DNA of 64,000 bases from an uncultured Bacteroidales bacterium (GTDB lineage Bacteria; Bacteroidota; Bacteroidia; Bacteroidales; CAYVNP01): contig CAYVNP010000006.1 of the NCBI GenBank assembly GCA_964452905.1, positions 1,004 through 65,003 of the forward strand, in the 5' to 3' direction. This document shows, one piece after another, positions 1 through 64,000 of this stretch. The notes under the pieces were generated by a model. It did not search any database, was not told where the DNA came from, and worked only from the letters and a program-made list of their open reading frames with translations. The number at the start of each line of letters is the position of its first letter. Within the stretch, counting starts at the first letter, position 1. The translations under genes were made by a program, and so were the position numbers.

Positions 1-2050
1 GTGCTTCGGCAAAATGTGAAAATTCCATATTTGAAGTAGCTCTTCCGGAAGTGATTGTTCTCATCACAGTAATATATCCGAACAATTCACGCAAGGGCAC
101 TTTGGCTTTCACAATCTGATAACCTATCTTTGATGAAACACTTTCAAGATTACCTCTGCGTTTGTTTAAATCTCCTGTCACATCTCCAATATAGGTATCA
201 GGTGTGACAACTTCAACGTTCATGATCGGTTCAAGAATAACCATTTTTGATTTTCTGCATGCTTCTTTTAAACCAATAGCTGCTGCAACTTCAAAGGATA
301 ATGAATCTGAGTCAACACTATGATACGAGCCGTCAATCAATCGGACTTTTAAACTATAGATAGGATAACCAGCTAATATTCCATTGGTCATGGCTGATTT
401 AAATCCTTTTTCAATAGCAGGAATAAATTCTTTAGGAATATTACCGCTTTTTATTTCATTAACAAATTGAAGTCCTTTAAACTCTTTATCATTGACCGGA
501 GAAATTTCAAATACAAGATCAGCAAATCTGCCTTTACCACCTGATTGTTTTTTATATACTTCATGATGCAATGTAGTGGAAACAACTGCTTCCTTATATG
601 CAACCTGTGGTCTACCGGAATTACATTCAACATTATATTCCCGTTTCAAGCGATCAATAATAATTTCCAGATGCAGTTCACCCATACCACTAATGATAGT
701 CTGACCTGTATCTTCATTCACTTTCACCTGAAATGTAGGATCTTCTTCGGCTAATTTTGCAAGAGAAATATCCAGTTTATCCACATCTGCCTGTGCTTTG
801 GGTTCAACAGCAACGCTGATAACGGGGTCAGGGAATGTGATAGATTCAAGAATCAAAGGATGTTGTACATCGCATAATGTATTTCCAGTACGAATCTCTT
901 TTCCACCTATGATCACACCTATATCGCCCGCTTCAAGGGCATCTACCTGAATCTGTTTATTGGAATGCATCTGAGCAATACGCGCAATCCGTTCTTTCTT
1001 ATCTGTGCTTGTATTCAACACATAGGATCCATTTTTCAATGTGCCGGAATATATCCGGATAAAGGAAAGCTTGCCAACAAAAGGATCTGTAGCAATTTTA
1101 AATACCAAACCGCTGAAATGTTCAGAAGGATCGGTTTTTCTAATTTCTTCTTTTTCAGTATAAGGATTAATGCCTGTAACAGGAGGAATGTCTAAAGGAC
1201 TGGGTAGATAATTTAAAATTGCATCCAATAAAAATTGAACACCTGTATTTTTCAAAGAGGATCCGCAAAGTACCGGTGTAATTCGTCTTTCAAGAGTTGC
1301 CTTTCTGATCTCGGCTATAATTTCTTGTTCGGTGATAGAATTGGGATTGGACAAATATTTTTCGAGAAGCTCTTCTCTCTCTTCAACGGCTCCTTCTATT
1401 AACTTTTTTCTGTATTCTTCTGCGGTGCGTCTCAGTTCATCTGGGATAGGCACCTCGTTAAAATTTACGCCTTGCGAGGACGGCTCCCATTCATATGCTT
1501 TGTTTTTAATCAGGTCAATTACCCCCTTGAATTCTGTTTCAGCTCCGATAGGTAATTGAATGATCAACGGTTTAGCAGCAAGTTTATCTTCTATTTGATT
1601 GACCACACTGAAAAAATCAGCTCCAGAGCGATCCATCTTATTAATATAACAAATTCTGGGAACGTGATATTTATTGGCTTGCCTCCAAACGGTTTCGGAC
1701 TGTGGCTGAACACCTCCTACAGCGCAAAAAATAGCAACGGCACCATCCAATACTCTCAACGATCGTTCTACTTCAACAGTAAAATCAACGTGACCGGGAG
1801 TATCTATTAAATTTATTTTATATTGGTTCTCATTCTGGTTCCAAAAAATGGATGTAGCTGCAGACGTAATGGTTATCCCTCTCTCCTGTTCCTGCACCAT
1901 CCAATCCATAGTTGCAGCACCATCATCAACTTCACCTATTTTATAATTTTTACCAGTATAAAACAGTAAACGTTCGGTCGTAGTGGTCTTGCCGGCATCA
2001 ATATGAGCCATTATCCCGATATTTCTTGTATGTGTCAGAGCGACCTGCAT
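1..2050 (-). CDS. fusA: Elongation factor G, partial (3' end runs off the left window edge)
   Basis: Absent from the ORF track because no stop lies inside the window. Reverse translation from the ATG at 2048-2050 gives [33 protein letters not shown] (G1 motif), later DTPGHVDF, and at the edge ...[15 protein letters not shown]. It follows rpsL-rpsG as in the str operon. Confidence 0.95.
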
Positions 2051-2078
2051 GAATGCGTTTACTTCTAAAAAATTTAAA

Positions 2079-2546
2079 TTAAAATCTAAAATGTGAAAAT
2101 GCTTTGTTCGCATCAGCCATACGATGCGTATCTTCTTTCTTTTTAAATGCAGCACCTTCTTCTTTATAAGCTGCAATGATCTCGCTTGCCAGATTATTTG
2201 CCATTGATTTTTCTTTACGTGCACGTGAATAGTTGATCAATGATTTCATTCCGATAGACATTTTACGTGCAGGTCTGATCTCAGTAGGAATCTGAAAATT
2301 AGCACCACCTATACGACGACTTTTTACCTCAACGGAAGGGCTCACGTTATCAAGTGCTTTTTTAAATATTTCCAGACCGTCTTCTTTGGTCTTGGTTGAA
2401 ACGATTTCAATGGCATCGTAAAAAATATTATAAGCAACACTCTTCTTGCCGCTAAACATAAGATTATTGACAAAACGAGTTACCAAACGATCTTTAAATT
2501 TTGGATCTGGTAATACTTCTCTTTTCTTGGCTTTTGTTTTTCTCAT
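2079..2546 (-). CDS. rpsG: 30S ribosomal protein S7
   Basis: 155 aa, [27 protein letters not shown]..., a typical S7 N-terminus and length, between rpsL and fusA. Confidence 0.95.
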
Positions 2547-2575
2547 TTTTTTACAGTTATATCTGTATTAATATG

Positions 2576-2962
2576 TTATTTTTTTGCAGCTTCTTTAGGT
2601 CTCTTGGCACCGTATTTCGATCTTCTTTGTTTTCTTCCTTCAACACCAGATGTATCAAGAGTTCCTCGGATGATATGATATCTAACTCCCGGTAAATCTT
2701 TTACTCTGCCACCACGTATCATCACGATTGAGTGTTCTTGTAAATTGTGTCCTTCACCGGGTATATATGCATTTACTTCTTTCTGATTGGTTAAACGCAC
2801 CCTCGCTACCTTACGCATGGCTGAGTTCGGTTTTTTGGGGGTTTGTGTATAAACCCTTGTGCAAACACCTCTCCGTTGAGGACAACTGTCTAATGACGGA
2901 GATTTGCTTTTAAAATTTAATTTCTTTCGCCCTTTGCGGACTAACTGCTGTATTGTTGGCAT
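2576..2962 (-). CDS. rpsL: 30S ribosomal protein S12
   Basis: [12 protein letters not shown]... plus PKKPNSALRK-like and [14 protein letters not shown] motifs. Confidence 0.97.
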
Positions 2963-3018
2963 ATTGTTTAAAAATCAATTTACTCAATAAAAAAATTGCC
3001 CTAAATTTTAGGGGACTG

Positions 3019-3026
3019 CAAAATTA
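3019..3026 (-). promoter_or_regulatory. Candidate Bacteroidota -7 box (TAATTTTG) for the rpsL-rpsG-fusA operon
   Basis: The reverse complement of caaaatta is TAATTTTG, matching the TAnnTTTG consensus, 57 nt upstream of the rpsL ATG. Confidence 0.4.
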
Positions 3027-3351
3027 AAAATAATTTTCTGAAATACAATAATTTTTTGAAAAAGTTTTTATTTTTTTTATTGTAAGGGATTTTAAAACAT
3101 TAAATATTAAGAAAAATCATAAAAAAATATGGATATCAAAAATTATAATTAAAGAAACCTGATTTATTTATTTTTTGCAAATCCCTGAACAACAAATTAG
3201 TATAAAGAAATTCCATCATTTAAAATAGTCAAATCACATAATCTATTTTATTTAAATAATAAATCTATTGATTTGGGTGTAAAACTAAATCTGATAAAAT
3301 AATAAAATCATTAAATCAGCTTTTACTCTTTTGTATTTTACAAATTTCAGT

Positions 3352-3359
3352 TAATTTTG
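3352..3359 (+). promoter_or_regulatory. Candidate -7 box (TAATTTTG) for folE
   Basis: TAnnTTTG match ending 15 nt before the folE ATG at 3374. Confidence 0.4.
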
Positions 3360-3373
3360 CAAAAAATATTTCA

Positions 3374-3994
3374 ATGAGTCGTAATGGAGATAATAAGAGA
3401 TTTAATAAAGCAGATCAGTTTGATGAAGCGAGTGTTGAACAAATTGCAACACATTACAAAGAAATTTTAAAACTTATCGGTGAAGACCCTGACAGGGAAG
3501 GATTACTCAAATCACCTACACGAGTTGCAAAAGCAATGTTGTTTCTCACACAAGGATATGATGAAAAACCCGAAGATATTTTGCTTTCAGCCCGTTTCCA
3601 GGAGGATTACAACGAAATGGTCATTGTTAAAAACATCGATTTATATTCGATGTGTGAACATCACTTGTTGCCCTTTATTGGCAAAGCACACATTGCCTAC
3701 ATCCCGAGAAATTATATTGTAGGTTTAAGTAAGATCCCACGCGTGGTTGATGCATTTGCCCGTCGTTTACAGGTGCAGGAACGGCTCACCACACAGATTA
3801 AAAACTGTATTCAGGATACGCTTGATCCATTAGGTGTAGCTGTCGTCATTGAAGCACAACATCTCTGTATGCAGATCAGAGGTGTACAAAAACAAAATTC
3901 GATAGCCACCACATCTGATTTTACCGGTGCATTTTTAAAGGATAATAAAACAAGAATGGAATTTTTACGTTTGATAGGAAGTAGTTTACATTAA
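3374..3994 (+). CDS. folE: GTP cyclohydrolase I
   Basis: 206 aa with [10 protein letters not shown] and the downstream QVQERLT motif typical of FolE. Confidence 0.9.
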
Positions 3995-4024
3995 TCTATT
4001 TATTAATATTAATTAAATTTAATT

Positions 4025-4753
4025 ATGGAAAATAATTTTAATGCATTTCAAAATTTCCAGAACACAACACGCAAGGAAATCGTAACAGATACCCGCACAT
4101 TTATGTCAGGTGTATTCAGTTGGATGTTTTTAGGTCTTGCTATTACAGCATTCGTTGCATGGTATTTTGCCACGGATTTAAGTTTGATCCGTTTGCTGAT
4201 CAATGAAAGCGGGATGTCCATTTTAGGTTGGATTGTAACCTTTTCACCATTTATTTTTGTATTGATCATGGGTATGCGCTTCATGAAACTTTCAGCCCAA
4301 ACAATGGCAATTCTTTTTGCTGTTTTTGCTATCCTTATGGGTATGAGTCTGAGTTTTATTCTTTTGATCTATACCGCTGCTTCCGTTTTTAAAACCTTTG
4401 CCATCACTGCCGGAATGTTTGGTGTCATGGCTTTAACCGGCTATACGACTAAAACAGACCTGACAAAATTCGGATCCATTATGATCATGGGTTTGTGGGG
4501 CATCATCCTTGCCAGCGTAGTAAACTTTTTTATGCACAGTGCACAGATTGATTATATCATCAGTATTTTCGGTGTTTTGGTATTCACCGGTTTAACTGCC
4601 TATGATGTACAAAAACTAAAACGCATCGGCGAAGGTGCTGAATACGGATCTGAAAATACACGTAAACTTGCTATCATGGGGGCATTGACCTTATATCTTG
4701 ATTTTATTAATTTGTTTTTATTTCTACTTCGTTTCTTTGGAAACAGAAAATAA
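4025..4753 (+). CDS. Bax inhibitor-1/YccA family membrane protein
   Basis: About 7 TM helices and a basic C-terminal tail (LLRFFGNRK). Size and topology are typical of the BI-1 family. Confidence 0.8.
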   Translation: MENNFNAFQNFQNTTRKEIVTDTRTFMSGVFSWMFLGLAITAFVAWYFATDLSLIRLLINESGMSILGWIVTFSPFIFVLIMGMRFMKLSAQTMAILFAVFAILMGMSLSFILLIYTAASVFKTFAITAGMFGVMALTGYTTKTDLTKFGSIMIMGLWGIILASVVNFFMHSAQIDYIISIFGVLVFTGLTAYDVQKLKRIGEGAEYGSENTRKLAIMGALTLYLDFINLFLFLLRFFGNRK

Positions 4754-4795
4754 ACTTCATTATTTTACATTTTTTAACGTATATCATTTTATTTT

Positions 4796-5674
4796 ATGAA
4801 AGCATTAATTTTTCCGGGACAAGGTTCTCAGTTTGTCGGGATGGGAAAAGAACTGAATGAACAATCACTTATAGCCAAAGAACTTTTTGAAAAAGCAAAT
4901 ATTATTCTTGGTTTCAGCATAACTGACATCATGTTTTCAGGAAGTGAAGAGGAATTAAAACAAACCAAGGTAACTCAACCGGCTATTTTTTTACATTCCG
5001 TTATTCTATCACAAACTATGCTGAATATCCAATTCGATGCAGTTGCCGGACACTCGTTGGGAGAACTTTCCGCATTGGTAGCAAATAAAACATTAACGTT
5101 TGAAGATGGTTTGAAACTGGTAAGCATTCGGGCACAAGCGATGCAGAAAGCATGCGAGTTGCAACCTTCCGGAATGGCTGCCATCATTGGCATGGACGAT
5201 CAAAAGGTAGTAGATATTTGTCAATCCATAACTGAAGAAATCGTTGTAGCAGCAAATTTCAATTGCCCCGGACAACTTGTTATATCTGGTACTTTAAAAG
5301 GAATTGAAATTGCCTGTGAAAAAATTAAAGCTGCAGGAGCTAAACGGGCATTGCCTTTGAAGGTTGGAGGTGCATTCCATTCTCCTTTCATGCAACCCGC
5401 CAAATTGGAATTGGAAGCAACTATAAACTCCATGCATTTCAACACACCTATTTGTCCAATCTATCAAAATGCTACTGCCCTCCCCTCTTTAGATCCATCT
5501 GTTATTAAAAAGAATTTAATAGATCAATTGACATCCCCTGTTCTTTGGACACAATCCGTAAAGAATATGATTACTGATAACATTCAACAATTTGTTGAAA
5601 TTGGGCCAGGACAGGTATTGCAAGGATTAGTGAAAAAAATTTCTTCGAATGCTGAAACTTCAGGAATAAATTAA
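4796..5674 (+). CDS. fabD: Malonyl CoA-ACP transacylase
   Basis: FPGQGSQ N-terminus, GHSLGE active-site serine motif, 292 aa. Confidence 0.9.
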   Translation: MKALIFPGQGSQFVGMGKELNEQSLIAKELFEKANIILGFSITDIMFSGSEEELKQTKVTQPAIFLHSVILSQTMLNIQFDAVAGHSLGELSALVANKTLTFEDGLKLVSIRAQAMQKACELQPSGMAAIIGMDDQKVVDICQSITEEIVVAANFNCPGQLVISGTLKGIEIACEKIKAAGAKRALPLKVGGAFHSPFMQPAKLELEATINSMHFNTPICPIYQNATALPSLDPSVIKKNLIDQLTSPVLWTQSVKNMITDNIQQFVEIGPGQVLQGLVKKISSNAETSGIN

Positions 5675-5688
5675 TGAATTAACATTCT

Positions 5689-6441
5689 TTACAATGTTTG
5701 ATTAATTAAATTGCCCGACAAGACTAATTTTTCCAAAAAAGGATTGTGAAGAGTTTGTTTTATTTCATCAATATATTTTATTGCATGGGTATCTGTTCCC
5801 ACCAATTCAATCATATTATTTTCAATCATTCTTTCAGCAAGCTTTTTTACCTGTGGAGAATAAATTCCTGTAAGTGAAATAATATTCATTTGAAAAATAA
5901 TTTCTCTGCTTTTTAATTCTTCAAATTTATCAAACTCATCAAACCAAAATAGATATCTTTCAGGATGAGCTAAAACAATTCTATATCCGTTCACCTGTAA
6001 TTCAAAGATCATATTATTCAGATTTACCGGAGGATTCATAAAAGATAATTCAACCAACACGAACCCATTTCCAAAAGTTAAAATTTCCTGTTGATTCATT
6101 TTATCAAGCAAGCCATCATCAATAAGGTATTCCGCAGCCACTTCAAGAGTTACAGGGATATTTGCATCAGCAACTGCTTTTTTAAGATTTTCAAAACTAG
6201 AAAGTATTCCTGCTTTAGAATTTTTAAAAAAATCATTCATCACATGGGGAGTAGTAATTAGCTTGCTATATCCCAGTTCATATAACCCCTGAATAAGTTC
6301 AAGAGATTCATTCATGGATTCAGAACCATCATCCAAATTTGGAATTAAGTGCGAATGAATGTCTGTTTTTATCAATGACAAATCAATGGGATCATTTGAT
6401 TCAATTGTTTTTTTGTTAAAAAAATTATTAAATAACCCCAT
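5689..6441 (-). CDS. CpsB/CapC-like PHP-family tyrosine-protein phosphatase
   Basis: DIHSHLIPNLDDG near the N-terminus, TPH, and a later AHPERY motif. This is the PHP metal-ligand pattern of capsule phosphatases. Confidence 0.75.
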   Translation of the reverse strand: MGLFNNFFNKKTIESNDPIDLSLIKTDIHSHLIPNLDDGSESMNESLELIQGLYELGYSKLITTPHVMNDFFKNSKAGILSSFENLKKAVADANIPVTLEVAAEYLIDDGLLDKMNQQEILTFGNGFVLVELSFMNPPVNLNNMIFELQVNGYRIVLAHPERYLFWFDEFDKFEELKSREIIFQMNIISLTGIYSPQVKKLAERMIENNMIELVGTDTHAIKYIDEIKQTLHNPFLEKLVLSGNLINQTL

Positions 6442-6448
6442 AACTGAT

Positions 6449-7438
6449 TTATCTGAAATTTTTAATAAAACTATCCAATGTTATTTTCAACCCCTCTTCA
6501 ATTCGAACTTCAGGGTTATAACCAAGCATTGCTTTCGCTTTTGAAATATCAGCAAATGAATTTTTAATATCCCCTACTCTTTCTTCTTTATGTATTGACA
6601 CTAATGATGATCCCGTAAGAGTTTTCAGTATATTGAATAACTGATTTACAGAAGTTTTTTCACTAACAGCAATATTAAATACCTGATTCAATGCATCTTT
6701 ATTTTCTGTAAACAATGCTTTAATATTTGCCTGAACAGCATTTTCAACAAAAGTAAAATCGCGCATTTGCTCACCATCGCCAAAAATAAGAGGCGAATTA
6801 TTATTTAGCAATGCATCAATAAACAAAGGAATTACAGCGGCATATGGACCTGCTGGGTTTTGTTTTGGACCAAAAATATTAAAATACCGAAGTCCAATAA
6901 TTTCCATATTATATGTTTTTGAAAAAACATCAGCATATATTTCGTTTGCCAATTTTGTAACAGCATAGGGAGATAATGGTTTTCCAATTCGATCCTCTGT
7001 TTTAGGTAATTCTTTTGAATTGCCGTACACCGAAGAAGAACTGGCATATACAATTCGTTTAACCTTTTTTTCTTTTGCTGCAAAAAATATATTTAGAGTC
7101 CCTTCCACATTGACTTTATTAGAATCAATTGGATTTTTAATTGAACGTGGTACAGAACCAAGTGCACCTTGATGCAAGATATAATCTATCCCATCGCAAG
7201 CTTTCAAACATGATTCGTAATTACAAATATCTTCTTCTAAAAACTCAAAAGTGGGAGAAGCAAGATATGTTGCAATATTATTTTTAAATCCGGTTGAAAG
7301 ATTATCAATTACTCGTACTTTACCGGCATTATATTTAATCAGGTACTCAACTATATTTGAACCAATAAATCCTGACCCGCCGGTAACAAGAAATGAAAAT
7401 TCACTAATATTGCTGGTATGAAATGGTTTGTCAAACAT
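6449..7438 (-). CDS. NAD-dependent nucleotide-sugar 4-epimerase (WbpP/TviC-like SDR)
   Basis: TGGSGFIGSN Rossmann motif and YxxxK (YAVTKLANE). I place the start at the ATG at 7436-7438 (MFDKPF...); the longer track ORF to 7510 would overlap rfbB. Confidence 0.75.
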   Translation of the reverse strand: MFDKPFHTSNISEFSFLVTGGSGFIGSNIVEYLIKYNAGKVRVIDNLSTGFKNNIATYLASPTFEFLEEDICNYESCLKACDGIDYILHQGALGSVPRSIKNPIDSNKVNVEGTLNIFFAAKEKKVKRIVYASSSSVYGNSKELPKTEDRIGKPLSPYAVTKLANEIYADVFSKTYNMEIIGLRYFNIFGPKQNPAGPYAAVIPLFIDALLNNNSPLIFGDGEQMRDFTFVENAVQANIKALFTENKDALNQVFNIAVSEKTSVNQLFNILKTLTGSSLVSIHKEERVGDIKNSFADISKAKAMLGYNPEVRIEEGLKITLDSFIKNFR

Positions 7439-7443
7439 TGTTT

Positions 7444-8490
7444 TTATCTTTTTATATATTGTTTTTCGTAATAATTCAAATACACTCCTGTTGTAACTTG
7501 ATTTAACCATTCTTGATTATTCAAATACCAATCTACTGTAAATTCAAGACCTTCTTCAAACTGAAGGGAAGGTTTCCAACCCAATTCATTTTGTAATTTT
7601 GAAGAATCAATTGCATAACGTAAATCATGACCTGCCCTATCTTTGACAAAAGTGATTAAAGAAGATGACTGAACGGTTCTGTTTAATTTTTTATCCATAA
7701 TTGCACAGAGCATCCGAATTAAATCAATATTTTTCCATTCGTTATTACCACCAATATTATAGGTTTCACCCACTTTCCCACGATGAAATATCATGTCAAT
7801 GGCTGCAGCATGGTCCTCAACCCAAAGCCAATCTCTAGTGTTATCCCCTTTGCCATAAATAGGTAAAGGTTTATTATTTTTAATATTATTTATACAAAGA
7901 GGAATGAGTTTTTCAGGAAACTGATTTGCACCATAATTGTTTGAGCAATTGGAAATGACAATTGGAAATCCATAGGTATGAAAATAAGCTCTTACTAAAT
8001 GATCCGAGCTTGCTTTAGAAGCAGAATAAGGACTTCGTGGGTCATATGAAGTTGTTTCTATAAAAGATCCAATATCACCAAGTGATCCATAAACTTCATC
8101 AGTAGATATATGATAAAAAAGTTTATTATTAAACTCATTTTGCCAGATATGTTTTGCCGCATTTAACAAATTTGTAGTTCCAAGAATATTAGTTAAAACA
8201 AAATCCGTAGGATTAGCAATTGACCTGTCAACATGTGATTCAGCAGCCAAATGAATCACACCATCAAACATATGTTGTTGAAATATCTGAAGCATCTTCT
8301 CCCCATCAACAATATCTGCCTTAATAAAAGTATAATTGGGTTTATGTTCGATATCTTGAAGATTTGATAAATTTCCAGCATAAGTCAACTTGTCCAGATT
8401 AAAAATATGATAATCAGGAAAAGTATTAACAAATCTGCGAACTACGTGAGAACCAATAAAACCAGCTCCACCTGTTATTAAAATCTTCAT
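7444..8490 (-). CDS. rfbB: dTDP-glucose 4,6-dehydratase
   Basis: MKILITGGAGFIGSH, STDEVYG, YSASKASSD (YxxxK), 348 aa. Confidence 0.9.
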   Translation of the reverse strand: MKILITGGAGFIGSHVVRRFVNTFPDYHIFNLDKLTYAGNLSNLQDIEHKPNYTFIKADIVDGEKMLQIFQQHMFDGVIHLAAESHVDRSIANPTDFVLTNILGTTNLLNAAKHIWQNEFNNKLFYHISTDEVYGSLGDIGSFIETTSYDPRSPYSASKASSDHLVRAYFHTYGFPIVISNCSNNYGANQFPEKLIPLCINNIKNNKPLPIYGKGDNTRDWLWVEDHAAAIDMIFHRGKVGETYNIGGNNEWKNIDLIRMLCAIMDKKLNRTVQSSSLITFVKDRAGHDLRYAIDSSKLQNELGWKPSLQFEEGLEFTVDWYLNNQEWLNQVTTGVYLNYYEKQYIKR

Positions 8491-8498
8491 TAATAAAA

Positions 8499-9797
8499 TT
8501 AAAGACTTAGATAATGAATATTTTTAAATTTATTTCTGTAAATGCTCTTCACATCGAATAAAACACCATCATTCGTTAGAAGTGTTTTAAAATATTTTTC
8601 ATCAAATGTAAGATATTGTTCATGATTCACGGCAACAACAATCAGATCATATTTATTTTTTGTGAAATCATCTACCAGTTCGAACCCATATTCATGTTTT
8701 AATTCTTCTGAAGAAGCATGCGTATCAGTAACATCAACTTTAATACCATATGATTTTAATTCGGATATTACATCGGCTACTTTTGAATTTCTGATATCAC
8801 TAACATTTTCTTTAAATGTTGCCCCCATTACCAGCGCTTTGGCATTCAACACCTGTTTACCAATGGCAATCATTTTTTTGACAGATTGTTTGGCTACATA
8901 AAAACCCATAGAGTCATTAACAAAACGACCGGAAAGAATAAGTTGGGGATGATATCTGAATTGTTTTGCTTTATATGTCAAATAATAAGGGTCAACACCT
9001 ATACAATGCCCACCAACCAAGCCGGGGAAAAAACGAAGAAAATTCCATTTGGTACCTGCTGCTTCAAGGACGTCATGTGTATTAATCCCCATCCGATTGA
9101 AAATAATTGACAACTCATTCATCAAACCGATGTTAACATCACGTTGGGTGTTTTCAATAATCTTTGCCGCCTCAGCTACTTTGATGGATTGTGCTTTATA
9201 TACACCCGCTGTGACAACCAACTCATATACTTTTGCAATAATATCCAGTGATTCTGCATCACAACCTGAAACCACTTTACGAATAGTAGTAATCGTATGT
9301 TCCTTATCTCCCGGATTAATTCGTTCGGGTGAATAACCGACTTTAAAATCCTTTTCGGCTTTCAATCCTGAAAACTTTTCCATTACAGGATAACAATCTT
9401 CTTCTGTACATCCCGGATAAACGGTTGATTCAAAAACAACATAATCCCCAATCTTCAATGCACTACCAACAGTTTTTGAAGCGCCAATCAAAGGCGTTAA
9501 GTCAGGCATATTGTGATTATCGATTGGCGTTGGAACCGCTACAATATGAAATTGTGCTTCTTTTAATTTTTCAACGGAATCCGTAAACTCTATATCACAG
9601 CCATCAAAAGCCGAAGAAGGTAATTCGTTACTCGGATCAATTTTATTTCTCATCATTTCAACCCGATCCGCTTTAATATCAAAACCAATCACTTTAATTT
9701 TTTTAGCAAACTCAAGTGCAATAGGTAATCCAACGTAACCAAGTCCTATCAAGGAAAGTTTTGCTTCTTTTTTTAAAAGTTTTTCATAAATATTCAT
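8499..9797 (-). CDS. UDP-N-acetyl-hexosamine 6-dehydrogenase (WbpA/WbpO/TviB family)
   Basis: IGLGYVGLPIALEFA N-terminal Rossmann motif and GGHCIGVDPYY catalytic Cys motif, 432 aa. Confidence 0.8.
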   Translation of the reverse strand: MNIYEKLLKKEAKLSLIGLGYVGLPIALEFAKKIKVIGFDIKADRVEMMRNKIDPSNELPSSAFDGCDIEFTDSVEKLKEAQFHIVAVPTPIDNHNMPDLTPLIGASKTVGSALKIGDYVVFESTVYPGCTEEDCYPVMEKFSGLKAEKDFKVGYSPERINPGDKEHTITTIRKVVSGCDAESLDIIAKVYELVVTAGVYKAQSIKVAEAAKIIENTQRDVNIGLMNELSIIFNRMGINTHDVLEAAGTKWNFLRFFPGLVGGHCIGVDPYYLTYKAKQFRYHPQLILSGRFVNDSMGFYVAKQSVKKMIAIGKQVLNAKALVMGATFKENVSDIRNSKVADVISELKSYGIKVDVTDTHASSEELKHEYGFELVDDFTKNKYDLIVVAVNHEQYLTFDEKYFKTLLTNDGVLFDVKSIYRNKFKNIHYLSL

Positions 9798-9808
9798 AAA
9801 CTCAATTT

Positions 9809-10876
9809 TTATTTATTACTAAAATTTATCTTCTTTTTTGTAAGTTTGGAATCACGTAAAGCATATATCCTTTCAATAATTTCAACTACCTTAAGACCTT
9901 CCAACGCATTGGTCGTAATGGTTGTCCTCCCTTTTAATGTATTAACTACATTTTCAATAATATAATGATGATTGGCAGCAGATCCTTTATAGTGCCCATA
10001 ATCATTGGGTGGATTTACCGGAGCAAGTTTAGGCATCGTATAATCTTTAATATGACAATACTCTACCTGATTCATATACTGACCGCCAATTTTAACTGAA
10101 CCATTCGAACCTATAATTGTTATACTGCTTTCAAGATTCGTATCCCAAACAGAGGTAGAATAATTAATACATCCTAAACCACCATTTATAAATTTAAAAT
10201 GTACACATCCTGAATCTTCAAATTCAGTTAACTCTTTATGACTAAAATCATCAAAGGTAGCTTGAATATCAGTGATATCGCCAAAGAGCCAGAACATGAT
10301 ATCAATGAAATGTGAAAACTGGGTAAATAGAGTTCCACCATCAAGTTCCTGCGTTCCTTTCCAATCGCCTTTTAATTTTTTATAATATCGTTCGTCTCGG
10401 TTCCAGTAACAATTGATCTGAACCATAAATATTTTTCCGATGGTTTCTTTTTCAACAATCTCTTTTAACCAGACAGATGGTGGTGAATATCTGTTTTGCA
10501 TCACAGTAAAAAAATGACGTGACATTTGCAATGCTTTATAAATTACCTGTTCACAACCAATTTTTGAAAGACCAAGCGGTTTTTCGCAAACAACATGTTT
10601 TTTAGCTTCCAGTGATTTCAGGGAATGTTCTACATGTAATCCATTAGGTGTACATATGTTGACCACATCAATATTTAACCCTGAATTTAATAATTCATCA
10701 ATTGATGAATAAAAAGGAACATTATATTTTTCAATATTTAAAACGTCTTTAGCCCTTATATCACATAATGCAACAAGATTTGATTCTTCGTTTTGAACAA
10801 TCATTTCAGCATGCCTTTTACCTATATGTCCACAGCCAACAACTGCAAAATTAATTTTATCAGAAATAATATTCAT
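9809..10876 (-). CDS. Gfo/Idh/MocA oxidoreductase, WbpB-like
   Basis: VGCGHIGKRH N-terminal NAD motif and EKP motif. Positioned between a WbpA-like and a WbpD-like gene. Confidence 0.65.
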   Translation of the reverse strand: MNIISDKINFAVVGCGHIGKRHAEMIVQNEESNLVALCDIRAKDVLNIEKYNVPFYSSIDELLNSGLNIDVVNICTPNGLHVEHSLKSLEAKKHVVCEKPLGLSKIGCEQVIYKALQMSRHFFTVMQNRYSPPSVWLKEIVEKETIGKIFMVQINCYWNRDERYYKKLKGDWKGTQELDGGTLFTQFSHFIDIMFWLFGDITDIQATFDDFSHKELTEFEDSGCVHFKFINGGLGCINYSTSVWDTNLESSITIIGSNGSVKIGGQYMNQVEYCHIKDYTMPKLAPVNPPNDYGHYKGSAANHHYIIENVVNTLKGRTTITTNALEGLKVVEIIERIYALRDSKLTKKKINFSNK

Positions 10877-10886
10877 ACAATCTAAA

Positions 10887-11456
10887 TTAAACTAGACTTA
10901 CTAAACCATTTTTAAGTATATACTTTTCTTTACTTTCAGGACAAATAGCTATATTCTGGTTATCAAAATTCAATCGATGTCCATAACGGCTCATCCATCC
11001 GATCTGACGGGCAGGATTACCCACCACAAGTGCAAAAGGTGGAATGTGCTTGGTTACTACAGCACCTGCACCGATAAAAGCATATTCGCCAATATCATGA
11101 CCACAAACAATTGTTGCATTTGCACCAATTGTAGCGCCTTTTTTTATGATCGTTTTTAAATATTGATCTCTGCGATTTACTCCACTTCGTGGATTTATAA
11201 TATTGGTAAACACCATTGAAGGACCCAAAAATACATCATCTTCACAGATAACTCCGGTATATAATGAAACATTGTTTTGTATCTTAACATTTTTACCTAA
11301 AACCACTTTAGGAGATATCACAACATTTTGACCTATATTGCAATTTTCGCCAATTATACAATCAGGCATAATATGTGAAAAATGCCAAATTTTTACACCT
11401 TTCCCTATTTGACAACCCGCATCAATAAATGCAGTCTCATGAGCAAAATAGTCCAT
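10887..11456 (-). CDS. Hexapeptide-repeat N-acetyltransferase, WbpD-like
   Basis: Left-handed beta-helix hexapeptide periodicity (IGENCNIGQNVVI..., IGANATIVCG...). Its start codon abuts the stop codon of the aminotransferase gene (shared coordinate 11456). Confidence 0.7.
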   Translation of the reverse strand: MDYFAHETAFIDAGCQIGKGVKIWHFSHIMPDCIIGENCNIGQNVVISPKVVLGKNVKIQNNVSLYTGVICEDDVFLGPSMVFTNIINPRSGVNRRDQYLKTIIKKGATIGANATIVCGHDIGEYAFIGAGAVVTKHIPPFALVVGNPARQIGWMSRYGHRLNFDNQNIAICPESKEKYILKNGLVSLV

Positions 11457-12589
11457 TAATGTGAATTTATATAGTTCAATAAATGCGAAGTAATATCATT
11501 GAGCTGTTCTTCATCCAATTCAGTATGCATTGGCAATGAAATTACAGATTTACATAATTGTTCAGTGATTGGCAAGTCACCTTCTTTATATCCTAAATAT
11601 TGATAGGCTTTCTGCAGATGGAGAGGTACCGGGTAATAAATCATTACAGGAACGTCTTTTGTTTTCATGTATTCCTGAAGATCAAACTGATTTATATTTT
11701 TAAGTTTTAATGTATATTGATGAAAAACATGTGAAGACTTTTTATCTCTGGCAGGTATCAGTATCCGTGAATGATTTCCCAATTTTGAATCATAATACAA
11801 TGCAGCATGATTACGTGAAGATATGTAAGTATCTAAATAATTTAATTTCACATTTAATATAGCTGCCTGAATACTATCAAGACGAGAGTTCACACCAATA
11901 GTTTCATGATAATACCTGACTTTCATTCCATGATTAACTATCATTTTAATTTGTTCTGCTAATAAATCATTGTTTGTAAGTAAAGCACCACCATCACCAT
12001 AACAACCGAGGTTTTTAGAAGGGAAAAAAGACAGACATCCGATATCACCGATTGTACCAGCTTTTAATTTATGACCATCATTAAATGTATAATCAGCACC
12101 TATTGCCTGACACGTATCTTCAATGATAAATAATTTATTTTTTATAGCAATCTCCCTTATTTCTTGCATCGACGCACATTGACCAAATAAATGTACCGGC
12201 ACAATAGCTTTTGTTTTGGGTGTTATCTTCTTTTCAATCTCTTGCGGGTCAATATTGAACGTATCCGGGTCTACATCAACAAAAATTGGTTTCAATCCAA
12301 GTAAGGAAATTACTTCTACTGTGGCAATAAACGTGAAAGATGTTGTGATCACTTCATCTCCCGGTTTAAGATCCAATGCCATCATGGCAATTTGTAAAGC
12401 ATCAGTTCCATTGGCACAACCTATAACATGCTTTACATTTAAATATTTTTTTAAATTGGACTGAAAACTCTCCACTTGTGGTCCATTGATAAATGAACAA
12501 TTATCAATCACATCTTGAATGGACTTATCAATTTCCATTTTGATTTGCAAATATTGTTTTTGCAAATCAACCATTTGAATTTTTCTCAT
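11456..12589 (-). CDS. DegT/DnrJ/EryC1-family aminotransferase, WbpE-like
   Basis: FINGPQVESF, the CANGTDAL motif, and the PLP-lysine region SFFPSKNLG. Confidence 0.8.
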   Translation of the reverse strand: MRKIQMVDLQKQYLQIKMEIDKSIQDVIDNCSFINGPQVESFQSNLKKYLNVKHVIGCANGTDALQIAMMALDLKPGDEVITTSFTFIATVEVISLLGLKPIFVDVDPDTFNIDPQEIEKKITPKTKAIVPVHLFGQCASMQEIREIAIKNKLFIIEDTCQAIGADYTFNDGHKLKAGTIGDIGCLSFFPSKNLGCYGDGGALLTNNDLLAEQIKMIVNHGMKVRYYHETIGVNSRLDSIQAAILNVKLNYLDTYISSRNHAALYYDSKLGNHSRILIPARDKKSSHVFHQYTLKLKNINQFDLQEYMKTKDVPVMIYYPVPLHLQKAYQYLGYKEGDLPITEQLCKSVISLPMHTELDEEQLNDITSHLLNYINSH

Positions 12590-12760
12590 GAATAAAAAAG
12601 AATAATCTATTAAAAATATCGCAAATATAATATTTAGTTATTGATTTCTAAAATATTTATTTTTTCTTCAAATAAAATATAACATTCAGATTATTTTTCA
12701 GTATATTTGTTTATAAATAAGATGTGGAAATATTAATTACATTTTAAACTATATTAAAAT

Positions 12761-13642
12761 ATGACTATTTTGAACGCAAATATCTCAATCAATTGGTTTA
12801 ATAAAAAAATTTTTAAACTTTATTTGAATTCAACAGTTATATTAATTGTTGCTTTTTTGTCAATCTTTCTGCCCTATCAGATTTTAACCATGATTACTGC
12901 TTCATGGATATTTGATGTTCCTACCAGTATTCATCATTTGAAAATTATTTTCCTGATACCTGATAATTCACGTTTATGGACATATTTCTCTGTTTGTTTC
13001 ATTTACGCTGCGGGTCCTATATATTGTTTAGTATGTGCAATTTATTTATTACGATATTTAATAAAAAATAAATTTAAAGAAAAAAACGCAAAAAAAACAT
13101 ATTATCTCTGGTGTTATATTATTGCCGTTAATCTCTTTTTTGGTGGACTTTTTGCCGGCACACCCATTATGAAAGGATTTGGGTATGTGCCTTGGTGGGC
13201 ATTATTACCAGGCGGATTACGAAATCTTATTACTATTATTTCAGCAATTTGTCTTATTGCAAATGGAATTTTTCTAAATTCTATTTTTTCAGCATTTGCT
13301 TATAACTATCGGGTATTAATGGATAAATATTCTCAAATACTTTTTAAAACTGTATTCGTTCTTTTACCTGTTCTTACTTTTAATTTAATCTTATTAATCA
13401 CCGGGTTACCTGATAATACGCTTTATGAAAGACTACTTCTTGTAACCATATTTTTTCAAATTATTCCAATATTACCATTCAGTCTACAAACCATTCAACC
13501 TAAAGAGCAAAATGAACTCTTCGATAAAATTTCAATTAAATATATTAAATATATGTTTATATTAATTGCTTTAGTGTCAATATTTTTTATTATAAAATAC
13601 TTTCTTCTTTGGCATTACTTTAAACTTTGGCTCAATTTATAA
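12761..13642 (+). CDS. Polytopic membrane protein, function unknown
   Basis: 293 aa, multiple hydrophobic helices, no motif recognised. A TATATTTG box lies at 12702-12709. Confidence 0.5.
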   Translation: MTILNANISINWFNKKIFKLYLNSTVILIVAFLSIFLPYQILTMITASWIFDVPTSIHHLKIIFLIPDNSRLWTYFSVCFIYAAGPIYCLVCAIYLLRYLIKNKFKEKNAKKTYYLWCYIIAVNLFFGGLFAGTPIMKGFGYVPWWALLPGGLRNLITIISAICLIANGIFLNSIFSAFAYNYRVLMDKYSQILFKTVFVLLPVLTFNLILLITGLPDNTLYERLLLVTIFFQIIPILPFSLQTIQPKEQNELFDKISIKYIKYMFILIALVSIFFIIKYFLLWHYFKLWLNL

Positions 13643-13740
13643 ACCCTATTTATTTTACCATAAAATACCTGCCAACCTCTAACTATCAGTATATTTAAAA
13701 TAATACTAATATTGACAGCAATATTGCCTGTACGAAATAA

Positions 13741-13775
13741 AAAATCCTCTGAATTGATTGAAAACAGAGGATTTT
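13741..13775. terminator. Bidirectional rho-independent terminator hairpin
   Basis: AAAATCCTCTG-(13 nt)-CAGAGGATTTT, an 11-bp stem with A/T runs on both sides. It lies downstream of both the + strand membrane protein gene and the - strand tRNA. Confidence 0.6.
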
Positions 13776-13788
13776 AACATTTTCTATG

Positions 13789-13859
13789 TTGACCTACCAG
13801 GATTCGAACCTGGAAACTCAGCTCCAAAAGCTGATGTGTTACCATTACACCATAGGTCA
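13789..13859 (-). tRNA. tRNA-Gln (anticodon UUG)
   Basis: A 71-nt cloverleaf folded by hand: acceptor TGACCTA/TAGGTCA, D stem GTGT/ACAC, anticodon stem TCAGC/GCTGA with loop TTTTGGA (anticodon TTG), T arm CCAGG-TTCGAAT-CCTGG. CCA is not encoded. Confidence 0.9.
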
Positions 13860-13930
13860 AGAACTTTTATTTATTCTAATTTTTTTGCAAAAATAGAAAA
13901 TAATTGATAATAGTAAAATATTATTCGTAA

Positions 13931-14539
13931 TTATTTCAGGCAATCGCACGGTGAAGGAAATTCTATCTTTGTATCAGGAAGTAAATTACGTATCTTATTC
14001 ATTATATCCTTGTCTTTGATAAGTGTCATGCTTAAATTCAATCGTTTGATCTTATCCTTCAGTTTAGCAATGTTATCAGGCAGGTTGGTTAATGGATTAT
14101 CCCATACTACCAGTTGTTCAAGATTTTTCAGATTACCAATTTCTTCAGGTATTTCAAGTATCTCATTCCTGCTAAATTTCAATGTCTTCAGATTTTTCAA
14201 TTGTGTGATCACTTTGGGAAAATAAACGAATTTATTTCCTGAAATATCCAGCTCCTCCAGCTGATCCAATTGCGCCAGTTCATCAGGCAATGAATAAATC
14301 TTATTGACACTTAAAATTAACACCCTGAGATTTTTCAACTTTAAAATTTCTTTTGGAAACTGTTTTAAATGTTTACGTTTTAATTTAAGAATATAAACGG
14401 AGTCAGGCATTTTCATTGCATCTTTCAACGAAGTATATTCAACCTGATCAGGTAAATCGTATTGACTGTATTTTTGAGAAAAAACAGCCGAAGAAGTAAA
14501 AACAAATATAAGTATTACTATGAAAATCCAATTTTTCAT
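13931..14539 (-). CDS. Small exported leucine-rich-repeat protein
   Basis: Signal peptide (MKNWIFIVILIFVFTSSAVFS), then about five 23-aa LRRs (LKNLxxLxLSxNxIxxLPxEIxx). Confidence 0.8.
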   Translation of the reverse strand: MKNWIFIVILIFVFTSSAVFSQKYSQYDLPDQVEYTSLKDAMKMPDSVYILKLKRKHLKQFPKEILKLKNLRVLILSVNKIYSLPDELAQLDQLEELDISGNKFVYFPKVITQLKNLKTLKFSRNEILEIPEEIGNLKNLEQLVVWDNPLTNLPDNIAKLKDKIKRLNLSMTLIKDKDIMNKIRNLLPDTKIEFPSPCDCLK

Positions 14540-14662
14540 TTAATAAATCTGTATTAATAAAAGAGTTTGCAAAATTAATATTTAAGTTATGATTAATGAA
14601 GGAATAACAATAAATAATTCATTCATACAGAAAGATGCATATTTCAATTAAAAAATAAATAA

Positions 14663-14670
14663 TACTTTTG
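14663..14670 (+). promoter_or_regulatory. Candidate -7 box (TACTTTTG) for the MFS transporter gene
   Basis: TAnnTTTG match 17 nt upstream of the ATG at 14687. Confidence 0.4.
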
Positions 14671-14686
14671 CATCTGAATTTTCAAC

Positions 14687-15964
14687 ATGAGTCTTTTCGG
14701 AATATTTAATACAACAAAAACACAGACAGCTTTCAATGTCCTTCGCATCAAGGATTTCCAGTTCTATGTCTATGCCCGTTTTTTTGTCACCATAGGCATC
14801 ATGATGCAGTCGGTCATTGTCGGATGGCAGGTCTATGAAATCACCAAAGACGCACTGGCGCTGGGGTTGATTGGTCTTGCCGAAGTTATTTCATTTCTTT
14901 CCATTGCTTTGTTCGGGGGGCATATTGCGGACATTTACGACAGGAAAAAATTAATTGTCATTTCCGTATTCATGTATTTTATCTGTTGTCTGATCTTACT
15001 GTCATTAAGTTCAAATATGTCGCATTTGCTCATTATTTATAAGGCATTGCCAATATACACTGTTATATTCCTGACCGGCATAGCGCGTGGGTTTCTGGCT
15101 CCGGCTCAAATGGCATTCATGTCACAGATCGTTCCTAAAGAACAATATACGTATTCGAGCACATGGAACAGTGTGGCATGGCATGTTGCTTCAGTGACCG
15201 GTCCTGCTATCGGCGGTTTGGTTTACGGTTTCTGGGGTGTTGAAGTAGCGTATGTAACCGTTTCAATCTTTATTTTTATCGGCTTACTCTTTTATTTGAT
15301 GATAAAAAAGAAACCAATGCCTGAACGCATTCCGAGTGAATCATTGTTTCATAGTCTTGCTGAAGGGATCCGGTTTGTGTTCAGCAATCAGGTCATTGTC
15401 GGCGCGATGACGTTAGATATGTTTGCAGTCCTGTTTGGCGGCGCTGTTGCCCTGCTTCCAATATTTGCTCATGATATTCTGAAAGTAGGTCCTGAAGGAC
15501 TGGGTTATCTGCGTGCTGCTCCTGCCATAGGTTCTGTGGCGATGTCGTTATTTTTATCCTATTATCCTCCGTTACGAAATTCAGGAAAAAAATTCCTGAT
15601 CTGTATGGCCGGTTTTGGTTTGTGTATGATTGCTTTTGCTTTATCCTCCAATTTCTATTTGTCTTTGTTCATACTCATATTAAGCGGAGGGTTTGACAAT
15701 ATGAGTGTGATTGTACGCACAACGATCATACAGATTTACACACCCGATCAGATGCGTGGCAGAGTTGCATCAGTCAATAGTATATTCATCAGTTCATCCA
15801 ATGAGTTAGGCGCTTTTGAGTCAGGTTTAGCTGCCAAGGTAATGCGATTGATTCCATCCGTTATTTTTGGTGGAACCATGACATTGCTGGTAGTGGCAGT
15901 TACATCACGATTTGCTCCATTGCTACGCAAGCTGCATTTGTCAGATAAAATGAATGAAACATAA
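14687..15964 (+). CDS. MFS transporter
   Basis: 425 aa, about 12 TM, GGHIADIYDRKK loop 2-3 motif typical of the MFS. Confidence 0.8.
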   Translation: MSLFGIFNTTKTQTAFNVLRIKDFQFYVYARFFVTIGIMMQSVIVGWQVYEITKDALALGLIGLAEVISFLSIALFGGHIADIYDRKKLIVISVFMYFICCLILLSLSSNMSHLLIIYKALPIYTVIFLTGIARGFLAPAQMAFMSQIVPKEQYTYSSTWNSVAWHVASVTGPAIGGLVYGFWGVEVAYVTVSIFIFIGLLFYLMIKKKPMPERIPSESLFHSLAEGIRFVFSNQVIVGAMTLDMFAVLFGGAVALLPIFAHDILKVGPEGLGYLRAAPAIGSVAMSLFLSYYPPLRNSGKKFLICMAGFGLCMIAFALSSNFYLSLFILILSGGFDNMSVIVRTTIIQIYTPDQMRGRVASVNSIFISSSNELGAFESGLAAKVMRLIPSVIFGGTMTLLVVAVTSRFAPLLRKLHLSDKMNET

Positions 15965-15979
15965 AATATATAAATTAGC

Positions 15980-16876
15980 ATGTGGAGTTTATTAGCCATT
16001 GTTAGCGCACTACTGCTGGGGTTTTATGATCTTCTGAAAAAAAAATCGCTGAAAGAAAATGCCGTCATTCCTGTATTATTTTTTTCTACTTTAAGTGGAG
16101 CTGTACTTTTCGCTTTACTTCTGGCATTCTCACGCATTGTAGGCGCTGAACATACAGGGATTTTTTACATTCCGTCAGCCCCGTTGAAAACACATGCATA
16201 CTTTTTAATCAAATCAGTGATTGTGGGCAGTTCGTGGATACTTGCCTATTTTGCTTTTAAACATTTACCTATAACAATTGCCAGCCCGATAAGAGCTTCA
16301 GCACCCGTGTGGACACTGGCAGGAGCATTTATTATTTTTCACGAACAACTGCAACTATTACAATGGTTAGGTGTTTTAATCACGATGATCTGTTATTATC
16401 TGCTTTCCTTTGAAGGCAAGAAAGAAGGTGTACATTTCCGCAATAATCGCTGGGTATTTTTCATGGCTGCCTCCACAATACTGGGTTCAATCAGCAGTTT
16501 GTATGACAAATTTCTTATTCAGCATTTTAACCGGATGGCTGTACAGGCGTATTCCACCATTTATATTGCAGCTATTTTTCTTCCAATAACTTTGTTTTTA
16601 TGGTATCCGCACAGGATGAAATCTACTCCTTTCACATGGAGAATCACTATTCCGCTGATCGGCATTTGTCTTGCTTTTGCTGATTTTGCTTACTTCTACG
16701 CTATTTCTATTCCCGGTTCGCTGATATCTGTTATTTCCATTCTTCGCAGAGGAAGCGTTATTGTGGCGTTTATGTGGGGATATTTCATTTACAAAGAAAA
16801 AAACTTTAAACGCAAAGCAATTATTCTCTCCGGTATTCTTGTCGGTCTGATGCTGATCATTCTTGGGAGTCATTAA
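15980..16876 (+). CDS. EamA/DMT-family transporter
   Basis: 298 aa, about 10 TM, two-fold internal repeat architecture typical of DMT permeases. Confidence 0.75.
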   Translation: MWSLLAIVSALLLGFYDLLKKKSLKENAVIPVLFFSTLSGAVLFALLLAFSRIVGAEHTGIFYIPSAPLKTHAYFLIKSVIVGSSWILAYFAFKHLPITIASPIRASAPVWTLAGAFIIFHEQLQLLQWLGVLITMICYYLLSFEGKKEGVHFRNNRWVFFMAASTILGSISSLYDKFLIQHFNRMAVQAYSTIYIAAIFLPITLFLWYPHRMKSTPFTWRITIPLIGICLAFADFAYFYAISIPGSLISVISILRRGSVIVAFMWGYFIYKEKNFKRKAIILSGILVGLMLIILGSH

Positions 16877-16878
16877 CA

Positions 16879-17589
16879 CTATAGAAAAAATATACTGCCT
16901 TTATCTATCAATGGTCCATCATAAAGTTCAATTATATTAAAATTTATTTTGGATAAACATAATTTTAATTTGTCTCCTTCTGCATAATATTTTAAACTGC
17001 CAATCACAAACAGATTATTATCATAAACACCGCAACAACCGCCCAAAAATCCATGCTTCTGCCCTGACAAGATGATTGTTTGAGGATCAAAATAGTCAAC
17101 ATTCATTTTATTTTTTTTCAATGCGGAAAAAATTCCTTTGTCCGAAGTAATAAAACTTTTTTCATTCAATGACAAAAGATTGCATCGACAATAACCTTGA
17201 TTGACATGTATGATTTTTTTTGTTTTAGATATATCTAAAATCATAGAATCTGTTATGTCCGAATGGTGGATCAAATAATTACTGGTTATAACTGCATTAT
17301 AAGTAGCAGTAAAAGGATATTCATGCCCGACAGGACGATCACCAAGTATAAATGGAATTTTATTTATTCTGAAAAGATCAAAATATTCTTCAGGAAGATT
17401 AGGCGCCACAACCAACATATCATTTATCTGACACATAAAAATATCGGGGTGGCAGGAAACGGAAGGATAGGTTATACCGCTTGTTTTGAATATAATTAAA
17501 TGTCCATATCGTGAAAGTTTTATTTTTACTTCATCAGGTATTTCGGCACTTGCAATTATATACTTTTTTTTATCATTCATTATTTCCAC
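16879..17589 (-). CDS. Conserved hypothetical protein (HPD and GGCCG motifs), function unknown
   Basis: 236 aa. Overlaps the upstream radical SAM gene by 10 nt, suggesting translational coupling. No confident family call. Confidence 0.5.
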   Translation of the reverse strand: MEIMNDKKKYIIASAEIPDEVKIKLSRYGHLIIFKTSGITYPSVSCHPDIFMCQINDMLVVAPNLPEEYFDLFRINKIPFILGDRPVGHEYPFTATYNAVITSNYLIHHSDITDSMILDISKTKKIIHVNQGYCRCNLLSLNEKSFITSDKGIFSALKKNKMNVDYFDPQTIILSGQKHGFLGGCCGVYDNNLFVIGSLKYYAEGDKLKLCLSKINFNIIELYDGPLIDKGSIFFL

Positions 17590-18584
17590 ACCGTATAATA
17601 GTTTCTGTCATTTAATTGTTCATCCATTTTAAACGTAACAGATTTACATTTTGTCATCAGTAGTTTTTTATTCGAAGCGTGATATCCGACCGAATAATTA
17701 TATTCCTTTGATGGAACAAAAACAGTCAGCTGTTTATTTACATCACTTTCAATCTTTTCGAATAAATCATTCCAAATCGCAGTCATTACAAGCTCTCTGA
17801 TCGAAACATGAAAAGGTCCTGCTATCAATGATGCACCATTGACCAATTCTTCCGAAGGATGCAAACCTAAACGCAAAATATTTATTCCTGCTTTTTCAAA
17901 AATAAGATAAAGTTGTTTGCACCAGTCTACTGCAGTTTCTAATGGCAATGGAGTATATTTCTTTTGATTGTATAAATCTTCAAGTTCAGTTTCTTTAATG
18001 ACCAACGTTGGATAGATCCGCACATCATCCACACCCAAAGAAATAAATTGTTTTGCAGTATCTATTGATCTATTTAATGTATCCCCCGGTAAACCGATCA
18101 TCATTTGTAAACCGAGCCGGAATCCTTTATTTTTTATCAATGCTGATGTACGAATAACATCTTCTGCCGTATACCCTCTCTGAACATTCATCAATACTTC
18201 ATCATCCAAAGACTGTACACCAAGTTCAATCGTTTCAACACAATATTTTTTAAGTAATGATAAAATAGCTTCATTAATATAATCAGGTCGTGTAGACAAT
18301 CGGATCGATTGAACCTGCCCATTTTGAATATACGGTTGGACCTGCTTTAAAAAATTTTCCTGCATTTCCAAAGGCAGTCCCGTAAAATTGCCGCCAAAAA
18401 ACGCTACTTCAATGATTGCATTTTCTTTGGGCAGCGTTACTAAATGCGAATCAATGATTTGACAAACATCATCAACTAATGGAATAGAATGTTTTCCGGA
18501 AATTTTTTGCTGATCACAATAAATACATTGAAACGGACAGGCAAGTTGAGGAATAAAAACAGGTATATTAAAGTGTTTATACAT
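17580..18584 (-). CDS. Radical SAM protein, Elp3-N-terminal-like (COG1243-type)
   Basis: FIPQLACPFQCIYCDQQKISG contains the CxxxCxxC cluster motif at the N-terminus. 334 aa, no acetyltransferase domain. Confidence 0.8.
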   Translation of the reverse strand: MYKHFNIPVFIPQLACPFQCIYCDQQKISGKHSIPLVDDVCQIIDSHLVTLPKENAIIEVAFFGGNFTGLPLEMQENFLKQVQPYIQNGQVQSIRLSTRPDYINEAILSLLKKYCVETIELGVQSLDDEVLMNVQRGYTAEDVIRTSALIKNKGFRLGLQMMIGLPGDTLNRSIDTAKQFISLGVDDVRIYPTLVIKETELEDLYNQKKYTPLPLETAVDWCKQLYLIFEKAGINILRLGLHPSEELVNGASLIAGPFHVSIRELVMTAIWNDLFEKIESDVNKQLTVFVPSKEYNYSVGYHASNKKLLMTKCKSVTFKMDEQLNDRNYYTVWK

Positions 18585-18593
18585 TCCTTAAAA

Positions 18594-20399
18594 TTACATT
18601 CTTTCCGGTACATCAATACCGAGAAGTTTCATGGATTGCTTAATGATCCGTCCGGTAAATGCAGACATTTCCAAACGAAATGCAATCAGTTCTTTGTTCT
18701 CTTCTTTTAACATGGGTATATCCTGATAAAACTGATTGTATTCTTTCGCCAGATCATAAACATAATTTGCAATCAATGCAGGACTTAATCTGTCTGCTGC
18801 TTCAGCAATTACCTGCATAAAATCTGCAATTAATTTTAAAATATTTCTTTCCTTCGGATGAATTGAAATCTTTTCCGTAAACACTAATTCTTCCTGTTTG
18901 AATTTTTCATTTGCTTTTCTTAAAACAGATTGTATCCGTGCATGTGTGTATTGAATAAAAGGACCTGTATTGCCATTAAAATCGATGGACTCAGTTGGAT
19001 TGAACAACATCGTTTTTTTAGGATCCACTTTTAAAATAAAATATTTCAAAGCGCCGAGTGCAAGCATATTGTATAATTTCTGAGCTTCTGCGTCCGACAG
19101 ATCATTTGCTTTACCCAGTTCTGTTGACATTTTTTTTGCGGTAGCGATCATCTCTTCTATCAGTTCATCCGCATCCACCACAGTACCTTCGCGAGATTTC
19201 ATTTTCCCTTCAGGCAACTCGATCATACCGTACGAAAAATGAAAAATATCATCAGCCCAATCATATTTAAGTTTTTTCAATATTAATTTCAGAACATCAA
19301 AATGATAATTCTGTTCATTCCCCACCACATAGATCATTTGGGCGGGTTGGTATTCATCATAACGTTGACGGGCTGTTCCGAGGTCCTGTGTCATGTAAAC
19401 CGATGTGCCATCCGAACGGAGTAATAATTTTTCATCCAGACCTTCAGCACGAAGATCAGCCCATACAGAGCCATCCGGTCGTTTTACCAATGTGCCTGAT
19501 TGTAATCCGTCATCCACAATGGATTTACCTAATAAATAGGTTTGGGATTCATAATAAAATTTATCAAAGCTAACACCAAGATGACGATATGTTTCATCAA
19601 AACCCTTGTAAACCCAAGCATTCATCATCTTCCAAAGTTCAACCACTTCAAGGTCATGCGCTTCCCATTTTTTCAGCATCTCCTGCGCTTCAATGATCAA
19701 AGGGGCTGTACGCTTGGCTTCCTCTTCATTAATGCCTTTGCTTTTTAATTCATCAATTTCCTTTTTATAGTGTTTATCGAACAACACATAATACTTTCCA
19801 ACCAGGTGATCGCCTTTCAATCCGGATGTTTCCGGCGTTTCGCCTTGTCCCCATTTTTTCCAGGCGAGCATGGATTTACAAATATGTATCCCCCGATCAT
19901 TGACCAGATTGACTTTCACAACATTTTTCCCATTCGTCTTTAAAATCTCAGCTAAAGAAAAACCAAGCAAATTATTTCGTACATGTCCCAGATGTAAGGG
20001 CTTATTCGTATTCGGCGATGAATATTCAATCACATACGGTTTCGTTTTTTGTGATGAAAATATAGTAGAATGAGTTTGGTCTTTATTTTCAATAAAATAC
20101 GTTAGCCAGTAGGAATCATCAATAACAAAATTTAAAAATCCTTTTACAACATTAAATGATTTTAGATATGAAAAATTTGATTGAACATGTTCACCAATAA
20201 GTTGAGCCGTCTGTTCAGGTGATTTCTTGAATTTAGAGACAAACGGAAAAACATTGATGGTATAATCTCCTTCAAATTCTTTTCTGGTCTTCTGTAATAA
20301 TAAAAGCGGATCATTCTGTAAAATACTGAATCCTTCGCTGTTCAAGGTATTGATAGCATCACAAACTATTCGCTTAAGTTCTTCATTTAAATTTACCAT
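18594..20399 (-). CDS. argS: Arginyl-tRNA synthetase
   Basis: HLGHVRNN (HIGH-type) and MKSREG (KMSKS-type) motifs. I place the start at the ATG at 20397-20399; the track start at 20420 is a TTG. Confidence 0.93.
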   Translation of the reverse strand: MVNLNEELKRIVCDAINTLNSEGFSILQNDPLLLLQKTRKEFEGDYTINVFPFVSKFKKSPEQTAQLIGEHVQSNFSYLKSFNVVKGFLNFVIDDSYWLTYFIENKDQTHSTIFSSQKTKPYVIEYSSPNTNKPLHLGHVRNNLLGFSLAEILKTNGKNVVKVNLVNDRGIHICKSMLAWKKWGQGETPETSGLKGDHLVGKYYVLFDKHYKKEIDELKSKGINEEEAKRTAPLIIEAQEMLKKWEAHDLEVVELWKMMNAWVYKGFDETYRHLGVSFDKFYYESQTYLLGKSIVDDGLQSGTLVKRPDGSVWADLRAEGLDEKLLLRSDGTSVYMTQDLGTARQRYDEYQPAQMIYVVGNEQNYHFDVLKLILKKLKYDWADDIFHFSYGMIELPEGKMKSREGTVVDADELIEEMIATAKKMSTELGKANDLSDAEAQKLYNMLALGALKYFILKVDPKKTMLFNPTESIDFNGNTGPFIQYTHARIQSVLRKANEKFKQEELVFTEKISIHPKERNILKLIADFMQVIAEAADRLSPALIANYVYDLAKEYNQFYQDIPMLKEENKELIAFRLEMSAFTGRIIKQSMKLLGIDVPERM

Positions 20400-20431
20400 A
20401 TTCTCTAATCTAAACACCAATTAATTTTAAG

Positions 20432-20439
20432 CAAAAGTA
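20432..20439 (-). promoter_or_regulatory. Candidate -7 box (TACTTTTG) for argS
   Basis: The reverse complement of caaaagta is TACTTTTG, about 33 nt upstream of the argS ATG. Confidence 0.4.
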
Positions 20440-20517
20440 TTAATAATTCAGAATTTTTAATAATAATAAAGCAATAACAAATTGTTAATTCATTTTGAAT
20501 CAAAATTCAATCAAAAA

Positions 20518-22896
20518 CTAAAATTTATAACTTATTCCAAATTGAAAATTTCTCGGATTGCCTGGAGTGAAACAAATATCATTCACAGGTTGATTTTCTC
20601 CTTTTAATTTTGTTAAAGTTTCAAACTGAGCTTCATTCCAGTTGATATTAAAAATATTTTCACAATAAAATGAGAATAGAATTTTTTTTAACTGATAAGA
20701 AATGTTGGCATTAAAAATGGTATAGCCAGGTGCGGTAAGCGTATAATCCTCATCACCCGGGCGATTGCCAACATGCCTGAATCGAAATGCTCCACTAAAA
20801 CCTTTTTTGGGTAAAACACTTAAACCACCTGAAGCAACAACAACTGGGGCTAAAGGAACATGGTTATGACCTTTTGAGAGATTCTTTATTGTAGCATTTG
20901 CATAAGAAACATCTGCATCAAACCATAACCATGAAAGGAAAGGATAACGAAATTCGGCATCAATACCAAGTCGTTGAGTAGGATTGCTGAGTTCTGTTGT
21001 TCCTCCATCACCTGCATAAACATATTCTTTTTCTAAATATAAATACCAGACTGCAAGATTTACATGCAACTTTTTAAAAAGTTTTGTTTGTAGTCCCAAT
21101 TCCCCTGCTGTTGCTTTGGGTAATGTTGAAACACCATTCATCCCTGAATCAAAATTATACTGCTGAAGTTTAGTATTTATCTGGTTTTCATTCAGACCAT
21201 CTTGTTTCCAGTTAGATGTAAGATTACTGATCGTTTGTCCAATAATTATATCACGAGCATCATTGGAATGGAAGCCCTGACCAAAGTTCAAGTAAACTTC
21301 TATCTTTCGATTTGGTGAAAAAATAAAATTAATTTTCGGACTGAAAACAGATTTACTTGCCGTCCCTGAAGTATGAGGTAAACCGTTATTAGTAGTATCC
21401 AATGCATTACTTACATTATCATTTTTAGAAAATGTAAAATAATCATGACGAAGACCCCAAACAATTTTAAATTTCCGACTTAAAATATATTTCTGTTCTG
21501 CCCAGGCAAATAAATTTCGAATATCCACATCATCATTTGTAAATACATTCATTCGAACACGATTGGGACTATGCCATAATTGAACTGCAATATCATCTCC
21601 CCGATAACCGCAGCTAATTTTATTAAAACTCTTCAATCCAAAAAGATTTGCAGATAATTTATAGGTTGCATTTAATCCGCTGATGGTGCGATGTTCAGTT
21701 TGTTCAATCATATCACCGTGAATACTATCAAAAAGCAAATAGGTAAAATTGGAAAACAATTTAAAATTATAATTTGACATAAAAGCATGTACTTCAAATT
21801 CATTTCCTTCGGTTGAAAGAAAATTGTATGAAAGATTTATATTTTCTCTATTCGTATTACCGCCTTCATTGTGATCTAATGCACCAAACCGACTGATTAA
21901 ACCTTGCTTCACAGCCCGTTCAGGTATTTGTCCGGATGCATTCCATCCTGTGTTAAAACCACTAAAAGAAAAAGTTAGTTTACTATTATGAGTAAGTTGA
22001 AAAAAATATTTCCCAAATACATTCATTCGTTGAAAACCTTCCTGTGTTTTATAAGGACCATCGGTATGAAAATATTGAGCAGCCAAATAACCGTTTTGTT
22101 CCTTTCCTCCTTTATTAGGTTGAAGCAGAAGCGTATATTTCTGCGTATTAAACTGACCTGCTTCTAATTTGAAAAGATTATGATCCAAAACATCTTTTGT
22201 TTTAAATGATACTGCGCCGGCTGTATAAAAATCACCATATTTTGCCAGATAAGGACCTTTATTCACTTCCATCTCATCGACAGTTTCGGCAATGAGAAAA
22301 TGCAGATCTGCATACCCCTGACCATGCGCATGTGTGGGCATATTAACCGGCATCTCATCAACATTCACAGAAACATCGGTGCCATGATCACAATCAAACC
22401 CTCTAAGAAAAATCTGTTCTGCTTTACCTCCTCCCTGATGTTGTGCAATAAACAATCCAGGTACCATCAATAACATATCCTGAGACGAACGGATCGGTTT
22501 TAATTGCATATCAATTGCTCTAATCTCTTTGGATGATGCGGCAGAAAAGGAGTTTGTTGTTTCAATGGTCAGTTCATTCAGGTCAATAACAGATTCTAAC
22601 ATTTTAAAATGTATCGTATCGGTGACATTTTCTTTCACTATAATTGAAACATTCATTGTCTTATAACCAATCTGTGAACAGATTAATTCATAATTACCTA
22701 TTTGAATATTTTTTATTTCATAAATCCCTGAAATATCTGAAACTGTTCTTATTAATGTTCCTTTAATTTGAATAATAGCCCCTATGATTGGTGCACCATC
22801 TTTTACATCTGAAACTCTACCAGTTATTGTCCCTGCATTATGGGCGTAAATAAAGAAAGGAAAAATATAACTAATTAAAAAAAATAAATTTCTCAT
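20518..22896 (-). CDS. TonB-dependent receptor with CarboxypepD_reg N-terminal domain
   Basis: Signal peptide, GTITGRVSD...IIGAIIQIKG regulatory-like domain, plug (FLRGFDCDHGTD), 22-strand-sized barrel, terminal aromatic residue (YKF). Confidence 0.85.
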   Translation of the reverse strand: MRNLFFLISYIFPFFIYAHNAGTITGRVSDVKDGAPIIGAIIQIKGTLIRTVSDISGIYEIKNIQIGNYELICSQIGYKTMNVSIIVKENVTDTIHFKMLESVIDLNELTIETTNSFSAASSKEIRAIDMQLKPIRSSQDMLLMVPGLFIAQHQGGGKAEQIFLRGFDCDHGTDVSVNVDEMPVNMPTHAHGQGYADLHFLIAETVDEMEVNKGPYLAKYGDFYTAGAVSFKTKDVLDHNLFKLEAGQFNTQKYTLLLQPNKGGKEQNGYLAAQYFHTDGPYKTQEGFQRMNVFGKYFFQLTHNSKLTFSFSGFNTGWNASGQIPERAVKQGLISRFGALDHNEGGNTNRENINLSYNFLSTEGNEFEVHAFMSNYNFKLFSNFTYLLFDSIHGDMIEQTEHRTISGLNATYKLSANLFGLKSFNKISCGYRGDDIAVQLWHSPNRVRMNVFTNDDVDIRNLFAWAEQKYILSRKFKIVWGLRHDYFTFSKNDNVSNALDTTNNGLPHTSGTASKSVFSPKINFIFSPNRKIEVYLNFGQGFHSNDARDIIIGQTISNLTSNWKQDGLNENQINTKLQQYNFDSGMNGVSTLPKATAGELGLQTKLFKKLHVNLAVWYLYLEKEYVYAGDGGTTELSNPTQRLGIDAEFRYPFLSWLWFDADVSYANATIKNLSKGHNHVPLAPVVVASGGLSVLPKKGFSGAFRFRHVGNRPGDEDYTLTAPGYTIFNANISYQLKKILFSFYCENIFNINWNEAQFETLTKLKGENQPVNDICFTPGNPRNFQFGISYKF

Positions 22897-22946
22897 ATTG
22901 ATAATATTACGTTTTTTATATTCGTGTTACTTTATGATTAAAAAAA

Positions 22947-23348
22947 TTATTCGATATCAGTCATCACCAATTTACCGTGTTTTATTCCTTTGGTCGCAAT
23001 AATTTTATCTGCCAGTTTAATCAGTTTTTGCGCATTTCCTTTGACAGCAATTGTTTCAAGGCATAGGTCGTGAGCCAAATGAACATGTTGCGTTGAAAGA
23101 ATAAGATCATGAAAATCATGCTGTACATCCATTAATTTACTGTTCAATTCTCTTTTATGGTGATCATAAACAATCACAATAGCGCCGGCAACAATTTTAT
23201 TTTTATCCCATTTTTCTGCAACAAGCGTATTTTTTATCAGAAAACGAATTGCCTGTGAACGATTGGGAAATTGGTTTTTAAGAACCATTTTATCCAAATC
23301 ATTCAAAGCATTTTCCTCAAGGGACACGCCAAATCTTTTTATATTCAA
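22947..23348 (-). CDS. nikR: Nickel-responsive regulator NikR (RHH plus metal-binding domain)
   Basis: The N-terminal ribbon-helix-helix (RFGVSLEENALNDLD...RSQAIRFLI) and QHVHLAHDLCLE align with E. coli LHVHINHDDCLE. H88, H90, C96 and H77 correspond to E. coli H87, H89, C95 and H76. Confidence 0.85.
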   Translation of the reverse strand: MNIKRFGVSLEENALNDLDKMVLKNQFPNRSQAIRFLIKNTLVAEKWDKNKIVAGAIVIVYDHHKRELNSKLMDVQHDFHDLILSTQHVHLAHDLCLETIAVKGNAQKLIKLADKIIATKGIKHGKLVMTDIE

Positions 23349-23411
23349 GGTGTTATCAAATTAAAATTCGTAGCACAAAAATAAAAAAAAACTAATATAA
23401 AACAAATTAGA

Positions 23412-24212
23412 TCAATTAAATTTTATAAAAAATAGATCCCTCCCATTTTCTTTGGCTATTTGCATTGCCGGTTGGTTTTGCATAATAGAGCCACCCCATT
23501 TGTTAAAATCAAATTCATGTGGTGTTTCAAACCAACTGTCAACGTGCATGATGATTTGAATTTCTTTTGTTTCACCTGATTTTATTGTGAAATAAGAGTT
23601 TAGCAATTTGACTGTAAAGTAGTTTTGAACATAACCTATAATTGAATCCGTATTAAAAGTGTTTCCTTTGTAAAGCTGCCCAATACCTAAATGAAAATCA
23701 AAACTTTGAATGTAATTTACTGTGTCTTTCCATTTTCCATTAAGCATCAGGTAATGATACCCACCCCCGAGTATATCAGGCCAGCTCATATTAACTTCAG
23801 GGGGATTGACAAATATGAATGATTTATTTTTTTCTTTAGTAATGCCTAAAACAAATGTGATTGAATCATAAGTACCTGTGGGGATTTTGTCATATACCTG
23901 CCAAGAGAGTGTTGATGGAATATTGCTATCAACATAATATATATCATTCCATTCATTTATCATTTTGATTGTACCATCGGATTTATAAAATGTTACATCT
24001 GAGATAAAATATTTAATCTCTGTAACAAGATAATGATTACCAGCTTGATTAATATATTTCAATGTATCAAATTGAATAGGCTGACCATTTACCTGATGAG
24101 CAAATGAAAAAATAATTCTACCTGTATGATCATTGGTTGTTTCAGGATTTTTATCTTTTTTACAGGATAAAAACAAAAGCAGAATACAAACAAACTGAAA
24201 ATAATGTTTCAT
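23412..24212 (-). CDS. Lipoprotein, possibly MbnP-like periplasmic metal-binding protein
   Basis: Lipobox LFLSC. The pattern IKYFISDVTFYKSDGT...GTYDSITFVLGI...FDFHLG resembles my recollection of the MbnP family. Its start codon directly abuts the stop of the upstream receptor gene. Confidence 0.5.
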   Translation of the reverse strand: MKHYFQFVCILLLFLSCKKDKNPETTNDHTGRIIFSFAHQVNGQPIQFDTLKYINQAGNHYLVTEIKYFISDVTFYKSDGTIKMINEWNDIYYVDSNIPSTLSWQVYDKIPTGTYDSITFVLGITKEKNKSFIFVNPPEVNMSWPDILGGGYHYLMLNGKWKDTVNYIQSFDFHLGIGQLYKGNTFNTDSIIGYVQNYFTVKLLNSYFTIKSGETKEIQIIMHVDSWFETPHEFDFNKWGGSIMQNQPAMQIAKENGRDLFFIKFN

Positions 24213-26318
24213 TTATAAATTTACTTCAACATTAATAAAAAAAACTCTTCCCGGTTCATACAATTTTGTTGTACTTCCAATTATTTTCCTGTTAAGATGT
24301 TCGTAATATGGGTGATTAAGCATATTATCAATACCGACAGAAATAGTTGCAAAGGAATATAATTTATATGATAATGCAACATTCAATAAAGCAAATCCCG
24401 ATGAGCTTGGTTCATAAAATGCATTGGATGTTCTTTTTTGTGGTGCAACAACTCTACATATTAACTTTGGTGTAAATTTATTTTTCAACATCTTATAATA
24501 AATAGACAGAGTTGTTTCAAAAGGAGGTATTTCCGGCAAAGGATCGTTTTTAATTATTTCATCTCCGGTAACATTACCTCCTTGAACTATATATTTTGTT
24601 GTAGATGGGATTGTCGCTTGTGTAAAAGCAGCAATTATTGTTCCACCCCATTTAAATCTTTCGGGCGAAGAATATCCACATTCAAACCCTTGCAGATTAA
24701 CTGCATCAACATTAACAAATTGTTTAACACCCAATGCACCCTGTGTTTTTGGTGTTGCAACTGATGGTGGCAATTTCTGACCCGTAATATAATTGGTAAC
24801 ATACGAATAGAAACCATTTACATAAATTGAGCCGTATTTAGTATTTGCATATTCAATTGTTAAATCCACTTGATGGTTTGCTTCAGGTTTCAGTTGTGGA
24901 TTGCCCAAATAATCATAATTGTCATATCCTACTGCTAAAAATTTAATATATCGTTCAAGCATGTTAGCATTTCTGACACCTCGACCAGCAGCTAATCCAA
25001 CTGTAATGTATTTGGTTATCTTTTTATTTAAACCTATACTGAAATTATTAAACTGAGAAGAATTCTTTTTAAAATATTCAATATCGCTTTTTACTAATTG
25101 AAGCGTATCATCAGATGAAGCAATATTGTGATCAGCTCTAATTGATGCAGTGAAATCTATTGACTTGAATTTAGTTTTATATTCAGCAAAAAGTCCGGTA
25201 TTTTGTATAAAGGCATCATTCCATAAATTTGAAATTTTTGTTGATTTAGTTGTAATACCGCCCATAGTCATTATCATGGTTGTTGTTTTCCCACCATTTT
25301 TTTCAATCTGTTCGTAGTCAGCACCAATATTGAAAATATGCTTGCCAACATTCAAACCTATTTCTGCTCTTCCTCCACTATTTAATGCATCAACAACTGA
25401 AACGGCTTGCATCGTATTATAATTAGACCTTCTACTATTGTCCATTACATGATCTACATCTGAACGGTAAATTTTTAAATCTACAAAATTAATGATCTTT
25501 GATATTTTCTGTCCGTGATAATCAACAGACATGATTTTTGTATCATCACTTTTTTCATCCATAGGCAGAGACGGATAAGATACGTCACGACCATGTGTTT
25601 CATAATAGGAAAATAAAATAGAATGATTTTCTTTTAAGCATATTCCCAAATCACCATTATAGTTATATTTCATGAATGAAGAATTGATGGTATTTTCATT
25701 CCCATCTTTGTAACTGCCGTAGTTTTTATATCCACCGGCAACATTAAAGTAAATATTTTTATTTCCGCCAAAAACCGATACTCGTTCACGTTGACCGTTC
25801 CAGTTAGATTCAAAACCATATAATGCTTTCGTGTGAACTGAAAATTTGTTATAAAATATTGGCTGTTTAGTTACTAGATTAATAACACCTCCCATCGATG
25901 AACCATATTTTAATGAATAGGGACCTTTGATGATTTCTATTTTTTCAATGTCTTCAACTTCTACATGAGATGTAACAGGATCCATGCGGTTAGGGCAACC
26001 GCCTTCAACCTTAACACCATTATTTAAAATCACATTCAACTGGCTATAGCGAAATCCTCTTACCACCGGGTCAATCCCTGCACCTCCTTTACGAACACCT
26101 GAAACATTAGGCGTACTACGAAGTAAATCTCCAATATCGCGAATATTCTTAATACTTAGCAGGCTGTCGCTTATAGTTGCAATGATGTATGGAATGGGCT
26201 TATTTGCTTGTATTAGCACAGTGTTTAATACACGAATCGAATCTCTTTTAATTTGTGCTTCAATAAGTAATTGGGTGCAAAAAAACAATATAAAAAGAAA
26301 TATGTATTGCTTATTCAT
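24213..26318 (-). CDS. TonB-dependent receptor, OprC/NosA-like (copper-type binding site)
   Basis: GGCPNRMDP (C108-x3-M112) and DHVMD (H290-x-M292) reproduce the CxxxM-HxM copper site of P. aeruginosa OprC. The Cys-to-His spacing is nearly identical (182 vs 180 residues). An LPMDE motif is also present. Confidence 0.8.
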   Translation of the reverse strand: MNKQYIFLFILFFCTQLLIEAQIKRDSIRVLNTVLIQANKPIPYIIATISDSLLSIKNIRDIGDLLRSTPNVSGVRKGGAGIDPVVRGFRYSQLNVILNNGVKVEGGCPNRMDPVTSHVEVEDIEKIEIIKGPYSLKYGSSMGGVINLVTKQPIFYNKFSVHTKALYGFESNWNGQRERVSVFGGNKNIYFNVAGGYKNYGSYKDGNENTINSSFMKYNYNGDLGICLKENHSILFSYYETHGRDVSYPSLPMDEKSDDTKIMSVDYHGQKISKIINFVDLKIYRSDVDHVMDNSRRSNYNTMQAVSVVDALNSGGRAEIGLNVGKHIFNIGADYEQIEKNGGKTTTMIMTMGGITTKSTKISNLWNDAFIQNTGLFAEYKTKFKSIDFTASIRADHNIASSDDTLQLVKSDIEYFKKNSSQFNNFSIGLNKKITKYITVGLAAGRGVRNANMLERYIKFLAVGYDNYDYLGNPQLKPEANHQVDLTIEYANTKYGSIYVNGFYSYVTNYITGQKLPPSVATPKTQGALGVKQFVNVDAVNLQGFECGYSSPERFKWGGTIIAAFTQATIPSTTKYIVQGGNVTGDEIIKNDPLPEIPPFETTLSIYYKMLKNKFTPKLICRVVAPQKRTSNAFYEPSSSGFALLNVALSYKLYSFATISVGIDNMLNHPYYEHLNRKIIGSTTKLYEPGRVFFINVEVNL

Positions 26319-26337
26319 ACAATAAAATTATTACTAT

Positions 26338-26357
26338 AACAAATATATCAAAAATCA
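26338..26357 (-). promoter_or_regulatory. Promoter with shared 20-mer (contains the TATATTTG -7 box) upstream of the OprC-like receptor
   Basis: aacaaatatatcaaaaatca is identical to 29815-29834. The reverse complement reads TGATTTTTGATATATTTGTT, and the -7 box ends about 22 nt from the ATG. Confidence 0.5.
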
Positions 26358-26401
26358 ACAGCAGTAGTTATTCCAAGTATTAACCTAATAAAAAAACATT
26401 C

Positions 26402-26689
26402 CTAATTGACTCTTTTAAAAACCAGTTTTGTTTTATCAACCCAATACATAGCATTCACATCACACGCAATAACACAAAGCCCACAAGCATCACATTTTTT
26501 GTATGAGAATACATAGTGTGCCGGATTACAAGGCACCTTCATGGAAATACAGTATTTAATACATTTAGCGCAAGTATTATTTGTGGCATTCTTTATTGCT
26601 CCTGTCGGGCAGGCTATCATGCACTTATCACATCTAATACATTTTGATGAATCTATGACAGGTATATTTTTTAGAGAAGTTTTATTCAT
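26402..26689 (-). CDS. Small poly-ferredoxin-like 4Fe-4S protein
   Basis: 95 aa with two CxxCxxCxxxC motifs (CIRCDKCMIACP, CDACGLCVIACD) plus an extra CAKCIKYC...C run. No signal peptide. Confidence 0.75.
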   Translation of the reverse strand: MNKTSLKNIPVIDSSKCIRCDKCMIACPTGAIKNATNNTCAKCIKYCISMKVPCNPAHYVFSYKKCDACGLCVIACDVNAMYWVDKTKLVFKRVN

Positions 26690-26721
26690 TTGTAATATTT
26701 AGCAAAATTGTTTGATGTATT

Positions 26722-28962
26722 TCATTTAATAAAATTTAATCCGAATGGTACTTTCAATCTTAAAGAAATGTTTCTGCCGGGATTGTACAAATTTACTTCT
26801 TTTAATGTTGATAGATGATCAACATATTTTTTGTCAAGGATATTATTTGCACCAATTGCTATTGATACAAATTGTTTTCTAAATTTAATATTACCGCCAA
26901 TACAAAAATCTAACAATGTGTACCCAGCAGTAGTTGTTTCATCTGGAGCAGCATGATTTTGGTCAAAAGCTGTATTTGTATTTACAGAGAAATAAACTTT
27001 TTGCAGAAATAATAATTTTTCTTTTTCGGCTCGAAATTCAAACTTTAATTTATTAGCAGGAACAAATGGTAAAAAATCACCGTTTTGTTGTTTGCCTTTA
27101 ACCATAGAAAATGTACTTTCAAAATGCAACCATTTTAAATAGTTGGGATGAAAATGAATGCCGGCTTCACCACCAAATAAAACAGCATTTGTTTGTTTAT
27201 ATTTGTAAATATTAATGCCAGAAGAAGTCGCATCATCTGTTGGTGAAATAAATATGTAATGATTGATAATATTGTAAAATCCTGCAACATCAAAAGTGAA
27301 ATTATCTATATGATAATGTGTACTAAAATCAATCTCGTATGAGTTTTCAGATGTCAGGTTTCTGTCACCAACTTCATAACGCGTTTCGTGTTGTCCATTT
27401 GAAGTAAGCTCTGCCAAATTTGGCGTACGATAAGCAGAAGCAACGTTTGTTCTAAATAACAATTTTTCCGAAATATTGTATGTTGTTCCAATTGATCCGC
27501 TGAAACTTCCATAATTCTTTTCAAGCGGAACATGAAATCCTGAATCCTGAGGCAAGCCAATAGCCTTAGTTGAAATAGTTTTATTATCATAGCGAATACC
27601 TGTCTGTAATTTTAGTTTTTTGAAAAAAGCATGTTGTAATAAAGCAAATGCAGAATAATTATTTATAGCGGCATCCGGTAATATTTTGGTTGTTCTGTCA
27701 TTCATATTTGTATTCATTTGATTTAAACCCTGAAAACCGACAATGTATTCTGAATTTTTATTTGATGGCAAATGAAGTCGTGCTTCATAAGTGAGTGTCA
27801 CGAGCTTCATTTGTATTTCAGTAACATTAATTTCGCCAAAATGAATTAATTCGGTATTTTGATAAGCTGAATTCAGATCGAGTTTAAATTTACCGAGATA
27901 TAGTTTATTTTGTGAAGACAACAGATGAGTGTTTAATTGCTGGTACCAGATTTTATTTTCTCTTGCTCTTTTAGTAATTTCTTTAATAGCTTGATCTTCG
28001 ACTAAGCCAAGTTTTTGATTATTGAAATCATAAAACAGTTTGAATGTACCAACTTTCCCGGTGTAACCTGCATTTGCCTTTAGAGAATATTCATTAAAAC
28101 GCGAGTTGGGAACAAAAGCACCGCCACCTTGCAGAAAATCGGCATTTGTTTTTTGACCAATTCTAATTCCGCCAAAGAATTTTTTCGATGCTCCTTTAAT
28201 TCCTATATTATTGGTCATTCCGAGTGTACTTGAAAAAAGTTGCAAATTGTAATCACCTATAATACTACCAACAGGCGCGGGTTTTTCTTTAATAAAATTA
28301 ATAACCCCACCTATTGCATCGGATCCATAGAGCAATGAAGCCGGCCCTTTGATAATTTCAATATCTGCTATTCCAAATTCATCAATGCCGAGAGGATGAT
28401 GACTGGAATACTGATAATTTTCAAACCGCACACCATTATTCAGAATTAAAATGTCATTCATTGAAAGACCACGAATTACCGGTTTTGAAACGCCACTTCC
28501 TTTTGAGATCATATCTACACCAGGCACTTTGGTTAACACTTCAGCAAAATTAGGTGTGTTAAGAGTTGTGAGAGAATTCAATTTTAAAACATCAATTTTT
28601 ACAGCATTATCATGCTGTGTTGAATTAAATCCACTTGTAACAACAACCGCTTCCAGTTCAATAGTTAATCGTTTCATAATAATATTTAATTCTACAGTGC
28701 CGCCATTCAGTACAACGGGTTCAATTAGGTTAGTACGTTCTATAAATGAAAATTGAATCTTAAATTTTCCATCAGGCAGATTCGATAATTCATATTTTCC
28801 ATTTGTATCTGATACTGTACTTTTATTCATTTCCAAAAGGAATACATTTGCCCCAGCCAATGGTACATTATTCTGATCTGTGATTTTACCTGTGATTTTA
28901 TTTTGTGATTTTACGTTATGACATAAAAATATCATAACGCATATAATAAATATATTTTTCAT
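26722..28962 (-). CDS. TonB-dependent receptor with CarboxypepD_reg N-terminal domain
   Basis: Signal peptide, ITGKITDQNNVPLAGANVFL domain, plug (VIRGLSMNDILILNNGVR), barrel. I place the start at the ATG at 28960-28962; the track start is a TTG. Confidence 0.85.
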   Translation of the reverse strand: MKNIFIICVMIFLCHNVKSQNKITGKITDQNNVPLAGANVFLLEMNKSTVSDTNGKYELSNLPDGKFKIQFSFIERTNLIEPVVLNGGTVELNIIMKRLTIELEAVVVTSGFNSTQHDNAVKIDVLKLNSLTTLNTPNFAEVLTKVPGVDMISKGSGVSKPVIRGLSMNDILILNNGVRFENYQYSSHHPLGIDEFGIADIEIIKGPASLLYGSDAIGGVINFIKEKPAPVGSIIGDYNLQLFSSTLGMTNNIGIKGASKKFFGGIRIGQKTNADFLQGGGAFVPNSRFNEYSLKANAGYTGKVGTFKLFYDFNNQKLGLVEDQAIKEITKRARENKIWYQQLNTHLLSSQNKLYLGKFKLDLNSAYQNTELIHFGEINVTEIQMKLVTLTYEARLHLPSNKNSEYIVGFQGLNQMNTNMNDRTTKILPDAAINNYSAFALLQHAFFKKLKLQTGIRYDNKTISTKAIGLPQDSGFHVPLEKNYGSFSGSIGTTYNISEKLLFRTNVASAYRTPNLAELTSNGQHETRYEVGDRNLTSENSYEIDFSTHYHIDNFTFDVAGFYNIINHYIFISPTDDATSSGINIYKYKQTNAVLFGGEAGIHFHPNYLKWLHFESTFSMVKGKQQNGDFLPFVPANKLKFEFRAEKEKLLFLQKVYFSVNTNTAFDQNHAAPDETTTAGYTLLDFCIGGNIKFRKQFVSIAIGANNILDKKYVDHLSTLKEVNLYNPGRNISLRLKVPFGLNFIK

Positions 28963-29029
28963 TTTAAACGCTGTATTCAATAAACAAATTTTTAGTTAGT
29001 ACCCCGAAGGATGCTATAATGCAATTTGT

Positions 29030-29335
29030 TTACAATGGAGGTGCTCTTAATAAAAATGAATATTTTGAAAGAATGGAAGAGGAACTAAAACGATAATTAT
29101 TGCAGTATTGATCTGATGGTTGTTCGTTTTCAAGATTGACATTTTTAATTTCTGATGAAAAAAATGAAAAATCAAAAATACAGATTTCACATTTCTCGTG
29201 ATAGTTGTGATAATGTTTCTCGTTTTTCGCTTTGCAAATAAAATGTTTGTGATGATGTTCCATCTTAACTATTGAAGGTGCAAGAAAAACAAACACCAAC
29301 AATATATATGTAATATGATTAAGCTTTTTTATCAT
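29030..29335 (-). CDS. Small membrane-anchored His/Cys-rich protein (HYC_CC_PP-like?)
   Basis: N-terminal TM helix, then MEHHHKHFICKAKNEKHYHNYHEKCEIC (8 His and 3 Cys in 28 aa). It ends ...LLRAPPL. The family name is recalled, not verified. Confidence 0.5.
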   Translation of the reverse strand: MIKKLNHITYILLVFVFLAPSIVKMEHHHKHFICKAKNEKHYHNYHEKCEICIFDFSFFSSEIKNVNLENEQPSDQYCNNYRFSSSSILSKYSFLLRAPPL

Positions 29336-29352
29336 TTAATTAAAATGAGTGT

Positions 29353-29772
29353 TTAAAAAGTCAACACAATTTTATTATTTCTGATTAATTCATACAAATC
29401 TTTTAATGATGAGAATTTACAAATCTGTGGTTCATTATTCTTTCGACTTTGTAAACATGTACCGCAACCAAGTATAACACCACCACTATGTAAAAACTCA
29501 TCAGCTTGTTCTTTTATATTTTTATTTTTTTTTACAATGTTATCGAGTTCAATACCTTTTCCAAGAAGAAAAATACGTACGGTGTCACCTTCTTTTTGGG
29601 AATAATTAGCAAATCGTAATGCATTCCAGATTGTTTCAACATCATTGGAATAGATTACAATCCCAATGCTTGTTGCTTTAGTAGTTTTGGTAGCTGTTCC
29701 GCCACACTGCGCATAAATATTGAGAAAAGATATGCTCCACAGGATTGTCAGAAAAATAAATATTTTTTTCAT
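29353..29772 (-). CDS. Exported DsrE/DsrF-like protein
   Basis: Start placed at MKKIFIF (29770-29772). Signal peptide ending ...YAQC, then a DsrE-like alpha/beta core (IGIVIYSND...VRIFLLGKGI...GGVILGCGTCLQSR). Confidence 0.7.
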   Translation of the reverse strand: MKKIFIFLTILWSISFLNIYAQCGGTATKTTKATSIGIVIYSNDVETIWNALRFANYSQKEGDTVRIFLLGKGIELDNIVKKNKNIKEQADEFLHSGGVILGCGTCLQSRKNNEPQICKFSSLKDLYELIRNNKIVLTF

Positions 29773-29814
29773 TTTAATTCTAATTTTAAAAATTAATAAT
29801 GATTCTATTTGAAA

Positions 29815-29834
29815 AACAAATATATCAAAAATCA
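29815..29834 (-). promoter_or_regulatory. Promoter with shared 20-mer (TATATTTG -7 box) upstream of the DsrE-like gene
   Basis: Identical 20-mer to 26338-26357. The -7 box at 29817-29824 lies 45 nt upstream of the ATG at 29772. Confidence 0.5.
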
Positions 29835-29939
29835 TCAATAGGTAAGTAAGCGAGTATTTTCGGGTTTGCCAAGTTCTTTGCCATTTAATCTCTGATATTT
29901 CTTTTTAATATCATAAGTATATTTCATGGTATCTTTCAT
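29835..29939 (-). pseudogene. Duplicated 3'-terminal fragment of the hdrB-like gene (34-codon ORF)
   Basis: Translates to MKDTMKYTYDIKKKYQRLNGKELGKPENTRLLTY*. The HdrB-like C-terminus reads MKYPFDIKKKYQGLNDKDLGKPKNNRLLSCC*. Nucleotide similarity is visible over about 95 nt with 30434-30530. Confidence 0.6.
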
Positions 29940-29944
29940 AATTA

Positions 29945-30388
29945 TTAAATGTTCTCATTGGATTTTGATTTATTTAATTTTATTGGGGTTGGTCCTAATT
30001 TTTTAATGGTATTAACCATTTCGTTAATTGTATTCACCAGCGTGGTACCTCCGGCGGCTGAGTTATTTACCATGCGCAGACGTTCTTTCTCAATACCGCA
30101 TTCTTCAAGAATATTTCTGGTAGCATTAACACGTTTCTTTGCAAACAAATTGCCATCAATAAAATGACAACCACCTTCAAGGCAACCGGCAACTAATACC
30201 CCGTCAGCTCCGTTTTCAAAAGCTCTCATATAATATTCAACTTCCAGCCTGCCTGTACAGGGAGTGCGGATGATGCGAACATTAGGCGAATATTGAAGTC
30301 GCATTGAACCTGCTAAATCTGCTGCTGCATAAGCGCAGTAATGACAAAAGAATGCGACGATTTTAGGCTCAAAATTTTTATCATTCAT
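29945..30388 (-). CDS. MvhD/FlpD-like iron-sulfur protein (methyl-viologen-reducing hydrogenase delta subunit family)
   Basis: IVAFFCHYCAY...RTPCTGRLE...VAGCLEGGCHF, the conserved Cys pattern of MvhD. Confidence 0.8.
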   Translation of the reverse strand: MNDKNFEPKIVAFFCHYCAYAAADLAGSMRLQYSPNVRIIRTPCTGRLEVEYYMRAFENGADGVLVAGCLEGGCHFIDGNLFAKKRVNATRNILEECGIEKERLRMVNNSAAGGTTLVNTINEMVNTIKKLGPTPIKLNKSKSNENI

Positions 30389-30433
30389 AATTTTTATTGT
30401 TACTTTTTTTAATTAAAATATAATCTGTCTGAT

Positions 30434-31504
30434 TCAACAACAGGAAAGCAAACGATTATTCTTAGGTTTGCCAAGGTCTTTGTCATTCAATCCCTGATAT
30501 TTTTTCTTAATATCAAAAGGATATTTCATCTTATTCAGCAAAGGCGCAACATCTACCTGATGTACTTGTAATCCTATATCCCAAGGGTTGTAGCCAAGTA
30601 TTAATCCTGCTAATTCTTCATAAGTTAATACAGGAATGCCATATCCTTTATCATCGAAGGAAGTGTCTGTCATTTCACTGATCACATATTGCCATCTGTC
30701 CATAAAAAAATTACACCCCGGGCAGTTGGTAATAATTAAATCAGGATTGTATGGCTTCATTGAATCAAATTTCTTTTTTGTATTTGCAACAGAATAGCCC
30801 CTGTTTGCTTTAATAAGATATTGCCTGAATCCAAAACCGCAGCAATGTCTGCGTTCTGGATAATCCACGCGATCACCACCCCATTCATCAATAAGTCCGG
30901 CTAAAACATACGGATATTCTGCGCCTCCAATACCTTTATCAGGAAAGATTTTTGCATAATGACATCCGATATGTTCAACTACTTTTAATGGTTCGCCTGT
31001 TGTTTTATTATGTAATTTAAATTTTGCTTTTGCAGAAATTTCTTTACGGAATTTATAAATCACATCACTGGTGTGAACCAGATTCTTAGGTGGTACAAAA
31101 TCTTTTCCTGTAGCTTGTTTTAACAATTCTTTCGTTTTTTTCAATGTTACAGGAAAGTGTTTCCATGTTTCCAATACTTCACCATAAATGCCAAAAGAAG
31201 TAACACATGAACAAACAAAATTTTCATAACCAGCTTCATTCATCAGTGCAAACTGGCGGGCAACAACTGTCATCGTGGTTTCCATCGGAATAATGCCTGA
31301 ATGATAGGCAATACCTGTGCACGTTGTTTGACGGGGATCATCAAAAATATCTTTCCCCAACTCTATATTAAGAATCTTCAAAAATAATTCTTCGGCAGCA
31401 GGTAATACATTTTGTCTGATACAGCTTCGTGCAAAATAGTAGTTATCATCAGCAATTTCTTTCTGATAAGTCAACCAGGTTTCAGATGCTTTTTCTGTTT
31501 TCAT
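30434..31504 (-). CDS. Heterodisulfide reductase subunit B-like (CCG-domain protein)
   Basis: Canonical C-terminal CCG domain (C...HCCGFG...NCPGC) and a degenerate N-terminal one. Overlaps the hdrC-like stop by 4 nt. Confidence 0.8.
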   Translation of the reverse strand: MKTEKASETWLTYQKEIADDNYYFARSCIRQNVLPAAEELFLKILNIELGKDIFDDPRQTTCTGIAYHSGIIPMETTMTVVARQFALMNEAGYENFVCSCVTSFGIYGEVLETWKHFPVTLKKTKELLKQATGKDFVPPKNLVHTSDVIYKFRKEISAKAKFKLHNKTTGEPLKVVEHIGCHYAKIFPDKGIGGAEYPYVLAGLIDEWGGDRVDYPERRHCCGFGFRQYLIKANRGYSVANTKKKFDSMKPYNPDLIITNCPGCNFFMDRWQYVISEMTDTSFDDKGYGIPVLTYEELAGLILGYNPWDIGLQVHQVDVAPLLNKMKYPFDIKKKYQGLNDKDLGKPKNNRLLSCC

Positions 31505-32202
31505 TTTAATGTATGTTCACCATTATAGACCATTTTGAAATAATCATCACTCGTATCTTTACCATAAGAAACACCGAGTTCTTGCGCTTTTTGTTCTGAA
31601 TATTTTTCAATTTTTTCAAATCGTTCGGTTGCGCCTGTTAGATCAAAAATCTTTTGTAAATCATTTAATGATTCCTGACAAATTTTTCTGAGAGTACCTG
31701 CTCCATCGCCTTTATAGTTAGCACCTAATCTTTCCAGAATATCTGTTGCATTTTTCCTCATCCATTCCCAAACAGGTCCTTGTTCTGGATACATATCAGT
31801 ATTAATTTCATCAAAATAAACACAATAGCCGTATTTCAAAATATGCTCACCAATAGTACGTTTTAAAGCCAATTGCTGACGACCTTTTTCTGATTCAATA
31901 AATAATCCGGTTTCTATTGATAAAGCTCTTAATGCCTGAATTACATAGCCGGGTACATTATTTCTTGGACAACGTGTTTTACAGCTTAGGCATTCTCCAC
32001 ACATCCAAATCATATCGCTTTTTAACAAAGCTTCAATTTCATTTTCATTTCGGGATTGAACAGTGTCAACTATCCTACGGGGATCGTAATCATAAAACTG
32101 TGCAGCCGGACATATTGCTGTACAAGTACCACAATTGATACAAGCAGACAACCCTTCAGTAAAACGGATATCCTTAGCTAATAGTTTGTACCAAAGTTCC
32201 AT
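31501..32202 (-). CDS. Heterodisulfide reductase subunit C-like (2x[4Fe-4S])
   Basis: CINCGTCTAICP and CGECLSCKTRCP motifs, 233 aa. Confidence 0.8.
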   Translation of the reverse strand: MELWYKLLAKDIRFTEGLSACINCGTCTAICPAAQFYDYDPRRIVDTVQSRNENEIEALLKSDMIWMCGECLSCKTRCPRNNVPGYVIQALRALSIETGLFIESEKGRQQLALKRTIGEHILKYGYCVYFDEINTDMYPEQGPVWEWMRKNATDILERLGANYKGDGAGTLRKICQESLNDLQKIFDLTGATERFEKIEKYSEQKAQELGVSYGKDTSDDYFKMVYNGEHTLK

Positions 32203-32295
32203 ATATTGAATTTTTTTCTATACTATTTAACATTTTTCTTATAGCTGATAATACGGAGCATTGCTTTTTAAAATGTTAGAATTAAAAAATGTATT

Positions 32296-33003
32296 TTATT
32301 TTTTCTTTTCAATATATTCAATAATTATTTTTTCAACTTCACTCATTCTGAAATCATATTCTTTTCTTAACCACCCAAGTTTTTGTTTATCAGAAATTGT
32401 CTTTGGAATGTTCAGTTTTGTTTTTATGTATTCAGACGGAACAAAATATTTTTTCGACACATCTTCAAGAGTCATATACCCTTTTACTTCAATCGAATTA
32501 GAATGATTGTGTGTTTCTAAGGAATGATCTTTATCAGTGTGGCTATTTTTTATTGGAGAGATAACTTTTTTTTCGCTTATAGGATTGTTAGTGTGGTATT
32601 TTACTTGTCGTCCCTTTCCTTGTTCAATTTCAACTACTTCAGGGTTAATTATAAATGAAATAAAAATTAAAAAAACAGAAATAATAATGAATAATGATGC
32701 TATTATTTTTCGTGCCATTTTCCTTTGTATTAGTTTATTATATATACAAATTATAACATTCCAATGTAAAATAATATGAAGCACTAATAACCCAAGTAAT
32801 ATAAATCCAATTACGAGATGAATAGTCCCCCATTCATGTCTATCCATTCCCCAAAAATAAAGATCAACATTTTTCTCATACTTAATCCATCTTTCTTGTC
32901 CTGGAATCAATGTGAATTTTATTAAAAAACCTATCCCGGCAATAGCTGACATACATAAAAACATTAATCCATTTATTATGAAATTCAGAAGTGATTGATT
33001 CAT
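32296..33003 (-). CDS. DUF4405-like cytochrome-b-type membrane protein with a soluble C-terminal domain
   Basis: Four TM helices with conserved His (RHEWGTIHLVIGFILLGLLVLHIILHWN), followed by a roughly 90-aa soluble tail. Confidence 0.65.
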   Translation of the reverse strand: MNQSLLNFIINGLMFLCMSAIAGIGFLIKFTLIPGQERWIKYEKNVDLYFWGMDRHEWGTIHLVIGFILLGLLVLHIILHWNVIICIYNKLIQRKMARKIIASLFIIISVFLIFISFIINPEVVEIEQGKGRQVKYHTNNPISEKKVISPIKNSHTDKDHSLETHNHSNSIEVKGYMTLEDVSKKYFVPSEYIKTKLNIPKTISDKQKLGWLRKEYDFRMSEVEKIIIEYIEKKK

Positions 33004-33076
33004 GATAATTTTTTTACATAATAATAAAACATTTATTTATAGGGAACATGTCTTTAATTGAATAAAAGTGTTATTG

Positions 33077-33586
33077 TTAATGATAAGGATCGGAAAAATC
33101 CATTGCATAATAAACAGTATTACTTTGCAAAGCAAGGATAGAATTATGATTGAATTCTCTATCTTTAACCACAAGAGTAGTGACAGGTGCTTTAGACGTT
33201 TTATTAAATAAAATGTCATGCCCCATACATAAACCTAATGTGATATTGAGTTCAGTTTTGCTTTGTGACAGTTCATGTGCCTGACCGACCGGATTACAAG
33301 TCAGTCCTTTTGCTTCATAACCAAGAATCTCTTTTGAAGGAACCCTCCCTATTTTACAGTTTGAAGTAAAAACATCAAATTCATCAGATAATAGTTCTTT
33401 CAATTTATCAGCTTCTTTTTGGAGTGCAACACAATTTGCAATACCTATACGCTTATATCCAGATAGGCGAGCGAATTTTTTTATTTCTTCCACTCGGTTT
33501 TTACCTACAATACGGGCATCCTCTGCTATCTGCATGATTTTTTTATCTTCGTCAGTATATAATTCTTGAATATTGTTATTTTCCAT
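33077..33586 (-). CDS. DUF1847-like putative metal-binding protein
   Basis: IGIANCVAL...CKIG...CNPVGQA...LGLCMGHDILF...TTLVVKD pattern with four spaced Cys. Confidence 0.6.
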   Translation of the reverse strand: MENNNIQELYTDEDKKIMQIAEDARIVGKNRVEEIKKFARLSGYKRIGIANCVALQKEADKLKELLSDEFDVFTSNCKIGRVPSKEILGYEAKGLTCNPVGQAHELSQSKTELNITLGLCMGHDILFNKTSKAPVTTLVVKDREFNHNSILALQSNTVYYAMDFSDPYH

Positions 33587-33596
33587 GTTATGTTCG

Positions 33597-34037
33597 TTAA
33601 TGAAAGCTCGTTTGTAATTCAGATACTTTAATTGTATTAAATGTATGAAGGATATTAATTATGTTTTCTGGCGGATGACAAGGTTGTCGACTTCCTTTAT
33701 GTATAAAAGCAACAACGATTTTAGCTTCATTAATCAGTTCACCTGCTGCATTAAACATTTTATATGAAAAAAAAATTCGAGCACCTTTGATATTATTCAA
33801 AGTAGTTTCAATGGTGAGCAAATCATCATAAAACGCAGGTTTAATAAATCGAAATGTCATATCTGTTACAGGAAGCAAATAGTTGTCTTTTTCAATAGAC
33901 TTATATGAGATACCTACCTTGCGTAATAATTCCCATCGGGCGGTTTCATAATACCTAACATAATTGGAATGATGCATAAAACCCATCTGATCGGTATCAG
34001 AATACTTAACCCGTTGTTTTGTTAAATTTGTGTACAT
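33597..34037 (-). CDS. Acyl-CoA thioesterase, YbgC/4HBT hotdog family
   Basis: YSDTDQMGFMHHSNYVRYYETARWELLR, a typical 4HBT N-terminus with catalytic Asp. Confidence 0.8.
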   Translation of the reverse strand: MYTNLTKQRVKYSDTDQMGFMHHSNYVRYYETARWELLRKVGISYKSIEKDNYLLPVTDMTFRFIKPAFYDDLLTIETTLNNIKGARIFFSYKMFNAAGELINEAKIVVAFIHKGSRQPCHPPENIINILHTFNTIKVSELQTSFH

Positions 34038-34043
34038 AATTGA

Positions 34044-34409
34044 TTAATGATTATGACAGTCAGCTTGTCCTTCATGTCCGCCACATCCGATACCACTGTC
34101 TGTTAATGTACCATTTAAAAATGATTCGGCAACTTCTTTTGGATGTCCGCTACATCCACGAATTACATTAATACCGTGCTGATTTAAAACATTTAAAGCA
34201 CCCATACCCATATTACCGGCAAGCATTACTTCTACGCCTGTTCTTTGTAAAACCCCAGCTATATTTGACTTACAACCACATCCTTCAGGTGATTTGATCG
34301 TTTCTTCATAAATAATTTCTTTTTCGTCAACAGTAAATACAGTATATGATTCGCAATGACCGAAATGATCATCAATTCTGTTTTCTCTTGTTGGAACTGC
34401 AATTTTCAT
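34044..34409 (-). CDS. NifB/NifX-family (dinitrogenase Fe-Mo cofactor biosynthesis domain) protein
   Basis: MKIAVPT...DDHFGHCESYTVF... plus a Cys/His-rich C-terminus (GCGGHEGQADCHNH). Confidence 0.8.
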   Translation of the reverse strand: MKIAVPTRENRIDDHFGHCESYTVFTVDEKEIIYEETIKSPEGCGCKSNIAGVLQRTGVEVMLAGNMGMGALNVLNQHGINVIRGCSGHPKEVAESFLNGTLTDSGIGCGGHEGQADCHNH

Positions 34410-34431
34410 TTTTTTCTCCTTAATTTATTAT

Positions 34432-35265
34432 TTAGTTATTTTTATTGATTTCTGACATGTAATATATTTGATTTAGTGATTGAGCTAATAAACTAAAAGC
34501 ATTCTTCCCTGTACAATGCCCGGTAAAGAAAGAAGCATCGGGAAGTAACAGTTTCAATTCTTGTCCTATAAATAATAACTCATCATCTTTTTCAGTTTCT
34601 ATAAATTCATTTTTATCTATCAAATGAAATCCGCCAATAACCTTGATAATCCTTTCGTTTGGGAAAAAATTCTTAACTGTAGATACTACATTCAAAATGC
34701 CAAGGTGTGAACAACCGCTGAAGATGGTTAAGCCATCCATTGATTTTACTAAAAATATTAATTCATGTAAAAAAACATCATTCACAAAATTATTATCCTG
34801 TTCTTTCAATAACAGTTTATTTCCTAATGGCAGCGGATATTGCCTATCAATCCTGATAATGAATAATAGATTATCTGAAATAAAACAATCATTCTGAATA
34901 AATACAAAGCGTTTATCATATTTTAACAATTCATTAGAATATCCAATGTGCTTCATAGCTCCGTTTCTAATGGAAAAATATTGACTGGCGAATATTTCAT
35001 TTTTAAGAAATACTTTTGCTTTTATATTGTATTGTAGAAAAGGTATTAAACCACCAATATGATCAGAATGTCCATGAGATATAACAACGGTATCAATATC
35101 CTTCAAATCAACATTCAACTTTTCGGCATTATGCATGAATAAATCTGAAGCACCTGTATCAAAAAGAATTTTATGCGCTACAGTTTCAATATAAAGTGAT
35201 AACCCATGTTCGCTTTTCAGTGTATCTGAAACTAAATTATTTTCTATTAGTGGTATGATTTTCAC
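34432..35265 (-). CDS. MBL-fold metallo-hydrolase, COG1237 type
   Basis: SEHGLSLYIET...ILFDTGAS...VISHGHSDHIGGL (HxHxDH motif), 277 aa. Confidence 0.8.
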   Translation of the reverse strand: MKIIPLIENNLVSDTLKSEHGLSLYIETVAHKILFDTGASDLFMHNAEKLNVDLKDIDTVVISHGHSDHIGGLIPFLQYNIKAKVFLKNEIFASQYFSIRNGAMKHIGYSNELLKYDKRFVFIQNDCFISDNLLFIIRIDRQYPLPLGNKLLLKEQDNNFVNDVFLHELIFLVKSMDGLTIFSGCSHLGILNVVSTVKNFFPNERIIKVIGGFHLIDKNEFIETEKDDELLFIGQELKLLLPDASFFTGHCTGKNAFSLLAQSLNQIYYMSEINKNN

Positions 35266-35291
35266 TCGATTTTATAGAGGGTTAATTTGTT

Positions 35292-35615
35292 TTAACTTTT
35301 AGCACGCATTAATACAATATAATCTTTCAATGTCTTTTCTGTATCAACAACTATGATTATTTGAATTTTTAATTCTTTTAACAGTATTTTAACTTTCTCG
35401 CCTATTTCACTTGAAATGATACGTTCAACTTGTTTCTCTTGAAGCAGCTTAACCGCTGCGCATCCCGCATATTCTTTTATTTCCCTATATGAATTTTCAA
35501 TAAATTCATATTCACCTGTATGGGTATCATAAATCATAAAATAAGCACACCGGCCAAAGTGTTTATCAATTCTGGAATTAAGCGAATTATTTTCTGCTGC
35601 AAATGCTACTTTCAT
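35292..35615 (-). CDS. NifB/NifX-family protein (second copy)
   Basis: MKVAFAAEN...IDKHFGRCAYFMIYD, 107 aa. Confidence 0.75.
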   Translation of the reverse strand: MKVAFAAENNSLNSRIDKHFGRCAYFMIYDTHTGEYEFIENSYREIKEYAGCAAVKLLQEKQVERIISSEIGEKVKILLKELKIQIIIVVDTEKTLKDYIVLMRAKS

Positions 35616-35617
35616 TA

Positions 35618-36043
35618 TTAATCGTTTTGACTGATTAATTCTTTATAATTTTCAATTGTTTTTGAGCCACACATTGGACAAGAGATTTTTTTGGTTTGAT
35701 TTAAAGGATTATTGAAGTTGCTATTGCATTTTTTACATCTGAACCATTCTTCATCAAAATAAACTTGCCCTCCTTCAATTTCAATTACTTTAGCTTCAGC
35801 AAAAGCTTTTGCAATCTTGCGTCTGTAACTCTCATAAATTCTAGTAAATGTAGGTCTGGAAACATTCATATAAATTGCCGCTTCTGCTTGTGTATGCAAT
35901 TCATAATCACATAACCGCATAGCTTCAAATTCTTCAAAATTCAGAGTAACGGATTCTTTACTTTTTCCAAAATATCCAAAAGGTCTGTATCCCTTAAATG
36001 GTGGAGGATTGAGCATTTTTCTTAATCTTTTTGGACGCGACAT
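35618..36043 (-). CDS. DUF134-family putative DNA-binding protein with C-terminal zinc ribbon
   Basis: Start placed at MSRPKRLRK... (36041-36043), typical of DUF134. HTH-like region LHTQAEAAIYMNVSRPTF and a C-terminal CKKC...CPMC. Confidence 0.75.
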   Translation of the reverse strand: MSRPKRLRKMLNPPPFKGYRPFGYFGKSKESVTLNFEEFEAMRLCDYELHTQAEAAIYMNVSRPTFTRIYESYRRKIAKAFAEAKVIEIEGGQVYFDEEWFRCKKCNSNFNNPLNQTKKISCPMCGSKTIENYKELISQND

Positions 36044-36065
36044 AAAATAATTTATTTCTGCAAAG

Positions 36066-36087
36066 ATAATGAACATTTGTTCATTAT
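36066..36087. promoter_or_regulatory. Perfect 10-bp inverted repeat (candidate operator) in the divergent promoter region
   Basis: ATAATGAACA-tt-TGTTCATTAT, 23-44 nt upstream of the DUF134 start and about 55 nt upstream of the opposite -7 box. Confidence 0.5.
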
Positions 36088-36142
36088 TAATATTTTTTTT
36101 ATCTTTGTTTAAAAATATTTTGAACTAAACAAAAAAGTATTT

Positions 36143-36150
36143 TAAATTTG
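36143..36150 (+). promoter_or_regulatory. Candidate -7 box (TAAATTTG) for the class V PLP enzyme gene
   Basis: TAnnTTTG match that overlaps the TTG start used by the ORF track, which argues for the ATG at 36196. Confidence 0.4.
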
Positions 36151-36195
36151 GAGAAGTATTTTAAAAAATTTCGTAAAAAAATCATTGGTGATGAA

Positions 36196-37605
36196 ATGGA
36201 ATATATTACCCAATATGGTACTCAAAAAATGCTATATCTTGATTGGATTGCAAGCGGTAGACTTTATCGACCAATTGAAAAAGCTATTAGTGAACTGTTT
36301 GGTCCTTTTGTTGCCAATACCCATACCCAAACAAGTGAAAGTGGAACTCGTATGACATTGAGTTATCAACAAGCTCATAGAATTATTAAAAAACATGTTC
36401 ACGCAGGAAATAATGATATTATCATAACGTCTGGTTTTGGAATGACTTCTGTGGTGAATAAACTACAACGAATTTTAGGGCTAAAAAAATATAAAACTAC
36501 AAACACAAATTTTACTGAAAACAAACGACCTGTTGTTTTTTTAACACATATGGAACATCACTCAAATCAAACCAGTTGGTATGAGTCAATAGCTGATGTT
36601 GTAATTTTAAAACCAAATGCAGACCTTTTAGTTGATACACAGGAACTATATCTACAGCTTGAAAAATATAAGAGTCGAAATATTAAGATAGGTGCATTTA
36701 CTGCATGCTCAAATGTTACCGGAATAATTACGCCATATCACGAAATGGCACGAATAATGCACGAACACGGAGGCGTTTGTTTTGTTGATTTTGCAGCATC
36801 TGCTCCTTATGTTGATATAAATATGCATCCTGCAAAGGAAAATGAAAAATTAGATGCAATATTTTTCTCGCCACATAAGTTTTTGGGTGGACCTGGTTCA
36901 TCTGGGGTTTTAATTTTTGATTCGAGTCTATATAGCAATGAAGCACCAGATGATTCAGGAGGTGGCACATTAGACTGGACCAATCCATGGGGAAAATATA
37001 AATACATAGATAATATTGAAGCACGAGAGGATGGAGGTACACCAGGTTTTATACAAGCTATTCGGACTGCTTTGGCAATAAAGCTAAAAGAAAAAATGGG
37101 TGTAGCAAGAATAAAAGCTCGCGAAGACGAATTACTTTCAATTGCTTTTAACGAATTGGATAAGATTGAAGGACTTCAGGTATTAGCAAACCAACACCGA
37201 GAGAGACTTGGAATTATTTCATTTTATCATCCAAATATACATTATAATCTTATTGCAAAATTATTAAGTGATCGTTTTGGTATTCAGGTTCGTGCTGGCT
37301 GTGCATGTGCCGGAACATATGGACATTATTTATTAGAAGTGAATTATGAAAAATCGCAAGAAATTACTAAAAAAATAAATTATGGCGATTTATCACAAAA
37401 ACCGGGATGGGTAAGAGTATCCTTACATCCAACATTATCCAATAAAGAAGTATTATTTTTTGTGAATGCGCTTCGTGAGATAACTAAAAATCATTCTATT
37501 TGGATGAAAGATTATTTTTATAATAAAAAGAATAATGAATTTCAAAACAAATATGAATCAAAAAAAAGATTAAACGTTATTAAGAATTGGTTTATGATTG
37601 ATTAA
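36196..37605 (+). CDS. Aminotransferase class V / cysteine-desulfurase-like PLP enzyme
   Basis: PLP-lysine motif FSPHKFLGGPG and Cys loop VRAGCACAGTYGHY. The start is moved from 36148 (TTG) to the first ATG (MEYITQYG). Confidence 0.8.
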   Translation: MEYITQYGTQKMLYLDWIASGRLYRPIEKAISELFGPFVANTHTQTSESGTRMTLSYQQAHRIIKKHVHAGNNDIIITSGFGMTSVVNKLQRILGLKKYKTTNTNFTENKRPVVFLTHMEHHSNQTSWYESIADVVILKPNADLLVDTQELYLQLEKYKSRNIKIGAFTACSNVTGIITPYHEMARIMHEHGGVCFVDFAASAPYVDINMHPAKENEKLDAIFFSPHKFLGGPGSSGVLIFDSSLYSNEAPDDSGGGTLDWTNPWGKYKYIDNIEAREDGGTPGFIQAIRTALAIKLKEKMGVARIKAREDELLSIAFNELDKIEGLQVLANQHRERLGIISFYHPNIHYNLIAKLLSDRFGIQVRAGCACAGTYGHYLLEVNYEKSQEITKKINYGDLSQKPGWVRVSLHPTLSNKEVLFFVNALREITKNHSIWMKDYFYNKKNNEFQNKYESKKRLNVIKNWFMID

Positions 37606-37663
37606 AGTTGTATGTTTAGAATTAATTCAACATTATTTATTTCTTTATCTTTGATAAAAAAAA

Positions 37664-38284
37664 ATGCCAAAAGAATATTTTGATCGGGAAGCTGCAACAT
37701 GGGATAACATACCTCAGCGGTTGAATTTAGCTAAGACTGTTGCGGAAGAAATTATTAATTCTGTTCCTTTATTAAGAATTTGGACTGCTCTTGACTATGG
37801 ATGTGGTACAGGATCACTGAGCTTTTTCTTAAAGTCAAGTCTTAATTCCATTACTTTGGCAGATGAATCAAAGGGAATGCTTGATGTTTTGGAAAATAAA
37901 ATCAAAGCACATAACGTAATAAATCTTCATCCTATTAAATTGAATTTACTGGAAGAAAAATATACTGCCAAACATGATCTGATTTATACATTAATGGCTT
38001 TGCATCATATTAAAGATGTACATGGAATCATCGCAAAGTTCTATTCAATATTAAACAAAGATGGTTATCTGTGTATTGGAGATTTGGTTGAAGAAGATGG
38101 ATCTTTTCATGCACATCATACAAATTATGACGGACACAATGGGTTTAATTTAAATTCTTTAAAAGACATATTGCAAAAATCCGGATTTAAAGAGATCAAA
38201 ACTAAAATTTGTTTTGAAATGGAAAAAGAAATAAATCTGAAAACCTGTAAATATCCTGTTTTTCTTATGACTGCCAAAAAATAA
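37664..38284 (+). CDS. Class I SAM-dependent methyltransferase
   Basis: YFDREAATWD N-terminus and motif I LDYGCGTGSL, 206 aa. Confidence 0.8.
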   Translation: MPKEYFDREAATWDNIPQRLNLAKTVAEEIINSVPLLRIWTALDYGCGTGSLSFFLKSSLNSITLADESKGMLDVLENKIKAHNVINLHPIKLNLLEEKYTAKHDLIYTLMALHHIKDVHGIIAKFYSILNKDGYLCIGDLVEEDGSFHAHHTNYDGHNGFNLNSLKDILQKSGFKEIKTKICFEMEKEINLKTCKYPVFLMTAKK

Positions 38285-38332
38285 TTTCAACTAATAATAA
38301 CCGTTATTAAGTTCAATAAATTAGTTACTAAA

Positions 38333-38428
38333 ATGAAAAGTCTGATTAAAAAGAAGAAAAATTGCTGTACAGCATCAGCACAATGTTGTGCAAAGATTTC
38401 AAAGAATATTGCAGGTTGTCATGATTAA
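38333..38428 (+). CDS. Cys-rich micro-ORF (31 aa), hypothetical
   Basis: MKSLIKKKKNCCTASAQCCAKISKNIAGCHD* is below the ORF-track cut-off. It has an ATG start and fills the otherwise empty methyltransferase-trxA spacer on the same strand. Confidence 0.35.
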   Translation: MKSLIKKKKNCCTASAQCCAKISKNIAGCHD

Positions 38429-38499
38429 TATAATCAAATAATTAGAATCTTTCTATTATTTAAGTTTAACATTAATCAAAAACAATATCCCATTTTAAA

Positions 38500-38799
38500 A
38501 TGAAAGGTCAATTTGAAAAAATTATCAATTCATCACCTTTAGTGCTTGTTGACTTCTTTGCCGAATGGTGTGGACCATGCAAAATACAGGCACCTATATT
38601 AAAAGAATGGACGTCGGAAGTTGGTGAACGTGTAAAAATCATTAAAATAAATGTTGATACAAATAATGAGATTGCTACTCGTTATCAGGTTCAAAGTATT
38701 CCGACATTAATATTGTTTCATCATGGACAAGTTGTTATTAAACACTCAGGTGTTATGTCAAAACAGCAACTTAACGATATGATTAAACAATTTAAATAA
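38500..38799 (+). CDS. trxA: Thioredoxin
   Basis: WCGPC active site, 99 aa. Confidence 0.9.
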   Translation: MKGQFEKIINSSPLVLVDFFAEWCGPCKIQAPILKEWTSEVGERVKIIKINVDTNNEIATRYQVQSIPTLILFHHGQVVIKHSGVMSKQQLNDMIKQFK

Positions 38800-38866
38800 A
38801 TCTATATGTATGAATTTAAAAGCGATTGTTTGGTCTGTAGCAATTCATATTTTAATAGGAATGCAA

Positions 38867-40225
38867 TTAATGATGAACTAAATTTTTAATCCACTTATTT
38901 GATAAGAACCTATAAAATCCCAAAAGCATTTTCACCAGTTCTTCTGAATAAACAAACAACACCACAATATATACCGGTAAGTGAAGGTAGTAAGCAGCCA
39001 AAGCACCCATCGGGGCGCCAATCAGCCATACACCGCCAATGTCAAGCATCATGCTGAATCGAGTATCACCACCGCTGCGGAGTATGCCGCCATTAAAAAT
39101 AATATTCGCTGACTTCATCCACATAACGCCGGTCATCATCAGAATCAAAAGGTTAACAGTATGCTTCCCTTCTGCATCCAGATTATATAATCCAATAATC
39201 TGATCTTTTATTAATAAAACTACCCCTGCTACCAACATGGCGCCGAAAATTGAAATGAACAAAAACTTTTTCCCGTAATCATACGCAAGATCTTTACGTT
39301 TTGCGCCAATACTATTGCCAACCATGATTGCACATGCATTCCCAATGCCGACAAAAATCATTAACCCGATCTTCTCAATGGTTTCAGAAATATTAATTGA
39401 TGCCAAAGCAGTGGTACTGATGGACGCATAAATATGCATATAAATTGACACGCCCAATACCCATCCGAGACTATGAATCATCACAGGAAAAGCTGTAACT
39501 AAATATTTACGCTGAAGTTCTAACTTACCTTGCAGTAAAGTTCTAACATTTCGGATGGTTGGAATACGCTGATAACGCGTAATTAAAACAATCAATGAAC
39601 ATTCAATGACCCGTGCGACGATCATGGAAATACCTGCGCCTGTCACTCCCAAAGCAGGAAACCCGAAATGACCAAGTATCAGACAATAATTAAGCAAGGT
39701 ATTGATACTTAAAGCCAATACACTGACATATAACGGAAGTCGGACCAATCGCGTACTTCGGAGAATTGACACATACATCATTGTGATAGAAAAGAAGATA
39801 TAACTAATTCCTATTAACTTTAAATAATGCCCGCCTAATTGAATCACTACCGGATCAGTTGTATAAAAACCAATGATCTGTTTTGAAAAAAAGAAAGTAA
39901 GACTTGTAAAAAGCAATCCCGCAATTAAAGCGAACCTCAAACCTATTACAAATATCTGACGAATATGTTTCACATATTTTTTACTCCAGTATTGTGCGGC
40001 AAATATCGCTGCTCCACTGCCTATTCCATTTACAAGCATCATAAAGATCAAGGTGAATTGATTCCCCAACCCGACACTTGCAATGGATTGCGATCCTAAT
40101 TGTCCTACCATCAACACATCAACAAATGTTAAAGATGTAGATATAAAACCTTGCAGGATGATGGGTAAAGAAATTTTCAGTAAAGTTGAATAAAACTCGG
40201 TATTAGTACGTAAAAAGGAAAACAT
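38867..40225 (-). CDS. MATE-family efflux transporter
   Basis: 452 aa, 12 TM, typical MATE N-terminus (LLKISLPIILQGFISTSLTFVDVLMVGQLG). Confidence 0.85.
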   Translation of the reverse strand: MFSFLRTNTEFYSTLLKISLPIILQGFISTSLTFVDVLMVGQLGSQSIASVGLGNQFTLIFMMLVNGIGSGAAIFAAQYWSKKYVKHIRQIFVIGLRFALIAGLLFTSLTFFFSKQIIGFYTTDPVVIQLGGHYLKLIGISYIFFSITMMYVSILRSTRLVRLPLYVSVLALSINTLLNYCLILGHFGFPALGVTGAGISMIVARVIECSLIVLITRYQRIPTIRNVRTLLQGKLELQRKYLVTAFPVMIHSLGWVLGVSIYMHIYASISTTALASINISETIEKIGLMIFVGIGNACAIMVGNSIGAKRKDLAYDYGKKFLFISIFGAMLVAGVVLLIKDQIIGLYNLDAEGKHTVNLLILMMTGVMWMKSANIIFNGGILRSGGDTRFSMMLDIGGVWLIGAPMGALAAYYLHLPVYIVVLFVYSEELVKMLLGFYRFLSNKWIKNLVHH

Positions 40226-40332
40226 GAAAAATGAAATTTAGCTTTTTGAGAACTGCAAAAATAATGAAAATAAAAACAAATGCCATCCTTAATAATCAAG
40301 GATGGCATTCACAAAACAAGTAAACAAAAATT

Positions 40333-43119
40333 TTATTCTTTAATAAACTTTTTAATGATAAAGCTATTTAGCGATTGTACCTTAACAAAATACAACCCGG
40401 AAGTAAAGCCGGTTACATCAATTTGTTCAATATCTTCGGCAACTGAATTAATTTTTTTAGAAAAAATCAACTGCCCGGTCGTATTGAAAATTTCTATTTT
40501 ATTGGAAACAACTCTTTTATCAAAAGCAATATTTATGAGATTATTAGCAGGATTAGGATATATTTTAATACTTGATTCATAATTATTTTTTAATCCCACC
40601 TCGAGATCAAAGCCATCAACATTAGAAAATGAAGCACCTTTAAAATCAACTGGGAAAACACCTTTGTTTTTGGTACCGGTTGGATTACAAGGTGCATCAG
40701 GCTTAACAGCCGCAACAGCATATTGAACCAGTCCGGTCAAATTGGTTGGGTCCGTATACGAGGTTTTATTATTTGAAATTGAATCAATTTTTAGAAATTT
40801 TCCTCCCGATGCTTTTCTTAAAATATAATAGGTGTAAAATGTAAATCCCTCATAACTATCCTGCCAGTTTAGATTAAATCCACTTCCCATGGCATTTTTA
40901 GAAACAGTTAAATGGAGCGTACGATGATGATCGCTCAAAGCAGATTCATTTCCACATGTATCTACCACTGAAATTTTATACCGGTCGGATTGTACCATAG
41001 GTCGTGAAGACGTATCAACAAAGGCGCTAAAGAGATTTGCCTTTACATTCCCGATCTTCTGATATTGTCCTGCCATTGTTGTTTCCTTGTAAATAATGTA
41101 GGATTGAAGTGATGCAATCTGTGTTTTTTCCCAAACTATCATATTTTTAAGCGAAGCAGTATCAACTGTTACCAAGCATATTGTTTGATTCTTCAAGGGT
41201 GTGCAATTAGGTATAATGTTCTTGCATATCGTATCTGTACCGCATCCATTAAATGTTTGAAGGCAAACATTATATGATTTTGAAGTTGGATAATCGTATT
41301 TTGGATTTACAGTATTTGTCGCATTCCCATCTCCAAAAGTCCAGTAACAACCGTCAAAATTTGAACTGGTATTGGTAAAAGCAACATTCAGCCCACTGAT
41401 ATTATTAATAAAGGTAGACATCGGTTTAGTACATACGCTAATCGTTTTGCTTATACTATCCGAACCGCATGAATTGGTAGCAACTAAACGAACTGTATAT
41501 GCTCCATTTGAAGGGAATTTATGAACAGCAGGATTTTTAAAAATACTGGTTGATGCATCACCGAAATTCCATTTCCAACTGGTTCCGTTTAAACTGGTAT
41601 TTTCTACTTCCATATTCAAACCATCGGTTATGGAGTTAAATGAAGGTTGTGGAACAATACAATTCAATGTAACTGTTTTCTGAAAAACATTTGTTCCGCA
41701 ACCATTCTGTCCAGTTAGTTTAATTGTGTAACTGCCGGCATTGGCATATTGCACAATTGGATTATGATCTGTATTATTTGTTTGTGTGTTTCCAAAATTC
41801 CAAACAAATTGATAGGCATTCTTGGACGTATCGGTTAAAATAACTGTTTGACCATTAACTTCATAAGCAAAGCCGGCAACAGGAGCTTTACAGGTAACAC
41901 TTACATTTTGACATTTGGTATTGCTTCCGCATCCATTAGCAGCTGTGAGACAAACATTATAGGTTGATGTTTTCTGAAAAACATGTGTTGGATTTTCTAA
42001 TATTGTTGTTTTACTGTCACCAAAATCCCATAAAAAAGTACTACCCCCTTGTGAAGTATTTGTAAAATCAACTGTCAGATTATCTATGCTTGAATTAAAA
42101 GACGCAGTGGGAGTAACACAGTTTAACGTTATATCTTTATATGCCGTATCATTGCCGCAACCGCTGTAAGCTACAAGTTTTACGCGCATCACCCCCCCGT
42201 TAGCATAGGTATGAACTACATCACGCGCAGTGTCAGACTTTCCATCTCCAAAAATCCATTTTGTACCAAAATCATTTAACGAAGAATTTGTAAGAGTAAC
42301 GGTTGCATCATCAACAGCAACGCTGAAATTAGCTGTAGCTTTTTGAGTACAGATTGTAAAGACTTTACTGTCAAACAAACTCCAGTGACCATCTGCATCT
42401 TTTGCGCGGATATTCAATGTATGCTGTCCTGCATCTAAGCCAAACAGACTAATAAGAGGAAGATCCTGGGTGATAGTCACTTCATCTCCTGCAGTAATTG
42501 GGCTAAACGGATTGCACTGCCCAACTCCAACATCCTCATTATCGAAGAAATACTCCATAGCTACAATCTTAGATGGTTTAGCCGGTTTAGTTGTATCATA
42601 AATATAAAATAAAAACTCATCCGTTAAACCATAGATTCCTTTGGTATCCTTGATCCTCACATAGATTTTATGAAAACCAATTGTAAGATTTGAAATGGAA
42701 ATATTATTCAATTTAATACTGTTGGAAGAATCTATTGCACTAAAAGAAAAGGATTTTCCTTTGCCTTTGCCAGGATCAGTATCAAAGAAGTATTCACCAC
42801 CATTTATTTGAGGAGCGTTATAGGCAGTGGTTGTTTGATTATCATATACATAAAATAAATGTTCATCCGTTAACCCCCAAAGCCCATTGGTGTTTTTGAA
42901 CCGGATATATAATTTATGGTAACCGATATTTAATCCGGTCGTTTTAAAACTGAACGGATAAACAGTAGAGTCAACTGCACTGCCAAGAACAAATGCAGTA
43001 CCTTTGCCGGTGCCGGGGTCAGTATCAAAGAAATACTCCCCTCCTTTGAGCTGTTGTGCCGATAAACGGAACACGAACAACATCAGCAAATAAGTTACAA
43101 AAATTAATTTTTTCATCAT
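40333..43119 (-). CDS. Large secreted multi-PKD-domain protein with T9SS C-terminal sorting domain
   Basis: Signal peptide, three GGEYFFDTDPGxGKG repeats, about six PKD-like units (W.FGDG...H.Y...G.Y.V.L...N.CG), and a C-terminal IYPNPANNLINI...GLYFVKV CTD. Confidence 0.8.
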   Translation of the reverse strand: MMKKLIFVTYLLMLFVFRLSAQQLKGGEYFFDTDPGTGKGTAFVLGSAVDSTVYPFSFKTTGLNIGYHKLYIRFKNTNGLWGLTDEHLFYVYDNQTTTAYNAPQINGGEYFFDTDPGKGKGKSFSFSAIDSSNSIKLNNISISNLTIGFHKIYVRIKDTKGIYGLTDEFLFYIYDTTKPAKPSKIVAMEYFFDNEDVGVGQCNPFSPITAGDEVTITQDLPLISLFGLDAGQHTLNIRAKDADGHWSLFDSKVFTICTQKATANFSVAVDDATVTLTNSSLNDFGTKWIFGDGKSDTARDVVHTYANGGVMRVKLVAYSGCGNDTAYKDITLNCVTPTASFNSSIDNLTVDFTNTSQGGSTFLWDFGDSKTTILENPTHVFQKTSTYNVCLTAANGCGSNTKCQNVSVTCKAPVAGFAYEVNGQTVILTDTSKNAYQFVWNFGNTQTNNTDHNPIVQYANAGSYTIKLTGQNGCGTNVFQKTVTLNCIVPQPSFNSITDGLNMEVENTSLNGTSWKWNFGDASTSIFKNPAVHKFPSNGAYTVRLVATNSCGSDSISKTISVCTKPMSTFINNISGLNVAFTNTSSNFDGCYWTFGDGNATNTVNPKYDYPTSKSYNVCLQTFNGCGTDTICKNIIPNCTPLKNQTICLVTVDTASLKNMIVWEKTQIASLQSYIIYKETTMAGQYQKIGNVKANLFSAFVDTSSRPMVQSDRYKISVVDTCGNESALSDHHRTLHLTVSKNAMGSGFNLNWQDSYEGFTFYTYYILRKASGGKFLKIDSISNNKTSYTDPTNLTGLVQYAVAAVKPDAPCNPTGTKNKGVFPVDFKGASFSNVDGFDLEVGLKNNYESSIKIYPNPANNLINIAFDKRVVSNKIEIFNTTGQLIFSKKINSVAEDIEQIDVTGFTSGLYFVKVQSLNSFIIKKFIKE

Positions 43120-43139
43120 TTAAATTTTTAATGAAAATA

Positions 43140-44198
43140 TTAATTGTGTTTGCGTGCTTTTACAGTAACATTAAGAGTTCCTCCCTGAGGACAGGAAGAT
43201 GAAGGCATCGTAACTTTTTGAATTTGTGGAATAGGTGGCTCACCGGTTAAAGGATAAGGTGTCGCATAATTGTAAATATTTTTCCCGCCTCCAGTTGGAC
43301 CAATATCCGTTCCGTCTGTACCCGCATTGATAATAACTGAACCTGCAAGTGGTCTAAAATTAAAAGACATAAAATCATCCTCACATAGATAATTTAAAAA
43401 AACAGATGTTTGATTTGAAATATTACCGGATCCAATGTTTGTTCCATATGGTAATGACTTTGTCCCAAAAACATAATTATTATTAAATGCACAGGCAATA
43501 TTCCCATCTCCTGGAAAACAATTAAAGAAAATATTATTTTCAAAAATTGCATTATTGCACCATCCCGGACTCCATGCAGTATTACTTAAACATAAAAATA
43601 AATTATTTTTAAGTAAATGCGGAACACTTTTAGAATTATCACCCATGGATTGTATTAACCATGATGATTTAGTAAAAATATTATTTTTAAAAGTTACAGG
43701 TGTTGATTTCAAATAACACCCTCCCTCAACAATACAGTTTTCAATTGATATGTTAGAAACTATAACCGGAACATCATCAGTACCAAAACTACCACCTGTA
43801 ATTAAACATCTGCTAAATAAAAAATTTGAAACTGCAAAAATATTTGTATAGGATATTAAAATATTAGATAATCCTATCAACTTTGAATTGCTTGAACTTA
43901 TTCCAAATTCAATCTGGTGACCGGAAAAATCGGCTATAAATCCATTATCTGTTTGTGGATTATAACCTGGTCCTATCAAGACTAATGTTTTGGTAATTTT
44001 AACATCTACATTATAGGGAATTGGAGAACCTTGAATCATTAAAGTATCACCGCTGTTGGCTGCATCAATCGCATCCTGTACAGACGCATATTGCCCTGGA
44101 GTACCTGGTAAGTTAGTATTATTATTTACAGTAATGATTCCTGCATGACTTATAACTACAATGAATATTGCCATTAAAAGTAAATTAATCTTTTTCAT
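43140..44198 (-). CDS. Secreted protein, probable right-handed beta-helix fold
   Basis: Signal peptide, SVQDAIDAANSGDTLMIQG N-terminus, and repeated short NN(I/L)F/ENNIF turns. A TATATTTG box lies at 44268-44275. Confidence 0.5.
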   Translation of the reverse strand: MKKINLLLMAIFIVVISHAGIITVNNNTNLPGTPGQYASVQDAIDAANSGDTLMIQGSPIPYNVDVKITKTLVLIGPGYNPQTDNGFIADFSGHQIEFGISSSNSKLIGLSNILISYTNIFAVSNFLFSRCLITGGSFGTDDVPVIVSNISIENCIVEGGCYLKSTPVTFKNNIFTKSSWLIQSMGDNSKSVPHLLKNNLFLCLSNTAWSPGWCNNAIFENNIFFNCFPGDGNIACAFNNNYVFGTKSLPYGTNIGSGNISNQTSVFLNYLCEDDFMSFNFRPLAGSVIINAGTDGTDIGPTGGGKNIYNYATPYPLTGEPPIPQIQKVTMPSSSCPQGGTLNVTVKARKHN

Positions 44199-44390
44199 GA
44201 TGATTTGTTTTTAAAATTTTACTTTGAGTTTTATTATATAAAAATTCATTAAAACTGAATTCTGTTTCAAATATAATCAAAGAATAGCACCCTTTAATTT
44301 TAATCTAAAATAAAATTAATTAATTCTAAAATCATTATTGTTTGAGCGAAATAAAAAATTGAAACGCAATACTAAAATACAATATAAAAC

Positions 44391-45368
44391 CTATTCAAAC
44401 GGATATTTGAATTTGGCTTTCTTCCTGACTTCATCCATGATACGGATAAGAATCATGCTTGTATCAAGCGACATAACAGGACTTTCTTTTTTATTCTTAA
44501 GTAGCATTTGATTCACTTCATCGGTCTCGTAATTCATGCCAAGTGTAGGATGTTCATTGACAAACTCAACAGATGTTTCATTGTTCCTATTGAGAATTGC
44601 TTTTTTCGCCATCCAGAATTTGGGTATAATAATATATCCTTTTGTTCCAAACACGACTGCATCATTCATCAGATCTGTTTCCAGCGAACTTGATAGTTGA
44701 GCTGTTACACCGTTCCCATATTTCAACAGCATAGTATTTGAAACATCAACGCCTGTCTGTCCGATACGCATTTCGGAATGTATTTTTTCAGGTGCTTGTT
44801 TCATGATCAACGTAGCAAAAGCAATCGGATAAATTCCAATATCAAGCAGAGCGCCACCGGCAAGGTCAGGATTTAATAACCGATGATTTTTATCAACATA
44901 TGTTTTAAAACCAAATTCAGCTTTGATTGAAACAATATCTCCAATCATTCCTTGTTCAATCCATTCAAGAACTTTTACGACCGGTGGCAAAAAATACGTC
45001 CACATGGCTTCCATTAAAAACAAATTATTTTTTTTTGCCAGATAGATCATGGAAGATAATTGCTGAACATTAACAGCCATCGGCTTTTCACAAAGAACTG
45101 CTTTATTGTTCTTCAAACAAAGCAATACATTCTCAAGATGGACATTGTGAGGCGAAGTAATATAAACGACTTGAATATCCTTGTCTGCAACCAGTTTTTC
45201 ATAGCTGTCATAAACTCTTTCAACCCCATATTCATTGGCAAACTTTTCAGCTTTTTCTTTACCTCTTGAAGCCACGGCAAGGATCTTTCCATTGGAAACA
45301 AATTTAAAATCTTTTGCAAATTTACCTGCAATATAGCCGGTACCTAATATTCCCCAATGAATAGTCAT
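44391..45368 (-). CDS. Gfo/Idh/MocA-family oxidoreductase
   Basis: WGILGTGYIAGKF N-terminal Rossmann motif and CEKP motif, 325 aa. Confidence 0.8.
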   Translation of the reverse strand: MTIHWGILGTGYIAGKFAKDFKFVSNGKILAVASRGKEKAEKFANEYGVERVYDSYEKLVADKDIQVVYITSPHNVHLENVLLCLKNNKAVLCEKPMAVNVQQLSSMIYLAKKNNLFLMEAMWTYFLPPVVKVLEWIEQGMIGDIVSIKAEFGFKTYVDKNHRLLNPDLAGGALLDIGIYPIAFATLIMKQAPEKIHSEMRIGQTGVDVSNTMLLKYGNGVTAQLSSSLETDLMNDAVVFGTKGYIIIPKFWMAKKAILNRNNETSVEFVNEHPTLGMNYETDEVNQMLLKNKKESPVMSLDTSMILIRIMDEVRKKAKFKYPFE

Positions 45369-45386
45369 GATCTATTAAAATTTAAA

Positions 45387-48035
45387 TTAGTGCTGATTTT
45401 TCAGACTTTTCAACTGTTGTTCAATCACTTTGATCTTTTCTTCCGCATCGGTCTGTTTTTTACGTTCCATCCCCACCACCTGTTCTGACGCATTGTTCAC
45501 AAACTTTTCATTGGAAAGTTTTTTCATTACTGATGTCAGAAAACCTGTTGTGTATTTCAGTTCTTCTTCCAGCTTTTTTATTTCACCTGCCACATCCACA
45601 TGACCTGTAAGGGGAATAAAAAACTCATTGGAACGAACCATGAACGAAGCAGCGCCATCTACTTTCAAACTGACTTGTTCAATTTTTTCAATATGACATA
45701 ATTTTGATATGACAGGAAAAAATATATTAATTGAATCATCTTTTTGATTCTCTTTCACAAAAAGCTGCAATGATTCTTTGATCGCAATATTTTTTTCTTT
45801 GCGGAATGTCCTCACAGCTATGATCAGTTCTTCAGCAATTTCAAAATTTGAAATAATTTCATTATCAAATTTATCAGCTTTAGTCCAATCGGAATTCATG
45901 ATACAATCCAACTCTGTTCTGTCTTTGATCAGATGCCATAATTCTTCTGTAATGAATGGCATGAAAGGATGAAGAAGTTTTAATAATTGTTCAAAATAAT
46001 TAATAGTTTGTTCAATGGTTAATTTGTCAATCGGGTGTTGGTATGCCGGTTTGATCATTTCAAGATACCATGAACAAAAGTCATCCCAGATCAACTTATA
46101 GATGGTCATCAGCGCTTCTGAGAACCTGTATTTATCAAGGAGATCATCAATATCTTTAATAGTTGCATTTAATCTGGCATGGAACCATTTTATAGCAATC
46201 CTGCTTGTTTCGGGATGTTCAAGCGAATTTTCAATCTCCCATCCTTTGATTAATCTGAATGCATTCCAGATTTTATTATTAAAGTTCCTTCCCTGCTCGC
46301 ACTGTGATTCATCAAAGAGCAAGTCATTACCAGCAGGAGAACATAATAGCATTCCCATGCGGATGCCGTCAGCACCGTATTTCTCAATCAAATCAAGAGG
46401 ATCGGGAGAATTGCCCAACGACTTTGACATCTTTCTTTTTTGCTGGTCACGAACGATTCCCGTCAAATATACATTTTTGAAAGGTGCATCATTCCTGTAT
46501 TCATAGCCAGCCATGATCATGCGTGCCACCCAGAAAAACAGAATTTCAGGTGCGGTCACCAAATCATTGGTTGGGTAATAATAGTTGATATCATGGTTGT
46601 TTGGATTGCGTATGCCATCAAAAGTTGAAATAGGCCAAAGCCAGGAAGAAAACCAGGTATCCAGTACATCCTCATCCTGACGCAAGTTCTGAATGGTTAA
46701 CAGGTCATTCTTAGTTTTATCTTTCGCAAGTATCAATGCGTCTTCAATGGTTTTGGCAACCACATAATCATTCGGTCCATGACCATAGAAATAGGCAGGA
46801 ATACGATGACCCCACCAAAGCTGACGGGAGATGCACCAATCCTTCACATTTTCCATCCAGTGTTTATAAATATTTTTAAACTTCGGAGGATGAAACTTGA
46901 TGGTATCATTCAATACGTTTTCCAGAGCGGGCTTAGCCATCTTCGACATATCGCAGAACCACTGCAATGAAAGTTTCGGCTCAATCACTGAATCCGTTCT
47001 CTCAGAAAAACCAACTTTATTCACATAATCTTCCATCTTAACAAGATGACCGTTTTGTTCCAGTTCTTTGATGATTTTTTCCCTGACAACAAACCTGTCC
47101 TCACCGATAAATAATTGGGCATTTTCATTCAACGTCCCATTATCATTGAATATATCAATTGTTTCAAGATTATATTTGATGCCGATGTTGTAGTCATTGA
47201 TATCATGTGCAGGAGTAATTTTCAATGCGCCTGTTCCGAATTCCTTGTCAACATATTCATCCTGAATAACCGGAATAGAACGATTGATGAGTGGTACAAG
47301 TACATGTTTGTTTTTTAAATGTGAGAAACGTTCATCTTCAGGGTGAACACAAACTGCCGTATCACCGAGAATTGTTTCAGGACGAGTGGTGGCAATTGTC
47401 AGCCATTCATCAATTGTACCTTCCACGCGATAACGAACATAATATAATTTTGATGCTACTTCTTTGTAAATGACTTCTTCATCTGATATCGCTGTCAATG
47501 CCTTTGGGTCCCAATTAACCATGCGTACTCCGCGATAGATATTCCCTTTGTTATACAGGTCAATAAAAACATCAATAACTGCTTCGGACATATCATCATC
47601 CATCGTAAATTTAGTTCTGCTCCAGTCACATGAAGCCCCTAATTTTTTGAGCTGTTCAAGGATAATACCTCCATGTTTGTGAGTCCATTCCCATGCATGT
47701 TTAAGAAACTCATCGCGTGTCAGATCGGTTTTGTTAATCCCTTCAGACTTCAGTTTTGCAACAACTTTTGCTTCCGTTGCAATAGATGCATGGTCTGTAC
47801 CGGGCAGCCAGCAGGCATTTTTACCTTGCATGCGCGCTCTGCGGGTCAGAACATCCTGTATGGTATTATTTAAAATATGTCCCATGTGCAACACACCTGT
47901 TACATTGGGCGGTGGAATAACAATAGTAAATGGTGTTCGTTCATCGGGTGATGAATGAAAAAAACCTTTTTCCATCCAATACGCATACCATTTGTCCTCA
48001 GTAGCTTTTGGATCATATTTAGAAGCAATATTCAT
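45387..48035 (-). CDS. valS: Valyl-tRNA synthetase
   Basis: [12 protein letters not shown] (HIGH), KMSKSLGN (KMSKS), and a C-terminal coiled coil. Start moved to the ATG at 48033-48035; the track start is a TTG. Confidence 0.95.
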
Positions 48036-48109
48036 AGTACTTTTCAATTTATTGGCAAACCTACATGAAATTTAGAAAATACACAAACTCATCAGAAAAA
48101 ACAAACTGC

Positions 48110-49153
48110 TCAACTTATCCCTCCCTCCTGCAAGAACCTTTCTATTGGCTTAGGAACGGCATATTGGTTGAATTTTCTTTTACTCACTGAAATATATTTT
48201 GAATCTGAAATAAATTCATTTTTCAGAATTTTTATTTCATAAAAACTGATCACCAATTGCTGATGGGACAAAAGATGTTTGGTACTTCTACTAAATTTAA
48301 TATCTATATTTTCAGTATGTAAAAATGTTTGGATTTTCTTTTTGGTTAATTTTAAAGTTGTATGTGTTTCAATCAGCGGCAAATCATAGAGTCCTTTCCA
48401 GATGTCGTTTTCAACTCTTTTCCTTAAAAAAAACTTTTCCCCATCACTGATAAACAGATAATGAAAATATCTTTTCTTTAATTCAATTTTAATGTTTTTA
48501 ACAGGCAGTTGATCTTGTTTATCATTCTGAAAAGCATAACAATTGTTTGTTAAAGGGCAATCTTCACATTGAGGATTCTGCGGAGTACATATCATGGCGC
48601 CAAGATCCATCATGGCTTGATTAAAATCTCCCGGTTTTTTTTTATCCAGTAAATCATATGCAGTATTTTTAAATATATTTTTTCCGGAAGAAGTTTGATG
48701 TGATTCTTTCATTCCATATAATCGTGAAAGTACCCGATGAACATTGCCATCCACAACTGCCAGTGGTAGATCAAAGCAAACAGACAAAATCAATGAAGCG
48801 GTATAATCACCGATTCCTTTAAGTTGGATCATCTGTTTATAATTATCCGGGAATTTCCCATTGAAATCATTAACAATTATTTTCGCTGTTTCATGCATAT
48901 TTCGACCCCTGGAATAATATCCAAGTCCCTGCCATAGTTTCAGGATATCATGTTCAGATGCGGCAGCAAAAGCAAACACATCGGGATATCTTTTCAAAAA
49001 CCGCAGGAAATAGGGTGTACCCTGTTCAATACGTGTTTGCTGCATAATAATCTCTGAAAGCCAGATGACATAGGGGTCTGTGCTGTTTCGCCAGGGAAGT
49101 TCACGTTTGTTTTTGGTGTACCAGGCAGAAATCTTTTTTCTTATCCGTTGCAT
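48110..49153 (-). CDS. mutY: A/G-specific adenine glycosylase
   Basis: LPWR...PYVIWLSEIMLQQT-like HhH-GPD N-terminus, 4Fe-4S loop CTPQNPQCEDCPLTNNC, and a NUDIX-like C-terminal domain. Confidence 0.9.
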   Translation of the reverse strand: MQRIRKKISAWYTKNKRELPWRNSTDPYVIWLSEIIMQQTRIEQGTPYFLRFLKRYPDVFAFAAASEHDILKLWQGLGYYSRGRNMHETAKIIVNDFNGKFPDNYKQMIQLKGIGDYTASLILSVCFDLPLAVVDGNVHRVLSRLYGMKESHQTSSGKNIFKNTAYDLLDKKKPGDFNQAMMDLGAMICTPQNPQCEDCPLTNNCYAFQNDKQDQLPVKNIKIELKKRYFHYLFISDGEKFFLRKRVENDIWKGLYDLPLIETHTTLKLTKKKIQTFLHTENIDIKFSRSTKHLLSHQQLVISFYEIKILKNEFISDSKYISVSKRKFNQYAVPKPIERFLQEGGIS

Positions 49154-49162
49154 GAAAACAAA

Positions 49163-50614
49163 TTATTTGCGTGAAGCAAGAGATTTGTTTTTCAAGAAAT
49201 CATAAAACAATCTAACACCAACGCCTGTACTACCAAGTCCTCTGTAATTGTCTTTCTTTTCAGTAAAAGCTGTCCCGGCAATATCAAGATGAATATATGG
49301 ATAATCTGTAAAATGTTCAAGGAATTTTCCGGCTGTGATTGCCCCTGCATCAGAGCCACCTGAATTTTTTATATCAGCAACATCCGATTTAATAAGTTCT
49401 TTGTAATCATCCCATAACGGAAATTCGACTATTCGTTCAAACACATTCAATCCGGATTGCTGGAGGGCTTTCAGTTCATCATCTGCTTTTGCCTGCATGG
49501 CAACGCTTGCATATTTACCAATAGCCCGTGCAGCAGCGCCGGTGAGTGTGGCAATATCAATCACAGTCTGGGGATTATATTTTTTTGCATAGCCAAGAGC
49601 ATCCGCAAGGATCATCCTCCCTTCGGCATCGGTATTTTTTATTTCAACAGTTGCACCGGTGTACATGGTAATAATGTCATCCGGAACATAGGAGTTACCG
49701 TCAGGACGGTTATCTGTTGCAGGAATCAGACCAACTACATTAACAGGTAAATTATTTTTCACAACTGCATAAAGCGCGCAGGCAACTGCAGCTGCGCCGG
49801 ACATATCATGTTTCATGGTTTCCATGTATGCGCCCGGTTTAACATTGATACCACCCGTATCAAACACAACTCCTTTACCAACCAACACATATGGCTTTTT
49901 ATTAATTGCATTCTTTGGTTTCCATTCAATCACGGTAAAAGTAGGAGGATCAATACTACCTTTGTTAACAGCAAGCAAACCGCCCATCTTAAGAGTTTCT
50001 ATTTTCTTTTTGTTCATCACTTCTACTTTGGCTCCTGTGTTCTTAAACATCTTTTCGATTTCATTTGCCAGTTGAACAGCATTGAGCACACATACCGGTT
50101 CATTCACCAGATCACGGCATTTATGGATAGAATCTATTAATATGTTTAATTCATTAAGTGACTTAGTTTCAACCTTGTCGGAAAAAATTTCCACTGATTG
50201 TAATGTATGTTTTTTCTTTTCCTTATCAGACTGATAATGGATGAATTGATAATTTGACAAGGCAATGCCTTCAACCAAAGCGATGATTTCTTCTTTGTTG
50301 GCATTTATTTCCTGAACCGTAATTTTTTTAATTTTTTGAGCATTTAAATGATTTGCAAGCTCATTCCCATATTTTCTGCAATTTTCATAGGTTTTATACG
50401 TTTCATTTTCTTTTTGAATAACAACAACATATATCCACTTATCCAATTGATTAATTCCGATAACTTTTTTTTCGTTTTTCTCATATTGAAGTTTTACATA
50501 ATTTATTTCTTTAGTATTTAATAAATCTTGCTTCAGATGTTTAATATCAGTAAGGAGTATTACATTGCTATCTGATTTTATAACTTTGTTAATTTTATTA
50601 ATTTTTATATTCAT
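49163..50614 (-). CDS. pepA: Leucyl aminopeptidase (M17)
   Basis: NTDAEGRMILADAL signature and VGKGVVFDTGG. Confidence 0.9.
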   Translation of the reverse strand: MNIKINKINKVIKSDSNVILLTDIKHLKQDLLNTKEINYVKLQYEKNEKKVIGINQLDKWIYVVVIQKENETYKTYENCRKYGNELANHLNAQKIKKITVQEINANKEEIIALVEGIALSNYQFIHYQSDKEKKKHTLQSVEIFSDKVETKSLNELNILIDSIHKCRDLVNEPVCVLNAVQLANEIEKMFKNTGAKVEVMNKKKIETLKMGGLLAVNKGSIDPPTFTVIEWKPKNAINKKPYVLVGKGVVFDTGGINVKPGAYMETMKHDMSGAAAVACALYAVVKNNLPVNVVGLIPATDNRPDGNSYVPDDIITMYTGATVEIKNTDAEGRMILADALGYAKKYNPQTVIDIATLTGAAARAIGKYASVAMQAKADDELKALQQSGLNVFERIVEFPLWDDYKELIKSDVADIKNSGGSDAGAITAGKFLEHFTDYPYIHLDIAGTAFTEKKDNYRGLGSTGVGVRLFYDFLKNKSLASRK

Positions 50615-50662
50615 TTCTCTTTTATTTTATTTCTATTTTTGCACAAATTTACAAAATCCGAA

Positions 50663-51751
50663 ATGCAAACAGAGCACTTGTTGAAAAAAGCACTGAATAA
50701 GGAATTTCTCTCCATTGACGAAGGAGTGCATCTGTTCAATCATGCCGGAACAAGTGAACTTATTTATACAGCAAACGAAATACGTAAACATTTACATCCT
50801 GACAATCAAGTTACCTGGATCATTGACCGCAATGTAAATATTACCAATGTTTGTATATCCGGATGTAAGTTCTGTAACTTTTTTCGTACTCAGAATAGTT
50901 CAGATGCCTATATTACCTCCATCGAACAATATATTGAAAAAATAAACATATTAAAACAAAGAGGAGGCAATCAGTTGTTGTTGCAGGGTGGTTTGCATCC
51001 ACAACTTGGGTTGACATTTTATGAAAATTTATTTCGTGAACTGAAGTCCATTTTCCCTGATATGAAACTGCATGCATTGGGACCTGCAGAGATAGTTCAT
51101 ATAAGTAAATTAGAAAAACTAACCTTTATACAAGTTCTACAACGGCTTAAAGATGCAGGACTTGACAGTTTACCCGGGGGAGGAGCCGAAATACTTGTTG
51201 ACCGGGTACGAAAGATCATTTCAAAAGTAAAATGCTCAGCGGGTGAATGGCTTGATGTAATGCGAGCTGCACATCAATTACATATTACCACCTCTGCAAC
51301 CATGATGTTCGGACATATTGAAACCATTGAAGAACGAATTCAACATCTCGTTGCAGTCAGGAATGTACAATGCGATAAACCGGAATCTGCAAAAGGTTTT
51401 ATTTCCTTTATTCCTTGGCCCTTTCAGGATAAGGATACTGTGCTGAAAAATAAAATGAATATTTCAAATACTGTTACAGGTGAAGAATACATCCGAATGA
51501 TCGCCATCAGTCGTTTGATGTTGCCTAATATTTCTAACATTCAGGCATCCTGGCTGACAGTTGGGAAAGACATTGCCCAACTTTGTTTGCATGCAGGCGC
51601 CAATGATTTTGGTTCAATCATGATCGAAGAAAATGTAGTTTCATCTGCTGGCGCTGACAATCAGTTTGATGCACAAGGAATTCAAAATGCAATCAGAGAA
51701 GCAGGATTTGAATCTCAATTAAGGAATCAGGAATTTGAATATATTCAATAA
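50663..51751 (+). CDS. CofH/MqnC/MqnE-family radical SAM enzyme (futalosine-pathway type)
   Basis: NVCISGCKFCNF CxxxCxxC cluster and a GGEP-like GGGAEIL motif. Start moved from the TTG at 50639 to the ATG at 50663. Confidence 0.75.
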   Translation: MQTEHLLKKALNKEFLSIDEGVHLFNHAGTSELIYTANEIRKHLHPDNQVTWIIDRNVNITNVCISGCKFCNFFRTQNSSDAYITSIEQYIEKINILKQRGGNQLLLQGGLHPQLGLTFYENLFRELKSIFPDMKLHALGPAEIVHISKLEKLTFIQVLQRLKDAGLDSLPGGGAEILVDRVRKIISKVKCSAGEWLDVMRAAHQLHITTSATMMFGHIETIEERIQHLVAVRNVQCDKPESAKGFISFIPWPFQDKDTVLKNKMNISNTVTGEEYIRMIAISRLMLPNISNIQASWLTVGKDIAQLCLHAGANDFGSIMIEENVVSSAGADNQFDAQGIQNAIREAGFESQLRNQEFEYIQ

Positions 51752-51785
51752 ATATATAATTAACAGAACAATTTACGTTTTAAGA

Positions 51786-52499
51786 ATGACCCTCAAAACA
51801 AAATATATTTTTTTTATTTTGCTTTTCATTATATATTCCTGTACAACAAAGATCAGGGGTTACAGAGTACAGGGAGGATCAAAAAAACGCGCATTATCAT
51901 TTAATAAATACAGCACCGGTTCAGGATCACGCTACGGGAAAATGAGATTCGGTTCATCACGTCAACAGAAAAAAAGTTTTAAATACAATTATGGTAGAAT
52001 AAATAGTTTCGGCGGAAGAAATAAATCCGGAAAAAGTAAATATTCAGTCTACGGAAGCAGTATCTCTTTTGGCCGTAATTCCTATAGAAACAATGCCAGC
52101 AGAAGTAATTTCGGACAGTTCATTTCATTTGGTAAAGGAAGAAAATCACGTTCCCAGGCATATTCAAAATCAGTGTATGGAAGTAATATTACTTTCGGCA
52201 ACAAATCAAAACGACGTTCATTTACTCGCAAAGGAGGCATATACGGCTCACAGATCAGCTTCGGAAAAAACAAAAAATGGAAAAGAGCCAATAATAAAAT
52301 TTACGGCAGTGATATTCGTTTTGGCACCCGAAGTAAAGGAAGAGCCAATGCATCCGGAACTTACAAAAGAGGTGATAACAGTTTCTGGAGTTTCAACTGG
52401 CTACGAGGTAAACACAGAGGTGCGCCGCAAACAAGAAAGAAAAAATCATTGCAGTTACGACTATTTGATCCCAAACAAAAAGCAAAGGGCAGTAGGTAA
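51786..52499 (+). CDS. Highly basic repeat lipoprotein (seven (Y/F)G-x-x-I-x-FG units)
   Basis: Start placed at MTLKTKYIFFILLFIIYSC (lipobox-like). Seven repeats, e.g. VYGSSISFGR, VYGSNITFGN, IYGSQISFGK, IYGSDIRFGT, separated by K/R/S-rich linkers. Confidence 0.55.
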   Translation: MTLKTKYIFFILLFIIYSCTTKIRGYRVQGGSKKRALSFNKYSTGSGSRYGKMRFGSSRQQKKSFKYNYGRINSFGGRNKSGKSKYSVYGSSISFGRNSYRNNASRSNFGQFISFGKGRKSRSQAYSKSVYGSNITFGNKSKRRSFTRKGGIYGSQISFGKNKKWKRANNKIYGSDIRFGTRSKGRANASGTYKRGDNSFWSFNWLRGKHRGAPQTRKKKSLQLRLFDPKQKAKGSR

Positions 52500-52693
52500 A
52501 CAGCAATCAATGAACAATCATCATTGATCAGTGAAAAATTATCATTGAAAAATGAATGTTAGATTGGTATACTACTAATCAACTTATTTTAAATATAATA
52601 CCAATACCTTTTTTTATCCATGTCAAGTCGTAAATGGTATAATGTCGATAAAAAAACTGTTACAGGACTATTTAGTAAACCGTATCGGTAGGA

Positions 52694-53959
52694 TTATTCT
52701 TTAATTTCAGGATAATACTTTTTAACACAATCAGGACAAATACCATGAGAAAAATCAGCATCCGTGTTGTCCCTGACATATATTTCAATTTTCTGCCAGT
52801 AACCGGAATCGTCTCTGACCTTCTTACAGTATGCGCATATCGGCAATAAACCTTTAAGGACTTTATTATTATCAAGAGCATCTTTCAAACCAATGTTGGC
52901 TGTCTCCAATTCAATATTCTTTTGTCTGATCATTTCGGAAGAATTCTGTTGTATGACAAAAAATTGTCTGATAGCAAAAACAAGTACCACAGCGAGACAA
53001 AGCAGTAACCCACAGATAATACGTAAAGTACGAAGAGTGGTTTTCATTTCTCTGAATGCCTCACTCACCGGCTGTGTAACCACTACACCCCAACCATAAT
53101 GCTTGACTCCTTGAAAACCGGCAATCCTGTCTTCCATTTCAACTTCATTATAGTTTTGAGCAACACCATGTTTTCCGCCATGCATCTTTTGTACAATTCC
53201 GACCAAGGAGAAATCGATGATCTTGGAATGATTATCGAACTTAGGATGATGAACAATTCTGCCATATTGGTCAACAATATAAATTATTCCACCTAAACCA
53301 ACGTTTATATTTGTCCATGTATGAAAATATTCCAGATTCAACTGTAATTGCAAAATACCGAGTTTTTGGGATTTAACAGTATTTGAATCTGATGTAGTCT
53401 TTGAAGGAGAATGGTTGTCGGCATAAATAGGCACCACAATACTAATAACATTATTACGAGGTTCAGCAGTTCGCTGATAAACCCCGGAAACAAAAGGTTT
53501 CCATGTTTTGCGAAATTCCCTGAACCATTCTTTTTCTGCACGACTTTGACCGATTACATTCGCATTAGGGACATCTGCACGAATAATAGCATTTGTATCA
53601 TATAATACCATCCGTTCAAATTCTGTATTTGAATGTAGCAGATCACTGATCATATCTGCGCCTGTTTCCCAGTGTCCCCCTTCAATATATTTTATCAGCA
53701 TTCGTCGTGAAGCATAAGAATTACCTAACTTGACCAATGAATTAAGTTTTTCCTCCACAACAGTAGCTGCCAATCGTGCCTGTGATAATTTTGTCTGATA
53801 CAAAGATTCTGTCATTATCTTATTATAGTTCATCAGGGTTAAATAAACAAGAACTACAGCAGGTATCAAAAGTATAAAAGGCAATACTGTTCGGGTAAAT
53901 GACCAAATCGTTGTCTGATGTTTATTGGAGTTAATATATCTTGAGAAAGGAAAATTCAT
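52694..53959 (-). CDS. Membrane Cache-type sensor with a C-terminal CxxC...HGxCPxC module and no canonical output domain
   Basis: TM1, a roughly 270-aa periplasmic Cache-like region, TM2, a coiled coil, then LPICAYCKKVRDDSGYWQKIEIYVRDNTDADFSHGICPDCVKKY. Confidence 0.6.
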   Translation of the reverse strand: MNFPFSRYINSNKHQTTIWSFTRTVLPFILLIPAVVLVYLTLMNYNKIMTESLYQTKLSQARLAATVVEEKLNSLVKLGNSYASRRMLIKYIEGGHWETGADMISDLLHSNTEFERMVLYDTNAIIRADVPNANVIGQSRAEKEWFREFRKTWKPFVSGVYQRTAEPRNNVISIVVPIYADNHSPSKTTSDSNTVKSQKLGILQLQLNLEYFHTWTNINVGLGGIIYIVDQYGRIVHHPKFDNHSKIIDFSLVGIVQKMHGGKHGVAQNYNEVEMEDRIAGFQGVKHYGWGVVVTQPVSEAFREMKTTLRTLRIICGLLLCLAVVLVFAIRQFFVIQQNSSEMIRQKNIELETANIGLKDALDNNKVLKGLLPICAYCKKVRDDSGYWQKIEIYVRDNTDADFSHGICPDCVKKYYPEIKE

Positions 53960-54272
53960 TAAAAAATGTTTTTAAATTTTTACAGATCAAATTAAATCAT
54001 TTCTAATTATTAAATTTATTCCGATGGTTTTGAAATAAGTTAAAATTTATTTGTAAAGGGAGGTATAAACAAAATAATTCTACCAATTAATAACCAAAGT
54101 TAATAAAAAAAATATTAACCATTTTTTAAGGTATTTTTTTAATACCGCTTAGGTCTAAATTATTTAAATCCATCTTTTCAATTATAAAAAAACCTACTTC
54201 TTTAATTTAATAATTAAGTGTTTATTATTTATAATTCGATTGTAAATCATCGTCAACGAAAAAAAATAATTA

Positions 54273-56102
54273 TTACTGTTTCATAATTTTTAATGTTTGT
54301 AAAGATTTATTCGTACTGATTTTCACCAGATATACCCCTTTAGTTAATGATTCACCAAAAGATGTTTCATTTTGAAAATCTTCAGCAAATAATATTCTGC
54401 CCATAATATCCATTACTTCTATTTTCCCGCTTATGTTTGATTTCAAATTAAAATTGTCGAAAGAAGGATTGGGAAAAATACTGATTTCGTTTATATTTCT
54501 ATGAGTGTTCACCTGTGTTGACAGATCCTTTTCAATGATCACAAAATTTATACTATTTGGTTGAATGTCAATATTTGAGATGGATTGACAGGAATGTGAA
54601 AATGGGCTGATGGTATCATAACCTAATGGACCACCTTGTGTGTAAAGACTATTTGTGAATCCATTAATAAAAACTTTTTTACTTGTTTTTGAAGATGCAG
54701 TCAGTTCATACCAATATACATTTTTCCCGGAAAAGTTTTTCGGAGCAATCGAAACAGATTTTGATTTTTCAGATATGTTTGTGATCCACATACCAAGATG
54801 TCCGTTGGCAAATGAGGTTGCATACACCTTCACGCTATCATCATCTGAAACTGCTTTTATCATTTGATCTCCTGCTATCTTATTCAATAAATAATATAAA
54901 TAAAAGGCAGGGCGAGGCGTTCCGTCAGGCAGTTCGGAATCATTCCATGAAACAAACCCCATATCACCGCCATCCGTACGTGTGCCATTTTGCATATCCC
55001 ACAAATCATACATTCCATAGTTATTTGCTATTAACTCTCCTATCACCTGCGACAAAAACAATGCAGATAAATGTGATACTTCTTTATTCCCTGCTCTTAA
55101 ATTAAACTCCGTCATAGCTACAGGCAGATAATTACCGGACTTACCTGAATACTTTGCCACAGATATCTGCATTTTATCTATATCGTCCTTTATCATATGT
55201 ACCGATCCGAGTACATCTGAAACAGTAATATTGTTCAGATTATTTGAATTAAAGGTAAAATATTCATGCATGATCCAGAAGTCAGCTTTATCAATAACTT
55301 TAGGGATCAAGTATTTATTCCACCAATTGTAACCCGAATACGTTTTTATTCCATCATCATCCGGCAAAATAACTGCTCCTACTTTAATGCTCGGATCGGC
55401 AGATTTCATACTGTCAACTATCACATTAAAAATATCTGCATACTTCGCTCCAGTGATTGTATCCTTATCAATAATATATCCTGATTGCCATGGACCATAA
55501 TTCTCATTTCCTATTTCCCAGTATTTCGCTTTATATCCTTTATTCTTCACATACCGTACCCATTCGGCTGCATAATGCGCGGCATATTGGACAGGGGTTG
55601 AACCATTGTAATAGCGTGCCAATGAAAGGTTAACACAAAAGACCGGTTCGCTTTTCAGTGAATCGCAGAGTTGAAGGAACTTATCAACTGTCAGTCTCCA
55701 TGCGCCATCCGTACCACTGACAGCAACAAAATTAGGATCCGTTTTAACCGGGGGTATATTCCCATCCCAAAAATAATCATTTGACAGATTGCCTCCTGGA
55801 AAACGCATGTATGTTATGCCGGCGTGTTTAAAATGTTTTTTCCGAATCGTATCCGTTAAAACTTTCTTCCCCATCCACGAACTGCAATTATTTGCAAAAT
55901 GTGTTGGTAATATTTTAGCTATTATTACACTTGGATCAATGTCAATCCGAACATTTGTGTTATTGCCGGAAAAATTCTTAATAACAAAACGTGCAGGTAT
56001 AACGGCATTCTTTGGAGTCCAACTATCGGTGAACATTGTTGATTGTGAAAAGGAGTAAAATGAAAATAATAATCCAAGAAAAATAAAAATAAAGATTTTC
56101 AT
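54273..56102 (-). CDS. Secreted clan GH-A-like glycoside hydrolase with T9SS C-terminal domain
   Basis: Signal peptide, YWEIGNENYGPW (acid/base NE motif), and a C-terminal IFPNPSFDNFNL...GVYLVKI CTD. Confidence 0.65.
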   Translation of the reverse strand: MKIFIFIFLGLLFSFYSFSQSTMFTDSWTPKNAVIPARFVIKNFSGNNTNVRIDIDPSVIIAKILPTHFANNCSSWMGKKVLTDTIRKKHFKHAGITYMRFPGGNLSNDYFWDGNIPPVKTDPNFVAVSGTDGAWRLTVDKFLQLCDSLKSEPVFCVNLSLARYYNGSTPVQYAAHYAAEWVRYVKNKGYKAKYWEIGNENYGPWQSGYIIDKDTITGAKYADIFNVIVDSMKSADPSIKVGAVILPDDDGIKTYSGYNWWNKYLIPKVIDKADFWIMHEYFTFNSNNLNNITVSDVLGSVHMIKDDIDKMQISVAKYSGKSGNYLPVAMTEFNLRAGNKEVSHLSALFLSQVIGELIANNYGMYDLWDMQNGTRTDGGDMGFVSWNDSELPDGTPRPAFYLYYLLNKIAGDQMIKAVSDDDSVKVYATSFANGHLGMWITNISEKSKSVSIAPKNFSGKNVYWYELTASSKTSKKVFINGFTNSLYTQGGPLGYDTISPFSHSCQSISNIDIQPNSINFVIIEKDLSTQVNTHRNINEISIFPNPSFDNFNLKSNISGKIEVMDIMGRILFAEDFQNETSFGESLTKGVYLVKISTNKSLQTLKIMKQ

Positions 56103-56358
56103 GTTGTCTGTTTTTTAAAAAGTTGAATTCTTATATCCTTTCTTTTATTTAATCAAATATCTCAAACAATATACAAATCTCAACTTGTTTATGCAGTCAC
56201 AATATTCTTGAAGTTTTACAAATACTTTTTTTTATAGTAAAATATTCATTCTTATTATCTAATAGGACTGTTTACTGAATTGTTCAATCTAAAGTATAAT
56301 ACTCCCAATTTATATTTATATGTTAATTATTTTAGACAAAGCCCCAAATCAATTGTTA

Positions 56359-57567
56359 CTATTTCTTAATTAATTTGTGTGTGAATAATTCTTTATTCCT
56401 CATTATTTGCATTGTATAAACACCACTTTGCAAATTACTGATGTTAATTTGATTCATCTGATCGTGTTTGGTTAACACCAATTTCCCTGTTATATCATAA
56501 ATTTGAATTGTTGAATTATCCGGTATACCTTTTATATTAATTAGATTGGTTGCCGGATTGGGGAATACCTGAATTCCGCATTGTTTCAAATCATTTAATC
56601 CTGCATTTAAGTCCAATCTCGATACACCATTATCAGTAGCAAACCAGATACTGCCTTGATTTTCCATAGCAATTGCACCAACCCAATTACCGGCCAAACC
56701 ATTAAACTGTTGATATGTTGTCCAATTGGTTCCATCAAATTTTGATACTCCGCTTCCGGTAGCAAACCAAATATTTCCTTGTGCATCATCAGTAATTGCA
56801 TAGACAGCTTTATAAGCAAGTCCAACGTTAGTCCAATTTGTACCATCATATTTTGTAACTCCTGCACCATCTGTCCCAAACCATTTATTTCCTTGCTTAT
56901 CAATGAAAATAGCGTCAACATAATTCATTGCTAATCCATCTTTCATTTGATAAGTAGTCCATTGTGTTCCATTAAATTTTGACACTCCTAATTTTGTTCC
57001 TATCCATAAAACACCCTGATCATCCATTGCAAGCGACTTCACTTCATTATTTACTAGTCCATTAGAAGTAGTATATTTTGTCCAAGTAGTACCATCAAAT
57101 TTAGAAACTCCATTGTCTGTCCCAACCCATTTGTTTCCTTGCTTATCAATAATTAATGCTCTAACGTATCCACTCTGTGAAGAATAATTAACCCAACTAG
57201 TTCCATCAAACTTTGCAACCCCTGAAGATGTGCCAATCCAAATGACCCCTTGATTATCAATAGCCAAAGCATTTACATTATCGTTAGGTAGCCCATTGGC
57301 TTGTTTTGTAAAAGCGGTCCAGGAAGTACCATCAAATTTTGACACACCACCCCCACCGGTTCCAACCCATTTATTTCCTTGTGCATCAATGGCAATGGCG
57401 TAAATCTGTTTTACTCTGATCCCTAACGATGTATTGGTGGGATTGTAATTAGTAAATGTTTGAGCTATACCCAGATTGATCACTAAAAGAAACACACTGA
57501 ACAAAAAAATAAATTGCTTGTTAATTGTTTCATTCTTCACGTTAAAAGTTTGTGTAAAATTTTTCAT
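56359..57567 (-). CDS. Two-component-regulator-propeller (Reg_prop) repeat protein with T9SS C-terminal domain
   Basis: About eight roughly 48-aa blades (QGNKWVGT..GVSKFDGTxWTxY) and a C-terminal VFPNPATNLINI...GVYTMQI CTD. Confidence 0.75.
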   Translation of the reverse strand: MKNFTQTFNVKNETINKQFIFLFSVFLLVINLGIAQTFTNYNPTNTSLGIRVKQIYAIAIDAQGNKWVGTGGGGVSKFDGTSWTAFTKQANGLPNDNVNALAIDNQGVIWIGTSSGVAKFDGTSWVNYSSQSGYVRALIIDKQGNKWVGTDNGVSKFDGTTWTKYTTSNGLVNNEVKSLAMDDQGVLWIGTKLGVSKFNGTQWTTYQMKDGLAMNYVDAIFIDKQGNKWFGTDGAGVTKYDGTNWTNVGLAYKAVYAITDDAQGNIWFATGSGVSKFDGTNWTTYQQFNGLAGNWVGAIAMENQGSIWFATDNGVSRLDLNAGLNDLKQCGIQVFPNPATNLINIKGIPDNSTIQIYDITGKLVLTKHDQMNQINISNLQSGVYTMQIMRNKELFTHKLIKK

Positions 57568-57710
57568 ATGATAAAAAGATTTAGATGTAATTTATATACT
57601 ATGTTCATTAATTACATACAAAAATAAAAAAAAGGGTTTAATATTCTTAAACCCCTTTGAAAAAATATTTCAAAATAATTAAATTAACTGCTAAACCTTT
57701 TTTTGTCTGC

Positions 57711-59201
57711 CTATTTATTTACGATCAGCTTACCTTTGCTTAACTTACCATTCGAATGATTGATCAATGTATAGAAGTACAAACCGGCATCCATACCTTC
57801 ACCGGATAAAATATACTTCTCACCGGTCAGGCAGCTGAATTGCTTAACTTGTCTGCCTTGTATATCTGTTATGGTCAGAGTAAAATTTGCTTTTCCCGGA
57901 AGCATTAATATTGTTTGGGTTGTGAATGGATTTGGATAAAATTTTAATTCCGGAATAAGTTCATTTTCCTGAATATTTGTAATTATCAAATTATAAAGAG
58001 CCACCAGTGTTGTTGAGTGCATTCCTTTTTTCTTGTTGCATGTAATGGTTAGATACACCAGTATATTCCCTGATTTCCATGTGTCTTTCAAAAATGTTGA
58101 AGTGATGGTAAATGTTTTTTTATTCTGCACGATAATCCATTCGAAACTGATTTTATTGTTTTGTATGGAATGACTTTTAATATAAAACGTGTCAATGGGT
58201 GAAGTATAGTCAAGTATGCATGAATCCACATCAGCAAGGGGTATGCTGTCAACCGGTGGCACTACTGGTTTTATGATTAATGTATCCGGTAAAACATATA
58301 TTGATTTTTTCAGCAATGTTCCTTTATTTGTTAAGGTATACAAAGCATTGTTCATGATTTTTAAGTCAACAAAAACAGAATCTTTAAATTCTGTTTTCCA
58401 TGTGGTACCCGAATCAAGAGATGTATGTATGCCTTTGCTTGCCAGATAGATTGTATTATTTGCAAATTCAAACGTTGTTTTCTGATTATATCCGTAAGAA
58501 ACAGGATTGCTGCCCGAACTCTTCTTGAACGTTTTACCATAATCCGTAGAAAAATATATATCGGGACCTGCCTTTCCAGTCACTCCGATAATTATACCTT
58601 TATTATTTAAATAACTGTAATACCAGTTATACACGGTGGGTGCAAAAATCTCCCATTTGAATGTAGAATTATTTAGTATTCTTGATTGGAAATTATTATC
58701 GTATCCGACCAGTGCAATGGAATCATCCGCTGCAATAAACCATTTGTAATGTATGTATTGTATAGAGGGATAATCTAAATTGATCAGATTATTATTTTTA
58801 TACAAATAAACACCTCCATATTCCCCTTCATTGATCATCAGGTCTTTTTTAAAAAAATCAATTTGAGTTATACTGTTTGTTGGATGCGTGTAAAACAAAT
58901 TCAACGCATCGGTTTGTTTATAAACATATTTATCGGTTGAAATATAAAAAGCATTATCATTCCTGTCCAGATCAATAATGTTTCCTGACAGTATAGTATT
59001 GGAAGAATTAAACATATTCCATACAGAATCATTTGTTGAAATATAATATGAGTTGGAACCCGCTACCATTAAGCTATTGCCGGTAGCTTCCAAAAAGTTG
59101 GTTGCAATATTAAATTTCTTTATCACCTGCCAATCATTCTGCCCAAACAAACTGATCATACTTGCTGACAGGATCAATGCACTCATTAAATATTTTTTCA
59201 T
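57711..59201 (-). CDS. Secreted protein with Asp-box (BNR-like) motifs and T9SS C-terminal domain
   Basis: Signal peptide, STDYGKTF and SLDSGTTW Asp-boxes, and a C-terminal FYPNPFTTQTIL...GLYFYTL CTD. Confidence 0.6.
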   Translation of the reverse strand: MKKYLMSALILSASMISLFGQNDWQVIKKFNIATNFLEATGNSLMVAGSNSYYISTNDSVWNMFNSSNTILSGNIIDLDRNDNAFYISTDKYVYKQTDALNLFYTHPTNSITQIDFFKKDLMINEGEYGGVYLYKNNNLINLDYPSIQYIHYKWFIAADDSIALVGYDNNFQSRILNNSTFKWEIFAPTVYNWYYSYLNNKGIIIGVTGKAGPDIYFSTDYGKTFKKSSGSNPVSYGYNQKTTFEFANNTIYLASKGIHTSLDSGTTWKTEFKDSVFVDLKIMNNALYTLTNKGTLLKKSIYVLPDTLIIKPVVPPVDSIPLADVDSCILDYTSPIDTFYIKSHSIQNNKISFEWIIVQNKKTFTITSTFLKDTWKSGNILVYLTITCNKKKGMHSTTLVALYNLIITNIQENELIPELKFYPNPFTTQTILMLPGKANFTLTITDIQGRQVKQFSCLTGEKYILSGEGMDAGLYFYTLINHSNGKLSKGKLIVNK

Positions 59202-59291
59202 GTGTAATTGTTTTGTTTATAATTTTTATTTTCAAACATCTTGCGTACCAAATTTGTGCAAATTGAAGGAAGATTATTTATTTTTTTTAAA

Positions 59292-59415
59292 ATACTATTT
59301 TCACTACTCATATTCATCAAAAGAATATTTAATCTATACCTAAACTCAAAGATAGAAAAAATCTAATATATACAGAAACTGAATAAATAAAAATATTTTT
59401 AATATGAAACAATAC
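59292..59415. repeat. Direct repeat copy 1 (about 124 bp)
   Basis: By hand alignment with 60387-60510 I count about 14 mismatches in about 122 positions (atactattttca...agaaactgaataaataaaaatatttt...). Confidence 0.8.
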
Positions 59416-59616
59416 TAATCCGGCAAGGATTAAATATGAATAAACTCAAATGCAATATAGTGATGACAAACACCAAACTTAATTATTGCTAACCGTATCA
59501 CTTTTATGAATTTATTTCACTATTAGATAACACAAGTGTAAAGAATGTTTGTGAGTGATGCTCTTGTCAGCCCATCTTAATACCTGATTTGCAAATTAGC
59601 GAGTTGAAGTAAGTTT

Positions 59617-59958
59617 TTATTCTTTTTCAATCACGTCAATAATTTGTTCGTATAATTCGGGGATTTTATTTTTTGCAACATCCCAAACTATAGAATAATT
59701 AACACCCATATAGTCATGAATTAATCTATCCCGCATTCCAGCCAGATTCTTCCACAAAATTGAATTCCATTTCACTTTAAAATCAGCAGGAATTTTTTTT
59801 GTAGCTTCTCCAATTATTTCAAGACTTCTGACAACTGCTCTTTTTAACGTTTCATCATGAATGAAATCATCTTTGGTAATATCATTGTTGATGACAGATA
59901 TAATGTAATAACTCTCGTCCCGAATATGTTTTAAGTATTCAATTGGTTCCTTAGACAT
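59617..59958 (-). CDS. hepT: HepT-family (DUF86) toxin, type VII TA
   Basis: RDRLIHDY matches the Rx4HxY active-site motif. 113 aa. Overlaps the upstream MNT gene by 8 nt. Confidence 0.85.
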   Translation of the reverse strand: MSKEPIEYLKHIRDESYYIISVINNDITKDDFIHDETLKRAVVRSLEIIGEATKKIPADFKVKWNSILWKNLAGMRDRLIHDYMGVNYSIVWDVAKNKIPELYEQIIDVIEKE

Positions 59959-60253
59959 AAAATACTTCGTTTAAAATCTTTGGACCAATATAAGGACTTA
60001 AACCGTTTTTAGTAACAATTTCAACCTTTTCATTTTTAAAAAGGTTCTCAAATATATCATAAACAGCCATATAATTATCGTAATTTTCCTTATCCGGTTC
60101 AAAATCAATCAAAATATCAATATCACTTTTTTCCGACTGTTCGCCTCTTAGGTATGAACCAAAAAGTCCGATGTTACGAATCCCTAGTCGTGTTAGTTCA
60201 GGTTTGTAGGTTTTTATAGAAGTTAATATGTATTCTTTTGTTATCATATACAA
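59951..60253 (-). CDS. mntA: MNT-family nucleotidyltransferase antitoxin
   Basis: GLFGSYLRGEQSEKSDIDILIDF (GSx10DxD motif), 100 aa. Confidence 0.85.
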   Translation of the reverse strand: MYMITKEYILTSIKTYKPELTRLGIRNIGLFGSYLRGEQSEKSDIDILIDFEPDKENYDNYMAVYDIFENLFKNEKVEIVTKNGLSPYIGPKILNEVFYV

Positions 60254-60263
60254 AACGTCAACA

Positions 60264-60271
60264 CAAATATA
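60264..60271 (-). promoter_or_regulatory. Candidate -7 box (TATATTTG) for the mntA-hepT operon
   Basis: The reverse complement of caaatata is TATATTTG, about 11 nt upstream of the mntA ATG (short or leaderless transcript). Confidence 0.4.
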
Positions 60272-60386
60272 GCAAACTTAAAATCTAATTGATGCACTAT
60301 TTATAAAAATATCTGAAATGTATTCAAATGTATACAGAAAGTATTCATGTATAAACAAAATGGAAGACTATGAACTCCTTTTATTT

Positions 60387-60510
60387 ATACTATTTTCATA
60401 ACTCATATTCATTAAAATAATATTTAATCTTTTCCTAAATTTAAAGATAGATAAATTCTAATATATATAGAAACTGAATAAATAAAAATATTTTAAATAT
60501 GAAGCAGTAA
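60387..60510. repeat. Direct repeat copy 2 (about 124 bp)
   Basis: See copy 1. Same orientation, on the other side of the TA pair. Confidence 0.8.
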
Positions 60511-60550
60511 TGATACAGAAGAATTTAAATCTTTATTTCATGCATATTGC

Positions 60551-60587
60551 ATTTAATGGTGAAGGACTAGCTCAATCACCATTAAAT
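60551..60587. other. Perfect 12-bp stem hairpin of unclear role
   Basis: ATTTAATGGTGA-(13 nt)-TCACCATTAAAT followed by TTTTT on the + strand. No + strand gene lies upstream. Confidence 0.35.
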
Positions 60588-60600
60588 TTTTGCAGAAAAT

Positions 60601-60645
60601 AAATTTAATTAAAAAGCTCCGACAATTTATATTATCAGAGCTTTT
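60601..60645 (-). terminator. Rho-independent terminator of pgk
   Basis: The minus-strand RNA AAAAGCUCUGAUAAU-AUAAA-UUGUCGGAGCUUUUU forms a 15-bp stem (two G-U pairs, which would be C-A mismatches on the + strand) followed by a U-rich tail. It lies about 90 nt after the pgk stop. Confidence 0.6.
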
Positions 60646-60733
60646 AAAAACATATTAAGTATTTATCCGAACTTATAAATTAAAAATATAAATATTCGTA
60701 ATAAGTAATTCGTCATTTGTCATTCTAAAAGAA

Positions 60734-61993
60734 CTATTTTCCGCGAATTGCTTTCACACCCGGAAGTACTTTACCTTCAATATATTCAAGCATAGCGCCA
60801 CCACCTGTAGAAACATAACTCACTTTGTCGGAGAGTTTGAATTTGTTCACAGCGGCAACTGAATCACCACCGCCAACTAAGCTGTAAGCGCCTTTTGATG
60901 TTGCTTTCGCTATTGACTGAGCAATGGCTACTGTGCCTTTTTGGAATTTTTCCATTTCGAACACGCCCATTGGACCGTTCCAAAGAATGGTCTTGGAATT
61001 TTCAATCACATCACTGAACAGTTTGATTGATTCGTCAGCAATATCAAGACCTAACCAGCCATCTTTACCGTCAGCTATCTTGGTAACAGCGGTCTGTGCG
61101 TCATTGGAGAAGTTATCGGCAATCACCTGATCAACAGGCAGGATCAGGTTAACACCTTTGGCTTTTGCTTTCTTGATTACCTCAAGAGCAAGTTCCAGTT
61201 TATCTTCTTCACAAAGCGACTTCCCAATATTACCGCCCTGTGCCTTGATGAAGGTATAAGTCATACCACCGCCAATGATCAGATTATCCACTTTATCAAT
61301 AAGATTTTCAATCACAAGAATTTTATCAGACACCTTTGCACCACCCATGATAGCTGTGAATGGTTTTTCAGATTGTGATAAAACTTTTTCCAATGCTAAA
61401 AGTTCAGACACCATCAGGTAACCGAATAATTTTTCAGTTGGAAAAAAATCAGCAATGATCGCTGTAGAAGCATGTGCGCGGTGAGCTGTACCAAACGCAT
61501 CATTCACATATACATCTGCATACGTTGCCAGTTGTTCAGCCATTTTCCGTTGTTTTTCTTTCATGGCGGCTTTCTTGGCTTTGGCTTCTTCTTCTGTCAG
61601 ACCATCTTTTTTAACTTTACCTTCCTCTTCTTTGTAGAAACGAAGATTTTCGAGCAATAAGATTTCACCTGACTTTAATTCAGATGAAAGTTTTTTAGCT
61701 GATTCTCCTAAACAGTCATCGGCAAATTTGATGTCTTTCCCTGTCAATGCAGACAAAGCAGGAATAATATGTTTCAAAGAGAATTTATTTTCAGGACCTT
61801 CTTTTGGTCTGCCAAGGTGTGACATCAGGATAGCTGCGCCACCATCGTCAATAATTTTTTTAATTGTTTTCAGTGCACCACGGATACGCGTATCATCGCT
61901 AACCTGTAATGTTTCTTTATTTAAAGGCACGTTGAAATCAACGCGAACAATCGCCTTTTTCCCTTTGAAGTTGTAATTTTCTATTGTATACAT
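60734..61993 (-). CDS. pgk: Phosphoglycerate kinase
   Basis: [10 protein letters not shown]-terminus, [13 protein letters not shown], and GGGDS motifs, 419 aa. Confidence 0.95.
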
Positions 61994-62105
61994 TCTGTTT
62001 AATTTTAATGATTATTTATATGAACAAAAATAACAATTAAATTTTATTTTCATTCAAATTTACCTGAATATTGTTCTCAGTTCACTGATAAATACTCACG
62101 GATAA

Positions 62106-64000
62106 TTATTTCACTTCTTCATAATCCACATCAGTAACTCCGGGGTCAGATGATGATGCATTTGCATTGGTTGAATCGGGTTGTTGTGCTTTTCCTCCGG
62201 GATTCTGTGCTTGTTCCTGACCTTGGCTTGCCTTGTACATTTCTTCACTGGCAGCTTGCCATGCCGTATTCAGCGTGTTGGTTGCACGTTCAATGCTGTC
62301 TAAATTTTGTGATTTATGTGCTTCTTTCAGTTCATTCAATGCTTTTTCAATCGGCTCTTTTTTATCTGCAGGAACTTTATCACCAAATTCTTTCAGTTGT
62401 TTTTCGGTTTGGAATATCAAGCCATCGGCTGCATTCAGCTTATCAATCCGTTCTTTTTCCTTTTTGTCAGATTCTTCATTGACTTTGGCTTCGTTCTTCA
62501 TTTTTTCTATTTCCGAATCGCTCAGTCCTGAAGATGCTTCAATACGGATGTTCTGTGATTTTCCGGTTGCTTTGTCTTTAGCAGACACATTGATAATACC
62601 ATTGGCATCAATATCAAATGCTACTTCTATCTGAGGAATACCGCGCGGTGCAGGTGGAATACCATCCAGGTGGAAACGACCAATTGTTCTGTTATCCTTT
62701 GCCATAGATCTTTCACCTTGCAGTACGTGGATTTCAACGGATGTCTGACTATCGGCAGCAGTGGAAAAGACTTCTGATTTTTTAGTTGGAATAGTTGTGT
62801 TGGATTCAATAAGTTTGGTCATTACGCCACCCAGTGTTTCAATTCCGAGAGAAAGAGGAGTTACATCGAGCAACAATACATCTTTTACTTCACCGGTCAA
62901 AACACCACCCTGAATTGCAGCGCCAACAGCAACTACTTCATCGGGGTTCACCCCTTTAGAAGGTGTTTTACCAAAAAACTTTTCTACCAATTGCTGAATA
63001 GCAGGAATACGAGTTGAACCACCCACAAGGATTACTTCATCTATGTTTGAAGCATTCATACCTGCATCTTTCAATGCTTGTTCACAAGGATGTACAGTTG
63101 CCTGAATCAAATGATCACACAGTTGTTCAAATTTTGCGCGTGTCAATTGGCGTACCAAATGCTTTGGAATACCATCCACCGGCATAATGTAAGGAAGATT
63201 AATTTCTGTTGAGGTTGAACTGGACAATTCAATTTTTGCTTTTTCAGCGGCTTCTTTCAAACGTTGCAATGCCATCGGATCCCTACGCAAATCAATACCT
63301 TCATCTTTTTTAAATTCATCTGCCAGCCAGTTGATCACTTCCTGATCAAAATCATCACCACCTAAGTGGGTATCACCATTGGTTGATTTCACTTCAAACA
63401 CACCTTCACCCAGTTCGAGGATTGAAATATCAAATGTACCGCCACCAAGGTCATACACAGCTATTTTCATATCTTTATGTTTTTTATCCATGCCATAAGC
63501 AAGTGCAGCGGCTGTTGGTTCATTGATGATTCGTCGAACAATCAGACCTGCGATCTCACCGGCTTCTTTGGTTGCCTGACGCTGTGAATCGCTGAAATAA
63601 GCTGGGACAGTGATAACGGCTTCTTTCACTTCCTGACCTAAATAATCTTCAGCGGTTTTTTTCATTTTCTGTAAAATCATTGCTGAGATTTCCTGGGGAG
63701 TATATAAGCGACCGTCAATATGCACACGGGGTGTATTGTTCTCTCCTTTTTCCACTTTGTATGAAACACGTCCTGTTTCTTTCGTCACTCTGTCAAACGT
63801 TTCACCCATGAAACGCTTGATTGAATAAACAGTACGCTGTGAGTTGGTAATTGCCTGACGTTTGGCAGGGTCACCCACTTTGCGTTCATTATTATCCGTA
63901 AAAGCAACAATGGATGGAGTCGTTCTCCGTCCTTCACTGTTAGGAATTACTACAGGTTCGTTTCCTTCCATAACTGCTACACAGGAGTTTGTTGTTCCAA
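62106..64000 (-). CDS. dnaK: Chaperone DnaK (Hsp70), partial (5' end beyond the right window edge)
   Basis: The frame stays open to position 64000 (…[18 protein letters not shown]...). [12 protein letters not shown] and [11 protein letters not shown] motifs. The track ORF start at 63971 is an internal Met. Confidence 0.95.

Follow-up and report, generated by a model that had tools for sequence, protein, structure and literature searches.

Does a long co-directional run of genes for outer-membrane metal receptors, Hdr-like redox proteins and NifX-type carriers form one metal-responsive system, or a set of separately controlled modules? The run lies in a 64-kb stretch of DNA (hereafter the window) from an uncultured anaerobic Bacteroidales bacterium, and the initial annotation had read it as a single array. 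The ORF list of the window contains an unbroken minus-strand series of 18 ORFs that begins at 36076/36043 and ends at 20518, and plus-strand ORFs at 36148–37605, 37664–38284 and 38500–38799—with all 18 genes, a gene fragment and the divergent arm falling where that annotation had placed them. Taken in order from the DUF134 side of the run to the TBDR1 side (TBDR1 being the last of the TonB-dependent receptor, or TBDR, genes), the intergenic spacers measure 2, 26, 22, 6, 10, 73, 93, −4, 45, 172, 17, 49, 32, 83, 0, 63 and 50 nt, the 172-nt spacer being measured to the likely DsrE start at 29772.

Family assignment relied on Pfam and NCBIfam profiles, with bit scores compared to model cutoffs, and every earlier family call was upheld: three TBDRs, NikR, MbnP (PF20243), Fer4 and, weakly, DsrE at the receptor end; FlpD/MvhD, a CCG/HdrB-like protein, an HdrC-like protein, DUF4405, DUF1847, a YbgC-type thioesterase, two Nitro_FeMo-Co (NifX-like) proteins, a metallo-beta-lactamase-fold protein (MBL) and DUF134 with a zinc ribbon at the redox end; and Aminotran_5, a methyltransferase and thioredoxin on the plus strand. 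As had also been pointed out, no HdrA, hydrogenase, TonB/ExbBD or inner-membrane metal importer was found in the 64-kb window. The lack of an importer there to connect the receptors with the cytoplasm counts against the explanation proposed below. Co-directionality alone is weak evidence of grouping, because about 46 of the 57 window genes lie on the minus strand; beyond the 18 genes, the run takes in ArgRS and two more genes, and a same-strand run of 18 has a probability of ~0.02 per starting gene. It is the comparative data, and not the strand run, that show a more-than-chance grouping. The full explanation that we favor, and to which we give somewhat better than even chances, is that the region is a modular locus for metal acquisition and metal–sulfur cluster handling, with at least four transcription units.

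Promoter-like −7 boxes, the 172-nt spacer and the operator positions indicate that the array is not one pathway operon and would comprise at least the following four units:

36043 to 29945, minus strand: unit A, which runs from DUF134 to MvhD and is grouped with the divergent SufS-like arm
Unit B: DsrE-like lipoprotein, HC101, TBDR3 and ferredoxin
Unit C: OprC-type copper receptor (intact CxxxM-HxM site) and MbnP-like protein
Unit D: nikR–TBDR1, with two NikR boxes
29815 to 29834, minus strand: 20-mer TGATTTTTGATATATTTGTT, which includes a −7 box of the Bacteroidetes type (TATATTTG) and gives unit B a promoter-like start
26338 to 26357, minus strand: second copy of the 20-mer with its −7 box, promoter-like start of unit C

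The minus-strand −7 boxes at 36061, 29817, 26340 and 23376 are all located in spacers; such boxes are not enriched overall (115 found versus 103 expected), and the unit boundaries rest on these short motifs. The two copies of the 20-mer are identical (chance expectation, 0.18), and the unit B 20-mer is not present in the close relative L082. Terminator-like sites occur at chance frequency. Units B, C and D would act as outer-membrane uptake modules, each with its own promoter.

Unit A begins with a candidate regulator and a candidate operator:

36066 to 36087, unstranded: perfect palindrome (10+2+10), ATAATGAACA-AA-TGTTCATTAT (whole, ATGAACAnnTGTTCAT), proposed operator of the DUF134 regulator
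35618 to 36043, minus strand: DUF134 (UPF0251) protein of the HTH type, CxxC…CxxC domain at its C-terminus (PF02001, 72.8 bits), first gene of unit A

The palindrome, with its core TGAACAnnTGTTCA at 36070–36083, sits within the 104-nt divergent spacer, where it abuts the DUF134 promoter's −7 box (TATCTTTG, 36068–36061), and occurs, in its exact form, at this single site in the window. Across our main comparison set of 81 HdrB-anchored, related Bacteroidales loci (1.34 Mb), the exact palindrome was found 25 times versus 0.1 expected from shuffles—nearly all copies being intergenic—and composition-matched control palindromes occurred at most twice. It is located 4–44 nt upstream of 23 of the 36 DUF134 genes, in many cases as two tandem copies separated by 26 nt, and is kept in the close relative L082/L083. 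Since palindromes head DUF134–NifXb–NifXa–(DUF89–rSAM)–HdrC–HdrB–(CGGC–MinD-Fer4×2–Mrp) operons, they define a conserved regulon; further copies precede separate MBL, DUF5320, DUF4405, Met-γ-lyase–Prx and TsaA genes in related loci. Of the four DUF134 cysteines, three are present in every relative (36/36) and one in 25/36. Another regulator could bind the palindrome, for example a Crp/Fnr protein such as those encoded near the locus in L082 and eight other loci; the operator of the large redox operon most likely serves its own DUF134 regulator. Unit A shares it with the divergent arm, SufS-like–methyltransferase(–thioredoxin), and it overlaps the core promoter of the DUF134 gene. The DUF134 protein would be an autoregulating sensor, probably of a metal, of redox state or of Fe–S status. 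NikR, in turn, appears to control its own unit only, and NikR boxes occur solely at nikR–TBDR1; with a different operator at the redox operon, the idea of a single 18-gene array under Ni/Cu control does not hold.

Downstream of the regulator, unit A encodes putative cluster carriers and three further proteins:

35292 to 35615, minus strand: NifX-like protein b, single-domain (Nitro_FeMo-Co/Di-Nase; PF02579, 67 bits)
34432 to 35265, minus strand: COG1237-type metallo-beta-lactamase-fold protein (PF00753)
34044 to 34409, minus strand: NifX-like protein a, HFGHCE motif, tail rich in Cys and His (PF02579, 75 bits)
33597 to 34037, minus strand: YbgC/FadM-type acyl-CoA thioesterase (TIGR00051, 98 bits versus a cutoff of 68.7)
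33077 to 33586, minus strand: DUF1847 protein with four Cys (PF08901, 128 bits)

NifX-like b adjoins DUF134 in 27 related loci, and NifX-like a, whose HFGHCE motif has been described (PMC6345978), has a match to the Di-Nase domain at the C-terminus of MrpORP (NF041136, 77.8 bits, below the 450-bit cutoff). Members of the NifX family bind Mo–Cu–S, [3Fe-4S] or thioferrate (PMC6345978, PMC5524996); the small NifX/Di-Nase proteins encoded here would hold Fe–S or heterometal–sulfur clusters. The MBL, with two uncharacterised proteins (2p4z and TM1679) as its closest solved structures, is present in 20 related loci, several of which have their own palindrome upstream of it; the thioesterase occurs in 11 related loci and DUF1847, which has no relative among solved structures, in four.

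The conserved DUF134–NifX–HdrC–HdrB regulon resembles the Desulfovibrio orange-protein (ORP) cluster, the genes of which are under Fe–S-based redox control (PMC8359166). The hallmark ORP ATPases, MinD-Fer4 and Mrp, are not in the window but are present in the regulon of the relatives; hence, the analogy rests mainly on the latter. Additional regulon genes in relatives encode MinD-Fer4 (×2), Mrp, DUF89, radical SAM, CGGC, DUF5320, CoA-disulfide reductase and peroxiredoxin proteins, and unit A is a local reduced and rearranged variant of this larger regulon conserved across anaerobic Bacteroidales. Many members in relatives—peroxiredoxin, CoA-disulfide reductase, OsmC, a ferritin-like protein and thioredoxin—look like components of thiol or oxidative-stress defence, which could be the role of the regulon rather than cluster assembly. 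We infer that, biochemically, the system handles clusters of the Fe–S or heterometal–S kind, supplied by imported thiophilic metals.

The redox core of unit A consists of the following elements:

32296 to 33003, minus strand: DUF4405 membrane protein, three predicted TM helices, His in TM2 (PF14358, 49.7 bits; weak Ni_hydr_CYTB match)
31501 to 32202, minus strand: HdrC-like protein with two CxxCxxCxxxCP [4Fe-4S] motifs (NF041779, 112 bits, below cutoff)
30434 to 31504, minus strand: HdrB-like CCG-domain protein, C-terminal CCG intact, N-terminal CCG degenerate
29945 to 30388, minus strand: MvhD/FlpD-type [2Fe-2S] electron-transfer protein (PF02662, 164.7 bits), last gene of unit A
29835 to 29939, minus strand: pseudogene fragment of 34 aa left from a duplication of the HdrB C-terminus, at a rearrangement junction

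The HdrC-like gene, with motif cysteines at 21/24/27/31 and 68/71/74/78, overlaps hdrB by 4 nt, and the two form an invariant pair found together in 71–78 of the 81 related loci. Over its full length, the HdrB-like protein aligns with HdrB structures from methanogens (9sfi_C, 8e-28; 5odc_B). Residues C181, C221, C222, C261 and C264 are invariant in 76 relatives, and only C28, C62 and C100 are so in the N-terminal half. The degenerate N-terminal CCG counts against the proposed explanation. The gene fragment noted earlier is real and corresponds to the HdrB remnant, which shares 61% identity over 33 aa with the 3′ end of L082 hdrB (tblastx); MvhD directly follows HdrB only in close relatives (L001, L082–84 and L089). 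DUF4405 directly precedes HdrC in L031 and L042 too, and heme b binding by a DUF4405 protein has been shown experimentally (PMC11334425). In other relatives, HdrA-like or QmoC-like modules occupy its place. The initial annotation had singled out the unit as puzzling for being HdrA-less; the absence stands for the window, yet the puzzle does not, since the adjacent heme-b DUF4405 and HdrCB give a layout resembling HdrED/DsrMK. This membrane protein probably replaces the missing HdrA. HdrC–HdrB would carry out reductive S–S or persulfide chemistry at a CCG-type cluster, with electrons from the membrane heme-b DUF4405 and/or MvhD instead of HdrA.

The divergent arm would supply and recycle sulfur through its SufS-like enzyme and thioredoxin:

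36196 to 37605, plus strand: SufS-like PLP enzyme of class V, 469 aa when read from the likely ATG (ORF opens at 36148; PF00266, 155.8 bits)
37664 to 38284, plus strand: SAM-dependent methyltransferase (TehB/BioC-like, from profile matches)
38333 to 38428, plus strand: putative 31-codon Cys-rich micro-ORF (MKSLIKKKKNCCTASAQCCAKISKNIAGCHD), outside the L082-aligned stretch
38500 to 38799, plus strand: thioredoxin (WCGPC; PF00085, 96 bits)

The SufS-like enzyme, first gene of the arm, carries SPHK and RAGCAC motifs (TIGR01979, 145.6 bits, below cutoff), and its divergent arrangement is kept in L082/L083. Homologues of the methyltransferase occur in 12 related loci.

Unit B pairs a receptor with an unannotated protein family:

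29353 to 29772, minus strand: exported DsrE-like lipoprotein, signal peptide …YAQ|C, CGTC motif (PF02635, weak: 26 bits versus a cutoff of 22.7)
29030 to 29335, minus strand: HC101, a 101-aa His/Cys-rich protein, membrane-anchored or exported
26722 to 28980, minus strand: TBDR3, likely start 28962, nearest solved relative the ZnuD plug
26402 to 26689, minus strand: 12-Cys ferredoxin, 2×[4Fe-4S] motifs and an extra Cys cluster, no signal peptide

HC101 has no Pfam or NCBIfam match; its homologues fall into 109 clusters, all annotated as ‘hypothetical’, with HHH, one Cys and a C-terminal LRAPP as invariants. A TBDR is always next after HC101, an obligate partner of TBDR3, and TBDR3 orthologues (53–78% identity) follow it in L004, L008, L017, L031, L048 and many metagenome loci. 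The ferredoxin also follows TBDR modules in L075 and L082. HC101 (HHH…C) and its obligate receptor would form an uptake module for an unspecified metal.

Units C and D contain the copper receptor and the NikR genes and sites:

24213 to 26318, minus strand: OprC/NosA-type copper TBDR (best PDB match OprC 6fok, 3e-36)
23412 to 24212, minus strand: MbnP-like lipoprotein, abutting the copper receptor gene (PF20243, 86 bits)
23350 to 23376, minus strand: NikR box 1, GTGCTAC-N13-ATAACAC, which stops 1 nt short of the TTG start of nikR
22947 to 23348, minus strand: NikR nickel-responsive repressor, RHH domain and NikR_C, HVH…C ligand pattern (NF003381, 152 bits versus a cutoff of 105; PF08753, 111.6 bits)
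22904 to 22930, minus strand: NikR box 2, GTAACAC-N13-GTAATAT, in the nikR–TBDR1 spacer
20518 to 22896, minus strand: TBDR1, the gene after nikR, proposed to encode a receptor for nickel (or a Ni chelate) under Ni repression

The copper receptor keeps the four Cu ligands C108, M112, H290 and M292, its CPNRM and HVM motifs aligning to C143/M147 and H323/M325 of OprC, in which the CxxxM-HxM copper site was defined (PMC8610252); the TIGR01778 score is 252 bits, below the cutoff of 472. The receptor–MbnP pair is kept in L075 and L082 (TIGR04052 gives just 24 bits for the MbnP-like protein), and the two would constitute a copper uptake module. NikR box 1, downstream of the −7 box at 23383–23376, is the only match in 64 kb to GTGTTAC-N13-GTAACAC with at most two mismatches, and its position is also occupied in L004, L010, L014 and L020. 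Box 2 is the only window match to a degenerate bipartite motif, with equivalents 14–28 nt upstream of the TBDR after nikR in L004, L010, L011, L014 and L020. Ni–NikR would repress nikR–TBDR1 through both boxes. Thus, the copper and nickel arms suggested initially are borne out by the conserved OprC ligands and by NikR with its conserved boxes, respectively.

The remaining question is whether the sub-modules belong together, and neighbourhood conservation, the test put forward in the initial annotation, shows that they are not a chance juxtaposition. In ~30 of the 81 loci, HdrB has DUF134 and the two NifX genes no more than 10 kb away, usually in the same operon, and HC101–TBDR3, NikR–TBDR and OprC-like TBDR–MbnP–Fer4 recur in or beside that operon in several independent orders. 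HC101–TBDR is found between HdrC and HdrB in L008 and L017 (HdrC–HC101–TBDR–HdrB); in L004 it follows Mrp–NikR–TBDR, and in L031 and L048 it precedes DUF134; NikR–TBDR closes the operon in L010, L011, L014 and L020; and a DUF134 paralogue heads TBDR703–MbnP–Fer4 in L075. The close relative L082 keeps all modules in a different order. In the reverse, HC101-anchored test, 8–10 of 16 distinct informative contexts carry regulon genes, e.g., DUF134–NifXb–NifXa–HC101–TBDR3 (L144) and HdrC–HdrB–HC101 (L165). Some adjacency is expected by chance, because TBDRs are abundant in Bacteroidota; HC101–TBDR3 also stands alone in L086–L088, L105, L161 and L167, and TBDR1 lacks orthologues across the 81 HdrB-anchored loci, another TBDR, 613 aa long, taking its position there. 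Optional as they are, the receptor modules recur inside the regulon in independent arrangements. Since they have been repeatedly recruited into it elsewhere, imported thiophilic metals would probably be substrates or cofactors of the cytoplasmic machinery.

In this uncultured anaerobe, outer-membrane receptors for nickel, copper and an unspecified metal would lie beside a conserved, self-regulated operon for metal–sulfur cluster carriers and an enzyme like heterodisulfide reductase (Hdr). The recurrence of this receptor–redox linkage in other lineages offers a testable clue to how anaerobes of sulfide zones may take up and handle thiophilic metals.

The ORF map confirmed 18 consecutive minus-strand genes running from 36043 down to 20518, together with a divergent plus-strand arm at 36148-37605, 37664-38284 and 38500-38799, and Pfam and NCBIfam upheld every family name assigned in the initial annotation. 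The array encodes three TonB-dependent receptors (TBDR1 to TBDR3), NikR, an MbnP-domain lipoprotein, a 12-Cys ferredoxin, a weakly DsrE-like exported protein, MvhD/FlpD, HdrB-like and HdrC-like proteins, DUF4405, DUF1847, a YbgC-type thioesterase, two NifX-like proteins (PF02579; NifXa and NifXb), a COG1237-type MBL-fold protein and a DUF134 protein with a zinc-ribbon-like tail, whereas the divergent arm encodes a SufS-like class-V PLP enzyme, a methyltransferase and a thioredoxin. The reported absence of HdrA, hydrogenase, TonB/ExbBD and an inner-membrane metal importer also held across the 64-kb window. The array is flanked by housekeeping or unrelated genes, with ArgRS at one end and genes for a MatE exporter and T9SS cargo at the other. 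Co-directionality by itself is weak evidence for a system, the minus strand carrying about 46 of the window's 57 genes.

Several genes merit separate mention. The SufS-like enzyme, which has SPHK and RAGCAC motifs and scores 145.6 bits against TIGR01979 (cutoff 475), is best described as a class-V PLP enzyme and candidate cysteine desulfurase; DUF1847 had no match in the PDB. Between the methyltransferase and thioredoxin genes lies a putative Cys-rich micro-ORF of 31 codons (38333-38428, plus strand; MKSLIKKKKNCCTASAQCCAKISKNIAGCHD), outside the stretch that can be aligned with the closely related locus L082. Just downstream of ArgRS, on the array strand, lie two overlapping genes (16879-18584, minus strand), one for a DUF6873 protein and one for a radical-SAM protein that includes a Radical_SAM_C domain. 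Several large proteins encoded at 40333-43119 and 54273-59201 (minus strand) bear T9SS C-terminal sorting domains (with PKD repeats and Reg_prop), which confirm a Bacteroidota host.

The proposal that the 18 genes form a single operon was not borne out. Minus-strand −7 boxes of the Bacteroidetes type (TAnnTTTG) are located in the spacers upstream of four array genes, with promoter-like elements occupying the 172-, 83- and 63-nt spacers. These boxes, and a gene remnant discussed below, are as follows:

36068-36061, minus strand: −7 box of DUF134, from the TAnnTTTG scan
29824-29817, minus strand: −7 box of the DsrE-like gene, inside the 172-nt spacer
26347-26340, minus strand: −7 box of the copper receptor gene (TBDR2), from the TAnnTTTG scan
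23383-23376, minus strand: −7 box of nikR, from the TAnnTTTG scan
29835-29939, minus strand: HdrB remnant ORF (…MKYTYDIKKKYQRLNGKELGKPENTR), in the MvhD–DsrE spacer

Because the −7 motif is not enriched overall in the window, we infer the unit boundaries rather than read them directly; on this basis the array would comprise several transcription units, namely unit A (DUF134 to MvhD), unit B (the DsrE-like protein, the 101-aa His/Cys-rich protein HC101, TBDR3 and the ferredoxin), unit C (TBDR2 and the MbnP-like lipoprotein) and unit D (nikR–TBDR1). A σ70 promoter scan was uninformative (120 matches against 110 expected), a σ70-type promoter being the wrong type for Bacteroidota, and a terminator scan performed at chance level, with its matches falling within genes. 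The Rfam search of the array region returned neither a riboswitch nor any other RNA element; a tRNA gene at 13789-13859 (minus strand) is the sole Rfam match in the window. Between the HC101 and TBDR3 genes, a hairpin-like stretch is shared with the close relative only.

The gene fragment described in the initial annotation is real: its 34 aa are what is left of a duplicated HdrB C-terminus, and it marks a past rearrangement junction. Identical 20-mers (TGATTTTTGATATATTTGTT) occur at 26338-26357 and 29815-29834 (minus strand), upstream of the copper receptor gene and the DsrE-like gene, each containing the −7 box. As a conserved shared operator this element was rejected, since it is not present in L082 or L083, the close relatives of the window locus; the pair is probably a duplicated promoter at the junctions of swapped or rearranged blocks. 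Compared with L082, to which the window shows 83-92% nucleotide identity, the HC101–TBDR3–ferredoxin and copper TBDR–MbnP blocks have exchanged their order, and the two loci differ by the gain or loss of several genes—the modules, therefore, shuffle among close relatives yet remain together. Just past the SufS-like arm, L082 and L083 (positions 1-2375) carry a sulfur-relay cluster of DsrE2, TusA, MvhD and an HdrA-like protein of 914 aa, together with a Crp-family regulator; where this cluster lies in the relatives, the window carries thioredoxin and MatE.

NikR scores above its curated cutoff (NF003381, 152.3 bits against 105; PF08753, 111.6 bits) and has the HVH…C pattern. Taking GTGTTAC-N13/14-GTAACAC as the presumed NikR consensus, known from comparative genomics, we located two predicted boxes:

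23350-23376, minus strand: NikR box 1 (predicted), GTGCTAC-N13-ATAACAC, ending just before the nikR start
22904-22930, minus strand: NikR box 2 (predicted), GTAACAC-N13-GTAATAT, before TBDR1

Box 1 is the sole match to GTGTTAC-N13-GTAACAC with at most two mismatches in the 64 kb, and the motif recurs at the two equivalent positions in four related loci (L004, L010, L014 and L020) and ahead of the TBDR in L011. The exact GTTAC…GTAAC palindrome gave no matches, mismatches being needed to detect the boxes, and the E. coli-type box GTATGA-N16-TCATAC was discarded, as it matched no more often than by chance and never in the spacers of interest. Because no such motif lies elsewhere in the window, including upstream of units A, B and C, NikR probably controls the nikR–TBDR1 unit only, the proposed nickel arm of the locus. 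The initial annotation had envisaged one Ni/Cu-responsive 18-gene system, with NikR or a copper signal governing everything from the DUF134 promoter to TBDR1. The short spacers, the lack of convincing terminators in the scan, the position of nikR inside the array and the NikR–TBDR pairs that tail long DUF134 operons in L014 and L020 all speak for such control; however, with NikR boxes confined to nikR–TBDR1, promoter-like elements in three spacers and a conserved operator belonging to unit A itself, we regard it as very unlikely. As in the FrpB4/FecA3–NikR systems of Helicobacter pylori, NikR is encoded together with, or linked to, a TonB-dependent receptor, and box-like repeats overlap the nikR and receptor promoter regions. 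The half-site GTAAYAC (N13-14) nevertheless differs from the NikR boxes of both H. pylori and E. coli and, unlike in H. pylori, nikR and the receptor gene share one unit—in several Bacteroidales, the tail of a DUF134/Hdr operon.

The operator of unit A has the following position:

36066-36087, unstranded: perfect palindrome ATAATGAACA-AA-TGTTCATTAT, in the 104-nt divergent spacer, abutting the −7 box of DUF134

For comparison, 80 genome loci from Rikenellaceae, Prolixibacteraceae, Alistipes, Lentimicrobiaceae and others were retrieved, anchored on HdrB-like relatives of 62-80% identity, and the addition of L001, a short contig identical to the window, gave a scan set of 81 loci. The core TGAACAnnTGTTCA has 25 exact copies in 19 of these loci, against 0.1 expected from shuffles and at most two copies for composition-matched control palindromes. 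With one mismatch allowed, 60 sites were found, including the one in the window, and 47 of the 60 are intergenic. They lie upstream of DUF134–NifXb–NifXa–(DUF89–radical SAM–Def)–HdrC–HdrB–(CGGC–MinD-Fer4×2–Mrp…) operons and of separate genes for MBL, DUF5320, DUF4405, Met-γ-lyase–peroxiredoxin and TsaA. A palindrome sits 4-44 nt upstream of 23 of 36 DUF134 genes, frequently as two sites 26 nt apart. The C-terminal domain of DUF134 bears four Cys residues, three of them invariant and the fourth present in 25 of the 36 relatives. The simplest reading of these patterns is that DUF134 acts as an autoregulating Cys4 sensor-regulator of the palindrome regulon; a Crp/Fnr-type protein would be the alternative binder. 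Our literature search retrieved no paper on DUF134/UPF0251/COG1342 regulators or on the palindrome motif, and nothing relevant on this gene combination in Bacteroidetes. Two elements are new: the ATGAACAnnTGTTCAT operator, together with the DUF134 Cys4 protein as its proposed regulator, and the family of HC101 partner proteins. Some related loci also encode Gly/Arg-rich DUF5320 proteins of 77-131 aa with their own palindrome copy upstream (e.g., L014 at 18448, L025 at 14613 and L036 at 5106).

Unit A can be placed next to the ORP cluster of Desulfovibrio vulgaris (orp3-4-5/orpR/orp7-8-9, DVU2103-2109). Among NifX-family proteins, Orp8 binds a Mo–Cu–S cluster, MrpORP a [3Fe-4S] cluster and IssA thioferrate (PMC6345978, PMC5524996), and the ORP genes respond to redox potential through a switch by an Fe–S redox sensor (PMC8359166). 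Both systems are anaerobe-specific, consist of divergent operons around a common regulatory region, include small NifX/Di-Nase proteins (in ORP, Orp8 and the C-terminal domain of MrpORP) and rely on a regulator of their own that senses through Cys residues, which in the window is a proposed one. The window encodes two single-domain NifX/Di-Nase proteins of the Orp8 type (PF02579, 75 and 67 bits), of which NifXa matches the MrpORP Di-Nase domain and bears an HFGHCE motif. The operons of the relatives contain further ORP hallmarks: NifX/Di-Nase proteins are accompanied by two MinD-type ATPases with ferredoxin inserts, comparable to Orp3/Orp4, and by Mrp/NBP35, comparable to the N-terminal half of MrpORP (PMC6345978, PMC8359166). 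MinD-Fer4 genes occur in 23 related loci, mostly paired, and a separate Mrp/ApbC gene in 28. In the 64-kb window, by contrast, Mrp/NBP35 was not found, and tblastn with the relatives' MinD-Fer4 proteins detected no homologous gene, the sole match being the Fe–S motifs of the small ferredoxin (31% over 103 aa, E=5e-4). Nor was a σ54 enhancer-binding protein gene of the OrpR type found; the regulator gene is that of the DUF134 HTH protein and the operator a 14-bp palindrome.

Unit A also lacks DUF89, radical SAM, CGGC, CoA-disulfide reductase and peroxiredoxin genes, and a search of the rest of the window for the missing ORP, Hdr and stress genes found none. It retains DUF134, both NifX genes, MBL, the thioesterase and HdrCB, with DUF1847, DUF4405 and MvhD as additions, and from its gene content it is classed as a reduced variant of the relatives' ORP-like operon. 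HdrCB, DUF4405, MvhD, MBL, DUF1847, the thioesterase and the TonB-dependent receptors fall outside the described ORP cluster. The NifX/IPR003731 domain is likewise common to the window's NifX-like proteins and the thioferrate storage protein IssA of Pyrococcus furiosus, and the stand-alone cationic Gly/Arg-rich DUF5320 of the relatives' regulon recalls the cationic Gly-rich thioferrate-binding tail of IssA (PMC5524996). The window differs from that system in encoding no DUF5320 protein and in the Cys/His rather than cationic tail of NifXa.

The pairing of HdrC with HdrB is invariant (71-78 of the 81 loci). In the HdrABC–MvhAGD heterodisulfide reductase, HdrB has two CCG motifs for two non-cubane [4Fe-4S] clusters. 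The HdrB-like protein aligns end to end with solved HdrB structures; its C-terminal CCG motif is complete and invariant among relatives, and the N-terminal one is degenerate (C28, C62 and C100 remain, with CTG replacing CCG). HdrC-like carries two [4Fe-4S] motifs (CxxCxxCxxxCP) and its gene overlaps hdrB by 4 nt. Both proteins score below the cutoffs of the respective NCBIfam models. The C-terminus of HdrB-like proteins, that of the window included, often ends in Cys-Cys or Cys-x (…LKCC; 31 and 24 of 76, not invariant), which hints at a thiol-bearing tail.

No homologue of the HdrA flavoprotein, and no hydrogenase genes for an MvhAG [NiFe] partner of MvhD, were found in the window. A DUF4405 gene (three TM helices, with a His in TM2) is located 93 nt upstream of hdrC, and this family comprises experimentally shown heme-b membrane cytochromes (PMC11334425). 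With a gene of this family directly preceding hdrC, the layout resembles HdrED/DsrMK and would account for the missing HdrA, heme binding being predicted. In the place of DUF4405, the relatives have an HdrA-like protein (348 aa, after HdrB in 32 loci), a QmoC-like or an HdrED-like module. HdrED of Methanosarcina and DsrMK of sulfate reducers share with the window a b-type cytochrome gene beside genes for 2×[4Fe-4S] and CCG proteins; the window differs in that the cytochrome is a three-helix DUF4405 protein rather than HdrE or DsrM, HdrC and HdrB are separate proteins with a degenerate N-terminal CCG, and MvhD follows in the absence of hydrogenase or HdrA. A CofH/MqnC-type radical SAM enzyme of the futalosine route is encoded at 50639-51751 (plus strand) and suggests that the organism makes menaquinone, consistent with a quinol-linked DUF4405–HdrCB module. 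In L059-L081 (Alistipes and others), which lack DUF134 and NifX, HdrC and HdrB belong to another conserved operon, together with the 348-aa HdrA-like protein, a 111-aa ferredoxin and a 602-aa membrane HdrED-like protein.

Turning to the receptors, the best structural-sequence match of TBDR2 is OprC, whose CxxxM-HxM copper site (PMC8610252) is kept, with C108/M112/H290/M292 aligning to C143/M147/H323/M325. TBDR2 is nevertheless a distant relative of OprC, with 128.5 bits overall in the PDB search, and its TIGR01778 score of 252 bits falls under the equivalog cutoff of 472. All four copper ligands are thus common to TBDR2 and OprC/NosA of Pseudomonas, whereas the host is an anaerobic Bacteroidales and the partners are an MbnP-like lipoprotein and a cytoplasmic ferredoxin in place of a PepSY/FoxB-like reductase. 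The abutting lipoprotein gene encodes an MbnP domain (PF20243, 86.3 bits against a cutoff of 27) that reaches just 23.9 bits against TIGR04052 (cutoff 140), and no MbnH di-heme peroxidase was found in the array region or L082. The nearest solved relative of TBDR3 is the ZnuD plug, and a metal-ligand search left H352 and H722 as the sole invariant candidates. HC101 had no family match, including Pfam at a lenient threshold; its relatives form about 109 clusters, none of them annotated, in which HHH, one Cys and a C-terminal LRAPP (FLLRAPP) are invariant, and it always precedes a TBDR of ~743 aa. A second HC101 clade (DGLFHHH) is partnered with a distant receptor and has no linkage to the Hdr/NifX regulon.

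Import of corrinoids or cobalt by these receptors, with the cytoplasmic genes remodelling or loading them, would fit the BtuR/CobO-type adenosyltransferase found inside the operon of L011, L017, L023 and L029, the weak CpaM-like match of the divergent-arm methyltransferase (38.5 bits against a cutoff of 180) and the weak BtuB plug similarity of the TBDRs. The BtuB matches are, however, restricted to the generic plug domain, TBDR2 has copper ligands, BtuR is absent from the window and neither a cobalamin riboswitch nor any other Rfam element occurs in the array region. We regard a corrinoid system as very unlikely.

The linkage between receptors and regulon is real, though optional: the modules recur with the regulon in differing gene orders. 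HC101–TBDR lies between hdrC and hdrB (L008 and L017), after Mrp–NikR–TBDR (L004) or immediately ahead of DUF134 (L031 and L048); NikR–TBDR closes a long operon in L010, L011, L014 and L020, and in L075 a DUF134 paralogue heads TBDR703–MbnP–Fer4. In the reverse test, based on 80 metagenome loci anchored on HC101, orthologous HC101–TBDR3 pairs occurred in 16 contexts that were distinct and informative. Of these, 8-10 included regulon genes—e.g., L144 (DUF134–NifXb–NifXa–HC101–TBDR3) and L165 (HdrC–HdrB–HC101)—and some pairs were not linked to the regulon. By our own rough estimate, a random single-copy gene would fall within 10 kb in 1-2% of cases.

These counts bear on whether islands for the uptake of nickel, copper and another metal came by chance to lie beside a redox operon with which they have nothing to do, the region being prone to rearrangement and the strand gene-rich. 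TBDRs are numerous in Bacteroidota, and the strand bias, the rearrangement scars (HdrB fragment, duplicated 20-mer and block swap relative to L082), the solitary HC101–TBDR3 pairs and the lack of a linked TBDR1 orthologue among the HdrB-anchored loci all speak for such a juxtaposition. It leaves unexplained, however, at least five gene orders of modules with the regulon across Rikenellaceae, Prolixibacteraceae and other Bacteroidales—some inside the operon—and the regulon genes in about half of the informative HC101–TBDR3 contexts against that rough 1-2%; chance is therefore unlikely. We conclude that the locus is a real, conserved but modular system, combining known kinds of components: an ORP-like carrier operon, an HdrED-like reductase, a NikR–TBDR pair and an OprC-type TBDR.

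As to what this system does, DUF134 would bind the palindrome and sense redox state, Fe–S status or metal; HdrCB, with electrons from DUF4405 and/or MvhD, would perform reductive S–S or persulfide chemistry; the NifX-like proteins may carry Fe–S or heterometal–S clusters; and imported copper, nickel and a third metal could supply the cytoplasmic machinery. The main rival is a defence regulon against thiol, persulfide or redox stress. In this reading DUF134 would respond to oxidants or sulfide stress, HdrCB would act with DUF4405 and MvhD to return low-molecular-weight disulfide or persulfide to the reduced state, and damaged Fe–S clusters would be mended by the NifX-like proteins, the SufS-like enzyme and thioredoxin; the receptors would adjoin solely because repair needs metal. 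Operator-linked genes of the relatives encode peroxiredoxin, CoA-disulfide reductase, Met-γ-lyase, OsmC-like and ferritin-like proteins, as well as thioredoxin, TusA, DsrE and rhodanese proteins; thioredoxin and the SufS-like enzyme occupy the divergent arm of the window, and redox responsiveness is documented for the Desulfovibrio ORP genes (PMC8359166). Yet the window's own operon has neither peroxiredoxin nor CoA-disulfide reductase, and a defence role offers no reason for the insertion of HC101–TBDR between hdrC and hdrB, or for its place right after DUF134–NifX–NifX. We consider it the less likely account; it overlaps with the metal-supplied carrier system that we favor, and the two are not mutually exclusive.

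A bolder version of the favored reading, which we put forward as speculative and rather unlikely in its full form, is that anaerobic Bacteroidales of sulfidic habitats run a dedicated assimilation of thiophilic metals as metal–sulfur species, along a complete route from TBDR through HdrCB to NifX under DUF134. TonB-dependent receptors and the HHH…C…LRAPP partner would import such species (Cu/Ni sulfide clusters, thiometallates or aqueous FeS), HdrCB fed by DUF4405 from the membrane would process the sulfur reductively, NifX-type carriers would pass finished clusters to client enzymes, and the Cys4 DUF134 sensor at the ATGAACAnnTGTTCAT operator would govern the whole route. If true, this would give the long-enigmatic ORP system a physiological role.

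The findings bear on two questions: what the ORP/NifX-like/DUF134 neighbourhood, widespread in anaerobes, does, and how copper, nickel and other metals that sulfide precipitates reach strict anaerobes. The locus and its relatives supply a concrete regulon whose operator is defined and for which a regulator can be proposed, together with a recurring link in the genome from this regulon to outer-membrane metal receptors, the HC101 partner family and an explanation for HdrA-less HdrCB modules. Both questions thereby become directly testable in cultivable relatives such as Rikenella, Alistipes, Mangrovibacterium and Bacteroidales bacterium CF. Should the link prove functional, it would tie the import of metals to sulfur redox chemistry and to the hand-off of cofactors in gut and sediment Bacteroidales.

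Follow-up and report, generated by a model that had tools for sequence, protein, structure and literature searches.

In Methylosinus trichosporium OB3b, the copper site of MbnP (PDB 7L6G) consists of a His, a Met, and kynurenine-174, the last of which derives from a WxW motif whose first Trp is converted to kynurenine. NikR-controlled nickel uptake through a TonB-dependent receptor is known from FrpB4 of Helicobacter pylori. In the OprC receptor of Pseudomonas aeruginosa, C143, M147, H323, and M325 are the ligands of a copper/silver site (PMC8610252), and an OprC-like receptor with the same motif has previously been noted in a flavobacterium (PMC11213822). The NikR signal published for nikMNQO of the delta-proteobacteria is GTGTTAC-[N13/14]-GTAACAC (PMC545781).

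The window (the whole 64,000-nt stretch of DNA that was analysed) comes from Bacteroidales CAYVNP01 (GCA_964452905.1, contig CAYVNP010000006.1, positions 1,004–65,003 of the forward strand). It contains genes for an OprC-type receptor, an MbnP-like lipoprotein, and NikR, which are co-directional on the minus strand and separated by 0 and 63 nt. The original prediction had recognised the OprC tetrad (C108/M112/H290/M292) in the receptor, a lipoprotein start abutting the receptor stop, the likeness of that lipoprotein to MbnP, the absence of MbnH from the locus, and a genuine NikR with H77, H88, H90, and C96, and these identifications all held up. It had further proposed that copper-type hardware is functionally paired with a nickel sensor, which the comparative data did not bear out; the locus is likely to comprise two independent metal modules of known kinds that are adjacent only in this genome. 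The genome searched was 4.18 Mb in size, and the comparison set comprised 151 genomes of the order. An Rfam scan of positions 20000–38500 returned no match.

The OprC-type receptor and its promoter

P0001 (24213–26318, minus strand) encodes a TonB-dependent receptor of the OprC family with 701 amino acids and Pfam plug and barrel domains. It contains a single CxxxM motif in the plug (C108PNRM112) and a single HxM motif in the barrel (H290VM292). The phmmer alignment with OprC (6FOK; E = 2.7e-36) paired GGCPNRMDP of P0001 with GACPNRMDA and DHVMDN with DHIMDN, so that C108/M112 and H290/M292 were aligned to C143/M147 and H323/M325, with a C-to-H spacing of 182 residues in P0001 and 180 in OprC. 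The tetrad, whose lack of conservation in orthologues had been named as a possible refutation of the original prediction, was unchanged across 25 homologues and was present in 124 of the 129 distant representatives of the family (28–50% identity). Among the NCBIfam families, TIGR01778 (TonB-copper) scored highest, with 252 bits, which is under its equivalog cut-off of 472.45. In a Foldseek search, the best 28 matches were all OprC (E = 1e-43, TM 0.77–0.84).

OprC was thus the closest match of P0001 in both sequence and structure. P0001 shares with OprC and with NosA of P. stutzeri a plug plus 22-strand barrel and the CPNRMD and DH(I/V)MDN blocks, but it is only approximately 21–22% identical to OprC in the structural alignment. 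It also differs from both in its Bacteroidales host, in having an MbnP-like lipoprotein gene next to it, and in that its host genome revealed no partner copper enzyme such as NosZ. The AlphaFold model of P0001 had a mean pLDDT of 72.8, with plug-loop residues 100–117 (which include C108–M112) below 50, and we infer from the homology with OprC that the four ligands come together in a single site. On the same basis, the metal is most likely copper.

The promoter segment before P0001 (26338–26357, minus strand) is the 20-mer TGATTTTTGATATATTTGTT, which holds the Bacteroidota -7 box TATATTTG. A second exact copy was found at 29815–29834, before a DsrE-like unit. The 20-mer was rejected as a conserved operator because it was not conserved before the receptor genes elsewhere; its lack of conservation in other genomes suggests that it is probably a promoter duplicated by local rearrangement. 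In a sigma-70 promoter scan, matches were no more common than in shuffled sequences, and the sigma-70 model is inapplicable to Bacteroidota.

The MbnP-like lipoprotein

P0002 (23412–24212, minus strand) encodes a lipoprotein of the MbnP family with 266 amino acids and a lipobox Cys at position 17. Its ATG immediately follows the stop codon of P0001, and the two genes are translationally coupled. P0002 matched the Pfam MbnP family (PF20243) with 86.3 bits (cut-off, 27). When its predicted structure (pLDDT 79) was used in a Foldseek search, the only matches at E ≤ 0.001 were chains of MbnP 7L6G (best E = 3e-6, TM 0.55). Sequence and profile searches of the PDB gave no MbnP match even at E = 10; 7L6G was found by the fold comparison alone.

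M142, W144, H153, and H174 were unchanged in 27 homologues of P0002, and the M-x-W sequence and H174 lined up with the WxW-type relatives in Bacteroidota. The WxW motif itself was not found in P0002. In the alignment with these relatives, M142-x-W144 corresponds to the M-x-W of M-x-W-x-W, which means that the first Trp has been retained and the second lost. P0002 scored 23.9 bits against TIGR04052 (MbnP_like_WxW), for which the cut-off is 140, and this cut-off was reached in none of 301 Bacteroidota genomes.

No gene for an MbnH-like dihaem peroxidase was found at the P0001–P0002 locus. The single CCP_MauG (MbnH-like) gene of the genome is located on another contig (C24), two genes past an MbnP paralogue with 52% identity. 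In other genomes, an MbnP-like gene followed the OprC-like receptor in 17 of 24 loci, and the most common context of the receptor (11 of 20 orthologous loci) was receptor, small lipoprotein, MbnP-like protein, and MbnH-like dihaem peroxidase. The OprC-type receptors of Bacteroidales are usually encoded together with MbnP-like and MbnH-like proteins, which joins copper systems that have so far been studied separately. P0002 resembles the MbnP/MbnH system of OB3b in its fold and Pfam membership, its conserved Met-x-Trp and His, and the MbnH-like gene that comes next in 11 of the 20 orthologous loci. It differs from OB3b MbnP in its low identity (11–13%), in the loss of the second Trp, and in being a lipoprotein, possibly surface-exposed, whereas the OB3b protein is soluble and periplasmic. 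Furthermore, its locus lacks MbnH, and its partner is an OprC-type receptor rather than the methanobactin receptor MbnT.

When the MbnH-type loci were checked for copper-related neighbours, the genes present were only those for the small lipoprotein, Ig-like surface proteins, and DUF2027/Smr proteins.

NikR and the probable nickel unit

nikR (P0003; 22947–23348, minus strand) encodes a nickel-responsive repressor of 133 amino acids with a TTG start and is the sole NikR gene in the genome. The protein scored 151.9 bits against NCBIfam NF003381 (cut-off, 105) and 111.6 bits against NikR_C (PF08753); the match to RHH_1 was weak. H77, H88, H90, and C96 aligned with the conserved His/His/His/Cys residues in the NikR structures from P. 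horikoshii, H. pylori, and E. coli, which, following established site numbering, we take to be the high-affinity site.

The nikR promoter/operator (23350–23383, minus strand) consists of the -7 box TATTTTTG fused to a NikR box (box A, GTGCTAC-N13-ATAACAC); 1 nt separates this box from the nikR start codon, and the whole element lies inside the 63-nt gap after P0002. Of 29 loci of the order, 16 have the same promoter-plus-box layout before nikR, as do L077–L080. With a position weight matrix (PWM) trained on other genomes only, box A scored 18.0–18.1 depending on the strand; this score alone (18 bits) is within the range of shuffled genomes, and the support for box A comes from its conserved position. 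A second box (box B, GTAACAC-N13-GTAATAT; 22904–22930, minus strand), located before P0006, was the top match of the whole genome, with 24.6 bits versus a best score of 22.7 in three shuffled genomes. Equivalent boxes between nikR and the next gene occurred in 10 of the 29 loci and in L077–L080.

These NikR boxes (GTAACAC/GTGTTAC, 13–14 nt apart) were found only before nikR and before P0006. All other intergenic regions of the island scored ≤ 2.4; no box was found before the OprC-like gene, where the best score was 0.4, and the remaining matches in the genome were inside coding regions. A scan for the consensus with mismatches was dropped in favour of the PWM because it was too noisy (126 hits). 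The boxes of the window agree with the published signal, and the likeness to the nikMNQO regulons of the delta-proteobacteria extends to the box sequence, the spacing, and the variable orientation of the half-sites (PMC545781).

P0006 (20518–22896, minus strand) encodes a TonB-dependent receptor of 792 amino acids with a CarboxypepD_reg N-terminal domain, as identified with Pfam. Relatives of P0006 (65–74% identity) follow nikR, with both boxes present, in all four metagenome contigs, and a CbiM-PDGLE-CbiQ-ABC transporter (CbiM/Q/O-type, NikMNQO-like) is next in three of these four. The P0006 orthologue in genome G070 also follows nikR, and that in G068 has a box. Other nikR genes of the order precede genes for HupE/UreJ-like or CbiM-like proteins. 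P0006 is a candidate nickel receptor and the true partner of NikR at this locus. Its best sequence match in the PDB was YncD/PqqU (E = 1e-9), and no close relative has been solved. The genome encodes the large subunit of a [NiFe]-hydrogenase. CbiM/Q, sought as an inner-membrane nickel transporter under NikR, was not found in the genome, and the HupE/UreJ-like gene at C26:47602–48306 is without a NikR box.

As in known NikR regulons, autoregulation would be combined with the control of an uptake gene, and the relatives of P0006 occur in nikR–receptor–CbiM/Q/O operons. The unit differs from those regulons and from FrpB4 in its Bacteroidales host, in a receptor of the P0006 family with CarboxypepD_reg, and in a genome without CbiM/Q. 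In Bacteroidales, a probable nickel-uptake unit combines nikR and its two GTAACAC-type boxes with a TonB-dependent receptor of the P0006 family, often with NikMNQO-type genes next. The receptor is a clearly delimited candidate for nickel import in bacteria other than Helicobacter.

Linkage between nikR and the receptor pair

Of the 151 genomes of the order, 42 encode NikR, 40 encode the receptor, and 14 encode both, versus approximately 11 expected by chance. The 13 other genomes with both genes carry them on different contigs in every case. The 1.5-kb surroundings of 29 other nikR genes contained no MbnP-like or OprC-like gene, and nikR was not found beside the receptor–MbnP pair on the contigs of a relative at the same genus level (receptor 91% and MbnP 84% identical). 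Because nikR is part of a separate, conserved nickel unit, the locus is probably no more than a pair of unremarkable metal modules that happen to be neighbours. The original prediction had offered nickel import by the receptor through its soft-ligand site, or a NikR that responds to Cu, as explanations, but neither is needed to explain the locus. The apparent paradox of a nickel sensor governing copper hardware is resolved, and a claim of new metal specificity is unnecessary.

Proposed functions of the two modules

We propose that modules A and B, arranged in tandem on the minus strand, act independently in outer-membrane metal uptake. The proposal is based on the homologies, the conservation of motifs, the boxes, and the synteny statistics; the identities of the metals, the direction in which they are handed over, the repression by NikR, and the formation of kynurenine are all putative. 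Module A (26357–23412), consisting of the OprC-family receptor and the coupled MbnP-fold lipoprotein, would be transcribed from its own promoter. By homology, P0001 would capture a soft metal in ionic form, most likely Cu(I)/Cu(II), at Cys108/Met112 and His290/Met292, and TonB-driven movement of the plug would free the metal from this site. P0002 would likely take the metal at its Met142/Trp144/His174 site, which is homologous to the copper site of MbnP, and the dihaem enzyme of MbnH type encoded on the other contig may be responsible for the maturation of Trp144. In module B (23383–20518), which comprises nikR and P0006, Ni-bound NikR would occupy the two GTAACAC-N13-type boxes, in its own promoter and before P0006, so that the nickel receptor would be switched off when nickel is sufficient.

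The modules could also be separate while nikR is partly co-transcribed by read-through from module A, which would tie the NikR level and nickel uptake to a copper-type promoter signal in this genome. A scan of this strand found no intrinsic terminator between the lipoprotein gene and nikR, and the 63-nt gap contains no GC-rich hairpin, its best fold reaching -5.3 kcal/mol (z = -0.54). However, the gap holds a complete -7 box and operator, as at stand-alone nikR genes, and the gene arrangement is not conserved, which means that any coupling between module A and nikR would be recent and not selected across the lineage. We regard such read-through as unlikely.

It is rather doubtful that the OprC-like/MbnP-like pair of this cuproenzyme-poor anaerobe has no part in copper nutrition and instead handles another thiophilic metal, or copper for an anaerobic pathway linked to the DUF134/NifX/HdrBC/DsrE island. 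Neither a CuA-domain protein (COX2/CuA) nor a multicopper oxidase was found in the genome, but the cuproenzyme search covered these two families only. The clade of the window and some others place the receptor by genes for DUF134, NifX-like, HdrBC-like, DsrE-like, and small ferredoxin proteins, but only 5 of 24 loci have the island close to the receptor, and the majority pattern is receptor, MbnP, and MbnH without it. Similarly, the promoter 20-mer is identical at the DsrE-like unit but is not conserved, and the tetrad corresponds to the copper/silver site of OprC (PMC8610252). The pair of OprC-type receptor and MbnP-like lipoprotein is widespread in anaerobic Bacteroidales. Its position in a conserved Fe-S/sulfur-redox island in the clade of the window, in a genome without CuA or multicopper oxidase, makes a role in an anaerobic pathway possible, and there is a slim chance that the pair feeds a soft metal (copper or other) into an unrecognised pathway of this kind, with the lipoprotein as the surface-exposed capture partner of the receptor. 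Such a role would be beyond those of the known OprC and MbnPH systems.

Finally, it is highly improbable that the three genes together make up a single functional operon for NikR-controlled nickel import by a soft-ligand receptor or with a copper-sensing NikR. In favour of this reading, the genes are closely spaced and co-directional with no terminator detected before nikR, the affinity of the NikR site for Cu(II) is high in vitro, and the metagenome contig L080 carries a distant MbnP-family gene approximately 1 kb past its nikR–receptor pair. Against it, the L080 MbnP is only approximately 21% identical, over its N-terminal part, just 1 of the 14 genomes that have both genes shows the adjacency, which the closest relative lacks, the receptor has no NikR box and nikR has its own promoter and operator, NikR proteins of the order are encoded beside nickel systems (CbiM/Q/O, HupE/UreJ-like, or P0006-type), and the usual partners of the receptor are MbnP and MbnH.

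Genes upstream of the receptor

Two genes upstream of the OprC-like receptor belong to neither module and were treated as context. P0004 (26402–26689, minus strand) encodes a small 2x[4Fe-4S] ferredoxin, and P0005 (26722–28980, minus strand) encodes a haem/ZnuD-like receptor, both assigned with Pfam and NCBIfam. In a close relative (L036), the gene order is DsrE, CGGC, receptor, MbnP, a 101-aa protein, P0005, and ferredoxin.

Architecture of the receptor–lipoprotein–NikR locus

Three co-directional genes occupy the minus strand at 22947–26318, namely, a 701-aa TonB-dependent receptor (P0001; 24213–26318), a 266-aa lipoprotein (P0002; 23412–24212), whose ATG abuts the P0001 stop codon with no gap, and, after a further 63 nt, a 133-aa NikR with a TTG start (P0003; 22947–23348). 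P0001 contains a single CxxxM (C108PNRM112) and a single HxM (H290VM292), and NikR has H77, H88, H90, and C96, so the three-gene arrangement, receptor tetrad, and NikR ligand residues of the original prediction were all recovered as described. No terminator was found between the P0002 gene and nikR, and read-through from one to the other is therefore possible.

The OprC-like receptor and its MbnP-like lipoprotein

P0001 has the Pfam plug and barrel domains, and its top NCBIfam model was TIGR01778 ("TonB-dependent copper receptor"; 252 bits, below the 472-bit equivalog cut-off). OprC led the PDB sequences by a wide margin (E = 2.7e-36), and in the aligned blocks (GGCPNRMDP/GACPNRMDA and DHVMDN/DHIMDN), the P0001 tetrad coincided with the published OprC metal ligands C143, M147, H323, and M325 (PMC8610252). 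The top 28 structural matches of the P0001 AlphaFold model (pLDDT 72.8, but <50 in the plug loop bearing C108–M112) were all OprC (E = 1e-43, TM 0.77–0.84), with PhuR the first other match (1.7e-37). The check proposed earlier, conservation of the Cys/Met/His residues in orthologues, was passed: the tetrad and its flanks were unchanged in 25 of 25 homologues (50–61% identity), and the tetrad was retained in 124 of 129 full-length representatives (28–50% identity). These alignments indicate that P0001 is a member of the OprC family with a predicted intact copper site. A flavobacterial OprC-like receptor bearing the same motif has already been noted (PMC11213822), so the family is not new to Bacteroidota.

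The abutting lipoprotein also proved to be MbnP-like: P0002 passed the Pfam MbnP model (86 bits), and MbnP 7L6G chains were the only structural matches of its model (pLDDT 79) at E ≤ 0.001 (best 3e-6, TM 0.55). Sequence and profile searches from P0002 did not reach the solved MbnP, and P0002 did not reach the cut-off of TIGR04052 ("MbnP_like_WxW"; 24 bits vs. 140), nor did any of the 301 Bacteroidota genomes sampled. In MbnP, copper is bound by one His, one Met, and kynurenine-174, the product of MbnH action on the first Trp in a WxW motif (PMC11951088). P0002 has no WxW motif. The top-scoring TIGR04052 relatives in Bacteroidota have one WxW apiece, inside M-x-W-x-W-N-x-G-Y, which aligns on M142-S-W144-PDILGGGY of P0002, and the conserved His of these WxW-bearing relatives aligns with H174; M142, W144, and H174 were invariant across 27 P0002 homologues. 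P0002 is a divergent MbnP, and we infer from the alignments that it keeps the Met/Trp/His site, the loss probably being confined to the second Trp of WxW. The stretch after the lipobox Cys is rich in Lys, Asp, and Glu, and presumably resembles the surface-export signal of Bacteroidota lipoproteins.

When we compared 24 receptor loci (20 in same-order genomes and four on metagenome contigs), an MbnP-like gene lay downstream of the receptor in 17, and an MbnH-like dihaem peroxidase gene came next in 11 of the 20 same-order genomes. These MbnH-type loci are ordered receptor, small lipoprotein, MbnP-like, and MbnH-like, sometimes with an Ig-like surface protein in the operon. The small lipoprotein (~120 aa) is conserved but has no family match (e.g., L048:10997–11368, L054:10995–11357, L057:8664–9023, and L059:11019–11399), and its gene is missing in the window. 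MbnH was predicted to be absent; this holds at the receptor locus throughout the window's clade but not for the genome, whose sole CCP_MauG gene, on contig C24, has MbnH (TIGR04039) as its top family and lies two genes past an MbnP paralogue (52% identity). This second locus (L039:6304–11862) encodes, in order, a 960-aa protein with a weak TolB-propeller match, the MbnP paralogue, an inserted GIY-YIG gene, and the MbnH-like enzyme.

NikR stands apart from the copper-type pair

The original prediction joined the copper-type pair to NikR as one unit, and this was not supported by the distribution of the genes. Among 151 sampled genomes of the order, NikR occurred in 42 and the receptor (counted at E ≤ 1e-60) in 40; both occurred in 14, versus ~11 expected by chance, and each of the 13 besides the window's own genome had the two genes on different contigs. 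When the surroundings (±1.5 kb) of 29 further nikR genes were searched by tblastn with the six local proteins, no MbnP-like or OprC-like neighbour was found, and a receptor gene lay immediately 3' of nikR in eight. In a same-genus-level relative (identities of 91% for the receptor, 84% for MbnP, and 94–96% for HdrBC/MvhD), the order is DsrE, CGGC, receptor, MbnP, 101-aa protein, P0005-like (haem/ZnuD-like) receptor, and ferredoxin, with no nikR on its contigs.

The operator sequences point the same way. Comparison of nikR loci revealed paired 7-mers (GTAACAC or GTGTTAC and variants), 13–15 nt apart (mostly 13–14) with an AT-rich spacer, which are the published NikR signal GTGTTAC-[N13/14]-GTAACAC, including its variable half-site orientation (PMC545781). 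In the box just before nikR, the left half-site directly adjoins a TAnnTTTG −7 box, whereas the right half-site stops 1–2 nt short of the start codon; a second box recurs just past nikR, before the next gene. The window has both: box A (23350–23376), inside the 63-nt gap after TATTTTTG, and box B (22904–22930), before the gene of a 792-aa receptor (P0006; 20518–22896). With a PWM trained on 26 sites, all from other genomes, box B outscored every other site of the 4.18-Mb genome (24.6 bits vs. ≤22.7 in three shuffled genomes) and box A scored 18, whereas the region before the OprC-like gene, which has no NikR box, scored 0.4 and other intergenic regions of the island scored ≤2.4; the remaining genomic matches were within genes. 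NikR is genuine but is predicted to control its own gene and that of the next receptor rather than the copper-type pair, and the locus is a chance juxtaposition, in this genome only, of two uptake modules of known kinds.

A probable nickel unit, nikR–P0006

The nikR–P0006 unit is probably a nickel system. In all four metagenome contigs with P0006 relatives (65–74% identical), a 133-aa nikR lies directly upstream with both boxes, and in three, CbiM, PDGLE, CbiQ, and ABC ATPase genes (a NikMNQO-type transporter) follow. These complete operons (L077:3498–9355, L078:3543–9260, and L079:3544–9269), with one box ahead of nikR and another ahead of the receptor gene, are predicted outer- plus inner-membrane nickel uptake systems of Bacteroidales-like organisms. 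The P0006 orthologue also lies downstream of nikR in genome G070; in G068 it has a box, and nikR is on another contig. Other nikR genes of the order lie upstream of HupE/UreJ-like or CbiM-like genes. A gene for the large subunit of a [NiFe]-hydrogenase lies at C36:36584–37843 in the window's own genome; no CbiM/Q was found there. The genome has a HupE/UreJ-like membrane protein (C26:47602–48306), 51–54% identical to nikR-following genes of other genomes, with no NikR box upstream.

Before the G068 orthologue (contig C37; L061:2900–3080), a NikR box ending in GTAACACGATG, a 9-codon frame, and a second half-box look like the remnant of a deleted nikR start. In the fourth metagenome contig (L080:3499–8101), the nikR–receptor pair is followed by two small ORFs and a distant MbnP-family gene, whose product shares ~21% identity with P0002 in the N-terminal region and has EMWF where P0002 has M-x-W. 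Receptors for metals other than copper may also have MbnP-fold companions.

Copper use and the neighbouring island

No CuA-domain/COX2 protein was found in the window's own genome, which consequently has no NosZ or haem–copper oxidase subunit II; no multicopper oxidase was found either. It encodes a 741-aa HMA-domain protein (C39:1427), probably a P1B-type ATPase, and a 141-aa HMA protein on C64.

At only five of the 24 loci, those of the window's clade and of a small number of others, the receptor adjoins DUF134, NifX-like, HdrBC-like, DsrE-like, and small ferredoxin genes. The window has a co-directional island (29030–38300) encoding DUF134, two NifX-like proteins, MBL, a thioesterase, DUF1847, DUF4405, HdrC/HdrB-like proteins, MvhD, an exported DsrE-like protein, and a His-rich 101-aa protein. 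Unlike in the same-genus-level relative, the receptor–MbnP pair follows the ferredoxin gene, and an identical 20-mer with a −7 box (TATATTTG), for which no conservation was found elsewhere, precedes both the receptor (26338–26357) and the DsrE-like unit (29815–29834). We read this as a promoter duplicated in a local rearrangement. Compared with the close relative's contig L036, the receptor–MbnP pair has shifted relative to the P0005–ferredoxin pair. Some metagenome contigs (L033, L035, and L036) likewise have the island gene set next to the receptor.

Follow-up and report, generated by a model that had tools for sequence, protein, structure and literature searches.

What does an HdrC-HdrB pair do in an anaerobic bacterium when its genes lie between one for a membrane protein and one for MvhD, and does the membrane protein anchor the pair? 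The window analysed here, a stretch of 64 kb of Bacteroidales DNA, carries four such genes, all on the minus strand, in the transcription order DUF4405, hdrC-like, hdrB-like and mvhD (Table 1). A preliminary description of these genes proposed that the DUF4405 protein is the quinone-linked anchor of a disulfide reductase analogous to HdrDE. HdrB-type CCG proteins carry out an unusual one-electron disulfide chemistry, and their substrates are known mainly from methanogens and sulfur oxidisers. The low-molecular-weight thiol system of these anaerobes is also poorly known, and the identity of the substrate could reveal how they maintain their thiols, persulfides or metal cofactors in the reduced state.

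Profile searches returned HdrC, CCG, PF02662 and PF14358, in agreement with the domain assignments of the preliminary description. Its coordinates are exact on the minus strand, as are its spacings: a gap of 93 nt from DUF4405 to hdrC, an overlap of 4 nt between hdrC and hdrB, and a gap of 45 nt from hdrB to mvhD. The comparison set consisted of about 140 related loci, and 80 hdrCB loci were fetched for counts of neighbouring genes.

Table 1. Features of the hdrCB locus and its surroundings (positions in the window)
Feature	Position	Strand	Description and evidence
DsrE-like	29353..29772	minus	139 aa from ATG; Pfam DsrE E 1.1e-5; signal-peptide-like N-terminus
hdrB 3'-end remnant	29832..29927	minus	96 nt, 31 codons plus stop, ~80% identical to 30434-30529; tblastn and pairwise alignment
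mvhD (FlpD)	29945..30388	minus	147 aa, [2Fe-2S]-type electron-transfer subunit; PF02662 E 1.1e-48
hdrB-like	30434..31504	minus	356 aa; aligns over its whole length with HdrB chains 9SFI_C and 5ODC_B
hdrC-like	31501..32202	minus	233 aa, ferredoxin-type subunit; Pfam Fer4_8/17/9, NCBIfam HdrC E 2.6e-32, 5ODC_C E 4e-13
Variable slot, DUF1847 to hdrC	32175..33067	minus	blastn finds no homology to the DNA of L081 or L143, the nearest relatives
DUF4405	32296..33003	minus	235 aa membrane protein; PF14358 E 5.5e-13
Upstream island block	33077..36076	minus	Pfam and NCBIfam; syntenic with L081 and L143
DUF1847	33077-33586	minus	part of upstream island
YbgC-type thioesterase	33597-34037	minus	part of upstream island
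NifX-like, second	34044-34409	minus	part of upstream island
Metallo-beta-lactamase fold	34432-35265	minus	part of upstream island
NifX-like	35292-35615	minus	part of upstream island
DUF134	35618-36076	minus	part of upstream island
MqnC	50639-51751		above its curated cut-off

The conserved unit is the hdrC-hdrB pair

The hdrC-like gene adjoins hdrB and encodes two CxxCxxCxxxCP [4Fe-4S] motifs (residues 21-32 and 68-79), so that both the motifs and the overlap reported earlier are confirmed. HdrC is its top NCBIfam match, yet the score of 111.9 bits lies far below the curated cut-off of 350. The HdrB-like protein matches solved HdrB chains from end to end (9SFI_C, E 8e-28; 5ODC_B, E 6.5e-25), and its equivalog scores are far too low (for NF041780 139.6 bits, where the cut-off is 450; for TIGR03288 113.3, where it is 345). 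By these scores the protein is HdrB-like and not an HdrB equivalog.

HdrB has two CCG motifs of the form CX31-39CCX35-36CXXC, each with five cysteines. In the window protein the C-terminal motif is complete, and its cysteines (C181, C221, C222, C261 and C264) are invariant in 78 of 78 family members; this region (residues 178-268) gives the single Pfam CCG match. The N-terminal site has three cysteines (C28, C62 and C100), together with H68 and S103, and these five residues are retained in 75-78 of the 78 members, with T/S61 and S103 standing in for the two other cysteines of the motif in as many members. Of the canonical and the degenerate CCG domain described earlier, the canonical one is indeed present, but the other is a conserved variant and not a product of decay. 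Such strong conservation suggests that the chemistry of the variant site may differ from canonical disulfide reduction. The tail of the protein ends in CC.

There are 2749 homologues of the HdrB-like protein, many of them 72-94% identical, and their source names are those of Bacteroidales. The hdrC-hdrB family extends across the Bacteroidales, in at least 580 species genomes, and the gut genus Alistipes is among its carriers. The two genes are adjacent in 78 of the 80 fetched loci, where HdrB is 62-80% identical to the window protein, and from lineage to lineage the partner genes beside the pair change. The conserved unit is thus the hdrC-hdrB Fe-S pair alone and not the four-gene set. As judged from these alignments, the pair belongs to an uncharacterised HdrCB family that is large and highly conserved in the Bacteroidales and whose first cluster site is altered yet conserved.

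Reading of all open reading frames of at least 120 aa in the 64-kb window, together with scans for HdrA and hydrogenase motifs, revealed no HdrA partner for hdrCB and no hydrogenase, and the sole match to seven HdrA/Qmo/HdrD-type queries in tblastn searches of the window was that of the QmoC-like ferredoxin domain to hdrC. The earlier statement that HdrA and hydrogenase are absent therefore holds for the window, but it does not extend to the relatives, several of which encode HdrA-like proteins. With the HdrABC-MvhAGD complex of methanogens (5ODC, 7BKB, 9SFI) the locus shares the two [4Fe-4S] motifs of HdrC, the HdrB fold with an intact C-terminal five-cysteine CCG site, and the five cysteines of MvhD. 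It differs from that complex in lacking HdrA and Mvh hydrogenase within the 64 kb, in having three cysteines instead of five at the first CCG site, in its NCBIfam scores for HdrB and HdrC, and in the length of both subunits (HdrB by about 60 aa and HdrC by about 50 aa longer). To our knowledge, no production of CoM or CoB is known in Bacteroidales. In Methanosarcina acetivorans, HdrB2C2 needs no HdrA2 to reduce CoM-S-S-CoB at the expense of reduced ferredoxin, the genome encodes hdrA2 at a distance from hdrB2C2, and the MvhD domain fused to HdrA2 is the electron-input part (PMC5296606). The window resembles this system in encoding hdrBC apart from hdrA; it differs in that MvhD is a free protein encoded next to hdrCB, in that HdrA is missing from the window, and in that the substrate would not be CoM-S-S-CoB.

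mvhD is a recent addition to the operon

The MvhD-like gene reported downstream of hdrB is confirmed: the match to PF02662 covers positions 1-123 of 123, and the protein also matches chain 7BKB_F (E 3e-39), with whose cysteines C15, C18, C44, C69 and C74 align, leaving the ligands intact. Its score against NCBIfam VhuD is 153.3, compared with a cut-off of 215, and neither Mvh/Vhu hydrogenase nor HdrA accompanies it within the window. Whereas mvhD is present in the operon in all three genomes of the window's small clade, at two different positions, it adjoins hdrCB at none of the 80 other loci. Identities of 96% and 90% to the orthologues in L081 and L143 indicate purifying selection. Outside the clade, the closest MvhD proteins are encoded after a fused HdrA, and the window protein is 87% identical to that of a canonical hdrCBA-mvhD cluster (L085) whose HdrB is only 21% identical to that of the window. 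The hdrB remnant that follows mvhD is colinear with the hdrB tail and dsrE of L143 and is absent from L081-L083. This order is the scar of an insertion of mvhD between hdrB and dsrE, and mvhD is a recent addition restricted to one small clade.

DUF4405 occupies a variable slot

The DUF4405 protein scores 49.7 bits against PF14358 (cut-off 26.7) and has a sub-threshold match to Ni_hydr_CYTB (E 0.0098). It comprises three transmembrane helices, a disordered linker and a conserved soluble C-terminal four-helix domain of about 60 aa, and its AlphaFold model has a pLDDT of 69.5 as a whole, rising to more than 90 in residues 171-230. An alignment of 27 subfamily sequences shows H56, H62 and H76 to be invariant and H80 to be present in at least 90%; H62 and H76 lie 14 residues apart on the second transmembrane helix. 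The protein had been described as a four-helix, multi-His protein, which is right for the histidines and wrong for the membrane helices. Its score above the gathering threshold and its conserved membrane-embedded histidines are the marks of a DUF4405 haem-b cytochrome, and the suggested link to b-type cytochromes has since been borne out for one family member: an Oscillospiraceae protein binds haem b experimentally and has been proposed to transfer electrons through the membrane to extracytosolic acceptors (PMC11334425). That protein has six transmembrane helices, supplies four histidines in one chain and is tied to apbE flavinylation genes (PMC11334425). The window protein shares with it and with FezC (PMC11334425) the PF14358 domain and conserved histidines on a transmembrane helix, but has three such helices plus the soluble C-terminal domain, and no apbE lies nearby. 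With only three helices it would have to dimerise to supply four histidines, as modelled for FezC (PMC11334425), and it is probably a haem-b cytochrome acting as a dimer. By the positive-inside rule, the conserved C-terminal domain would face the outside of the cell.

DNA homology to L081 and L143 ends precisely at the edges of the slot in which DUF4405 lies (blastn). The same slot holds an unrelated 91-aa Cys-rich secreted protein (orf91) in L081 and L082, whose HdrB is 94% identical to that of the window, and mvhD with a 112-aa Cys-rich protein (orf112) in L143, whose HdrB is 87% identical. Among the 67 relatives with enough upstream sequence, DUF4405 is immediately upstream of hdrC in two (L030 and L041, from divergent lineages), and in 5 of 80 it is no more than 8 kb away from hdrCB. 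In the reverse direction, neither hdrC nor hdrB was found at any of 56 loci with DUF4405 orthologues (52 metagenome loci, many of them short, and 4 long genome contigs), and one genome (L144) has a complete DUF134/NifX/MinD-Fdx island with DUF4405 and without hdrCB. The earlier proposal of an anchor draws little support from these comparisons. Of the six occurrences near hdrCB, three place DUF4405 directly upstream of hdrC (the window, L030 and L041), which exceeds random expectation for an island with some 12 genes (a rough estimate of p ~0.01 that ignores shared ancestry), so there may be a functional link of some kind between DUF4405 and hdrCB. Its position in a swappable slot nevertheless argues against a dedicated role as membrane anchor.

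HdrA, sulfur carriers and the surrounding island in relatives

In the closest relative, genes for DsrE2, TusA and a second FlpD, together with an HdrA-like flavoprotein of 914 aa, lie about 7.5 kb upstream of hdrC. The window has Trx and a MATE transporter at the syntenic position, and tblastn searches of it for TusA, a cytoplasmic DsrE2 and HdrA-like genes found none. Genes for DsrE, TusA and MvhD-like, QmoA/HdrA-like and QmoC-like proteins are present within 8 kb at 9 of 80 loci. A short hdrA immediately follows hdrB in 25 of 79 relatives, and its product matches the structure of Hyphomicrobium sHdrA (6TJR) from end to end (E 2e-64). In more distant relatives (62-66% identical), to which the partial match is confined, the order hdrC, hdrB, short hdrA, fdx and membrane HdrD is that of an sHdr cluster, except that the last gene encodes a membrane domain; distant HdrCB-family members adjoin a 597-aa protein that combines a membrane domain with a ferredoxin domain and a pair of CCG domains. 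The clusters of the sulfur-oxidising Hdr-like system (sHdr) take the form shdrC1B1AHC2B2 or, in type II with sHdrB3, C1B1AHB3-etfAB, along with LbpA and TusA/DsrE, the two transferases being constant companions (bioRxiv 10.1101/2023.12.18.572138). The window has the C/B pair only, with its variant first CCG site, and among the recurrent neighbours of hdrCB at the related loci there is no gene for a lipoate-binding protein.

Within 8 kb of hdrCB, the 80 loci encode NifX-like proteins (31), DUF134 (30), Mrp (26), MinD-Fdx (23) and a CoADR/Nox-type flavoprotein (18). The window has DUF134 and two NifX-like genes, one product of which matches the C-terminal domain of MrpORP (E 9e-22); MinD-Fdx and Mrp genes were not found in it. 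The ORP cluster of Desulfovibrio vulgaris offers parallels to the islands of the relatives in its NifX/Di-Nase proteins, its pair of MinD-type ATPases that bear ferredoxin domains, and its Mrp/NBP35, but it has no hdrCB, and its regulator is a sigma-54 activator and not DUF134 (PMC6345978). Downstream, the DsrE-like protein is a clade-conserved neighbour (75-79% identical in L081 and L143) and is predicted from its N-terminus to be exported. Exported-type proteins, either DsrE-like or small and Cys-rich, occur in the operon of all three clade genomes, and a metal-uptake block (TonB-receptor/MbnP/NikR) lies immediately beyond the operon.

A candidate electron wire and its alternatives

The reading that we favour, with a probability of roughly one half, is a soluble MvhD-HdrC-HdrB electron wire for disulfide or persulfide reduction, housed in a DUF134/NifX (ORP-like) island, with DUF4405 as a separate optional module. 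Beyond the observed gene identities, conservation patterns, insertion scar and slot variability, we infer a direction of electron flow, a donor, a substrate and a contact between MvhD and HdrC. The conserved unit would be a cytoplasmic two-subunit Fe-S module, in which the HdrC-like protein would hold two [4Fe-4S] clusters and the HdrB-like protein an intact noncubane-cluster site beside a conserved three-cysteine variant. Its island would be a set of genes related to thiols, metals and Fe-S that is reshuffled cassette by cassette. The [2Fe-2S] protein MvhD, presumably acquired from a lineage that serves canonical HdrABC-MvhD complexes, would most likely be the electron-entry subunit, receiving electrons from a low-potential ferredoxin or from an HdrA/Qmo-like flavoprotein encoded elsewhere and passing them through HdrC to HdrB, whose C-terminal CCG site would reduce the candidate disulfide or persulfide. 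A direct contact between MvhD and HdrC would be without precedent, since the docking partner of MvhD in the solved Mvh-Hdr complexes is HdrA rather than HdrC. DUF4405, probably a haem-b dimer that carries electrons through the membrane, would be an island option and no dedicated Hdr anchor. The exported proteins of the operon (DsrE-like here, small and Cys-rich in relatives) are left unexplained by a purely cytoplasmic model.

The anchor originally proposed, in which a DUF4405 haem-b dimer would pass electrons from menaquinol to the CCG site as a quinol:disulfide reductase like HdrDE, now appears quite improbable. Haem b binding by a DUF4405 protein (PMC11334425), the invariant pair H62/H76, the shared strand and short gap with no terminator-like site before hdrC, and the recurrence of the arrangement in L030 and L041 are all consistent with it, as are the MqnC gene, by which the organism probably makes menaquinone, and the membrane-bound HdrD-like partner of more distant family members. 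HdrDE, too, couples a CCG catalytic module to a b-type cytochrome, and the 597-aa protein adds to the likeness. However, HdrE is a NarI-type multi-helix b cytochrome and a conserved partner of the CCG module; DUF4405 is neither, having three helices and no relation to NarI, and HdrC and HdrB are unfused here. DUF4405 is also missing from the operons of the two nearest relatives at a slot with sharp boundaries, is rare upstream of hdrC, and occurs without hdrCB at its own orthologous loci and in L144. Its predicted outside domain agrees with the outward electron transfer suggested for this family and not with anchoring. Menaquinol, moreover, is a weak reductant for most disulfides. In practice, the unit worth studying is the hdrC-hdrB pair, not the four genes together.

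A sulfur relay is unlikely, though it draws on much of what the relatives encode: HdrCB would be the catalytic part of an sHdr/Qmo-like system acting on protein persulfides carried by TusA/DsrE, in partnership with an HdrA-like flavoprotein and a second FlpD from other parts of the genome, and mvhD would supply the docking adaptor to that flavoprotein. The DsrE2-TusA-FlpD and HdrA-like genes of the closest relative, the nine loci with comparable sets, the short hdrA that resembles 6TJR, and a gene order mirroring shdrC1B1A(H)C2B2 (bioRxiv 10.1101/2023.12.18.572138) all point this way. Against it stand the absence of these genes from the window, the apparent export of its DsrE-like protein, the missing lipoate-binding neighbour, and the three-cysteine first site, whereas sHdrB1 probably binds two noncubane clusters (bioRxiv 10.1101/2023.12.18.572138); the hosts, furthermore, are anaerobic Bacteroidales and not known as sulfur oxidisers. 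Export of low-potential cytoplasmic electrons through MvhD and HdrC to DUF4405, and onward to exported Cys proteins such as the DsrE-like one or to metals of the adjacent uptake block, is very improbable. It would suit the extracytosolic acceptors proposed for DUF4405 cytochromes (PMC11334425), the exported proteins of all three clade operons and the metal-uptake genes directly downstream, but DUF4405 is found in only one of the three clade genomes, HdrB is left with no role, and nothing directly connects these proteins. A bolder and quite improbable extension is that the HdrCB family, with its conserved Cys/His/Ser first site, is an HdrA-independent disulfide or persulfide reductase core with interchangeable electron inputs (MvhD, short HdrA, a CoADR-type flavoprotein or DUF4405), which a DUF4405 dimer would couple to the membrane in the window; such a membrane-coupled HdrCB would be a new split counterpart of HdrDE in a non-methanogen.

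Gene identities and the HdrCB family

Profile searches agree with the gene names assigned in the preliminary description (DUF4405, HdrC, HdrB and MvhD), and its spacings are exact: a 93-nt gap between DUF4405 and hdrC, a 4-nt overlap between hdrC and hdrB, and a 45-nt gap between hdrB and mvhD. The DUF4405 protein matches its profile with an E value of 5.5e-13 and also, below threshold, Ni_hydr_CYTB. The HdrC-like protein carries ferredoxin dicluster domains and matches NCBIfam HdrC (2.6e-32), the HdrB-like protein carries a single CCG domain and matches NCBIfam HdrB (1.3e-40), and MvhD is matched over its full length by the FlpD profile (E 1.1e-48). The closest solved structures for these three proteins are methanogen subunits, namely 9SFI_C and 5ODC_B for the HdrB-like protein (E ~1e-28 to 1e-25, whole protein aligned), 5ODC_C for the HdrC-like protein (E 4e-13) and 7BKB_F for MvhD (E 3e-39). 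All three score well under the NCBIfam equivalog cut-offs; they are relatives of the methanogen enzyme and not orthologs.

Features of the operon, its surroundings and related loci (L handles denote fetched related loci; all other positions are in the window)
Feature	Location	Strand	Description
DUF4405	32296-33003	-	First in transcription order
DUF4405 C-terminal domain	Residues 171-235, 32296-32500	-	~60 aa, conserved four-helix bundle, pLDDT >90 (AlphaFold)
hdrC-like	31501-32202	-	Second in transcription order
hdrB-like	30434-31504	-	Third in transcription order
First CCG-like site, three-Cys variant	HdrB residues 28-106, gene 30434-31504	-	C28, C62, C100 plus T/S61, H68, S103
HdrB C-terminus	30434-30445	-	~30-residue tail past canonical HdrB fold, Cys-Cys end
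mvhD	29945-30388	-	Last in transcription order
hdrB 3'-end pseudo-copy	29832-29927	-	96 nt, 31 codons plus stop, ~80% identical to 30434-30529, directly after mvhD
Metal-uptake-like block	22947-29335	-	Directly 3' of operon; conserved but reordered in L081
MqnC (cyclic dehypoxanthinyl futalosine synthase)	50639-51751	+	442 bits vs cut-off 428
Small secreted Cys-rich proteins	L081 9025-9300 (91 aa); L143 3126-3464 (112 aa)		47% identical mutually
mvhD 3'-end copy	L081 12264-12377		114 nt, 92% identical; after inserted TMEM175 gene
DsrE2-TusA-FlpD plus 914-aa HdrA/GltD-like fusion	L081 1-2375
CoADR/NADH-oxidase-type flavoprotein (~451 aa)	L041 ~7200-9265; L100 4478-6738; L102 3299-5429; L106 2367-4440		Directly upstream of DUF4405
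DsrE-TusA-MvhD-like-QmoA-like-HdrA-like-QmoC-like cluster	L004 3279-7172; also L021, L023, L040
Five-gene hdrC-hdrB-short hdrA-ferredoxin-CCG cluster	L044-L080, e.g. L064 9210-14300, L073 9291-14269		Alistipes, Rikenellaceae, other Bacteroidales

The analysis exposes a widespread, uncharacterized Bacteroidales HdrCB family in which one cluster site is altered and the partner genes vary. A search with the HdrB-like protein returned 2749 matches, the best 120 of which are 72-94% identical; the named sources are Bacteroidales. Relatives occur in at least 580 species-representative genomes, with hosts that include Alistipes, Rikenellaceae, Prolixibacteraceae, Odoribacter and Muribaculaceae, and the literature on Bacteroidales HdrB, on HdrBC plus MvhD without HdrA, and on DUF134 yielded no account of the family. 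When 80 hdrB loci were fetched and their ORFs clustered, hdrC was found to adjoin hdrB in 78 of them. One fetched homolog (P0004, 438 aa) has an internal duplication of ~140 residues and unrelated sequence at its end, oddities that probably represent an assembly artifact; its contig is 1.8 kb long.

The 80 loci fall into two context types according to their identity to the window. In relatives that are 67-80% identical, hdrCB lies in an island of varying content, with families that include DUF134, NifX-like proteins, DUF5320, an ARMT1/DUF89-like protein, a radical SAM protein, a CGGC-domain protein, two MinD-type ATPases with ferredoxin domains, Mrp, a CoADR/Nox-type flavoprotein, a metallo-beta-lactamase-fold protein, a thioesterase, MetC, a peroxiredoxin and a methyltransferase. 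These families are paralleled by Orp3, Orp4, orange protein and MrpORP of the Desulfovibrio orange-protein (ORP) complex (PMC6345978). In relatives that are 62-66% identical (Alistipes and others), hdrCB is followed by genes for a 346-aa short HdrA, a 111-aa ferredoxin and a 597-aa membrane, ferredoxin and two-CCG-domain protein. The short hdrA lies directly 3' of hdrB in 25/79 loci, and its product aligns over its full length with the sHdrA structure from Hyphomicrobium, 6TJR (E 2e-64). This five-gene order mirrors shdrC1B1A(H)C2B2 of the sulfur-oxidizer Hdr-like (sHdr) system (bioRxiv 10.1101/2023.12.18.572138), but the Bacteroidales hosts are anaerobes and the last subunit of their cluster is membrane-bound.

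HdrB has a conserved variant first site

The first CCG domain of HdrB had been described as degenerate. The family alignment rules out a decayed copy and reveals instead a conserved variant, with the variant residues invariant across the family and the site reading RSC28...(T/S)(T/S)C62(T/S)GI(A/G)YH68...SC100(V/I)TS103FG. This three-Cys site, which is conserved in both hdrCB context types, is what most sets the family apart, and its strict conservation suggests that it binds a ligand other than the five-Cys noncubane cluster. Of the cysteines at the end of the protein, C355 is kept in 36/78 members and C356 in 24/78; the C-terminus might be a mobile redox-active tail.

mvhD is a clade-specific addition

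None of the 80 loci has an FlpD gene adjoining hdrCB. Such a gene stands beside hdrCB only in the window's nearest relatives: L081, L082 and L083 (HdrB 94% identical) have the order hdrC-hdrB-mvhD with 96% identical MvhD, and L143 (HdrB 87%) has mvhD upstream (90% identical) in the order DUF1847-mvhD-orf112-hdrC-hdrB-dsrE. There is no mvhD 3' of hdrB in L084 (HdrB 79%). In the window, the hdrB-tail remnant that follows mvhD and the dsrE gene are colinear with the hdrB tail and dsrE of L143; mvhD was thus inserted between hdrB and dsrE. The remnant can itself be read as a 31-codon ORF, MKYTYDIKKKYQRLNGKELGKPENTRLLTY. The mvhD 3'-end copy in L081 is the same kind of scar, and it seems that when a cassette inserts into one of these islands, the 3' end of the gene upstream of it becomes duplicated.

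The closest MvhD sequences beyond this clade (81-87% identical) are encoded in clusters of the canonical order hdrC(184 aa)-hdrB(290 aa)-fused hdrA-mvhD-DUF5981, and the HdrB of such a cluster is only 21% identical to that of the window. Thus, the sequences indicate that the clade's MvhD was recruited from the classical HdrABC-MvhD lineage. A dying passenger gene is ruled out by the 90-96% identity of MvhD within the clade and its intact Cys ligands.

DUF4405 is an optional neighbor

The nature of the DUF4405 protein had been recognized correctly, as a member of this family binds heme b and has been suggested to carry electrons across the membrane (PMC11334425); H56, H62 and H76 are invariant in the window's subfamily. 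The protein is not a four-helix membrane protein as described, but has three TM helices, followed by a disordered linker and then by a C-terminal four-helix domain that is well predicted. FezC has been modeled as a dimer (PMC11334425), and because the window protein has three helices with its conserved His residues clustered on or beside TM2, it would likewise need to dimerize. Given the five Lys/Arg residues in the TM2-TM3 loop, the positive-inside rule would place the C-terminal domain outside the cytoplasm. This domain (consensus IEVKGYMTL..VS.KY.VP..YIK.KLNIP) has no Pfam or PDB match, and a fold search of the AlphaFold model against the PDB gave nothing better than E = 10.

The DUF4405 gene occupies a variable slot. 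At the DNA level, segment 32175-33067 matches neither L081 nor L143; the sequence on either side of it is 83-92% identical to L081 and 70-83% to L143. In its place, L081 encodes an unrelated 91-aa Cys-rich secreted protein and L143 has mvhD and the 112-aa paralog of that protein. These two small proteins share a repeated F(I/V)DKNxDxxCD motif and have no Pfam match. The proposed association of DUF4405 with hdrCB is borne out only in part: DUF4405 lies within 8 kb of hdrB in 5/80 loci, directly upstream of hdrC in two of them (L030 and L041), but hdrC or hdrB is present at 0/56 DUF4405 loci, a set of 52 metagenome loci (many short) and four long genome contigs. One of the related loci, L144, is a complete island (DUF134-DUF5320-NifX-MinD-Fdx(x2)-NifX-flavoprotein-MT-MBL-ARMT1-DUF4405-CGGC) without hdrCB. 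By the variable slot, the 0/56 count and L144, each of hdrCB and DUF4405 is an optional module of one island type; the two sometimes lie side by side, and DUF4405 is not a dedicated partner. DUF4405 directly adjoins hdrC in 3/6 co-occurrences, which exceeds the random-order expectation; a loose functional link is possible, and an obligate DUF4405-HdrCB complex is unlikely. In the DUF4405-side set, a CoADR-type flavoprotein is paired with DUF4405 in three loci, and the two may form a recurring flavoprotein-cytochrome pair.

HdrA-like genes in related loci

The reported lack of HdrA holds within the window: no HdrA, Qmo, HdrD or hydrogenase gene was found when all ORFs of at least 120 aa in the 64 kb were read, and tblastn with seven HdrA/Qmo/HdrD-type queries and motif scans were likewise negative. 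It is a statement about the window only: in the closest relative, L081, genes for DsrE2-TusA-FlpD (144 aa) and for an HdrA-like flavoprotein of 914 aa (HdrA-type N-terminus, GltD-like insertion) lie on the strand opposite hdrC, ~7.5 kb upstream of it. A thioredoxin and a MATE transporter fill the syntenic position in the window. A cluster of DsrE, TusA, MvhD-like, QmoA-like, HdrA-like and QmoC-like genes lies within 8 kb of hdrCB in 9/80 loci; it also contains a small winged-helix gene, and its QmoA-like and HdrA-like proteins are 433 and 641 aa long.

Proposed mechanism and alternatives

We propose a cytoplasmic Fe-S wire in which electrons would pass from MvhD ([2Fe-2S]) through HdrC (two [4Fe-4S]) to HdrB, ending at its intact C-terminal CCG site, where a disulfide or persulfide would be reduced. 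Ferredoxin, or an HdrA/Qmo-like flavoprotein encoded elsewhere, could supply the electrons. An HdrA-free HdrCB mechanism has precedent, since HdrB2C2 of Methanosarcina acetivorans can reduce its substrate by itself when given reduced ferredoxin, and hdrB2C2 and hdrA2 are widely separated in the genome (PMC5296606). We assign this picture as a whole a probability of about 0.5; the gene identities, conservation, scars and slot variability are observations, and the electron donor, the substrate, the way in which electrons flow and a contact of MvhD with HdrC are inferred.

A variant in which HdrCB takes part in a sulfur relay, to be set beside the DsrE and TusA genes of related loci and the sHdr-like gene order, is unlikely. 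Less probable again is the model of the preliminary description, with DUF4405 as the membrane anchor of HdrCB-MvhD in an analog of HdrDE: heme binding in the family and the occasional adjacency to hdrC agree with it, but it is largely undermined by the optional character of the DUF4405 cassette, which is absent from the slot in L081 and L143. Outward export of electrons, to be set beside the transmembrane carrier role proposed for the family, is very improbable. The window locus falls outside HdrABC-Mvh (HdrA and hydrogenase absent, one CCG site variant, scores under the cut-offs), outside HdrDE (no HdrE-type cytochrome or conserved partner) and outside sHdr (C/B pair only). In its working it would most resemble an HdrBC subcomplex to which MvhD is added as a free input module.

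Regulatory signals and neighboring genes

The only Rfam match in the whole window is a tRNA, with no riboswitch to hint at a ligand. A sigma-70 promoter and terminator scan, using a promoter type ill-suited to Bacteroidota, found about as many sites as expected from shuffled sequence; no terminator-like hairpin separates DUF4405 from hdrC. The metal-uptake-like block beside the operon encodes a small His-rich membrane protein, a TonB-dependent receptor, a 2x[4Fe-4S] ferredoxin, a second TonB-dependent receptor, MbnP and NikR. Elsewhere in the window, MqnC scores above its cut-off, and menaquinone is probably synthesized in this organism through the futalosine pathway.
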